From the IMG/VR virus record IMGVR_UViG_3300036873_000005, positions 1 to 29,184 of that record: 29,184 nt of DNA; one strand, 5' to 3'. Under the pieces are notes generated by a model that did no database searches, was not told the DNA's origin, and saw only the letters and a program-made list of their open reading frames with translations. Both the position numbers and the translations under genes were made by a program. This document shows, one piece after another, positions 1 to 29,184 of the stretch. Within the stretch, counting starts at the first letter, position 1; each line of letters starts with the position of its first letter. The stretch comes from a virus (Duplodnaviria; Caudoviricetes).

Positions 1-99
1 GAGCCCAGCCTTCTGTGCCTCTTCCCACTCAGTCTCGGTCTGTGTGCTCGGGTCCAGGACGAACGTGCGCCACACCTTTGCCGTCTCGTGGGCACTCAC
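1..99 (-). CDS. Hypothetical protein, N-terminus only (runs off the left edge)
   Basis: GTG at 99 overlaps the upstream TGA; reads MSAHETAKVWRTFVLDP..., open to the window edge. Confidence 0.45.
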   Translation of the reverse strand, partial: MSAHETAKVWRTFVLDPSTQTETEWEEAQKAGL

Positions 100-197
100 C
101 GGATCAGCCCCACCCACTGCGCGACGTAGTACGCGACGGTCGCGAGCAGGCCCACGCCCATGATCGCTCCGATGACGATTGCGAGTCGCTGTGTCAT
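96..197 (-). CDS. Small membrane peptide, 33 aa (not in ORF track)
   Basis: MTQRLAIVIGAIMGVGLLATVAYYVAQWVGLIR; ATGA overlap upstream; single hydrophobic helix. Confidence 0.6.
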   Translation of the reverse strand: MTQRLAIVIGAIMGVGLLATVAYYVAQWVGLIR

Positions 198-364
198 CGG
201 ACCGTGCTCGGCCGCAGACGGCGCGTAATCCGTTCGATCAGCCGCTCTGACTTCTTCGCGGCCCTCACGTCATCCTCGGGACTCGTCGCCTGCTCGTGCG
301 CAATCGCGATGTCCTGAGCCTCGCTCACCCACTTCTCGGCCAGCTTGCGCTCTGCGGTCTTCAC
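194..364 (-). CDS. Hypothetical protein, 56 aa
   Basis: GTG start at 364 overlaps TGA of the upstream gene; GAGGAG upstream. Confidence 0.6.
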   Translation of the reverse strand: MKTAERKLAEKWVSEAQDIAIAHEQATSPEDDVRAAKKSERLIERITRRLRPSTVR

Positions 365-780
365 TTCATGCTCTTCGGCACCGCGAACAGGCACCCGATG
401 ATTTTGAAGCCGGGCATCTCGGGCACGTCTTCCTCGACGAGCCAATGCCCACCGCTCTGCTCACACGCCGCCTTTGCCTGATCGAGCGTCACACCGCGCT
501 GTGGTGCCGCGTCCGGCTGAGTCAGCCCACGTTCACGCACGTCCGGCTCACGGAGCGGAGCCGCCGTTGCGCGATTGGCCCACACGAGCAGCCCGAGCAG
601 TGTAGCGATCGCCGCCACGATGCCCGCGCCTTGGAACAGCCGCCGATAGATGCGCTCACGGCGTCCGCGTCTGCGCGTCTCGGTGATCCACGCCTCGTAC
701 TCGGCACGAGTCAACGCCCGCCCACCTACGCCGCCGATGTAGCCCTCAGTCTCTCCCATACGATCCTCCTTTTCAAGCAT
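361..780 (-). CDS. Hypothetical membrane-anchored protein
   Basis: Basic stretch, then TM helix GAGIVAAIATLLGLLVWA; Cys pair in the C-terminus; SD supplied by the 18-bp element. Confidence 0.7.
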   Translation of the reverse strand: MLEKEDRMGETEGYIGGVGGRALTRAEYEAWITETRRRGRRERIYRRLFQGAGIVAAIATLLGLLVWANRATAAPLREPDVRERGLTQPDAAPQRGVTLDQAKAACEQSGGHWLVEEDVPEMPGFKIIGCLFAVPKSMK

Positions 781-790
781 CCGCTCTCTC

Positions 791-808
791 CTACCTAGTT
801 AGGTAAAC
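791..808 (-). promoter_or_regulatory. 18-bp junction element, copy 1 (GTTTACCTAACTAGGTAG)
   Basis: Exact match to four other copies; 1 nt after the upstream stop; 3' end forms AGGAG before the ATG at 780. Confidence 0.85.
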
Positions 809-809
809 C

Positions 810-962
810 TTAGTCGCAGTCGTCGAGCACTTCGCCAGCGTACTCTCGATCGTACCGTTTCATGCACGCGTCCGAGCAGAACCCGTCATCCGTGCGCACG
901 CTCGGATTGTTGACGAACTCCTCGAAGCACTCACGGCATGTGACCACCTTGCCGCCCGTCAT
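810..962 (-). CDS. Small Zn-finger protein, 50 aa (not in ORF track)
   Basis: MTGGKVVTCRECFEEF...FCSDACMKRY...; CxxC...CxxxC; ATGA overlap with the upstream gene. Confidence 0.7.
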   Translation of the reverse strand: MTGGKVVTCRECFEEFVNNPSVRTDDGFCSDACMKRYDREYAGEVLDDCD

Positions 963-1825
963 ACGTTCCCCCATTCTCGCCGTGCTCGGCGTATCCGCTC
1001 GATGATCTCCGGCTTGATCTCCGCTTCCATCGCCTTCGCCTTGGTCTCGGGGTCGATCGGGATTGGCTGCACCGTCCCGGCGCGGTACTCGATCTCGTCA
1101 AGGGTGTCGTTCCCCAGGCCCGAGCCCGTCCCGAGCGCTATTCTGCCTGTCATCGGGGTGTACGGTATCGTATCGCTGATCCACTTGATGTCGGCCAGCT
1201 TGATCGACTTCGGCTTAGGCTTGGACGCTTCCAGGTCCACGCGGAACTCCCCGCACCCGCATCGGCCTCGGTAGCTGTCCATACCGTCGTTGGTCCGACG
1301 CATCTCAGTGTAGCCGCACTCAGCCCAGCCCGCCGCTCGATCGCTCGCGTGCTGCTCTCGCGCGTGCCCACACTTGCACACCTGACCCACGACCGGCACG
1401 AAGATTCGACGCCTCGGGGCCAGCACGTCCCCGTTGCTCAGGACGTAGCCCGGCTCGTCGTCTACCGTCGTCCATTCCCACCGACCACCACCCTGTGTGA
1501 TCGTATACTCGTCTTCCCACTCACGGCGCGTGATCTCGGCGGCTTCGGTGTCGCTCTCGCATTCGAGGTAGGTCTCACGCTTGAACAGCATCGTCCCGGC
1601 GTCTCGGCTCGCGACGTACTGCCCGCCCACGCCACCGCAGAGACACGTGCTCGACTCTTCGTCGATCTGTACCACCACCCTATGCCGCGTGCGTCGGCGG
1701 AGCCCGCCCTTGCCGTCGTCCCAATACACCACGCCTCGGCAGGACGCGTGAGCCTGACGCTTCGCCCGCCACTCGGCCAGGAAACCCTTCGGCCCAATGT
1801 AGACGAGTCGGCTTCGGACGTACAT
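959..1825 (-). CDS. Hypothetical protein with CxCGHxxxxH Zn-binding module
   Basis: Likely start MYVRSRL; CKCGHAREQH...C...CGCGEF. Confidence 0.7.
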   Translation of the reverse strand: MYVRSRLVYIGPKGFLAEWRAKRQAHASCRGVVYWDDGKGGLRRRTRHRVVVQIDEESSTCLCGGVGGQYVASRDAGTMLFKRETYLECESDTEAAEITRREWEDEYTITQGGGRWEWTTVDDEPGYVLSNGDVLAPRRRIFVPVVGQVCKCGHAREQHASDRAAGWAECGYTEMRRTNDGMDSYRGRCGCGEFRVDLEASKPKPKSIKLADIKWISDTIPYTPMTGRIALGTGSGLGNDTLDEIEYRAGTVQPIPIDPETKAKAMEAEIKPEIIERIRRARREWGNV

Positions 1826-1827
1826 TG

Positions 1828-1947
1828 TCAGTCGGCGATGCTGACGGCAATGAGCCAAATGCCCAGGCCCGTCAGCCATCCGTACTGCACTCCGATCGCT
1901 AACGCTCCGATCGTGATGAAGATGAAGTTCAGCAAGGCATTCGACAT
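1828..1947 (-). CDS. Small membrane peptide, 39 aa (not in ORF track)
   Basis: MSNALLNFIFITIGALAIGVQYGWLTGLGIWLIAVSIAD; GGAGGT SD; fills the gap between its neighbours. Confidence 0.65.
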   Translation of the reverse strand: MSNALLNFIFITIGALAIGVQYGWLTGLGIWLIAVSIAD

Positions 1948-1950
1948 GAC

Positions 1951-2472
1951 TTACCTCCCAGGTATTGCGCTCGGCACCGGATCGTCGTCTTCCCGGTGTG
2001 TGATGTTCGGTCCGGCTTGCTGAGCCCGTTCAGCCTTCTGCGCTGCCAGCTTGATCTCTCGCGCCGTCATCAGCCGCTTCTTGCCCGCGACTTCGGACCG
2101 GCTTGCGATCGCGGGCATCGAGTCGGCCTTACCCACAGGCTCACCGTCATCGATCACGGCGGGACCGGTGTGGCTGTCATCGAGGTTGGCCGGATCAGTA
2201 GTCGTGTCTGCCTCTTCGATCGGCGGTAGGTCCGCTTGCTTGCGGGTCTCGTTCACCGTTCGGTAAGGTCGCTCCACGATCGTACGCTCAGCCTGCTTTT
2301 CTGTGCTGATCGTGAACTCGATCGCACCGCTCGACAGAACCTCGATCTTCACCACGTAGAACTTCGTGGCGCTCTGGCTTGTCAGCCACTCGGCCAGGTC
2401 AGCCTCTTCGACCGTATAGGCGCGAACCTCGGCCTTCAGCTTCGGCCCACTCTTCGGTTTCGGGTCGCTCAT
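1951..2472 (-). CDS. Hypothetical protein
   Basis: 173-aa ORF with AAGGAG SD. Confidence 0.7.
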   Translation of the reverse strand: MSDPKPKSGPKLKAEVRAYTVEEADLAEWLTSQSATKFYVVKIEVLSSGAIEFTISTEKQAERTIVERPYRTVNETRKQADLPPIEEADTTTDPANLDDSHTGPAVIDDGEPVGKADSMPAIASRSEVAGKKRLMTAREIKLAAQKAERAQQAGPNITHREDDDPVPSAIPGR

Positions 2473-2597
2473 TTCTTCTCCTTGGTCTTCAACGTGTCCA
2501 GGATGCGCGCTAGGCCATCGAGCGGATTGCAGCCGTTCGGGCAGTCACGCACACCCTGTTCAACGATCTTGTCGCACACGCTGCACTGCCAGGCCAT
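2469..2597 (-). CDS. Small Zn-ribbon protein, 42 aa (not in ORF track)
   Basis: MAWQCSVCDKIVEQGVRDCPNGCNPL...; TGATG and ATGA overlaps at the two ends. Confidence 0.65.
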   Translation of the reverse strand: MAWQCSVCDKIVEQGVRDCPNGCNPLDGLARILDTLKTKEKK

Positions 2598-2842
2598 CAG
2601 GCTATCGCTCGGTCGATCACTTCACGGTCCGGCTGCAAGGGCACGATGCCCAGGTCAGCGCACACGCACATGTACAGCGCGTCGGGCTGTCCGCCGTTGT
2701 CCCGCGTGTACTCTTCGGCATAGTCGGCGAAATAGGTGTCAACGTCTCTGTCTGAGTCCACGTTGAACTTCATGAACTTCGCCAGATTTGCGGGCTCTTT
2801 CAGGTGCGCGATCTGCCGCTCACGGCTGACGTACTGCATCAC
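2597..2842 (-). CDS. Hypothetical protein
   Basis: 81-aa ORF coupled to both neighbours. Confidence 0.65.
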   Translation of the reverse strand: MMQYVSRERQIAHLKEPANLAKFMKFNVDSDRDVDTYFADYAEEYTRDNGGQPDALYMCVCADLGIVPLQPDREVIDRAIA

Positions 2843-3144
2843 GCCTCACCGCCGTACTCGACGCCCTCGGCCTCGGGCTCGTCGTCGTCGATCACGTCGA
2901 ACTCGTCCTCGTCGTCTTCGTCGTCGTCGCGATCGCCGGAGTCTAAGTCCAGTTCATACTCCGCGTCGATCTCGTTCACGATCTGATCGCTCGGGTCGTT
3001 CTCGCCCTCGGTGAGGATGTCCCGAATCACGTCGGTGTCCGACACACCCAGGATAGCGGCGATGCGCTCAGCCGTGTCGTCGATACCCTTCACGCCCATC
3101 TTGAAGTCAGCGACCGCTTCGGTCACCTGTCCACGCTCTGTCAT
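2839..3144 (-). CDS. Highly acidic small protein (possible DNA mimic)
   Basis: Start MTERGQ with GGAGGG SD; about 38 of 101 residues are D/E. Confidence 0.7.
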   Translation of the reverse strand: MTERGQVTEAVADFKMGVKGIDDTAERIAAILGVSDTDVIRDILTEGENDPSDQIVNEIDAEYELDLDSGDRDDDEDDEDEFDVIDDDEPEAEGVEYGGEA

Positions 3145-3386
3145 ATCAGCCCTCCGCGTAGGTTTGCGCACCCCTGTTCGTGCTTGCCGTCGAGCCCATC
3201 ACACACCGAGCACTGAGTGCCGACGCCTTTCGCTGCTCGCTCTTCGGCCGTCATCTCGTCCCACTCCACCAGGCCCTCTTCGCCGTCTGCGGGCTCGTCT
3301 TCGCCCGCTCGTACGCGATTCTCGTGCGCGGCTCGGGCCAACTGCCGACGCGCCTCTTTCTCCATCTTTTCCCACCGGTTGGTCAT
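3141..3386 (-). CDS. Hypothetical protein with C-terminal CxxC...H...C motif
   Basis: CSVCDGLDGKHEQGC; SD from the 18-bp element. Confidence 0.65.
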   Translation of the reverse strand: MTNRWEKMEKEARRQLARAAHENRVRAGEDEPADGEEGLVEWDEMTAEERAAKGVGTQCSVCDGLDGKHEQGCANLRGGLI

Positions 3387-3398
3387 AGGCTGACCCTC

Positions 3399-3416
3399 CT
3401 ACCTAGTTAGGTAAAC
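3399..3416 (-). promoter_or_regulatory. 18-bp junction element, copy 2
   Basis: Exact copy; encodes the last codons VYLTR* of the upstream ORF; 3' end forms the AGGAGG SD. Confidence 0.85.
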
Positions 3417-3752
3417 GACAACGTCATCGTACGACATCACGCCGTCGTCACTCGTCAGCCCGACGTGCGCGATCTTCGGGTTGCCCTCGATCGCTACGAT
3501 CCGGGCCATCAGCGCGGCCCGGTTCGACTCGGTGAACATCTCGGGCATCAGGTCGCGGAACGCCAGCCCGTCGCCCTCCTCGAACTCCCACAGAGTCTTC
3601 GTCAGGAACTCGAACGCGTCGTCATGCTCTTCGGGGTACGCCAAGTCCGCGAGTGCCTGGTACACGATCGCCAGAATCAACATCTTCTCGCCACCGCTGT
3701 CGTCGGCTCGCTCACCTACTTGGAGCGGAGCCCGGCGCGTCCCGTTCGTCAC
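3399..3752 (-). CDS. Hypothetical phage protein
   Basis: 117-aa ORF, helical LAIVYQALADL segment; GTGA overlap at the start. Confidence 0.7.
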   Translation of the reverse strand: MTNGTRRAPLQVGERADDSGGEKMLILAIVYQALADLAYPEEHDDAFEFLTKTLWEFEEGDGLAFRDLMPEMFTESNRAALMARIVAIEGNPKIAHVGLTSDDGVMSYDDVVVYLTR

Positions 3753-4330
3753 TGGCTCGGCTCCGAACCACTCAACACCTGATTACTCAACGCCTGACGG
3801 GTGCTCGGCAGTTTCTCGGCAGTTACGGTGCTAGGTTGCTCTGTAGCTCTCGCCTCTAGTTCTGCCACCACCGTCCCCGCCGCGATGTTCCCTGTTACCG
3901 CCACCGCGACCACCGTAGCCTTGCGAGTCTGCACACGTTTCGGCTTGATCGTTCCCCGTGCTGCGATGGCTCTCCGCATCAGGTCGGCGAGTAGAACTAG
4001 CTCCTGCTCCGTTGCTACGGCTAGCATCTCTTGCCACTGCTCTTTCTTCCGCTCTACCGGCGAATCTAGAATCTTTTCGACCAATCTAGACTCGCCCGCG
4101 TTCAGCTTGCCGTCCTTGATCCGTGCCTTCAGAGCGTTTCTGAACTCTTCACCGGTCGTGATCTCCCTGATGAACTCCCTGAGGCTCTTCGCGTCCGGTT
4201 CCGTGACCGCTTCGGTTTGGGGGTTCTTCGGCTTGTTCTTCGAGCCCTTGACCCGTCCGCCTCGCTTCTTCTTGACCGGTTCCGTGACCGCTATGTTTCC
4301 GCTCAGTCCTACCGGTGTTTGCTCGCTCAT
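3749..4330 (-). CDS. Putative DNA-binding protein, possibly terminase small subunit-like
   Basis: KKRGGRVKGSKNK resembles the GGRxKGxxNK N-terminal motif of many small-terminase-like phage proteins; AAGGGAG SD before ATG 4330. Confidence 0.4.
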   Translation of the reverse strand: MSEQTPVGLSGNIAVTEPVKKKRGGRVKGSKNKPKNPQTEAVTEPDAKSLREFIREITTGEEFRNALKARIKDGKLNAGESRLVEKILDSPVERKKEQWQEMLAVATEQELVLLADLMRRAIAARGTIKPKRVQTRKATVVAVAVTGNIAAGTVVAELEARATEQPSTVTAEKLPSTRQALSNQVLSGSEPSQ

Positions 4331-4372
4331 GTCTGGCTCTCCCTTGGTAGTCTGTACCCGCATCGTGGGCAC

Positions 4373-4615
4373 CGCTTGATCTTCGTCTTCGCTCCCCGTG
4401 GTCGGCCGTGGTAGTTCCTTCGGGGGTCGTGTCCCCGCCTGAACGGTCGTCCGCCGCCGCCCCTTCTACTCAACATACGTTGAGCCCTTGTCGGGTCCTA
4501 GAACGGCCCAGGATCGCACCGGGCCAGTTCCCGGTACGGCTACAGCGACCCCCTTGCCGATCGCCCAGGCTTGCCCCGAATCCGCCCCGATTCGCCCCCT
4601 TCCGGAAGAGCACTC
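4373..4615. other. Longest non-coding gap, with tandem inverted repeats
   Basis: Minus-strand stems CGAATC/GATTCG, GCGATC/GGTCGC, CGTACCGGG/CCCGGTGCG, TCCTGG/CTAGGA, CTCAAC/GTTGAG. Confidence 0.5.
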
Positions 4616-5197
4616 TCAGGGCCATACGGCCAGGGCCTTCCGGGTAATCCCCCGAACCTCTTCCTCTGTCGCGGGCCGGGGTTCAGCGCTCACCCACCGA
4701 TCGCTCACCCGGTAATACACGTGCGCCCGGTCACTGCTCGCTCCTGCCGTCCAGGTCTCGATCAGGCTCACCGCGCCGTCACTTGGTCGGCTCTCGTGAA
4801 CCTCGTACTTGTTCTGTGCGTAGTCCTGCCCGCCCAGGAACATCGCCCGGTCTCGCTCTACCAGGTTGACAGGCACCGGCCCGCCGATCTCACAGCCCTT
4901 CGGCCCACAGACGATCTCCTGCTCGATGTACGGCTCACCGACGCCATCGGCCGGATCGACCACCCCGTACAGGATGTTCTCGATCTCACCGCTGATCACG
5001 TGGCTGATGAAGTTCCACGGGTGATCGTGGATCACCGTCACGTCCGGCACCCGGTGCTCGTGCGACCACACATGTAGCCTGAACCGGTTGTCGAACCTCA
5101 GGCGCAGCATCCCGAGCCCTTGCAGCGTCCAGCCCCGATAGACTGTCGCGTGTTCGAGGATGCCCTTGACCGTCGCTCTGATCGCGTCCTCGATCAT
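4616..5197 (-). CDS. Cupin-fold (cysteine dioxygenase-like) metalloprotein
   Basis: RLHVW...IHDHPWNFISHVISG...VHE, a cupin-type HxH...H arrangement. Confidence 0.55.
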   Translation of the reverse strand: MIEDAIRATVKGILEHATVYRGWTLQGLGMLRLRFDNRFRLHVWSHEHRVPDVTVIHDHPWNFISHVISGEIENILYGVVDPADGVGEPYIEQEIVCGPKGCEIGGPVPVNLVERDRAMFLGGQDYAQNKYEVHESRPSDGAVSLIETWTAGASSDRAHVYYRVSDRWVSAEPRPATEEEVRGITRKALAVWP

Positions 5198-5268
5198 GGC
5201 AGTAGCACGATGCGCTCGATCACCACGAGCGTCCAGATGAACAGGTTGAGCACGATTACTTGAATCAT
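5194..5268 (-). CDS. 24-aa hydrophobic micropeptide (not in ORF track)
   Basis: MIQVIVLNLFIWTLVVIERIVLLP; GAGGAG SD; ATGA overlaps at both ends. Confidence 0.6.
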   Translation of the reverse strand: MIQVIVLNLFIWTLVVIERIVLLP

Positions 5269-5987
5269 ACGATCTCCTCGTCCTCCCTTGGTGCACGTTG
5301 AGGTTTGTTGCGCTCGGCTCTTGTCTCCGCCATGTACCGCGCGTGCTCGTTCACGGTCGGGAACCTCGGCTTCGGCGGCTCCTTCGGCCGATCGATCGGG
5401 TCCAGCTTCGGCGCGTACTTCTTCGTGCTGACCGACGAGCCCAGCCTAATCTTCGGCTCGCTCAGCACTACGCCCGCGCCTTCGGGCACCGGATCGCCCG
5501 GTCGCCAGTTGTTTCCAAGTCCGCACCCGCAATCACCGGGCGAGCATACCGGCATGTGACCCACGATCGTCGGAATGGGCATGCTCGCCGTGTGCGATGT
5601 CTTGCCCTCCTGTCCTTCGTGCAGCCATGTCGTGGTCAGCATCGTGTCCTGTTCGTCCAGGAACACCATCTTGCCCGTCACCGCGACGTTGCACACCGGA
5701 CACCGGGGAGAGCGCGCGTCAGCGCTCGGGCCAGTCAGCGGCCGGAACGTGTAGCAGCCGCACCGGAAGCCTTCGCACGTGTTCGCGTTCCCGAGTCCGC
5801 GATGCGACGATGCCCAATGCCCGCATTCACACACCGAGTCATCGCGGTAGTTCTTGCCGTCGATCGACAAGATCACCGGACCAACGTACCGGCGTCCAGG
5901 CTCGCGGAACATCGAGTCAGGTGGTTTCACGGTGTTCCACTCTAACGGCGAGGCTAGCTCTGCCGCCAGCGAAGCGAATCCGGGCAT
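5265..5987 (-). CDS. Cys/His-rich hypothetical protein
   Basis: CECGHWASSH...C...CGCYTF, CPVC, CSPGDCGC. Confidence 0.7.
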   Translation of the reverse strand: MPGFASLAAELASPLEWNTVKPPDSMFREPGRRYVGPVILSIDGKNYRDDSVCECGHWASSHRGLGNANTCEGFRCGCYTFRPLTGPSADARSPRCPVCNVAVTGKMVFLDEQDTMLTTTWLHEGQEGKTSHTASMPIPTIVGHMPVCSPGDCGCGLGNNWRPGDPVPEGAGVVLSEPKIRLGSSVSTKKYAPKLDPIDRPKEPPKPRFPTVNEHARYMAETRAERNKPQRAPREDEEIV

Positions 5988-6571
5988 CAGACTTCCTCAC
6001 CATCGTGTACCTTTGGTGCGCGCCCCGTCAGTGGCGGGGGTTCGGGTGTCTTCGGCTCACGCTTCTGCTCTGCTCGCGTCCTTGCCCGTCGCGCTTTCAC
6101 GCGCTCCCGCTTTGCGATCTCTTCGGCCGCGTCGTCGAACACCTTGCTCAACGGTACGATCCTCAGAATCGGCCTCTCGCGTGTCTCGCTGTTGTTCCAA
6201 CACCCCGCGATCAAGCAGTCCTTCGTAGCTGGCACACCATGCTCGCAGAATCGCACCCCGGACGACACCCGCTTTGGTGAGCGGTTCGTTCCAGCCAACT
6301 CGGGCGGGAATGTCTCGGCTGACTTCTTCTTGCGGCGTACGAACACGTCGCAGGGGCAGAAGCCGCTCGCATCTTCGAGGTACACTACGCATCCTTTCCC
6401 TTTGCCGCCCGAGTAGTGGTTCGAGTCATCGTGCCCGCATCCCTGACACTTGCGTCCGTTCTTGTCCGCGTCTCGCTTCGGTGCCTTGCGGAGCGCGATG
6501 CACGCGTCACAGACAACGAACCGAATCTCGATTGTGTACCCGTGCGGGCACTTCCCTTGCTTCGCAGACAT
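5987..6571 (-). CDS. Cys/His-rich hypothetical protein
   Basis: CPHG...CDAC, CQGCGHDDSNH...CPCDVF, CEHG...C. Confidence 0.7.
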   Translation of the reverse strand: MSAKQGKCPHGYTIEIRFVVCDACIALRKAPKRDADKNGRKCQGCGHDDSNHYSGGKGKGCVVYLEDASGFCPCDVFVRRKKKSAETFPPELAGTNRSPKRVSSGVRFCEHGVPATKDCLIAGCWNNSETRERPILRIVPLSKVFDDAAEEIAKRERVKARRARTRAEQKREPKTPEPPPLTGRAPKVHDGEEV

Positions 6572-6572
6572 C

Positions 6573-6887
6573 TCACCGATAGCCCCCGCTCGGTGGCCCC
6601 TTTCGCTTGTCGATCGTCAGCGCGATCTCTTGCATGTCGTCGAGCGCCATCTGCCCGCGCCGCCAGTAGCCCGTGCACTCCACGATGTCCTGAGGCACAG
6701 TCTTGTTGTCGAGCGCGCTACACCGCACGATCGTCTCGCGATGCTCGACATCTCCGCGCGTCATGATCAGCGCACGCGAGCACGTGCGGCAGATGCCTCT
6801 GATCTCCGGCTTGCCCGCGTACTCGTCGTCAACGTTCTGAAGGCCCTGTGCCCGCGCGACTAGACAGATGTCTTTCTCTTCGCTCAT
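6573..6887 (-). CDS. Hypothetical protein (4 to 5 Cys)
   Basis: Start MSEEKDIC by ATGA overlap; CRTC...C...C. Confidence 0.65.
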   Translation of the reverse strand: MSEEKDICLVARAQGLQNVDDEYAGKPEIRGICRTCSRALIMTRGDVEHRETIVRCSALDNKTVPQDIVECTGYWRRGQMALDDMQEIALTIDKRKGPPSGGYR

Positions 6888-7174
6888 GCGTTCCTTCTCC
6901 TGTACATGCGTCGGCAGTCCTTGCAGTCTGTGCGTGGCGGCAGGATGCCCTTGTACCGCTTGTGCACCTGACACTTGAACCGGTCCGTGTTCGACGCGAT
7001 CTTCGTGAGCAGCCTCGGTATCTTCCGCGTCTCGTTGCATCGGAGCGGGTTCGTGTTGTCACGGATCACCTTCAGCAAGTCGCGGATGTCCATGAGCAAC
7101 GCGACCTGAACATGCGAGCCCCATTCGAGCGCCCCGTCCGGCAGGTTCCAATCGGCGAATGCGTGTCGAGCCAT
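6884..7174 (-). CDS. Hypothetical protein with C-terminal CxxH...CxxC
   Basis: Start MARHAF (TGATG overlap, GGAGG SD); CQVHKRY...CKDC. Confidence 0.65.
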   Translation of the reverse strand: MARHAFADWNLPDGALEWGSHVQVALLMDIRDLLKVIRDNTNPLRCNETRKIPRLLTKIASNTDRFKCQVHKRYKGILPPRTDCKDCRRMYRRRNA

Positions 7175-8148
7175 CAGCGATCCTCCACGTCGATTGCGTT
7201 CTGATCCGCGACAGCTTGTGATGCAAGCAGCCGTTCCTTGTACCACTCGGCCATGCCCGCCGTGATGCCTCGGCTGATCTGCGGCCAGGCCCACGCGAAC
7301 AACTTCGTCTTGATCTCTTCCTCGAACTCTTCCTTCACGTCATGCGGCACTTCGATGAACAGGTTGCCGATGTCGCGCGGCGAGCCTTCGAGCCTGCCCG
7401 ACTCTTCGAGATGCTGTACGGCTTTCGACCACCGCGCCGGGGTCCGCAGCCAATTGATGACTTGCTGCACGATCTCGCCTTGCTTTGGGTTCTCGTCCTT
7501 CCAGGACACGTCGTGCACTTCCTTGAAGGAGTCGCTGACGTACTTGCCGAACAGAATCTTCTTGTCCTTGCCGAACCGGGTGTAGTTCTTCACCACGAAC
7601 CCTTCGATCTTCTGTCCACCGAGAACGCTCGTGCGGTCCAGGAAACTCTTCAACGTCTCCATGTCAGTGACCCAGCCCTCGTACAGGAGCGGCACCGTTT
7701 CGAGCCCGATGCGCTCGGCTTCGGCCATCTTGTCGAAGTACGGCAGGTAACGCTCTTCACCGATCGAAATGTCGAAGACGATCAGGTTGTCCTTCGGTAC
7801 ACGATCGTACGCGAGCGCATTGTGCTTCGGCTTCTGAAGGTACTCGGCCCGGTATGTCCAGCCGGGTGTCAGGTCCTTCGAGCGCGCCAGCACGGAGTCG
7901 ATTGCGCGTTGGAACATCTTCTCGCTCGATACACCATCGGGCGACACGAAAATCTCGCGTCCCTTCGAGCGGACTTTGATCACGTCCGGCCCGACCAACT
8001 CCCCGAGCACGTTCAACTGGTGGAACCGGCCGAACGAGAACTGTGAACCGTCCACTTTCTCTTCGACCGTCACCGGATCGAGGAACAGCGTGGTGAGCGC
8101 ATTGTGCCCGAGCGCGAACGACGAAGCGTAGCTGTGCCAGGAACTCAT
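7174..8148 (-). CDS. RNA ligase (Rnl2-like nucleotidyltransferase)
   Basis: Motif I EEKVDGSQ, motif III AEY, motif IIIa FDI, motif IV EGFVVK, motif V KYV. Confidence 0.85.
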   Translation of the reverse strand: MSSWHSYASSFALGHNALTTLFLDPVTVEEKVDGSQFSFGRFHQLNVLGELVGPDVIKVRSKGREIFVSPDGVSSEKMFQRAIDSVLARSKDLTPGWTYRAEYLQKPKHNALAYDRVPKDNLIVFDISIGEERYLPYFDKMAEAERIGLETVPLLYEGWVTDMETLKSFLDRTSVLGGQKIEGFVVKNYTRFGKDKKILFGKYVSDSFKEVHDVSWKDENPKQGEIVQQVINWLRTPARWSKAVQHLEESGRLEGSPRDIGNLFIEVPHDVKEEFEEEIKTKLFAWAWPQISRGITAGMAEWYKERLLASQAVADQNAIDVEDR

Positions 8149-8447
8149 TAGTGCGGCCCTCCGTATTCGCCTTCACCGTATCGTTGGTTGTCGATCTCTT
8201 CGAGCCACTGTGCTTCGATTACGAACGGATCATCCGTGCACTCCTGGAAACGATGCAGCACCGCGTACTGACCGTCGCTGTACTGCTTGTAGGGCGCAGC
8301 TTGATAGTCGGTCTCGAACTTCCGCGCTCCCTGGATCGCTGCCTCACACACTTCGCGGGTCGGGTACGGCCCCATGTACTCCGCGTGCATGTACGGCGGA
8401 GCCGCAGTCACGATCAGCATGAAGGTCCAAGCCGCGACCGGCATCAC
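8148..8447 (-). CDS. Hypothetical protein, hydrophobic N-terminus, Cys pair
   Basis: 99-aa ORF coupled to its neighbours; GPYPTREVCEAA. Confidence 0.6.
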   Translation of the reverse strand: MMPVAAWTFMLIVTAAPPYMHAEYMGPYPTREVCEAAIQGARKFETDYQAAPYKQYSDGQYAVLHRFQECTDDPFVIEAQWLEEIDNQRYGEGEYGGPH

Positions 8448-8755
8448 TTCTCCGTGTAGCCCACCGGGCGCGAGCCTTCTTGAAACCGGTAGCGTACGCC
8501 GCAGTTCTCCATCGCCGCCACACCGAGCGCCGCCACCTTGCGCGTCGTGTTCAGAGCGAACTCAGTCGCGAACGGCTCTTCGCGCCGCGCCATCACGTGA
8601 ATGGCCTCTTCGACATAGTCCTTCATGTACACGAGCCATTCGAGAATGTTCTCGTGCCGCCCGGCACTCGCCGTCACGTCCGGCGTCCACTTCGAGTCCT
8701 GGTAAGCACGCTCGCCGTCCAGTGCTCCGTACACTTCCTGTCTCGTCGCTTTCAT
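8444..8755 (-). CDS. MazG-superfamily-like all-alpha protein (degenerate)
   Basis: Start MKATRQEV; ERAYQDSKW...H...EW...RKVAALGVAAME resembles phage all-alpha NTP-pyrophosphatase-like proteins. Confidence 0.55.
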   Translation of the reverse strand: MKATRQEVYGALDGERAYQDSKWTPDVTASAGRHENILEWLVYMKDYVEEAIHVMARREEPFATEFALNTTRKVAALGVAAMENCGVRYRFQEGSRPVGYTEK

Positions 8756-9408
8756 CGATTGTCCCCCTCCGCTCGAATGACGTTGCGCCTCGTTCTGTCC
8801 GCCAGCTTCTCGACGTTCCACGCCGCGATGTCGCTCAGCTTGATGCCCAGCGACGAGGCACAGAACGCGATCATCCGCACAACCTCGGCGAGCATCCGAG
8901 CCAACTCCAACTCCTGCTCGAACGTCAGCACGTCGGTCTGACCGTTGCGGTAGTACTTCTTCACCTTGTCCACCGTGCGCCCGACCTTCGCTGAGAGAGC
9001 CTGCGAGTAGTGCGTCACCGAGAACGTCGGCACACCGACGTGCTCCTGATAGTCGTCGAACGTGACAGAGAGCAGGTAATCGTACGGCTTCACGCCGATC
9101 TTGTAGAACGATCGGATCGCGTACCACAGCACGTCGCCCAATTCCTTGCCCATCTCGTGAATCGCGTCGAGTCCGGGCCACGAACGGAACGAGAAGTCGA
9201 TCACCTTCTCAGTGAACTCGCCCGTCTCACCCGCGAGCCCGAGCATGTAGTACCACAGCGGCGTCGAGCCCTTGCCGTAGCTTTCCAGGCCCGACTGATC
9301 AAACGCGGCGATCATCCGGCTGTAGTCGGCGAACTCGAACTTCGAGCGATCACTCGGGATGTACTTGTCAGCCTCGATCGCCTTGATCACAGTTCCAGTG
9401 TTCTCCAT
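8752..9408 (-). CDS. mazG: MazG-like nucleotide pyrophosphohydrolase with internal duplication
   Basis: LGLAGETGEFTEKV...KELGDVLWY; C-terminal NVEKLADR...IRAEGDNR; start MENTG with AGGAG SD. Confidence 0.85.
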   Translation of the reverse strand: MENTGTVIKAIEADKYIPSDRSKFEFADYSRMIAAFDQSGLESYGKGSTPLWYYMLGLAGETGEFTEKVIDFSFRSWPGLDAIHEMGKELGDVLWYAIRSFYKIGVKPYDYLLSVTFDDYQEHVGVPTFSVTHYSQALSAKVGRTVDKVKKYYRNGQTDVLTFEQELELARMLAEVVRMIAFCASSLGIKLSDIAAWNVEKLADRTRRNVIRAEGDNR

Positions 9409-9665
9409 TCGCTTTCTCCTTGGTAACGGTAGCGAACGGGTCCGCTCACCGTCACGAAAATGTGCGCGCCGAACTCGGGCTCGTGCTTGTACACGATCGT
9501 GGTGCGCGCGTCCCACTCAGCCTCAGCCACGCGGAGTCGCTTGTCCGCGAGGTTGTCGTCTCGAATGTGCGTCAGCGTTATCACCGGCTCCTCCGCCTTG
9601 AACTCACGGATGAAGTTGGCCCGGTGCGCGACCGTATCGACTTGGACTTGAATGCGAGCCATCAT
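9387..9665 (-). CDS. Hypothetical protein, 92 aa
   Basis: Start MMARIQ by ATGA overlap; GGAGGGG SD. Confidence 0.6.
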   Translation of the reverse strand: MMARIQVQVDTVAHRANFIREFKAEEPVITLTHIRDDNLADKRLRVAEAEWDARTTIVYKHEPEFGAHIFVTVSGPVRYRYQGESEWRTLEL

Positions 9666-9901
9666 CCCCTCCACACGCCGATAGCACTGATTACGAACCA
9701 CGCCGCGTTGAGCGCCAGCATCGGGTAGCTCTTCCGCTCCCAGGAGTGAAACCCCATCATCAGGGACGTGATCATCCCGATGCCAACGTACGGGACCTTG
9801 CCGATCACGCCCACCGAGAACGCGATGTACGTGGCGAGGATCAGCACCATCGCCGCGTGCCCGATGACTGTGCTCCACGTCTTGATTGGCTGCGACATCA
9901 C
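9662..9901 (-). CDS. Small 3-TM membrane protein (CBU_0592-like)
   Basis: Three hydrophobic helices; YPMLALNAAWFVISAIGVWR C-terminal pattern. Confidence 0.6.
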   Translation of the reverse strand: MMSQPIKTWSTVIGHAAMVLILATYIAFSVGVIGKVPYVGIGMITSLMMGFHSWERKSYPMLALNAAWFVISAIGVWRG

Positions 9902-10512
9902 CGACTCTTGTCCGCGACTTCGTCTGTCGTGTACAGGCGCGGATCGCGGTTGCCGTATTGATCATCAATCGCGCGTAGGTGCTCGATGCGATCGATGATC
10001 GGCGGGATGAAGCGTGGCTTCGTCCCAGCGATCACGTACACGTGCTTGCGAAGGAACGCGATCGCATCCTCGACCGTCGCGAACTGCTTCGCGATGAACT
10101 TCCCCAGGAACGGGTGCAGCTTGAACATCTTCGTGTTTCCGTGTCCAGTGTAGTCCGGATCGAGGATCGCATAGATCAGCTTCTTGCGCGTGCTCGGTGC
10201 CGTGGCCCACCCGAACTCGACGAGCGTCCCGATGTTAGGGTAGCCCTGTGACAGCGCGCGGAAGTTGAACAGCACGATGTCCGACTCCTGCACGTAGAAC
10301 TGATCGTGGTTCGTGATGAAGTCCGCGTCGGACGGCGCGCCGCTCACGGTCCAGTTCCCATCGGCGTCCATTGTCTTGCCGCCCAGCGGGCTCATGATGC
10401 TCACCGGGTGATCGCGGAGCGCGGTGATCACGTCTTCGCGCCACGCAATATCCTCGGGATGGTCGTCGCGGATCGCACCGGCTAGGTACATCCTCAGGAC
10501 TTTGTCGGCCAT
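9898..10512 (-). CDS. Nucleoside 2-deoxyribosyltransferase / dNMP N-glycosidase-like protein
   Basis: YLAGAI...WR...SP...D...ESDIV...GTLVEFGWA signature; start MADKV. Confidence 0.85.
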   Translation of the reverse strand: MADKVLRMYLAGAIRDDHPEDIAWREDVITALRDHPVSIMSPLGGKTMDADGNWTVSGAPSDADFITNHDQFYVQESDIVLFNFRALSQGYPNIGTLVEFGWATAPSTRKKLIYAILDPDYTGHGNTKMFKLHPFLGKFIAKQFATVEDAIAFLRKHVYVIAGTKPRFIPPIIDRIEHLRAIDDQYGNRDPRLYTTDEVADKSR

Positions 10513-10694
10513 CACTTCGCCCCTTTCAGCTTGTAGAGTTTGTGACCCGTCTCGCACACACGCCACTTCGGCCGCGTGCGTGCCGTCTTCGCACCGCAGT
10601 ACCCGCAGAGCGGCGTCTCGAAGCGAAGCGTGTTACGAGACTTCGGTGCGCTCGCTCCGACTCTCTGATTCTTGCTGACCTTTGCTCCCGCCAT
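10512..10694 (-). CDS. Small basic Zn-ribbon protein
   Basis: CGYCG...CETGH; AAGGAG SD. Confidence 0.6.
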   Translation of the reverse strand: MAGAKVSKNQRVGASAPKSRNTLRFETPLCGYCGAKTARTRPKWRVCETGHKLYKLKGAK

Positions 10695-11235
10695 CGCTGT
10701 CTCCTTTCAGTAGCCGCCCGTCGAAGTCACTGCTCAGATACTCGACGATCCGTTTGTACATCTCGATCTCAGTGTCTCGTGCTCGCCCCACTCGGTGTCG
10801 ATTACAAACGAAACACAGTATCCCGCGCACCCTGAACGTCGCGTGGCAGTGATCGACGAAGAAGATCACCGGCTCACCTTTGTCGTCAACAGGAAGCCGC
10901 TCACAAATTTTGCAGCGGCCACCTTGAAGCGACAGCATTTCCTCATACTGCTCTAGCGTGATGCCGTACCTTTTCAGCAACAGCCTGTTACGTCTCCGCC
11001 GCTTGACATCATCTAGTTTGGCGCGTGTCCGGTTGTACTCCCTTAACTTCTCGCGGTTCAAGTCGCGCCACGCCTGACTGCGTTTCCGTGCGTGATACTT
11101 GCACCAGCCTACCGGTCGTCCTTGGTCTCTGACTGCACGGCAGTCGTCACATAAGTCTGGTGACCGCCTATCCGGACGCGGCACGCCTGCGTCTTTCCGT
11201 TTCGCTCGTGTACTGCCATCAGCCCGAATCGTCAC
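10633..11235 (-). CDS. Endonuclease VII-family (His-Me) nuclease, probably a homing endonuclease
   Basis: YGITLEQYEEMLSLQGGRCKIC...VDHCHAT..VRGILCFVCN; GTG at 11235 overlaps the upstream TGA; more AT-rich codons than its neighbours. Confidence 0.9.
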   Translation of the reverse strand: MTIRADGSTRAKRKDAGVPRPDRRSPDLCDDCRAVRDQGRPVGWCKYHARKRSQAWRDLNREKLREYNRTRAKLDDVKRRRRNRLLLKRYGITLEQYEEMLSLQGGRCKICERLPVDDKGEPVIFFVDHCHATFRVRGILCFVCNRHRVGRARDTEIEMYKRIVEYLSSDFDGRLLKGDSDGGSKGQQESESRSERTEVS

Positions 11236-11804
11236 TCCGCGAGCGTAGCCTTCACCCGCTCCATCTCGACTTCGAGCATGTTGACCCACACCTGGATCGT
11301 GTCGTCGAAACTGTTCTGCGCAGCTTCGTTGAACCACGTCTCCACGAGCCACTTCGCGACAGGCTCGGAGACTTCGAGATGCGACGGGTAGGCGCGAAGC
11401 TGAACCTGTAGCTCGCCCCACCATTTGCCCGGCTTCGTTCCATCCGCGAGCACGCGCGGGATCATCGGAACATCGCCCACCATGTACCGGGCGCGGACCG
11501 CCAAGTGCAGGAGCGTCGCGCTGACTCGCCGTGAGAACGGTTCCAGCTTGTCGATCTCTTCGTTCTTGATCCGGTTCGCCATCTCCAACACTTCGGCCTT
11601 CGTGATCTCCTTCGGCACGAGGGTCAGAGCACTCTCGATCCGGCTCTTGATGGCCTCGACTTCGTTTCTGTCGAGGAACCTCTGTCGGTCGTCACTCTTT
11701 AGCTGATACGCTAGGTCCAAATTGATGTTCACCGCTCCATGTCCTTTCGCGCGTGTCTCGCGCCGTGTTTCGATCTTGTCTCGCATCAGCCGCCAAGGTT
11801 TCAT
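11232..11804 (-). CDS. Hypothetical protein
   Basis: 190-aa ORF in operon context. Confidence 0.7.
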   Translation of the reverse strand: MKPWRLMRDKIETRRETRAKGHGAVNINLDLAYQLKSDDRQRFLDRNEVEAIKSRIESALTLVPKEITKAEVLEMANRIKNEEIDKLEPFSRRVSATLLHLAVRARYMVGDVPMIPRVLADGTKPGKWWGELQVQLRAYPSHLEVSEPVAKWLVETWFNEAAQNSFDDTIQVWVNMLEVEMERVKATLAE

Positions 11805-11811
11805 GTAGTGT

Positions 11812-11839
11812 CGCCCGGCTCGGTGTTTTGAGCCGGGCG
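11812..11839. promoter_or_regulatory. Perfect 10-bp stem-loop between SD and start codon (or a plus-strand terminator)
   Basis: CGCCCGGCTC-N8-GAGCCGGGCG; T-rich tail only on the plus strand. Confidence 0.6.
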
Positions 11840-11868
11840 TTTCTCCTTTGCTTGTGCTCGACTCCGGG

Positions 11869-12588
11869 TTAAGGAGTCTGCGGGCCTCGATCCAGCTTCG
11901 TCGTGCTTGGGCGCGGGTCGCTGAGCGGACGCTCGAACGTGAACCCGTACCGGCTCATGCACTGCTTCAGCCACACGCTGTTGTGCACCACGCCGTAGTA
12001 GCTGTAGCTGAAGCTACCGTTCGTGTACAGCGTGCCCAACTCCACGTCGAGCCGCTGCGAGTCCCTGCACGCGCGGAACACGTCGTACGTGTACTCCTGC
12101 GCGGGGGTCAGGAAACGAGTGCCCTTGCGCTCACCCGGCTTCACGATGTCGCCGCGACCGGTTCCAGGGACGCTCACGCTCATGCCACCGTCACCACCGA
12201 CCGACATGGAGCCCGTCGAAGAGGATGAGCCGCCCTTGCCGCCGCCGTCGCCACCACGCCCACCACCATCGCCGCCATGTCCGCCGCCGTCACCGCCATG
12301 CCCACCGCCATTGTTCCCGCCACCGTTGCCGTTCCCGCCGCCGTTGTTGCCGCCATGCGAGCCCGTGTTCCCGGCGTTGGTCCCGTTGCTTCCTTGGTTC
12401 CCGCCGCCTTGATTGCCGACGCCGTTGCCGCTGTTGCCGGAGCCGCTGTTGCCAGCCCCGCCGCTGCCACCGACACCGTTCGAGGAACCGCTGTTACCGC
12501 CGCCGTTGCCGCCCTTCGCGGCAAACGACTCGGCAACAGGCGCGAACACCATCGCCACGATCGCCACCAGTCCGATCAGTCTCTTCAT
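11869..12588 (-). CDS. Secreted glycine-rich low-complexity protein
   Basis: Signal peptide MKRLIGLVAIVAMVFAPVAESFA; about 100-aa G/N/S tract; small C-terminal domain with two Cys. Confidence 0.8.
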   Translation of the reverse strand: MKRLIGLVAIVAMVFAPVAESFAAKGGNGGGNSGSSNGVGGSGGAGNSGSGNSGNGVGNQGGGNQGSNGTNAGNTGSHGGNNGGGNGNGGGNNGGGHGGDGGGHGGDGGGRGGDGGGKGGSSSSTGSMSVGGDGGMSVSVPGTGRGDIVKPGERKGTRFLTPAQEYTYDVFRACRDSQRLDVELGTLYTNGSFSYSYYGVVHNSVWLKQCMSRYGFTFERPLSDPRPSTTKLDRGPQTP

Positions 12589-12652
12589 ACGCCCCTCCTG
12601 TTGTTTGGTCGTTGCCGCGTTGCGGGCGGCTCCGCTGGGTTGAAGTACCCTT

Positions 12653-12670
12653 CTACCTAGTTAGGTAAAC
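12653..12670 (-). promoter_or_regulatory. 18-bp junction element, copy 3
   Basis: Exact copy; supplies FT* and the stop codon of the SbcC-like gene. Confidence 0.85.
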
Positions 12671-14547
12671 TGCACAGTCGCCCCGTTTTCGTCGTACACG
12701 ATTGTCCACGTCACGTCCGGATTCGCGAGCCCTGCTAGCTCTTCGCTATGCGTGATCAATAGCACCGTGCGCGTCTTCGCCTGAGCCCGGAGCCACGCAC
12801 AGGCCATCTCCTTGCCCCGGCTGTCGAGCGCATCGAACGGCTCGTCGTACGCCTTCAGCGGAAACGGCCGGGCGCTTCGACTTTCCGATAAATCCTGGAC
12901 CGCCGCGAACGTCGCCAAGTCTACACGCCTGTCCTGTCCGCCCGAGCCCGAGTCGGGACCTTCACCGCCCCATGCCCAGGTCGGCGTGAACGAGATGCGC
13001 TCCTTCGTGCCGCCTTTCTTCAGCGGGGTTGTTGCCGCCATGCGGTTCGTTGCCTCACCCGCCGTCAAGGCTTCCAGGTGTTCGACCATGCGATCGTTCA
13101 CGAAATCGGCGACGTTGTCCACCATGAGCGACCGGATGCCGCGATCGCTGAACGCGTCTACACAGTACTCGGCCAGGTCCACCGCGATCGCTGCCTTGTC
13201 CATCCGCCCACGCTCACGAGCGATTCGCGCCGTCAGGAGTGTGACCTTCTCACTCGCGCGGGCCAGAGCCTCAGAGCCGTCCCACTTCTCGTCCTTGATC
13301 CTCCGCCACTCGGCTTCAGCCTTCGCGGCTTCAGCTTCGAGTCGGGCTAGGTCATCGGCCAGTCTCTTACGCCGGGCCGGTGTCGTCTTCTCTTCCAGGC
13401 GCATGATCATCCGACTCAGGTCTTCGGTGCCGCCTACGATCGCGCGGAGCACAGCTTGCTGAGCCTCTACCGCTTCGAGCGCAGCCGCCGACGCGCCCAG
13501 GCACTTGCGATATTCTTTTGCTGCCAGGTCAGATTGAAGTGCCAGAGGTTTGCGCTGTATGGCGAACCGGTCCCTCACCAAGGACCACGCGCCTTCGATT
13601 ACGCTCAGGCACTCGGGACACTCGCTGTGCTTCAACAGCCGCTCTAGCTTCTCGTCATGGCGTCGCAGGTTTGTCCCAGCCTCGTCCTGTAGCGCACCGG
13701 CTTCGTCTTCAGCCTGACGAGTGAGAGACAGCGCGGCCTCGCACTCGATCAGCTTCGACTCTTCAAACCGCGCCCGCTCTAGAATCTTCGCGTCAATGCC
13801 AATCTCTCTGATGTCTGCCCTAAGCGTTGCGATCGACCCGGCTATGCCCGTCGTCTTCGCCTTGCTCAGCTTCAGCCGCTCGAACTGTCGAACCTCGAAC
13901 TGGTTGCGAATGTCGGTCAACGTCTTGATCTGATTCTTCGTCTCTTCGAGCACCATGCTGTCATCGCTGACACCGCTCTCGATCTCACCCATCGTCGCCA
14001 CTAGATTCTTCCGCCAGTCGGCCGCGTTCCGCCGTGGCTCCGAGTAGTCGAGTCCCTGAATCTCGTCGAGCATCTTCATCTGCTCAGCTTGGTCCGCGTG
14101 CGCGAACCGATCGAACGAGCCCTGACCGAACACCACCGCGTTACGGAACGTGTGCATACCGAAACCCAGGCGCGACTCGATCGCTGCCTGCACTACGTCC
14201 ATGTTCGAGTCGGGCGGTACGTCGAGCCCTTCGACGCGCAGTGAGGCTGGACGCCGGGTGCGTATCACGGACCATGCGCCTAGATCGTCCTCTAGGTCAA
14301 TCCTCACGGAACACTGGCCCTCTGTGAATCGGCAAGCAACGGCGTCCGCCTTGCGCCCTTTCAGGTCCTCACCGAACAGGACCCAGGCGATTGCGTGCAG
14401 CACACTCGTCTTCCCTGACCCGTTGTCGTTCGACGACGCTGAGACCCTGTTGTTACCCCGGATCAACACGAGCCCCTGATTCGCGAGCGGGAAGTATGTG
14501 TACTCGCGGAATGGGAGGAAGTTCTCGACACCGATGCCCTTGATCAT
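12661..14547 (-). CDS. SbcC/Rad50/T4 gp46-like recombination ATPase
   Basis: MIKGIGVENF; Walker A NGSGKTS; Q-loop FGQG; Zn-hook CPEC; signature SGGQ; Walker B YDEPFDALD; H-loop LITH. Confidence 0.93.
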   Translation of the reverse strand: MIKGIGVENFLPFREYTYFPLANQGLVLIRGNNRVSASSNDNGSGKTSVLHAIAWVLFGEDLKGRKADAVACRFTEGQCSVRIDLEDDLGAWSVIRTRRPASLRVEGLDVPPDSNMDVVQAAIESRLGFGMHTFRNAVVFGQGSFDRFAHADQAEQMKMLDEIQGLDYSEPRRNAADWRKNLVATMGEIESGVSDDSMVLEETKNQIKTLTDIRNQFEVRQFERLKLSKAKTTGIAGSIATLRADIREIGIDAKILERARFEESKLIECEAALSLTRQAEDEAGALQDEAGTNLRRHDEKLERLLKHSECPECLSVIEGAWSLVRDRFAIQRKPLALQSDLAAKEYRKCLGASAAALEAVEAQQAVLRAIVGGTEDLSRMIMRLEEKTTPARRKRLADDLARLEAEAAKAEAEWRRIKDEKWDGSEALARASEKVTLLTARIARERGRMDKAAIAVDLAEYCVDAFSDRGIRSLMVDNVADFVNDRMVEHLEALTAGEATNRMAATTPLKKGGTKERISFTPTWAWGGEGPDSGSGGQDRRVDLATFAAVQDLSESRSARPFPLKAYDEPFDALDSRGKEMACAWLRAQAKTRTVLLITHSEELAGLANPDVTWTIVYDENGATVQFT

Positions 14548-15629
14548 GCTTCGGCTCCCCACAGCCGCATCATGGCCTTCTTCACCTGCTCGGCCGACAC
14601 GCCCTTCGGTACCGGGCGACTCGCAATGTACGCCTCGATGATCTGCGTCCGCGTCATCGCCGCGTGAATCTCCGTGCGCTGCCGGTTCACAATCTTCGTC
14701 GGCCGCTCTGTAATTTGCAGCCACCGGTATCTCAACGCCTTCGCGTCGATCGCTTCCTTCGTCCATCGCGCCGAGTCCGTGACGATGCGCACGAAGTCAC
14801 TGTCGTCGGCGTTGAGCAGGACCTCAGGAAGAATCTCACAGTCCTGTAGCTCGACGTGAATGAACCGGGGCGACTCGATCGGATGGAAGTGCACACTACC
14901 AACTTCCAAGTCCACGAGCAGGCACCCCTTCGCCTGATTGCGCTCGCCCCAATTCTGTTGGTAGGGCGAGCCCGGATAGTAGACTTCGCCACGCCACGGG
15001 CCGGGCACTCGAATCTTGCCGTGCTGCTCTATACGCTCCCACCGTGCGACACGGCCGGTCTTCGGATCGGACGGGAGTCGCATCTGCGCGCCGTGAATGT
15101 CACCGAACAGTGCGAGCGGCGGCTGACCGTACTCGGACAACTCGATGCCCGCGTTCTGTAGCTGTAGGTCTTCGGCTCCGATGATCGCTCCGGCCAGGAA
15201 TGCGTGAGCCACGATCGGGAGATGGCTGTTCGACTTCACCGGTCTCAGGTCCGCGCCGTGCGGCACGTACAGCACACCCTCACAGTCCTGAGCCTCACCA
15301 TCGATCACCGTAGCGACTTCGTAGAACGGCTGAAGTCCCGAGCCACCGAGCCCGGCACCGTCATGGTTCCCCGCGATCATCACCTTGCGAAGGTCGGGAT
15401 ACTTGCGGAGGATTTCGAGCGAGCCCGTGAGCGCTTCCTGCGGCCAGGTGTTCTTCGGCATCTTGAAGTCACCGGCCATCACCCACGTGGCCTCGTATTC
15501 GTCGGCCAGGTCCAGGGTTTGCTTCAGAGCGCTGAGCCCGTCGCGAAGACGGTCTGCTCCGTTGTCCCGTGAGCAGACTTTGAAGGGGTGTATGTGTACA
15601 TCGGCTGTGACGAGCAGCCGCCCTCTCAT
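14544..15629 (-). CDS. SbcD/Mre11/T4 gp47-like metallophosphoesterase nuclease
   Basis: ADVH, AGD, GNHD, AH, GDIH, YPGSPYQQNWGE motifs; adjacent to the SbcC-like gene. Confidence 0.92.
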   Translation of the reverse strand: MRGRLLVTADVHIHPFKVCSRDNGADRLRDGLSALKQTLDLADEYEATWVMAGDFKMPKNTWPQEALTGSLEILRKYPDLRKVMIAGNHDGAGLGGSGLQPFYEVATVIDGEAQDCEGVLYVPHGADLRPVKSNSHLPIVAHAFLAGAIIGAEDLQLQNAGIELSEYGQPPLALFGDIHGAQMRLPSDPKTGRVARWERIEQHGKIRVPGPWRGEVYYPGSPYQQNWGERNQAKGCLLVDLEVGSVHFHPIESPRFIHVELQDCEILPEVLLNADDSDFVRIVTDSARWTKEAIDAKALRYRWLQITERPTKIVNRQRTEIHAAMTRTQIIEAYIASRPVPKGVSAEQVKKAMMRLWGAEA

Positions 15630-16822
15630 TCGTCGCCCGGCTCTTCGGTCAGGTCGGGCGCGTCGGTCGGTAGCTCGTCCGGCTTGTCTTCAAGCACGTC
15701 CTGAGCCCCGAGACCAACCGCGTCGTACTCGCCAGCGTTCAGCTTCTCGCTGAGCCACTTCAGCCACTCGTTCTTGTTCGGGTGCAGCGTGTTCGCCATC
15801 GAGAACTCGCTGAGCCCGTCCGATGACGTGGTGAGCAGGCCCTCGAAAATCAGCCGCTCCATCAAGCCCTCCCACGCATTGATACCGCGTCGGAAGTCGA
15901 GATAGAAGTCCGCCGTCGTGTCGAACGTCATCGCCATCTTCGTCTTCGTGATCTTCGCCCGGATGTACCGACCACGCACGCGCGAGGCTTCGAGATTGTA
16001 CGTCAGGCCCAGGCGCTTCAAGGCTTCCTTGGTCAGCCCGGTCTCGCGAGCCGGATCGCGCACGAACCCGGAGCCGGGTCGCGGTGCGGCCGACAACATG
16101 ACTTCGAGCGACGCATAGAAGTGCGGCGGGTTCCCGCCCGGCGTCCGCTTCTTCGGGCCGAACATCACGCCGACGTTATCGCGTGTCTGATTGAGCATCA
16201 CGAGCGTCGTCGGATAGCGTGCGGACATCGTCGCGAATCGCCGGAGCCCAACGCCCAGGACTTCACCGCGTCCGCCACCGTACCGCCAGCCGCCCGCTTC
16301 GCTGAGTCCTTGGCCCGCGCTCTTCTCGGCCTCGGTGGAGTCGAGCGAGTCCCAGCCCCACAGGATCGGGATTTCGTCGTTCTCCTTGCGAACGGTCTCG
16401 TGCCACTTCTCGAACAGGTCGAAGCCTTCCTCGAATGTGCGCGGCTTCTGCACGATCAGAAGATCGAGCGGCAGACCGATCGCCTTCGCGAAGTACGGGT
16501 CCGCCGTGCCCTCGGTCTCGGTGCGCACCGCGAGCCCTTGCAGGTCCACGAGCGTTGACTTGAACCCGTGATCGAGGATCAGCGATTTGCCGGTGGACCA
16601 CTCACCCGCAATGTGGATCGTTCGACCGTAGCGCGGACCGATCGGGAAGCCACCGGGGTTCCCGCCAGAGAACAGACGATCGAGCGCGAGTGAGCCCGTG
16701 CTTGCGAACACGGACGGGCGCTCGTACTCCTTCGCCGCCACGCCGGTCTGTGAAGTCCTGAACTCCTTCTTCACCGCAGCCTGCGCCAGTTTGATCAGTT
16801 CCTTGCGTTCATCCTTACCCAT
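15626..16822 (-). CDS. recA: RecA/UvsX-like recombinase
   Basis: STGSLALD..GG.P; Walker A GEWSTGKS; WDS Walker B; LNQTR; TPGG...FYAS; start MGKDE with GAGGAG SD. Confidence 0.9.
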   Translation of the reverse strand: MGKDERKELIKLAQAAVKKEFRTSQTGVAAKEYERPSVFASTGSLALDRLFSGGNPGGFPIGPRYGRTIHIAGEWSTGKSLILDHGFKSTLVDLQGLAVRTETEGTADPYFAKAIGLPLDLLIVQKPRTFEEGFDLFEKWHETVRKENDEIPILWGWDSLDSTEAEKSAGQGLSEAGGWRYGGGRGEVLGVGLRRFATMSARYPTTLVMLNQTRDNVGVMFGPKKRTPGGNPPHFYASLEVMLSAAPRPGSGFVRDPARETGLTKEALKRLGLTYNLEASRVRGRYIRAKITKTKMAMTFDTTADFYLDFRRGINAWEGLMERLIFEGLLTTSSDGLSEFSMANTLHPNKNEWLKWLSEKLNAGEYDAVGLGAQDVLEDKPDELPTDAPDLTEEPGDE

Positions 16823-17004
16823 GATCTCCTCGTATGTTGGTGGGTGCCGATAGGACGCCTGACCCCACTCCCGTCCCTCGACATTTCCCGCTCGCGCTTC
16901 GGTCACTAGCGATTAGGCATTGCCGGGACTACCGGTTACCTTCCGCTATCAGTCAGGTCACGCTACTCCGCATCGCGGTTGCTAGCCTTGGCGACGCGGG
17001 ATTT
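16823..17004 (-). ncRNA. Candidate structured cis-regulatory RNA between ssb and recA
   Basis: Three stems containing G-U pairs plus two possible pseudoknot pairings (see findings). Confidence 0.5.
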
Positions 17005-18033
17005 CTACCGCCGCCCGCCCGTCTTCGGACCCGCCACCTTCGGAGGTTGCGGTGCTCCTGCCTTCGGAGCCTGAGCCGGGCTCGGCACCATGAACTCGTC
17101 CGCCATGTCGGGGGCCTGAGCGGTCTCGGACTCCGCATCGGGCTGAGCCTCGGGGGCCTCTCCCTGCTCGGCGGCTACCTGATCGTCCATCTGCTTCTTC
17201 GCCGTGACTTCGGCGCGCATCGCGTCGTTCATCTCGTCGGGCTCGGGGTCACGCCCGTAGAACGCCTTGAACAACTCCAACGGCGTCTTCATCTCGTCCT
17301 TCAGCATCTTGTCCAGGTCCACGAGCATGCCAGGCCAGCCGTTGAACTGCGCGGCTTGCTTCGCATCGAACAACGGCGACGGCTTCGGCGAGCAGTCCAC
17401 CTTCCACCGATCGTTCCCGCTCTTCGCCGGGCGCGACAGCTTGATGTCGTAGCCCTCCTTGTGATCACCGATGTTGCCGCGTGCGAACGACTCGTCGGAG
17501 CCGCCCGTCATGATGTCGGTCACCTGGTTGTACACGGTGCCCGGCACAGCCATGATGCGGAAGTCGGCCTTGCCGTCCGCCGTCTTGCGTGGGTTCCCCA
17601 CCACGGCGTTGAAGATGAACACTTCCTTCGCCTGGATTCGCTTCCCGTACTTCTTCTCGTCTTCGTTGCTCGACGAGAGCGCGACCTTCGCGGCCACGCA
17701 AATCGGGCACTCGATGCCCTCGTCAGCCGTCTTCGGACACCACGCGTGCATGACCTTGCCGCCGTCCGCGTCCCACCAGTGCTCGATCGCGGGTACGAAG
17801 ATCGGCTCGTCGCCGGACACGTACTCCGGGTTCGGCACCAGCTTGCCATCCTTCATGATGGCAACGGACCAGTGCGGACCGAACCGAACGACAACCTCGC
17901 CGCCCTGCTCGACGATCGCGTTCTTGCCGTTGAGCGTCCAGGACTTCGTGAACGTCCCCGACGCCATCTTCTCCTTCACTTCGGCTTGCTTCTTCTGCAT
18001 GAACTTCTTCGCTGCCTCGGACAACCCTGCCAT
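17005..18033 (-). CDS. T4 gp32-like single-stranded DNA-binding protein
   Basis: VRFGP...PIF...H...CP...CPIC Zn motif; FIFNAVV; GYDIKL; acidic, flexible tail; located beside recA. Confidence 0.8.
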   Translation of the reverse strand: MAGLSEAAKKFMQKKQAEVKEKMASGTFTKSWTLNGKNAIVEQGGEVVVRFGPHWSVAIMKDGKLVPNPEYVSGDEPIFVPAIEHWWDADGGKVMHAWCPKTADEGIECPICVAAKVALSSSNEDEKKYGKRIQAKEVFIFNAVVGNPRKTADGKADFRIMAVPGTVYNQVTDIMTGGSDESFARGNIGDHKEGYDIKLSRPAKSGNDRWKVDCSPKPSPLFDAKQAAQFNGWPGMLVDLDKMLKDEMKTPLELFKAFYGRDPEPDEMNDAMRAEVTAKKQMDDQVAAEQGEAPEAQPDAESETAQAPDMADEFMVPSPAQAPKAGAPQPPKVAGPKTGGRR

Positions 18034-18066
18034 GATCGTGACCTTTCTGCCCTTGCGGCTCTGCGC

Positions 18067-18573
18067 CTAGCGGGCGGTTGTGCCGGGAGTGTTCGTGCCC
18101 CGGCTTCCACGTGCGCGGGCTGCTAGCTCCTGCGCTTGTTTCTCGCTGATCGAAATACGGCTTCCCATCTCGGCTCTGAAGTTTGACGCGAGCGCAAGCA
18201 TGCTGTCCTTCTTTTGCTCGCCGATGGTTTTCTTCCCGACCGTCAGTAGCTCCAACGTCTCCTTGGCCTCATTCACCGCGAGCGACGCCGTTACACGCCG
18301 CTCGTCTTTCTTCATACATGCCTTGATCGCGTCCACCGGAGAGCCGATCGACGCACGGTACTGCTCGAACAACTCGGCTTCCAGGACTTCGAGCCGGGTC
18401 ACCAAGTCGTCGTACACCCGACGAGCCCGTGCTTCGAGGACACCCCACACCGCGTACAGGCCGGGGTTCTTCGAGATGGCATCGTTCAAGGCCGAGTAGT
18501 TGGAGTCGATCTCAGCTTGGTTCGAGAGGTTGAAGTCAAACCCTTCGGTGCGGACGGTCACAGGTGCTTTCAT
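18067..18573 (-). CDS. UvsY-like recombination mediator (helical protein)
   Basis: All-helical, about 170 aa, located between polymerase and SSB/RecA; called mainly from context. Confidence 0.5.
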   Translation of the reverse strand: MKAPVTVRTEGFDFNLSNQAEIDSNYSALNDAISKNPGLYAVWGVLEARARRVYDDLVTRLEVLEAELFEQYRASIGSPVDAIKACMKKDERRVTASLAVNEAKETLELLTVGKKTIGEQKKDSMLALASNFRAEMGSRISISEKQAQELAARARGSRGTNTPGTTAR

Positions 18574-18579
18574 GTGCTC

Positions 18580-18597
18580 CTACCTAGTTAGGTAAAC
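18580..18597 (-). promoter_or_regulatory. 18-bp junction element, copy 4
   Basis: Exact copy, 3 nt after the polymerase stop; 3' end gives AGGAG ahead of ATG 18573. Confidence 0.85.
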
Positions 18598-18600
18598 TGT

Positions 18601-20340
18601 TCACCGCTTCGGCATCGGCGTGAGCCCAAACTCTTTCGCCACCAGATTGTAGTCGCACAGGTTCGCCATGTCCGGCCCTACCGACAGGTCAATCCGGTAC
18701 GGTACGTCAGCCTCTAGACGCCAGTCCAGAGGCAACGCGTGGCAACGTCTCCACAGGAGCATCATGGTCGGCTCGATATGGCCGGGCGCGCCATCAAACC
18801 ACCCCGAGTCGTGGACGGTGTTGTTGTGCCAGGCCCGGAGCGGCTTACCGCCCGGTCCTCGGCCTTCGTGCATCTGCCAGTCCGCTGCCTCGGGGAAGTG
18901 CACACCCTCTGCCTGCCACATGGAGGGCACCTGTAGCCCACCCATCGATTCGACCAGGCCCTCACCGTGGTACGCGAGCGCCAGCATCCAAAAGTTGTCC
19001 GTGGCGTTCATGCTCTGAGTCGGCGTGTTCGCCGCCACGTGGAACTGATGATTCAACTGCCGCTTCATCTCCTTCTCGTTCCGCCCATCGCCAGTGTCGA
19101 ACATGTAGCCGGGGAACTTCGGGTCCGAGCCCCACGCACCGACGTAGTCTTCGTCGAACGTCACGCCTTGCGGGAGAGGGATCGAGCGCCGTCGCCCGTA
19201 CGCATCCTCGCTGTAACCGATCCAATTCCCTGACTCCGCCGCGCGTCGGCCCAGCGTGATGATGTCGTAGCTGTACAGGTCCGTGAGTCCGGCGTATCCC
19301 TTGTTGAAGTTGTTATGCGCCTTCTGTGCCATGTCATCGTCGAGCCACAGCCGCGCCTTCTTCCAAATCGTGCCCTGCACCGTGCGCCACGTCGCACCGA
19401 AAATCTCGGCGAAGAACGTCTGCTTCCCGACCGCGTCGCGCTCGTACGAGCCTTTCTTGAACGTGCCGTCCGGCTTCTCATAGATCAGCGCTGCCGTATA
19501 TCCGTGCACGTCCTTACCCAGGCGAATGTAGTCCCACGTCGTACGGTCGGACTTCGGCACCCACCGATACAGGAGCACACCAGCCCGGATCGCAGCCTCG
19601 GCACCGCTGATGTCCCACCGGCCGCACCATCCGTGAACGCGGGGGTCCCAGCCGCCAAAGTTTCCCTTCTTCGGGTCCCACTCGCGTACGCGGAACGGAG
19701 CCACGCGCGGGACAATGCAGGACTTGATGCCGTCCGCTACGTCCTTGTCCGCGCGCTCGGCGATGCCGTGCACGGGCGGGTTGCTCGCGCTGATGCGGCT
19801 CGTGCGCAATGCCCAATTGTACGAAGCATGAATCGCACCATCCGCTCGGCACAGGTTCTCGAATTTGTCCAAGTACTTCGTGATCGCCCCGGCCAACGAT
19901 CGCACCTTAAGGATCGCACGCACTACCTCGATGTCCTTGCCGCTCTTGTTGCTCGGAGTCGGGACATTGGGCACCGAGAGCGACGCGAACCACGAGAGCA
20001 CTTCCGCGCTCGTCGAGTAGTCGCCCTTCTGCCCCTGCATCATCTCCTGACGCATCTCCCAGGATTTCATCTGCTCGGGGAACGTCAGGTTGAGCCCGGC
20101 CTTCGTAAAGAGAAAGTCCGCCACCTTCTTCGCATTGATACCGTGCTTCTCGGCGGAGAACTTCAGCTTGCCGCCACTCACGTCTGAGACCAGCTTCTCT
20201 TCGCGCGCCAACTGATCAGCGAAACGCGTTCGCACTTCACGCACGCGCTCCTTGTCGATTGGCAGTCCTGCCCGGCGTATCGCCGAGATGGCGACATTGG
20301 CCGGGACCAGGATTTGGCGATAGTAGGTTTCCAGGTTCAC
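18601..20340 (-). CDS. Family A DNA polymerase, polymerase domain only (split gene, C-terminal part)
   Basis: GLPID; IHASYN...TSRISASNP; motif A DISGAE; DVH..TA; motif B R...KQTFFAEIFG; GRRR; NTPTQ; motif C VHDS. Confidence 0.92.
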   Translation of the reverse strand: MNLETYYRQILVPANVAISAIRRAGLPIDKERVREVRTRFADQLAREEKLVSDVSGGKLKFSAEKHGINAKKVADFLFTKAGLNLTFPEQMKSWEMRQEMMQGQKGDYSTSAEVLSWFASLSVPNVPTPSNKSGKDIEVVRAILKVRSLAGAITKYLDKFENLCRADGAIHASYNWALRTSRISASNPPVHGIAERADKDVADGIKSCIVPRVAPFRVREWDPKKGNFGGWDPRVHGWCGRWDISGAEAAIRAGVLLYRWVPKSDRTTWDYIRLGKDVHGYTAALIYEKPDGTFKKGSYERDAVGKQTFFAEIFGATWRTVQGTIWKKARLWLDDDMAQKAHNNFNKGYAGLTDLYSYDIITLGRRAAESGNWIGYSEDAYGRRRSIPLPQGVTFDEDYVGAWGSDPKFPGYMFDTGDGRNEKEMKRQLNHQFHVAANTPTQSMNATDNFWMLALAYHGEGLVESMGGLQVPSMWQAEGVHFPEAADWQMHEGRGPGGKPLRAWHNNTVHDSGWFDGAPGHIEPTMMLLWRRCHALPLDWRLEADVPYRIDLSVGPDMANLCDYNLVAKEFGLTPMPKR

Positions 20341-20864
20341 TTGCCGAATTTCTCCGCGAGGTACTTCTTCACGTCCGTGTTCATCCTCGGGTAATCGGGC
20401 CTTACCTCGTCACTCTTCAGGTCGCGCTGCTTCGCCTCGTTCGCATCGAGCACCGGACGATGCGCTGCCAGGAGTGCGTCAACCAGCTTCATCTGCTCAG
20501 CCGCCGTGCCGAAAGCCGGAACGTCGAGGATCAGATGGTCGCAGGACCAGGCGTCAAGGATGATTGCCACGCACGCACTGATATGCGCTACGTGCGGCAT
20601 GCCGTCTTCCTCGTCGAACCACTGCCCGTCCTTCACCCCGTTGGTGTGTCTCTCGATCGCTTCGAGGTACACGGACAGACGCACGGCCTTCATGCGCCAG
20701 TTCATGCCGTCGTAGCCCCACACGTCGTACAACTCCCCGTACTTCGAGCGGCCGGTCGCCATCACGCCCGCCGTCCATATCGCGAGCGCCGGGGGAACGA
20801 GACGCAGCGGAGTCTTCTTGATGCCAAGTATGTCCTTGGGGTTTGTCTTGTCAGCCACGGTCAC
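20337..20864 (-). CDS. dATP/dGTP diphosphohydrolase domain protein (DUF5664-like)
   Basis: NPKD..GIKK.PLRLVP...VM..G..KYG...NWR...Y.EAIERH...G...DEEDG.PHVAH..AC; start uncertain (20858, 20864 or 20873). Confidence 0.85.
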   Translation of the reverse strand: MTVADKTNPKDILGIKKTPLRLVPPALAIWTAGVMATGRSKYGELYDVWGYDGMNWRMKAVRLSVYLEAIERHTNGVKDGQWFDEEDGMPHVAHISACVAIILDAWSCDHLILDVPAFGTAAEQMKLVDALLAAHRPVLDANEAKQRDLKSDEVRPDYPRMNTDVKKYLAEKFGK

Positions 20865-22099
20865 ACGCTCCATTTCAGGTAGTCTGCTCGACTGATGCGG
20901 TCGTGCAGAAGGTCGCATAGCTCGAACGTGTAGCAGGCGTCACCGATCGCACCATCAGCGACTTCTGCCAGCGATGCGTCACGCATCTTCGACTTGTCGT
21001 ACCCAACCCAATACTGCGGTCGGCCCAGCACGTCAACAACGGCTTTCTCCAAACGGAGCGAGTCGTGAGTACCGTCTCCGAGCGCAATCATGGCAAGCAT
21101 GCCATCACCCGCCCGGTTGCACACACCATCCGCTGCCAGCTTCGTGTACGTTACGCCCTCTTCGTCGTAGTGCCCGCTGAACGTCTCCTTCTCGGCCTCG
21201 CTCGCGAAGACCGGCGTGAACAACTCACTGGCAATCACGAGCCCGTCGCCTTCGTTGTAGTCGATCAGGTCCACATACGCGCCCTCGTTCACCGCCCAGG
21301 AGAACCCGATACCGCGCAACCGAAAGTCCGGATGGCATGGATCGGTCGCCACGTCGCGACGGCTCGGGAACTCCTTGGCGTCGTATGCCTCGATGTCGAA
21401 TGCCCACGGTCCCGGATGCGCGGCAAGCCGCGCCAGGAACTCGCGAGCGTCGAGCGGGTTCGCGTACACCTGAGACTTAATCGTCCCGAGCGGTGCTTCC
21501 TGCATACTGCTCGACATACGAGCGATGTCCGCAAAGAACTCCGCACGCCGCGCTTCGGGGTTACGGTCGGCGAGGATGTCACGCGGGTGACGCGCGACGA
21601 AGCACTTGCGACCGTTCTTGTCTTCGATCCAGAGCCCCCGGTACGCGCCCACCTTCGGCTTGCGGCCTTTCTCCGAACGCCAGAACGCACCGAGCGCACG
21701 ATCCCCCAGGAGCAGGATCGGAGCCGTGGACTGTGCTAGGTCAGGCTTCAAGTACCGTAGGCACCGCTTCTCACCGCGCTGATGGATCGCATGCCCCAGG
21801 TCATCGTTGTACGCGCGGCACCGCGAGAGGTTCATGTACTGTACCGCTTCAAGGTCCCAGCCCGAGTCAGTCAATGCGGCGTCGATCATGTCCTTCACGT
21901 CGCCCGCAAATGGCTTCTCGATGAACTCCGCTGCCTCGTCCGGCGCATCACCGATCACCACGAGCGCGGGGGATGACAGGAGCAACGGAACGATCTTACA
22001 GCCTGCTCGTTCGTACTCGCAGCCGACGCACGGCGAGACCGGTTCCTTGACCTTCTTCGGTTTTGGAACGAAAGGACGATTTTTCATCGCGTCGGCCAC
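20861..22099 (-). CDS. Uracil-DNA glycosylase (family 4)-like domain fused to a 3'-5' proofreading exonuclease (split PolA, N-terminal part)
   Basis: CxxC, IGDAP...PFAG, NLSRCR, C..YL, LLG..A, RG.W, HP; then ExoI FDIEA, ExoII HYD, ExoIII DACYT. Confidence 0.85.
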   Translation of the reverse strand: MADAMKNRPFVPKPKKVKEPVSPCVGCEYERAGCKIVPLLLSSPALVVIGDAPDEAAEFIEKPFAGDVKDMIDAALTDSGWDLEAVQYMNLSRCRAYNDDLGHAIHQRGEKRCLRYLKPDLAQSTAPILLLGDRALGAFWRSEKGRKPKVGAYRGLWIEDKNGRKCFVARHPRDILADRNPEARRAEFFADIARMSSSMQEAPLGTIKSQVYANPLDAREFLARLAAHPGPWAFDIEAYDAKEFPSRRDVATDPCHPDFRLRGIGFSWAVNEGAYVDLIDYNEGDGLVIASELFTPVFASEAEKETFSGHYDEEGVTYTKLAADGVCNRAGDGMLAMIALGDGTHDSLRLEKAVVDVLGRPQYWVGYDKSKMRDASLAEVADGAIGDACYTFELCDLLHDRISRADYLKWSV

Positions 22100-22860
22100 T
22101 CCGATCGAGGACGCAGTTTAGCCTTTGCGTTCTCGGGGATGTCACCCACGAACCGAACGAACACGTGCTTGGTCTCAACTTTCACGATGCACCAGCCCTC
22201 AGCTTTCGCTTGTGCGAAGTTCAAGCCTTTGCCTCGAAACAACTTCGACTGTCCTGGTGCGCGATCGCTCGTCACCACGCCCGGCTCAACCTCTCGCCAC
22301 GTACCGGGCGGGAGCGTCGAATACCGCCACCGGCCCCCGCCTCGACCCACATTGCGGCCCAGGTAGTGCCACCGACTGTCCGCCTTGTACACCTGACCAC
22401 TCTCATCCGCGTACGGATCAGCATAGGCCACGAAAACCGTCCAGCCGTACTTCGCCGATGCTTGCTCGATCGAGTCCGTTATCGCCTTATGCGCGGTGTT
22501 GTCCGGCGCGTGTCGTCGGCTCGCTCCACGTTCGAGACAAATCATCTTCTTGTACTCCACACCCAGGTACGTGTGCAGCTTGCCGGGCATGATGCCAAAG
22601 CACTCGGCGTTAAGTAGCTCGTCGTCGAGGAACGTGCCGTACACCGCTTTCGGCATTCCCAGCTTGCCCAGGTATTCATATCGCTCGATGAACTCCCGTG
22701 CCTGCTCTATGGTGATCTCCCGTGTCACGAGCCGTTTGCGCTCGCTCGCCGGGTACTTCTCTCGGTTCAGGTCCGTGCTCATACGCTTCTCGAATTGCGT
22801 AGGCATAGCACCCCGACGCCATACGGGCGCGGGAGTGGACTTGGAGGGACGGTCGGTCAT
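22084..22860 (-). CDS. Mom-family (GNAT-fold) DNA adenine-modification enzyme
   Basis: AREFIERYEYLG...YG.F..DEL...FG...LERG...PDNT...AYADP...E.G.VYKA..W.YLG. Confidence 0.75.
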   Translation of the reverse strand: MTDRPSKSTPAPVWRRGAMPTQFEKRMSTDLNREKYPASERKRLVTREITIEQAREFIERYEYLGKLGMPKAVYGTFLDDELLNAECFGIMPGKLHTYLGVEYKKMICLERGASRRHAPDNTAHKAITDSIEQASAKYGWTVFVAYADPYADESGQVYKADSRWHYLGRNVGRGGGRWRYSTLPPGTWREVEPGVVTSDRAPGQSKLFRGKGLNFAQAKAEGWCIVKVETKHVFVRFVGDIPENAKAKLRPRSEWPTR

Positions 22861-22921
22861 TCCGCCCTCCGCAAGCATGGTGTGCCTGTGTGCACCTTAC
22901 ACCACTCCAAGTCAGTCACTC

Positions 22922-23857
22922 CTACAGGTTTCCGATCTGCGTCAGATAGATGCCCGCCAACATCTCGATCCGCTTGGCGCGGCTTAACTCCTTGATCCTC
23001 TCCAACGTTGTAGCACGCGCTTTCGTTTCCTTACCGATCGTGGCAAGAGCCTTCTTCGAGAAAGCACGCATGCCGCGCGTCCGCTTTACCGACCCCATCG
23101 CAACAATCTCAACGATGGTCGGTCGGCGGGTCTTAAACGCCACGAGCAGTTCCAGCAAGAACTCCCGCGCCTTGTCGCGGTTGCTTCGATTGGCTCGATC
23201 CTTCGTACCGAGAGCACTCGGCTGATCGAGTGCTTCCAGCACCTTCGAGATGTCCGTGCCCACGGCTTGCGCGTCAGTGAACATCTCAGCGAACGCTTTC
23301 AGGATTGCCGTGGCCGACACGCTGGTCTCACCGGTAGGCTTCCAGAACAGATTCTTCGTCAGCTTCTCGTCGTTTACGTCGCGGAGAAACGCCGCACTCG
23401 CGGCTGAGCACGAACGGATACGAATATCCGACGTGACCGCTCGGACTCGATTGAGCAAGTAGAACAGGTTGGCCTCTAGCTCGACATCATCGAACTCGAA
23501 CAGACGCACGGACATCACCGAGCGAGTCTGGACTGCCGCTCGCCAGGTCTGCCCGCCGTCGATAATTGCGATGTCTCCGTTCTTGCGAAGCACCGCAGAC
23601 TTGACGGCTGGAATGATGCCGCCCGCTCTGAGGGTAGCGGCGATCGACTCAACCTCGCTCGTGGCTCCCCTCTGGTAGTGCTCCACGTCGATGATCACCC
23701 GGTGTCTGCCATTGACGGTCTTGCCGTCGCGCACAATCACCGCGCCATCGCCGTCAGGCATGAGCGCAACACCGTCTGTGTACTGCTTCAACCGTCGATC
23801 CGAAAACACCGCGTACGGGTCCAGATACTTCTCGTCATCCTGCTCTACTGGCTTCAT
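22922..23857 (-). CDS. ParB/Srx-like N-terminal domain protein (DGQHR/DUF6551-like)
   Basis: YQR...IA...R.NG...IIDGGQT..AA...EANLF..LNR. Confidence 0.65.
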   Translation of the reverse strand: MKPVEQDDEKYLDPYAVFSDRRLKQYTDGVALMPDGDGAVIVRDGKTVNGRHRVIIDVEHYQRGATSEVESIAATLRAGGIIPAVKSAVLRKNGDIAIIDGGQTWRAAVQTRSVMSVRLFEFDDVELEANLFYLLNRVRAVTSDIRIRSCSAASAAFLRDVNDEKLTKNLFWKPTGETSVSATAILKAFAEMFTDAQAVGTDISKVLEALDQPSALGTKDRANRSNRDKAREFLLELLVAFKTRRPTIVEIVAMGSVKRTRGMRAFSKKALATIGKETKARATTLERIKELSRAKRIEMLAGIYLTQIGNL

Positions 23858-23944
23858 GATGCTCTCCTTTTTCTATGCCCCAAGTTCCCGTCCAGGGCGG
23901 AACGTCATCGGCAACCGGCCGACATTCGGTGGGATACTACCCGT
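23858..23944 (-). promoter_or_regulatory. Structured 5' UTR motif, copy A
   Basis: Minus strand ACGTTCC-G-CCCTGG-AC-GGGAAC-TT-GGGGCA just upstream of AAGGAG; shared with 28835-28873. Confidence 0.55.
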
Positions 23945-24790
23945 TTATGGTGTCTGACTTCCCGAACGGCCGAACGGACGCCACGAGGCGCGCTTCACCT
24001 TGATCTCCCCGCCCGACAGACGGTCGCTCGTCTGCCCGACGTGCTTGTACATCACCGGAGCCGGAGCGGGAGCCACGTGCGACGCCACCACGATCGGCGG
24101 AGCAGTCTCCTTGATCACCCGCGATACCTTCGGCTCCGACTTCGGAACCATCGAGACGGGTCCGCCGCGATCGAACGCCGTGACGAACATCATGTACTTC
24201 AGCGCGACTTCTTCGGCATACCGGTCATTCGGCCGGTGCTCACGGGCGGTCATCGGGCCACGGTTGTAGCCGCGCAACGCAACCTCGTTCACGCCGCCGA
24301 ACTCGTCCACTCGATCCTTCAGGAACCGGATGCCGATTCGCAGGTTGTACTTCGGTACACCGAGTGTGCCCAGGCTACCCTTGCTCGGAGCCTCGAACTT
24401 GATGTCGAGAGCCTTCGCCACCTTCGCCCCGGTATCAGGCATCACTTGCATCAGACCGATCTCACCCGCCTTGCCGATCGCGCGGGGGTTGAATTGCGAC
24501 TCCTTGTCGATCAGAGCCATCACGAGCCGGAAGTCCAGGCCCGCCGTCTTGCTCTCGGTGAGCAGCACACGCGGGAAGTCCACGAAGTCCCGGTACGGCG
24601 CGTCCGGGTTCCGCTTCAGCACGATCTCCATGATCTTCGCTTCGACCGCATCCGACACCTTGACCCGCTCGGCACCACGTGCCGCCTCTGCGCGCTCGCC
24701 AGCGTTGAACGCGTACTGTGCCACCGCCGCCAACGCCACTAGACCGAGCGCCGCTCCGATACCGACTGCTAGATTTTTCAGTCTGCTCAT
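23945..24790 (-). CDS. Lytic transglycosylase (SLT domain) with N-terminal TM/SAR-like anchor
   Basis: ALIDKESQFNPRA...GEIGLMQVMP.T...NLRIG..FL...GYNRGP; Ala/Gly-rich N-terminal helix. Confidence 0.9.
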   Translation of the reverse strand: MSRLKNLAVGIGAALGLVALAAVAQYAFNAGERAEAARGAERVKVSDAVEAKIMEIVLKRNPDAPYRDFVDFPRVLLTESKTAGLDFRLVMALIDKESQFNPRAIGKAGEIGLMQVMPDTGAKVAKALDIKFEAPSKGSLGTLGVPKYNLRIGIRFLKDRVDEFGGVNEVALRGYNRGPMTAREHRPNDRYAEEVALKYMMFVTAFDRGGPVSMVPKSEPKVSRVIKETAPPIVVASHVAPAPAPVMYKHVGQTSDRLSGGEIKVKRASWRPFGRSGSQTP

Positions 24791-24830
24791 AACGAACCTC
24801 CTTTGTTCGGGTTGGTAGACTCCGCCTTCC

Positions 24831-24848
24831 CTACCTAGTTAGGTAAAC
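24831..24848 (-). promoter_or_regulatory. 18-bp junction element, copy 5
   Basis: Exact copy; supplies LPN* and the stop codon of the sigma-like gene. Confidence 0.85.
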
Positions 24849-25347
24849 TCAACTCGGTTTCGGCCCGCTCCTTCATCAGTAGAAGAGTTAGAGGGTCCAT
24901 GTCACAAAGCATATCCGGTGCGGGGGTGTCCTCGTCTTCGTCATCGTGATAGCCTGCACCACCGCTCGGCGCATCGAGCGCCACGTAGACCAAATCATCT
25001 TCGCCGCCTGCCCGCACCGCCCGCTTGAACTCGTTCATGAGAGCCCACTTCATACCGCGCACCATCAGCTTGCGTAGGCTGTCTTCGGTACGCGTTTGTC
25101 CGGCCGGACGAGCGGACGTGCAGTATCGTGCGAAAGTACCGTATGCCGCCATGAGCGCCACCTGACGAAGATCGTCACGACCCAGGTACGGGTGCGCCTG
25201 ACCCTTTGTGGCACGGCGAGCCCGCCACGATGTCAGGTGATCCAAGCACTCGACAAACTTCGGGTGAGCTATCAGGTTCTCGAACTCGGAGTGATACTTG
25301 GGGGAGAGAACAGGGACAGGATTGCTGCCACGAATACCTCGGGGCAT
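24835..25347 (-). CDS. Truncated sigma70-like factor (region 2 plus linker, no region 4)
   Basis: GRDDLRQVALMAAYGTFARY (region 2.2-like); LMVRGMKWALMNEFKR (2.3/2.4-like); VALDAP (SLD-type motif). Confidence 0.6.
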   Translation of the reverse strand: MPRGIRGSNPVPVLSPKYHSEFENLIAHPKFVECLDHLTSWRARRATKGQAHPYLGRDDLRQVALMAAYGTFARYCTSARPAGQTRTEDSLRKLMVRGMKWALMNEFKRAVRAGGEDDLVYVALDAPSGGAGYHDDEDEDTPAPDMLCDMDPLTLLLMKERAETELSLPN

Positions 25348-25394
25348 AGGCTCGCTCTCTTATCTGACCGGTCGGCAAAGCGCCTGATGGTCGG

Positions 25395-25550
25395 TTAATT
25401 GTTTGTGCCTTCTATTGTACCATCCTCAACAACCCACTCACCGTCGTCCCGCTGCTTCACCACGAGCGGCGGAAGCGAGAGCAGTGAACGCGAGTAGTCG
25501 AACGCCCGCGCCCACTGCTCGGCCTTCTTCTGCGACGAGAACGTCTTCAA
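25395..25550 (-). CDS. Hypothetical protein, 51 aa (not in ORF track)
   Basis: TTG start overlaps the upstream TGA; MKTFSSQKKAEQWARAF... Confidence 0.5.
   Translation of the reverse strand: MKTFSSQKKAEQWARAFDYSRSLLSLPPLVVKQRDDGEWVVEDGTIEGTNN
25414..25422 (-). promoter_or_regulatory. Candidate host sigma70 extended -10 promoter (TG-G-TACAAT) for the sigma-like gene
   Basis: TGnTACAAT in an AT-rich patch about 65 nt upstream of ATG 25347. Confidence 0.4.
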
Positions 25551-25879
25551 CCGACGATCTCCCGCGCCCGGTTACGAAGCGACTCCACGCTGCCATCGAT
25601 CGCGAAGTCGTTGGCGATGAACCGGACGAAGTTGAGTGCGTCCACGATTCGCTTCGCCGTCATGATCCGCTCCTGAGTATCCTCGCCCTGACAGCACGAG
25701 CACCCCCAATTGCAGACCGCGATAGTCGCCCCCTCGATCCGGCTCGCGTCCACGCTCGGCGCGTGAAGGTCACGGATACTCGTGAGCCCACTGCCGTCCT
25801 GGAACCCCTGCACGAAGCGCGGCTCAGGCTTCGGACGCTGCACCGCAAGCCGCTTCATCACGCTCTTGCTTCCATTCAT
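25547..25879 (-). CDS. Hypothetical protein
   Basis: Start MNGSKS by ATGA overlap; GGGAGGGG SD. Confidence 0.65.
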   Translation of the reverse strand: MNGSKSVMKRLAVQRPKPEPRFVQGFQDGSGLTSIRDLHAPSVDASRIEGATIAVCNWGCSCCQGEDTQERIMTAKRIVDALNFVRFIANDFAIDGSVESLRNRAREIVG

Positions 25880-26100
25880 TGGCCCCTCCCTGAACTGTGA
25901 CGCCGCAAGAACTCTTCGCGGCCGATCACAGTAATGTAGTTGTTCATGCGCTCCGGGTGCGGATACAGAGCCTTCCGCCCCTTCGGTTGTCGGCAGAAGT
26001 CGCCAGCCGCCGCCTTGCATCTCGGACACTCAACGGCGTTGCGAGCATCGGTGAACCCCCAACCCGTCAAACCGGCTGCACGATCTTTGTCGTTGATCAT
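25876..26100 (-). CDS. Phage Zn-finger protein
   Basis: CPRCKAAAGDFC...HPER. Confidence 0.7.
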   Translation of the reverse strand: MINDKDRAAGLTGWGFTDARNAVECPRCKAAAGDFCRQPKGRKALYPHPERMNNYITVIGREEFLRRHSSGRGQ

Positions 26101-26390
26101 GTGTGCACGATCGCGCCCATGTACGAACGCGGAGTCGTGTGGCTGATCGTCACCGCGTGACCAGCATGACCAGCCTCGTACGCCCCGGCCGACGTTGGCT
26201 TCACGTGGTTCTTCTCACCGCAGTCCAGACACACCACGATCACGGTCTGGCACTTCCCACCACAGAAGCACCGCTCGCCGGACTGCGCGAGTAGCTGCGC
26301 CGTGCTCGGTCCGCGATCCTCGCGGCGTACGATCTCGTCCTTGAATGCGTTGACGTGCTCTGCCTCAGCCGTCTTGTCGAGAATGATCAT
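26097..26390 (-). CDS. Cys-rich hypothetical protein
   Basis: CFCGGKC...CLDC...H; coupled overlaps. Confidence 0.65.
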   Translation of the reverse strand: MIILDKTAEAEHVNAFKDEIVRREDRGPSTAQLLAQSGERCFCGGKCQTVIVVCLDCGEKNHVKPTSAGAYEAGHAGHAVTISHTTPRSYMGAIVHT

Positions 26391-26863
26391 CGGCTCCCCC
26401 TGTACGTTCCGCTGATCGATCCAGCGGTAAACGGTTTCGTTGTACCTGCGGCCATCCCGCTACCATCGCCCCTGCCCGCCGTGTAGCTCCGCTCCTTCGT
26501 GACCGTGATGCCCTGCCCGTCGTTCTCCGCCTTGTACGTGTTGTTCACGCACGCCCCGTTGCTCGCACACGCCTTGTAGGTTACCGCCGACGCATCGGGT
26601 GCCGGAGCCCACTGCGACCCGGCCGGAGCCGAACGCTGCGCGTACGATGTCGCCGCGTACTCCTGACATGTTACACCCTTCACGGTTCCGGTCAACCACA
26701 GAGTCCGCGCCGCTGCCTTGCAGTTCCGGTCAGTCTCGGACTCGAACGCGAACGTCTGCTCGATCACCCACGCCTTGCCGTTGCGGTTCACGTAGAGCCC
26801 CCACTCCGCGCTCGCCGTCTGCACTGTGACGAGCACAAACACTGCCGTCAAGATTGTCTTCAT
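26387..26863 (-). CDS. Secreted hypothetical protein
   Basis: Signal peptide MKTILTAVFVLVTVQTASA; two Cys pairs; AAGGAAG SD. Confidence 0.7.
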   Translation of the reverse strand: MKTILTAVFVLVTVQTASAEWGLYVNRNGKAWVIEQTFAFESETDRNCKAAARTLWLTGTVKGVTCQEYAATSYAQRSAPAGSQWAPAPDASAVTYKACASNGACVNNTYKAENDGQGITVTKERSYTAGRGDGSGMAAGTTKPFTAGSISGTYRGSR

Positions 26864-26973
26864 TGTGACTTCCTTTCTTCCCGCTGGCACTCCGGGCACA
26901 GCGGATTGTATGATGTCAGACGCCCGCAGCGTGCGCACGCGCGCCACGTCAATCGGCCGATCCAGTCGTACAT
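26860..26973 (-). CDS. Small Zn-ribbon peptide, 37 aa (not in ORF track)
   Basis: MYDWIGRLTWRACARCGRLTSYNPLCPECQREERKSQ; AAGGAG SD; ATGA overlap. Confidence 0.6.
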   Translation of the reverse strand: MYDWIGRLTWRACARCGRLTSYNPLCPECQREERKSQ

Positions 26974-27017
26974 GATTTCTCCTTCCATCAGGTGCGTGAG
27001 TGAACTATTGCTGATCA

Positions 27018-27239
27018 TCATTCCAACCACTCCTGTTCCGGCTCGGCGTCCACACGGAACCCGTGCTCAGCGAGCCAATCTTCGATGTCCTGATTCGGCC
27101 ACTGCTCGGGCGACGGCGCAGTCTTCCAGTAGTCGCGGATCGACTGCCGCGCCCGAGCAACCTCAGCAAGGTCGTTGCAGATGACGATGCACAGAATCTC
27201 TGAGTCCGTCCCGATGTTATAGACCACGAGAGTCTTCAT
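27018..27239 (-). CDS. Hypothetical protein, 73 aa
   Basis: Start MKTLVV with AAGGA SD. Confidence 0.65.
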   Translation of the reverse strand: MKTLVVYNIGTDSEILCIVICNDLAEVARARQSIRDYWKTAPSPEQWPNQDIEDWLAEHGFRVDAEPEQEWLE

Positions 27240-27375
27240 GCGCTTTCCTTTCTGCCTCGCACGTGTGTGCGGGCCACTCGGCGACGGGCAGGGTTTCGTA
27301 CTCCGAGTACTGCTCCATGCCGCACCGGGTGCAGCACAGTGAACAGCCGGGACACTCAGACTTGCTTCGCTCCAT
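27217..27375 (-). CDS. Small Cys-rich protein, 52 aa (not in ORF track)
   Basis: MERSKSECPGCSLCCTRCG...HTC; GGGGGAG SD. Confidence 0.5.
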   Translation of the reverse strand: MERSKSECPGCSLCCTRCGMEQYSEYETLPVAEWPAHTCEAERKAHEDSRGL

Positions 27376-27748
27376 CGATCTCCCCCTTGTTCAGGATGCG
27401 CGCGTTGGTGCGCGCGTCGGTGATAGACGTGTACTTCCCGACGATGCACTTCAATTCGTTGTCGTACAGAAGAAAGGGTCGGCCCCAATCCTCGCACGGC
27501 CGAACCTCGTACCGCAACGGCGGTTGGCTCGGATCGATCGTCACACCCGCCGTCGTGTTCGCGTGTCTGCGGTAGACGGCACGCAGCGTCCCGAGCACGT
27601 TCTCCAAGTCACGGGCCAGCGACGAGTCCCGCATCTGACTGGCGTGCGTGACCATACGACTCAGGTCCATGATCGCGCTCGCCGTCATCGCGATCGTCTC
27701 AGTCTTGATGCACCACTCCTTGTGATCTCTCGGAGTCACTTCGTTCAT
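27356..27748 (-). CDS. Hypothetical protein
   Basis: 130 aa; AAGGAG SD. Confidence 0.65.
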   Translation of the reverse strand: MNEVTPRDHKEWCIKTETIAMTASAIMDLSRMVTHASQMRDSSLARDLENVLGTLRAVYRRHANTTAGVTIDPSQPPLRYEVRPCEDWGRPFLLYDNELKCIVGKYTSITDARTNARILNKGEIDGAKQV

Positions 27749-27906
27749 GATAGCTCCTTTCTCAGTCGTCGCTCCTGAGCCGGTCTCAGGGTCAGCGCAC
27801 CGTGCTTGTGCCAGCCGAACTCACCGCAGAACGGACAACGGCGTTGACGGCTGACCTTGGTCGGGAACACTCTCCCGCACTTCGAGCACTTCACCGCCCA
27901 GGCCAT
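27745..27906 (-). CDS. Small Zn-ribbon protein, 53 aa (not in ORF track)
   Basis: MAWAVKCSKCGRVF...CPFCG; AAGGAG SD; ATGA overlap. Confidence 0.65.
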   Translation of the reverse strand: MAWAVKCSKCGRVFPTKVSRQRRCPFCGEFGWHKHGALTLRPAQERRLRKELS

Positions 27907-27918
27907 CGCGTTCTCCTT

Positions 27919-28170
27919 TCAGAAGTCCCACGCGGGCGGAGCGTCGCTCGCCTTCAACTGCGCTAGCTCACGCTGCACCCGGCCAAGGTCCTTGTTGAGG
28001 GCCATGTTGCTCTTGCCCGCCGCGTTATTGCGCAAGCGAAGAGCCTCGTTCGTTCCGCTCAGCTTGCGGATGGTCTCTTGCTGTTCGAGCACGATCGCTT
28101 CGAGCCGCGCCCGCTCAGCCTCGGTCCGAGCGTACTGCTCGTCGAGCGGCAAATCTCTCAGATGTTCCAT
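27919..28170 (-). CDS. Coiled-coil hypothetical protein
   Basis: Heptad-like helix; GGGAGGG SD. Confidence 0.65.
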   Translation of the reverse strand: MEHLRDLPLDEQYARTEAERARLEAIVLEQQETIRKLSGTNEALRLRNNAAGKSNMALNKDLGRVQRELAQLKASDAPPAWDF

Positions 28171-28181
28171 CGTTCCCTCCC

Positions 28182-28388
28182 TTAGATTAGTTCCTCCACG
28201 ATGATCCGAACGCTCGCGTGAAACCGGCCCTTGAAGAAGCGCCGCTGCTCTTCGGCGATCGCCTCAGCCGTCGCCGGGCCACGCCGCATAGCGGTGAGAC
28301 GATCCGGACCCCACACACCACCCTCTTGCAGGTAGAACGCCGGGCCGTACTCGTCGGCCAGAACCACGATGTACTCTCTCATGGTCAA
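28182..28388 (-). CDS. Hypothetical protein
   Basis: 68-aa ORF overlapping the upstream stop. Confidence 0.6.
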   Translation of the reverse strand: MTMREYIVVLADEYGPAFYLQEGGVWGPDRLTAMRRGPATAEAIAEEQRRFFKGRFHASVRIIVEELI

Positions 28389-28822
28389 ACCTCTTCATCG
28401 AACGCGTTGCGTGCGCGTCCGGGTTTGGGTGTAAGGATCACTGCTTTCTTCGGGAGCACCGGCACGAACCGCTCTCCACCGGTCCCGCCGCTGATCGTGC
28501 CTGTCGTCTTCGGAGCCTTCTGTACCGGAAGCACGTTGCCCTCGACACGTCGGATCAGGTACAGATACCGAGCGTACGTCGTGACTACCTCGAACTTCGT
28601 CCCCGCCAACGTGATGCGCGTAGCCTCGGCGATGGTCACCAGCCAGTAGTCCTGCGCGAACCAAACGCAGTGCGAGCAGCCTCGGGGTTTGTCCGGTTGC
28701 TTGAACCGCCAGCCGGGACAGTCGCACGTGTAGTCGCCGTCGCTCCACCGCTTGCAGGTATAGTCCTTGTCCGAGCCGCGTCGTGTGCTCGGGTATTTCC
28801 TCTCGTCGATCAGAGTCCGCAT
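28385..28822 (-). CDS. SWIM-type Zn-finger protein
   Basis: YPS...Y...YTCDCPGWRF...CSH, a CxC...CxH pattern. Confidence 0.7.
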   Translation of the reverse strand: MRTLIDERKYPSTRRGSDKDYTCKRWSDGDYTCDCPGWRFKQPDKPRGCSHCVWFAQDYWLVTIAEATRITLAGTKFEVVTTYARYLYLIRRVEGNVLPVQKAPKTTGTISGGTGGERFVPVLPKKAVILTPKPGRARNAFDEEV

Positions 28823-28950
28823 TCGATCCTCCCTTGCCCCGGTTCCCTGCCAGGGACATTCAGTGTGGAACGTGTGAGACCGTTGACGTTATCTCCGGGT
28901 GCTTCGCGGCATGACCCGCGCCTGCACTGCGCGCTCGTTAGCGTCGCATC
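28823..28950 (-). promoter_or_regulatory. Structured 5' UTR motif, copy B
   Basis: Minus strand ACGTTCC-N11-CCCTGG-CA-GGGAAC-C-GGGGCA directly before GGGAGG. Confidence 0.55.
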
Positions 28951-29184
28951 TCACACGTCGTCATCGTCGAACCGAATCTTCGCCCTCATGTCGGGCGGGC
29001 GTTTCGGTGGGCCAGGCGCAGCGATGCGCTCGTCGAGAAGCCACGCCACATGGCGTTCTTCGACCTGTCGTAACCCGGCAGAGTCCACCACGAACAGACC
29101 GCGCAGCGAGCAGTACCGCCCGCTCGTGTTCTTCACGCGGTCGAACCACGCGGGTCCCTCGTCCGGACCCCAGCGTATGTCGAG
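28951..29184 (-). CDS. Hypothetical protein, C-terminal part (frame open to the right edge)
   Basis: Frame stays open beyond the GTG at 29136 (LDIRWGPDEGPAWFDR...). Confidence 0.5.
   Translation of the reverse strand, partial: LDIRWGPDEGPAWFDRVKNTSGRYCSLRGLFVVDSAGLRQVEERHVAWLLDERIAAPGPPKRPPDMRAKIRFDDDDV

What the first reader, a model, noticed from the sequence alone, without database searches (positions are those of the whole stretch)
791..24848. Five exact, co-oriented 18-bp elements at gene junctions: dyad, stops in all three frames, and a built-in SD
Seen: GTTTACCTAACTAGGTAG (minus strand) occurs unchanged at 791-808, 3399-3416, 12653-12670, 18580-18597 and 24831-24848. It always points in the direction of transcription and always sits at a gene end. 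It is AT-rich (7/18 GC) and holds the dyad TACCTA-AC-TAGGTA plus an asymmetric GTT tail. It has a stop in each frame, and three upstream genes end inside it in three different frames (VYLTR*, FT*, LPN*), so it is conserved as nucleic acid rather than as protein. In three copies its 3' end forms the AGGAG SD of the next gene. The copies bound functional modules (recombination block, polymerase/modification block). Known analogues: mycobacteriophage L5 stoperators, cluster K start-associated sequences and N4 hairpin promoters. Inference: a genome-wide operator, phage promoter or RNA-processing/translation signal.
Basis: partly seen in the sequence, partly recalled or inferred. Interest (0 to 1): 0.85.

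Follow-up and report, generated by a model that had tools for sequence, protein, structure and literature searches.

The report
Phage-specific promoter for non-virion genes
An 18-base word is repeated 14 times, always in the reading direction and never inside the virion-gene block, in an uncultured ~98-kb wetland phage; relatives carry their own versions at matching gene junctions, so it is likely a phage-specific promoter, probably read by the small sigma-like protein that the phage encodes.

Summary
In detail: five exact copies, none in 100 shuffles. The window is part of a ~97.5-kb tailed phage with 14 copies, all on the coding strand and none in the 38-kb virion block. A colinear complete relative has 13 copies of its own version (13/18 identical), 8 at tightly matching junctions. 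Two distant relatives carry a -10-like GATATA(A/G) at some of the same junctions, with leaderless ATGs about 7 nt behind it. A second motif, an extended -10 (TGGTACAAT), precedes virion genes and the sigma-like gene. That protein folds as sigma domain 2 alone. Best reading: a middle-type promoter (about 0.7), likely read by the phage sigma (about 0.5 overall). The three-frame stops are not conserved. The dyad may mask the ribosome site on read-through RNA, but support is weak. No integrase, repressor or RNA polymerase was detected; no RNA data exist. Four variant copies in a satellite-like island may be promoter hijacking. The scan had noted similar designs in other phages, not this motif.

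The parts
24831..24848 (-). Class A element at the end of the sigma-like gene, ahead of the SLT / ParB-like / Mom / UDG-polymerase block
   Evidence: matching element in G006 at 64056, and GATATA motifs at G008 31332 and G007 40246
18580..18597 (-). Class A element after the PolA gene; its AGGAG is the SD of the 168-aa gene leading the SSB/RecA/SbcCD block
   Evidence: motif within -3 to +10 nt of the PolA match end in all three relatives
12653..12670 (-). Class A element overlapping the SbcC stop, ahead of the endonuclease VII / MazG / RNA ligase block
   Evidence: G006 copy 1 nt after the SbcC match
3399..3416 (-). Class A element after the putative small-terminase cassette; supplies the SD of the 81-aa gene
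   Evidence: G006 copy at 88118 overlaps the end of a DUF5681 gene
791..808 (-). Class A element supplying the SD of the 139-aa gene
24835..25347 (-). 170-aa sigma-like protein, sigma domain 2 only (residues about 13-120); candidate reader of class A; its stop lies inside the element
   Evidence: Atlas lead Sigma70_r2; AlphaFold pLDDT 72; VIA-align top 13 rows all sigma factors, best Z 8.8, rmsd 2.8, 80-84 aligned; Foldseek no hit at E<=0.001
25411..25422 (-). Class B motif TGGTACAATAGA: an extended -10 (TGn-TACAAT) promoter-like site upstream of the sigma-like gene; 6 more copies precede terminase, portal, head and tail genes elsewhere in the phage

Best explanation
The 18-mer is likely a phage-specific, -35-less promoter for non-virion (middle-type) genes, probably read by host RNA polymerase carrying the phage's sigma-2-only protein. 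SHOWN: 14 co-oriented copies at gene junctions outside the virion block; a lock-step sequence change at matching junctions in a relative; a -10-like heptamer at some of the same junctions in two more distant relatives; a sigma-domain-2 fold for ORF 24835-25347. INFERRED: positions 4-9 (TACCTA) are the -10 hexamer with A5 as the -11 A; positions 10-15 are the discriminator; RNA starts at about T16-G19, so the SD (or, for the helicase, the ATG) sits at the very 5' end. INFERRED cascade: a host sigma70 promoter after the primase gene starts the early block; the sigma-like protein then switches on replication, recombination and nucleotide-metabolism genes and the non-virion islands behind terminase, portal and lysis genes; extended -10 class B sites serve virion genes. 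SPECULATIVE add-on (about 0.3): on read-through RNA the element folds a -5 to -7 kcal/mol hairpin over the start of the SD, so only RNA begun inside it would be translated well. Promoter function alone about 0.7; promoter read by this sigma-like protein about 0.5.
For: 14 of 14 copies are on the coding strand in 97,553 non-redundant bases, none in the 38-kb virion block; 11 of 14 lie 0-16 nt before a start codon. G006 has 13 of 13 on the coding strand, 13/18 identical to the window motif, and 8 of the 14 sites match a junction tightly. G008 has GATATAA 10 times on the coding strand and 0 on the other; G007 has GATATA[AG] 7 and 0; simulations gave means of 0.5 and 0.13. These lie before the helicase, behind the sigma domain and after PolA. 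In one register the window and G006 motifs each match G008's TGATATAA at 5 of 8; 3 of 7 G007 sites have AG at 17-18; two G008 sites have an ATG at position 16 opening ORFs of 185 and 153 aa; the G007 match to the 185-aa ORF spans its whole length. The window phage's helicase ATG abuts the element at position 19 behind an in-frame stop. The sigma-like proteins group as the motifs do: 41-42% identity within pairs, 18-30% across. Sigma-like identity between the window and G006 is 31% against 53-77% for replication proteins. Island copies keep positions 4-13 and AG at 17-18 while 14-16 vary. Precedents: phiEco32 gp36 (PMC12276001, passages); P23-45 extended -10 middle/late promoters read by host RNAP (PMC5758890, passages); Microbacterium cluster EC motif with a phage sigma (PMC7302621, section 12).
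Against: No transcript ends or binding data. The hexamer TACCTA lacks the -7 T and does not resemble TATAAT; the cross-phage register was set by eye and the G007/G008 patterns were chosen after seeing the data. Exact conservation over 18 bp is longer than a sigma-2 domain alone is expected to read (own knowledge). The motif directly upstream of the sigma-like gene is class B, not A, in both phages, which fits self-activation through B as proposed for phiEco32/7-11 (PMC4331800, passages). If host sigma reads B, late timing of virion genes is unexplained. Sigma-motif covariation rests on four related genomes, so kinship alone could give it. The window/G006 proteins have lost the QEG/QDG signature seen in G007/G008. 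The fold match (Z 8.8) is below the tool's own bar for helical bundles. Two of 14 sites have no matching G006 copy and four match only loosely. SD masking is small: unpaired probability 0.39 native versus 0.47 shuffled, and G007, with no such dyad, shows a similar gap.
Confidence: 0.5

Rival explanations
1. Class A is a middle promoter, but another phage factor (an unrecognised activator or second specificity factor) reads it; the sigma-2-only protein instead reads the class B extended -10 sites for late genes and itself, like T4 gp55.
For: B lies directly upstream of the sigma-like gene in both phages and upstream of terminase, portal, head and tail genes. gp55 is among the fold matches (7d7d_F, Z 6.8). 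G007/G008 GATATAA resembles B as much as A. Many small ORFs shared by the window phage and G006 have no family.
Against: B stays near the host consensus (TACAAT/TAAAAT/TATAAT with -7 T) in the window phage, G006, G011, L192 and one G008 site, while the sigma-like DNA-reading helix differs strongly between the window phage and G006. The motif that changes with it is A.
Confidence: 0.2
2. Class A is the operator or stoperator of a dimeric phage repressor that silences non-virion genes, with sites and repressor changing together as in cluster A mycobacteriophages.
For: Exact, co-oriented intergenic copies overlapping SDs; a 6-bp-arm dyad in both phages (about 1% of shuffles each); concerted change between relatives.
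Against: No tyrosine integrase (PF00589) or HTH_3 in 5 of 5 records, including complete G006. The dyad centre and spacer differ between the phages. Island variants break the right arm. No sigma70 -35/-10 promoter next to any copy for it to block. Distant relatives have a non-palindromic -10-like word at matching junctions. An unrecognisable repressor is not excluded.
Confidence: 0.13
3. Class A acts only as RNA: a hairpin or protein-binding site that controls translation or processing at gene junctions (SAS-like).
For: It overlaps or abuts the SD in most copies and folds a 7-bp (window) or 6-bp (G006) stem over the AG(G). The orthologous copy inside the early block has the weakest hairpin among near-exact copies in both phages (-3.8 and -1.2 kcal/mol).
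Against: Folding is barely better than shuffles (z -0.9 to -1.9 in the window, -2.1 for one G006 site). Stem and loop sequences are not shared between the phages. Unpaired position 1 (window) and 3-5 (G006) are still conserved. Three of 14 copies lie 37-64 nt from a start codon. No Rfam match.
Confidence: 0.1
4. The site is read by a host regulator or alternative sigma factor, and the two phage versions reflect different hosts.
For: Four copies also occur in a chromosomal-looking island next to a bacterial ABC substrate-binding gene.
Against: One scan of 185,579 species genomes with a 21-letter pattern gave a single isolated hit and no regulon. The host may be missing from that set and the pattern was strict.
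Confidence: 0.05
5. Recombination or insertion scar, or an assembly artefact.
For: Three upstream ORFs, including the sigma-like one, end inside a copy.
Against: Junction positions are kept across phages while the sequence changed in concert; flanks are unrelated; contigs of two further runs span three copies with no difference or joint there.
Confidence: 0.02

Closest known systems
18-bp repeated motif of Microbacterium cluster EC (and EI) phages (PMC7302621; section 12 and passages read)
   Same: 18 bp, 12 co-oriented copies in small intergenic gaps upstream of the RBS, mostly at non-structural genes including those between terminase and portal; lytic phage, all genes on one strand, encodes a sigma factor; function untested.
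   Different: Unrelated sequence. The EC motif lies 21-30 bp before the start codon and is degenerate; here it is nearly invariant and usually runs into the SD.
phiEco32 gp36 / phage 7-11 sigma promoters (PMC12276001, PMC4331800; passages read)
   Same: Phage-encoded sigma with host core RNAP reads a phage-specific motif after an early sigma70 phase.
   Different: gp36 has a C-terminal domain contacting the -35 region, a 6-9-bp motif, and serves middle and late genes. Here the protein is sigma-2 only, the motif is 18 bp, and virion genes carry a separate host-like extended -10.
T4 gp55 late promoters (TATAAATA; PMC3014915 passages; fold row 7d7d_F)
   Same: Small phage sigma-like factor and a promoter without a -35 element.
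   Different: gp55 drives late genes from a TATA-like 8-mer; here the candidate target is non-virion genes and the hexamer is not TATAAT-like.
T4 e/soc/49/I-TevI promoter-in-hairpin leaders (PMC3014915, section 29 read)
   Same: A promoter within the 5' arm of a hairpin that can cover the SD on read-through RNA.
   Different: T4 cases are gene-specific and stronger; here one weak 21-nt design would be repeated genome-wide, and the computed masking is marginal.
Start-associated sequences of cluster K mycobacteriophages (PMC3203893; passages read)
   Same: 11-19 co-oriented copies restricted to non-structural genes, containing AGGAG close to start codons.
   Different: SAS is 13 bp, non-palindromic and centred on the RBS; here 16 conserved bases lie upstream of the SD and relatives link them to a -10-like word.
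P23-45 extended -10 middle/late promoters (PMC5758890; passages read)
   Same: Model for class B: TG-type promoters without -35, read by host RNAP-sigmaA.
   Different: P23-45 early genes use a phage RNAP; none was detected here, and no gp39/gp76-like switch was identified.

Membership tests
Phage-sigma-dependent promoter (phiEco32 gp36 / T4 gp55 kind) | Phage encodes a sigma homologue | tested here: met
   Top 13 VIA-align rows are sigma factors, Z 7.2-8.8, residues 13-120; Atlas Sigma70_r2 lead; G007 homologue hits a PHROG sigma family at E 0.0035. No Pfam or PHROG hit for the window protein itself.
Phage-sigma-dependent promoter (phiEco32 gp36 / T4 gp55 kind) | Co-oriented conserved motif upstream of one gene class | tested here: met
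   14 of 14 and 13 of 13 copies on the coding strand, none in the virion block.
Phage-sigma-dependent promoter (phiEco32 gp36 / T4 gp55 kind) | -10-like element at the right distance from the start site | tested here: inconclusive
   Register inferred from relatives' GATATA(A/G), AG at 17-18 and leaderless ATGs at 16-19; hexamer lacks -7 T.
Phage-sigma-dependent promoter (phiEco32 gp36 / T4 gp55 kind) | Mapped RNA starts that depend on the phage sigma | not testable with these tools
   No RNA holder listed.
L5-type stoperator / repressor operator | Many short co-oriented intergenic sites | tested here: met
L5-type stoperator / repressor operator | Temperate phage with integrase and repressor | tested here: inconclusive
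   No PF00589 or PF01381 match in 5 of 5 records including complete G006; other integrase or repressor folds were covered only by Pfam/PHROG scans of selected ORFs.
Cluster K SAS | Non-structural genes only, contains AGGAG, close to the start codon | tested here: met
   11 of 14 copies lie 0-16 nt before a start; AGGAG in 6 of 14.
Cluster K SAS | 13-bp GGGATAGGAGCCC, non-palindromic | tested here: not met
   Different sequence with a dyad.
Microbacterium cluster EC 18-bp motif | Consensus TAGaCTATaGGTgTaAgC, 21-30 bp before the start | tested here: not met
   Sequence and spacing differ; architecture and sigma gene are alike.
T7-like or N4 virion RNAP promoter | Phage-encoded RNA polymerase | tested here: inconclusive
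   No RNAP family among 50 + 86 phage ORFs scanned; catalytic-motif scan gave only the PolA HDS and scattered unconvincing matches. A very divergent enzyme is not excluded.
T7-like or N4 virion RNAP promoter | Conserved hairpin stem and loop (N4) | tested here: not met
   Stem position and loop differ between the window phage and G006.
T4 e-type promoter-in-hairpin leader | Read-through RNA folds over the SD more than chance | tested here: inconclusive
   Native below shuffled mean at 10 of 14 and 10 of 13 sites, but 6 of 7 in G007 too; z -0.9 to -2.1.
Intrinsic terminator | GC-rich stem followed by a U tract | tested here: not met
   AU-rich stem followed by purines in all copies.

The most novel reading that the evidence does not exclude
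This phage group uses a minimal sigma-2-only factor for its middle genes, and factor and promoter have drifted together from a 7-bp GATATA(A/G) box into mutually orthogonal 18-bp modules that fuse promoter, SD and an SD-masking hairpin. A satellite-like island (L031/L034) has copied one phage's module four times to switch itself on only when that helper infects.
Probability: 0.2. Interest if true: 0.72.

Novelty: new variant of a known kind. Interest (0 to 1): 0.48.

Why it matters
Dispersed, co-oriented motifs of unknown function are reported in several phage groups (cluster K SAS, Microbacterium EC/EI/EF). Here four related genomes give a series that ties such a motif to a -10-like word and to a candidate reader, which makes a direct test possible: two sigma-like proteins crossed with two promoter versions. 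If confirmed, it would add a sigma-2-only factor acting on middle rather than late genes, a natural pair of orthogonal short promoters, and possibly a satellite that senses its helper through the helper's promoter. The general kind, a phage sigma with its own promoters, is well known.

Tried and rejected
RNA evidence: no RNA holder listed among 6 runs, all wetland DNA; this is no evidence either way. Five of 7 metagenome hits were in 21-30% GC repetitive DNA and were set aside as chance. The single genome hit (Novosphingobium) has one copy only. G011 (partial, 69% GC) shows class-B-like sites but no class A word; it may lack the region. No further relatives with DNA context for the sigma-like protein or PolA, so covariation stays at four genomes; homologues P0002-P0007 have no DNA here. 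Foldseek and PDB sequence searches gave no significant hit for the sigma-like protein. No Rfam match in the window, L023 or L034; no tRNAs in five phage stretches. The host could not be assigned. Literature: the 12-letter core occurs only in two unrelated human-biology papers (listing only); searches for phiC31 promoters, satellite activation by a helper sigma, and leaderless phage-sigma promoters gave nothing usable (listings only). Supplements were not read; the EC motif alignments (S10 Fig of PMC7302621) may bear on the comparison. No complex prediction was run because the host polymerase is unknown. Rejected: three-frame stop as function, ParB as reader, terminator, N4 hairpin promoter, scar.


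Full report
Observation. The 18-mer is present exactly five times on the minus strand at the stated coordinates, with no near copy and none in 100 shuffles. All genes considered here run on that strand. Each copy overlaps or directly follows a stop codon, and three supply AGGAG to the next gene. The window encodes PolA, UDG-domain, Mom, SSB, RecA, SbcCD, endonuclease VII, MazG and RNA ligase proteins; the held record is the window alone.

Whole phage. An exact scan of viral contigs found the word in six records; five were fetched whole. Four pieces overlap at 99-100% identity and tile a circle of about 97,553 non-redundant bases. It holds 14 copies: 11 exact, 2 differing at position 18, and 1 with three differences, all on the coding strand. 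They precede the helicase, the zinc-finger/AAA block, SLT/polymerase, SSB/RecA/SbcCD, dCMP deaminase, ThyX and exonuclease blocks and small unknown ORFs. None lies in the 38-kb stretch from the first head-accessory gene to the last gene before the helicase. Several follow a virion gene directly (terminase, portal cassette, end of the tail block). Eleven of 14 lie 0-16 nt before a start codon; before the helicase the ATG follows at once, behind an in-frame TAG, so that mRNA would be almost leaderless.

Close relative. G006 (101,821 bp, terminal repeats, colinear, mostly 50-84% amino-acid identity) has no match within 3 mismatches but carries GTTGATCCTACTAAGTAG 13 times, all on the coding strand (9 exact, 4 with one change). 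It is 13/18 identical to the window motif. Eight of the 14 window-phage sites have a G006 copy within 140 nt after the upstream orthologue or 50 nt before the downstream one; four match loosely and two not at all. Five positions therefore changed in every copy together, as expected if a phage-encoded reader changed specificity. G006's version has stops in two frames only, and its dyad is centred 2.5 nt further downstream.

Second motif. Unbiased word counting found a second class in both phages: TGGTACAATAGA (7 sites within 2 mismatches) and GTGGTAAAATAAAA (8 sites). These are extended -10 promoters in form (TGn-TAnAAT, by established knowledge of sigma70). They precede terminase (with an ATG 6 nt behind the hexamer), portal, head and tail genes and the sigma-like gene (window 25411-25422). 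A single host-type -35/-10 promoter candidate lies after the primase gene in the window phage, G006 and G011 (read; only G011's passed my scan threshold). Three promoter-like classes thus map onto early, non-virion and virion genes.

Distant relatives. G008 and G007 (about 35-55% identity in replication proteins) lack class A, but G008 has GATATAA 10 times and G007 GATATA[AG] 7 times, all on the coding strand, against simulated means of 0.5 and 0.13 (patterns chosen after looking at the data). They lie before the helicase, behind the sigma domain and after PolA; at PolA the motif starts within -3 to +10 nt of the match end in all three relatives. After the sigma gene, G007 and the window even share the downstream leader word CCCGAACAAAGGAG. 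Two G007 copies lie before portal or in the head region, so its motif is not confined to non-virion genes. With GATATA set on positions 4-9, the window and G006 motifs each match TGATATAA at 5 of 8. Three of 7 G007 sites show AG at 17-18, and two G008 sites have an ATG at position 16 opening 185- and 153-aa ORFs. This places a -10-like hexamer at 4-9, an A at -11 and the RNA start at about 16-19. The register is my inference.

Candidate reader. ORF 24835-25347 has no Pfam or PHROG hit, and only seven proteins at E<=1e-10, itself included, among 1.84 billion representatives. Its model (pLDDT 72) matches sigma domain 2: the top 13 of 50 listed VIA-align rows are sigma factors (best Z 8.8, rmsd 2.8), though Foldseek was not significant and Z is modest for a helical domain. 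There is no region 4, which fits a promoter without -35. Homologues occur in G006, G007 and G008. Over the core helices, identities are 41% (window-G006), 42% (G007-G008) and 18-30% across, the same split as the motifs. The protein is 31% identical between the window phage and G006 against 53-77% for nine replication proteins; for G007-G008 the figures are 32% against 40-60%. Four related genomes cannot separate coevolution from kinship. The main counter-argument is that class B, not A, sits directly before the sigma gene; the paper on phages 7-11 and phiEco32 describes sigma genes preceded by their own promoters (PMC4331800, passages). If host sigma reads B, as in P23-45 (PMC5758890, passages), how virion genes are delayed is unexplained.

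The dyad. As RNA, both versions fold a stem over the AG(G) that begins the SD (-5.0 to -7.1 kcal/mol in most copies), which recalls T4 e/soc/I-TevI leaders (PMC3014915, section 29). A 6-bp arm arises in about 1% of shuffles of each motif. The orthologous copy within the early block is weakened in both phages (-3.8 and -1.2). Against this, z-scores are only -0.9 to -2.1, and shuffling positions 1-14 raises SD accessibility only from 0.39 to 0.47 (window phage) and 0.20 to 0.34 (G006), with a like gap in G007 (0.28 to 0.45). I rate this add-on at about 0.3.

Operator rival. No tyrosine integrase or HTH_3 domain was found in five records including complete G006, no sigma70 promoter lies beside a copy, and the dyad geometry is not conserved. 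An unrecognisable repressor remains possible.

Island. One metagenome locus (L031 and L034, identical over 3,428 bp, 61% GC) has one exact and three variant copies within 370 bp on one strand. They lie ahead of a basic 61-aa ORF, a DNA methyltransferase, an excisionase-like HTH and a replication-initiator HTH, next to an ABC substrate-binding gene. The variants keep TACCTAACTA and AG at 17-18 and break the dyad. This looks like a satellite-type element borrowing the helper's promoter, but it is one 4-kb locus with no integrase or host in view. A strict scan of 185,579 species genomes showed no host regulon.

Comparison and verdict. The closest described case is the untested 18-bp motif of sigma-encoding Microbacterium cluster EC phages (PMC7302621, section 12); cluster K SAS share the restriction to non-structural genes (PMC3203893, passages). 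It works like a phage-sigma promoter of the phiEco32 kind (PMC12276001, passages), but membership is unproven without RNA ends. The motif itself was not found in print (library limits apply). Verdict: real, most likely a phage-specific middle-type promoter (about 0.7), read by the sigma-2-only protein (about 0.5 overall); a new variant of a known kind; interest 0.48.

Noticed in passing
window 25411-25422 (-); G001 5553, 13793, 20031, 35940, 38169; G005 22466: Second motif class TGGTACAATAGA, an extended -10 before virion genes and the sigma-like gene; how a host-like promoter is kept late is unexplained.
   Followed up: partly
L034 1233-1601 (= L031): Satellite-like island (methyltransferase, excisionase-like HTH, replication-initiator HTH) with four class A variants downstream of a GC-rich stem with a T run.
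   Followed up: partly
L023 (G003 29930-30390, minus); G006 53930-54240: About 400-nt purine-skewed leader without a convincing ORF after the candidate early promoter; no Rfam match in L023; possible non-coding RNA.
   Followed up: partly
window 18601-22099: DNA polymerase A is split: a 412-aa UDG-domain protein and a 579-aa polymerase, separated by a dATP/dGTP diphosphohydrolase gene; a Mom-like gene lies upstream, hinting at modified DNA.
   Followed up: no
G005 35228; G006 49126: Helicase orthologues both have unusual starts: an ATG abutting the element in the window phage, an apparent CTG start behind an SD in G006.
   Followed up: partly
G008 30917-31870; G007 39620-41041: In the distant relatives the sigma ORF runs in frame into a Lys/Ala-rich histone-like protein, with a GATATA motif at the join, so one frame may give two products.
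   Followed up: no
G008 21289-25200: Six repeats of a roughly 60-nt cassette (GCAGAGGGAC...GGTAATGC...GTCCGGTCCCAA) between early genes.
   Followed up: no
G001 25142-36900: Large head-region proteins with 2H phosphoesterase, histidine phosphatase, PI3/4-kinase-like and XkdF protease domains; possibly virion-delivered enzymes.
   Followed up: no
window 11869-12588 (-): 239-aa Gly/Asn-rich protein with a signal-peptide-like start, first gene behind the 12653 copy, absent from G006.
   Followed up: no
window 4348-4359 (-): GGGTACAGACTA, a weak class-B-like site before the putative small terminase; G006 has a full class B site at the matching place.
   Followed up: no
L127 (IMGVR_UViG_ locus, 58% GC): Single TTTACCTAACTA directly before AGGAGG and an ATG in another phage.
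   Followed up: no
G006 8451-9689 and 81539-82906: G006 carries IMP dehydrogenase/GMP reductase and RtcB genes not detected in the window phage.
   Followed up: no

Follow-up and report, generated by a model that had tools for sequence, protein, structure and literature searches.

A split family-A replicase and an accessory ParB–Mom cassette share a locus in an uncultured phage

Does a Mom-like gene that lies beside a phage replicase belong with it to one DNA-modification pathway? The question is raised by five consecutive minus-strand genes at 18601..23857 of a 29,184-nucleotide stretch of phage DNA (the window, which here means the whole stretch), described in a first-pass annotation as a candidate modification operon. 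All five proved to be real ORFs with family matches, and the overlap noticed between the Mom ORF and the start of the UDG-exonuclease gene is indeed there (16 nt from GTG 22099, 4 nt from ATG 22087). The features are:

24830..24848, minus strand: palindromic promoter/operator-like element, lineage-specific, opening the predicted transcription unit (putative function)
23945..24790, minus strand: SLT lytic transglycosylase (PF01464, E 2e-19), first gene of the predicted unit
22922..23857, minus strand: phage DUF6551-like ParB-fold protein (phrog_1033 and ESM Atlas)
22084..22878, minus strand: Mom-family GNAT of the YEWLG subfamily (PF25680), likely start ATG 22860
20861..22099, minus strand: UDG-exonuclease (a domain resembling family-4 UDG, joined to a 3'-5' exonuclease), making up the N-terminal half of the split PolA
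20337..20918, minus strand: DUF5664 dNTP diphosphohydrolase (PF18909) separating the two polymerase halves; start probably ATG 20873
18601..20340, minus strand: stand-alone family-A polymerase domain (PolA; DNA_pol_A, E 2.6e-12) with Y766F and HDS variants
18579..18597, minus strand: promoter-like element, next copy, lying between the PolA and UvsY-like genes at the start of the following unit

The stretch occurs without any difference in long contigs from several runs (four of the six holder runs may be its source), which rules out an assembly error. Overlapping records close the genome of this uncultured phage of ∼98 kb as a 97.6-kb circle. No relatives of its PolA were found in prokaryote genomes, and we therefore assign no host.

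Comparison with relatives bears on the question of a single pathway. The closest complete relative, G001, a genome with terminal repeats whose PolA is 77% identical, retains UDG-exonuclease, DUF5664, PolA, UvsY, SSB, UvsX, SbcD and SbcC in that order; both Mom and ParB are absent from it. The three replicase-side genes thus persist there without Mom or ParB, and a five-gene pathway is not supported. Searching 55 PolA-clade loci, many of them short or duplicated, by tblastn with Mom and ParB gave no matches. One distant clade member, G009, carries a Mu-type Mom (HY/S/Q) in a different slot, and others carry dpdA, folE and queC; beside the replicase of relatives the modification genes appear interchangeable, being dpdA/que, an hmU kinase, methylases or Mom. 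G001 also has a DruA-like gene, conceivably a substitute for Mom, although comparison with the Mom profile detected no similarity. Judged by sequence comparison, then, the locus is two modules, a clade-wide replicase and an accessory ParB/Mom cassette.

The two modules are nevertheless probably transcribed together, and this much of the proposed coupling to the replicase survives. The predicted unit includes the SLT transglycosylase (70% identical to that of G001) as a sixth gene, ahead of the five-gene set. The palindromic element that opens it occurs five times in the window, as against none in 100 shuffles, and 13 times in the closed genome. We rejected the idea that the ParB protein uses it as a parS-like site, since G001 has a related element at matching places and no ParB. 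Scans for sigma-70 promoters and terminators gave no signal above chance level, and no RNA runs were among the holders listed for the sequence.

The UDG-exonuclease matches PF03167 (E 1.6e-8) and the Thermotoga maritima UDG 1L9G (E 5e-7). Four Cys and the exonuclease residues D235, E237, D312 and D387 are invariant in 16 clade members. The family-4 Cys, Phe, Asn and HP features are kept and GEGPG reads GDAPD, motif A and HP varying across the clade. PolA has 92 homologues of 42–95% identity, cultured phages reaching at most 27% (the PolA tree comes from a quick search only), and its motif A, B and C catalytic residues D243, E248, R301, K306, H510 and D511 are invariant in 73/73. A family-A replicase split into two genes is conserved across this clade of uncultured phages, UDG-exonuclease forming one half and PolA the other. 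Family-4 UDG, 3'-5' exonuclease and PolA follow one another in matching order in the UDG-fused PolAs of SPO1-like, SP15-like and N4-like phages (PMC10201439, PMC13697223), whereas in the window clade they are separate genes with a variable gene between, and the window genome has ThyX and no T-modification genes. The T7-like PolAs are likewise split at the exo/pol boundary (PMC10201439); the window PolA comes from another clade, whose phages are of ∼100 kb and have a UDG domain along with UvsX/UvsY/gp32/SbcCD, DnaB and DnaG.

The slot between the polymerase halves holds DUF5664 in 8 of 22 distinct relatives. The assignment of this gene as a purine dNTPase was borne out at the family level by a PF18909 match well over the cut-off (E 1.2e-18, 67.3 bits against 27); 199 cultured-phage records match DUF5664. 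The enzyme of phage Wayne hydrolyses dATP, dGTP and dUTP, and the family is also known from phages with canonical genomes (PMC12884076). The window protein is 30% identical to the Wayne enzyme over 54 residues only.

The Mom call is solid, supported by both profile and structural model. PF25680 is matched at E 2.3e-10 (40.9 bits, cut-off 27.1), and an AF2 model of pLDDT 87 finds Mu Mom (8BV8) as its best match (Foldseek E 3e-10; VIA Z 17.2, rmsd 2.9 over 176 residues), the next matches, other GNATs, having Z 11.9. The YEYL singled out in the first-pass annotation is present at residues 67–70. It is no oddity, as the subfamily normally has YEWL, and Glu (E68 here) occupies the position of Mu H58 in 142 of 150 homologues. 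Y69, R117, D154 and Y164 keep the identities of Mu Y59, R111, D149 and Y159; Tyr156 lies at Arg151 and Lys165 at Gln160. Most YEWLG-subfamily members differ from Mu at both the H58 and the R151 positions. The true oddity is His130, at the position of Mu's essential Ser124, which is serine in 144/150 and in 65/67 homologues and histidine in none. In Mu Mom, which forms 6-NcmdA by modifying adenine at N6 in a Gly-tRNA-dependent manner, S124A is catalytically dead and R151A inactive (PMC13219725). The replacement of Ser124, which had gone unremarked earlier, leaves it uncertain whether the enzyme is active, and we met no activity report for any YEWLG-type Mom.

The nearest homologue, a sister protein (P0097, 45% identity), has Gly at the Ser124 position. 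Both sisters retain the equivalents of Y59, R111, D149 and Y159 and the subfamily Glu. The window protein sits on a long branch and is changed at 17 of 58 conserved columns (subfamily median 7), a number equalled by only 2 of 124 members. In the single variant contig (depth 2.5), seven of nine changed Mom codons are synonymous and His130 is retained; the codon usage of Mom and ParB is that of the core genes.

For the ParB-like protein the evidence is thinner. Its only profile match, to phrog_1033, is weak (E 3.4e-5), ESM Atlas places it with DUF6551/ParB_N clusters (features 0.96, structure TM 0.64), an AlphaFold model from two sequences has pLDDT 36, and no PDB sequence match was found. It had been compared with DGQHR, the motif of the DGQHR/DndB family: DGGQT is present at residues 100–104, whereas membership of that family is not upheld, with no such Pfam match at E 0.1. 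In this protein and its one homologue (P0004, 65% identity), GxxR, the P-motif of phage ParB-DUF6551 proteins (PMC12704722), reads G-G-Q-T, with the arginine replaced. Among 56 related Mom loci, ParB-like genes lie directly upstream of six and within two genes upstream in nine, which supports the proposed ParB–Mom link. The longest contigs of P0097, P0004 and the PolA P0008 are each 37,144 bp; probably these three share one 37-kb contig, and the ParB–Mom pair probably recurs in a second phage. The window ParB does not belong to the family of ParB proteins that accompany other YEWLG Moms (12–22% identity). A role for ParB as a stand-in for a missing beta-clamp is unsupported, as G001 lacks both.

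The reading that we favour, at somewhat less than even odds, is that a share of the adenines is acylated post-replicatively by an accessory cassette of ParB-like protein and variant Mom, transcribed together with the replicase. UDG-exonuclease and PolA would come together as a single conventional replicase that uses normal dNTPs, and DUF5664 would hydrolyse dUTP, dATP and dGTP, managing pools as the Wayne enzyme does. The acyl group would come from a host aminoacyl-tRNA; the closed genome has no tRNA gene (and the window no Rfam match); a private tRNA serving Mom is rejected on the same ground. The altered residues at 124 and 160 might change donor binding. ParB, itself without a catalytic role, would help by loading Mom on DNA or setting its timing there, by analogy with phage T-dioxygenases, for which activation of the modifier by ParB has been demonstrated (PMC13229309). 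There, too, an orphan ParB-fold gene adjoins a post-replicative DNA-modifier family (see also PMC12704722), but here the ParB-like protein is paired with a GNAT and lacks the P-motif arginine, and the dependence is putative. Mu Mom, moreover, lies behind com in a late unit, whereas the window Mom follows a ParB-like gene in a replication unit; likeness to Mu is in the fold and the four retained residues, and difference is in H58 to Glu (a subfamily trait), S124 to His, R151 to Tyr and Q160 to Lys. The catalytic equivalents kept in both sisters, mostly synonymous variation, the ParB pairing and core-like codon usage favour this reading; the changes at Ser124 (Gly in the sister) and Arg151, the 17 altered columns, the long branch, the place of the window ParB outside the family beside other YEWLG Moms and, weakly, the missing PvuII and SalI sites count against it.

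Nearly as likely, and a serious contender, is that Mom has lost catalysis and is retained, along with ParB, to bind DNA or tRNA, whether as a regulator, a decoy or an accessory of the replisome; the phage DNA would then be unmodified, and restriction escaped by site avoidance. Two sisters have replaced the essential serine by two different residues, Mom has diverged faster (45% identity) than its neighbours ParB (65%) and PolA (77%), and ParB lacks its GxxR arginine; the 17 altered columns fit as well. Of six-base palindromes each expected at least five times, 21 are absent from the 97.6-kb genome, 15 of them containing adenine. The missing set has turned over since divergence from G001, which indicates ongoing selection on sites. 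Mom blocks PvuII and SalI, and neither site occurs (27.8 and 47.3 expected), while HgaI sites show no depletion (202 against 198). Mu, however, whose Mom is active, depletes the same sites (PvuII 2 against 17.6; SAS palindromes 22 against 64.5), so that their absence is a weak argument against activity. HindIII, BamHI, PstI, BstBI and AatII sites, absent here, are near expectation in Wayne; with Mu and Wayne as controls, site avoidance is weakened as a disproof of Mom activity. The intact ORF, its mostly synonymous variation and the retention of R111, D149, Y159 and Glu in both sisters also speak against a dead protein.

If Mom is active, it is conceivable but unlikely that a ParB-activated enzyme, with serine replaced by His or Gly and Gln160 by a basic residue, uses a different aminoacyl-tRNA or acyl donor to lay an undescribed adenine modification on the DNA leaving the split replicase. 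Less probable again is an active acyltransferase whose acceptor is something other than DNA adenine (another base, tRNA or a host protein). The altered donor-site residues in a GNAT fold would allow this, as the substrate is not predictable from that fold (PMC13219725, discussion), but the Mom-specific Arg111 and Mom-like insertion region are retained, and the match to Mu Mom lies well above those to other GNATs.

There remains the proposal of a purine pathway of all five genes, with DUF5664 removing dATP and dGTP and the divergent PolA building a Z or 7-deazaguanine genome, alongside Mom. The locus shares with Z-DNA systems (PurZ, DpoZ, DUF5664/DUF550, DmtZ; PMC12884076, PMC8599892) DUF5664, NDT-like and MazG-like genes, such families serving Z-phages, HDS, and Phe at Y766, the one change common to both DpoZ clades; relatives carry dpdA, folE and queC. 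Nonetheless, Y766F is clade-wide (53/73), PolA scores 33.7 against the NCBIfam DpoZ cut-off of 350, and DUF5664 occurs with canonical genomes. purZ (PF00709) was found neither in the window nor in G002, G011, G012, G015 and G001, Wayne serving as positive control. The check proposed at the outset, for purZ, dpdA, queC/D/E and folE, was run on the closed genome and found nothing: there is no dpdA (control G003 positive), no queD and, by tblastn, no folE, queC, queE or queF (controls L008 and L012 positive). Substitution by Z or 7-deazaguanine, which the first-pass annotation had entertained, is therefore unsupported; Z-DNA, as argued from Y766F, HDS, DUF5664, NDT and MazG, is rejected, and the sites missing here and near expectation in Wayne also argue against it. 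This pathway is very improbable and, for known routes, largely refuted.

The five genes jointly are thus no new pathway. If Mom is active, its chemistry would be possible without Ser124, perhaps with another amino-acid donor that yields a new DNA base, and this would be a second case of ParB helping a DNA modifier; if it is dead, it would offer a natural probe of the non-catalytic roles of a Mom fold. The clade, with its split UDG-bearing PolA and swappable modification genes, would provide a natural series on the tolerance of a replicase for different base chemistries.

The five open reading frames of the first-pass annotation lie tightly packed on the minus strand (18601..23857), and profile searches bore out the assignments to Mom, UDG, DUF5664 and PolA; the ParB call has weaker support, from phrog_1033 (E 3.4e-5) and from DUF6551/ParB_N clusters matched in the ESM Atlas. 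The stretch was unchanged in long contigs of several runs, and four of the six carrier runs may be the source. Profile searches place genes for UvsY-like, gp32-like SSB, UvsX, SbcD, SbcC, endonuclease VII, NDT-like, MazG-like and RNA ligase proteins downstream of PolA, together a module for phage replication and recombination.

An element of 19 bp with a palindrome inside it occurs five times in the window, compared with no copies in shuffled sequences:

Copies of the 19-bp element in the window (all at gene boundaries, coding orientation)
790-808
3398-3416
12652-12670
18579-18597
24830-24848

The closed genome described below holds 13 copies, and G001, the closest complete relative (terminal repeats; PolA 77% identical), has 13 copies of a related element at matching places. 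The element is likely to be a phage promoter or operator, which the product of a 170-aa gene (24835-25347) or some other phage factor may recognise. One copy precedes SLT, the lytic transglycosylase gene ahead of the ParB-like gene, and the next follows PolA; this bracketing predicts a unit of SLT, ParB, Mom, UDG-exonuclease, DUF5664 and PolA. The G001 counterpart lacks ParB and Mom, although it retains UDG-exonuclease, DUF5664, PolA and the downstream order. Co-transcription of ParB and Mom with the replicase genes is thus plausible, and the proposed coupling to the replicase stands to that extent; a single five-gene pathway is not implied, as three of its members persist in G001 without the other two.

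UDG-exonuclease and PolA are two parts of one split replicase. By our own count they are separate genes in all 22 distinct relatives showing both, with a gap that is empty in six, contains DUF5664 in eight and contains other genes in eight (dCTP deaminase/dUTPase, ThyX plus DUF3310, MT-A70, a PALP enzyme, unknowns). The three long sequences among the 92 PolA homologues show an insertion resembling an intein and lack a fused exonuclease, as read from the sequences; such an insertion, of about 340 residues, occupies an identical site in the PolA palm of homologues P0011, P0025 and P0048. All 73 aligned PolA sequences share the same catalytic residues in motifs A, B and C. The UDG domain retains its four cysteines and the family 4 Phe, Asn and HP, but GDAPD replaces GEGPG, so that it is only putatively active. 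Of 16 clade members, just 2 have the Tyr that is usual in the exonuclease III motif YxxxD, and the window protein (20861-22099) has Gly there. A beta-clamp homologue lies upstream of UDG-exonuclease in ten loci of relatives (L008, L010, L012, L021, L022, L109, L110, L112, L113, L120); none was found in the window phage or in G001. The accessible text of PMC10201439 describes an exo/pol split, as here, only for T7-like PolAs, with UDG fusions belonging to other groups; the term 'split' does not occur in that of PMC13697223, and a limited literature search found no UDG-bearing split PolA.

The AlphaFold model of the window Mom (pLDDT 87) best matches Mu Mom (Foldseek E 3e-10; VIA Z 17.2, rmsd 2.9, 176 aligned), the next-best GNAT reaching VIA Z 11.9. 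The residues named as key in Mu Mom, in the portion of PMC13219725 available, are H58, Y59, R111, S124, D149, R151 and Y159; S124A abolishes catalysis and R151A inactivates the enzyme. When mapped against the Mu Mom sequence, Y59, R111, D149 and Y159 are retained, whereas H58 is replaced by E68, S124 by His130, R151 by Tyr (at a position variable across the subfamily) and Q160 by Lys. The YEYL sequence, previously regarded as unusual, is the YEWL motif of the subfamily, since Glu is shared by 142/150 homologues (the best 150 of 312). The same 150 have Ser at the S124 position in 144 cases, as do 65/67 locus-derived homologues, and His in none. The nearest homologue, P0097 (45% identical), is sister to the window Mom (support 0.989), with Gly at S124 and Arg at Q160. 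The window protein deviates at 17/58 conserved subfamily columns (median 7). In a variant contig of depth 2.5, for which 10 of 16 differences were listed, nine Mom codons show seven synonymous changes, including one at the codon for His130. The gene is being maintained, and its active site has changed. YEWLG Mom domains elsewhere frequently occur as fusions with LAGLIDADG, HNH-associated, endonuclease VII, GIY-YIG or resolvase domains (P0104, P0108, P0126, P0199, P0206 and others), which suggests mobility.

The ParB-like protein and its sole homologue found, P0004 (65%), both have G-G-Q-T as P-motif and lack the GxxR arginine required for NTP binding (PMC12704722, in part). In ParB proteins that activate phage T-dioxygenases, mutation of the GxxR residues is tolerated, according to the accessible text of PMC13229309. 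We scanned the neighbours of 56 related Mom loci (150 of 157 genes), drawn from 80 loci that collapse to 59 distinct ones. A ParB-like gene is directly upstream in 6/56 and at most two genes upstream in 9/56; a DNA polymerase is near Mom in 1/56, and DUF5664 was absent among the matches listed. These ParBs belong to a family of their own, marked by a C-terminal motif that the window protein does not have; the pairing recurs with ParBs that are not orthologous. Members of this family, about 190 aa long with the C-terminal motif conserved, lie upstream of Ser-bearing YEWLG Moms in L051, L055, L057, L060, L074, L076 and L092, often alongside terminase genes, a recurrent cassette that is apparently uncharacterised.

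Ahead of its split UDG-PolA, the window phage carries a maintained ParB-like and Mom cassette in which the enzyme has lost an essential serine. Post-replicative adenine acylation by this cassette is our tentative reading, at slightly under an even chance. That Mom is dead or repurposed is a substantial possibility, given His130 in place of the serine whose loss kills Mu Mom (PMC13219725, in part), although the synonymous changes point to a maintained gene. Activity on an acceptor other than DNA adenine seems improbable.

A five-gene purine pathway with a substituted genome, as first suggested, is very improbable. Records reached through the repeated 19-bp element enabled genome closure: G011 overlaps the left end of the window (302 bp, 100%); G015 has overlaps with both G011 and G002, the latter in turn overlapping the right end (99.2-100%). 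The result, 97,553 bp in non-overlapping total, is a mosaic of near-identical records rather than a single assembly, and made possible the search for purZ, dpdA, que and folE proposed in the first-pass annotation, which gave nothing. PF00709 (PurA/PurZ) had no match in G000, the window's own record, or in G002, G011, G012 and G015, with the Z-phage Wayne positive in the same search; DpdA (phrog_887; control G003 positive) and QueD were not found in the closed genome. Nor did tblastn match it with clade FolE, QueC, QueE, QueF or DpdA or with Wayne PurZ0, queries all positive on their controls, or with three clade methylases, though many ORFs lack a family and a pathway of unfamiliar type could escape family searches. 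The genome encodes ThyX and dCMP deaminase and no tRNA gene. PMC6884629, as accessible, provides background on dpdA only. At Y766 the window PolA carries Phe, the only change common to both DpoZ clades (PMC8599892, in part), but so do 53/73 clade members, and the NCBIfam DpoZ model scores 33.7 against a cut-off of 350. DUF5664 is not diagnostic of Z-DNA: dATP, dUTP and dGTP are substrates for hydrolysis by the Wayne enzyme, but homologues occur in canonical-genome phages (PMC12884076, in part), and 199 cultured-phage records match, T7-like Ralstonia and Pseudomonas phages included.

Six-base palindromes reach 0.57 of their expected number (null 0.97 ± 0.03), and 21 with at least five expected copies are missing from 97.6 kb, including PvuII, SalI, XhoI, PstI, AatII, HindIII and BamHI; three dpdA-bearing relatives show 0.75-0.90 on 15-22 kb. 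Mom blocks PvuII and SalI (PMC7261163, in part), and the pattern argues weakly against a sequence-limited Mom mark. A strong reading is weakened because the controls deplete sites too: Mu retains 2 PvuII sites against 17.6 expected, and Wayne is depleted for PvuII, SalI and XhoI. Wayne is not depleted for PstI, BamHI, BstBI or AatII, which makes the window pattern moderately unfavourable to Z.

Mom and ParB are accessory genes. Neither has a homologue anywhere in G001, where unknown ORFs of 78 and 268 aa occupy their position, and tblastn found neither in 55 clade loci, many short or duplicate. Mom occurs in one of eight other whole records searched (G009; Mu type with HY, Ser and Gln, after sbcC). 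The longest contig for P0097, P0004 and P0008 (PolA 77%) is in each case 37,144 bp, and adjacency inferred from this shared length makes a second phage with the same pair probable. A quick PolA tree places G001 on an earlier branch than P0008 and the window PolA (support 94), compatible with a single later gain or with loss in G001. G001 also has a DruA-like gene (L002:14896-15867; PF14236, E 8e-11) between uvsX and sbcD that the window phage lacks, GMP reductase/IMPDH-like, HD phosphohydrolase and NDT-like genes among its head genes (L146:851-9689), and three NDT-like genes in total. Domains of 2'-5' RNA ligase, histidine phosphatase, PI3/4-kinase-like and XkdF protease type are carried by very large head-region proteins at L178:10142-13798 and L179:2048-6900, and L178:4017-4721 encodes a small GNAT as a separate gene.

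Near the same replicase, some relatives have folE/queC/queE/queF with dpdA (7-deazaguanine clusters in L008, L012 and L021). L125 combines an hmdU kinase and thymidylate synthase with an exonuclease gene that seems to lack the UDG part; L113 has an asparagine-synthase-like gene with methylases. The window system is a variant of already known kinds, not a new pathway, and the patchy Mom and ParB, together with the varied modification genes of relatives, indicate that modification genes are gained and lost around a replicase core.
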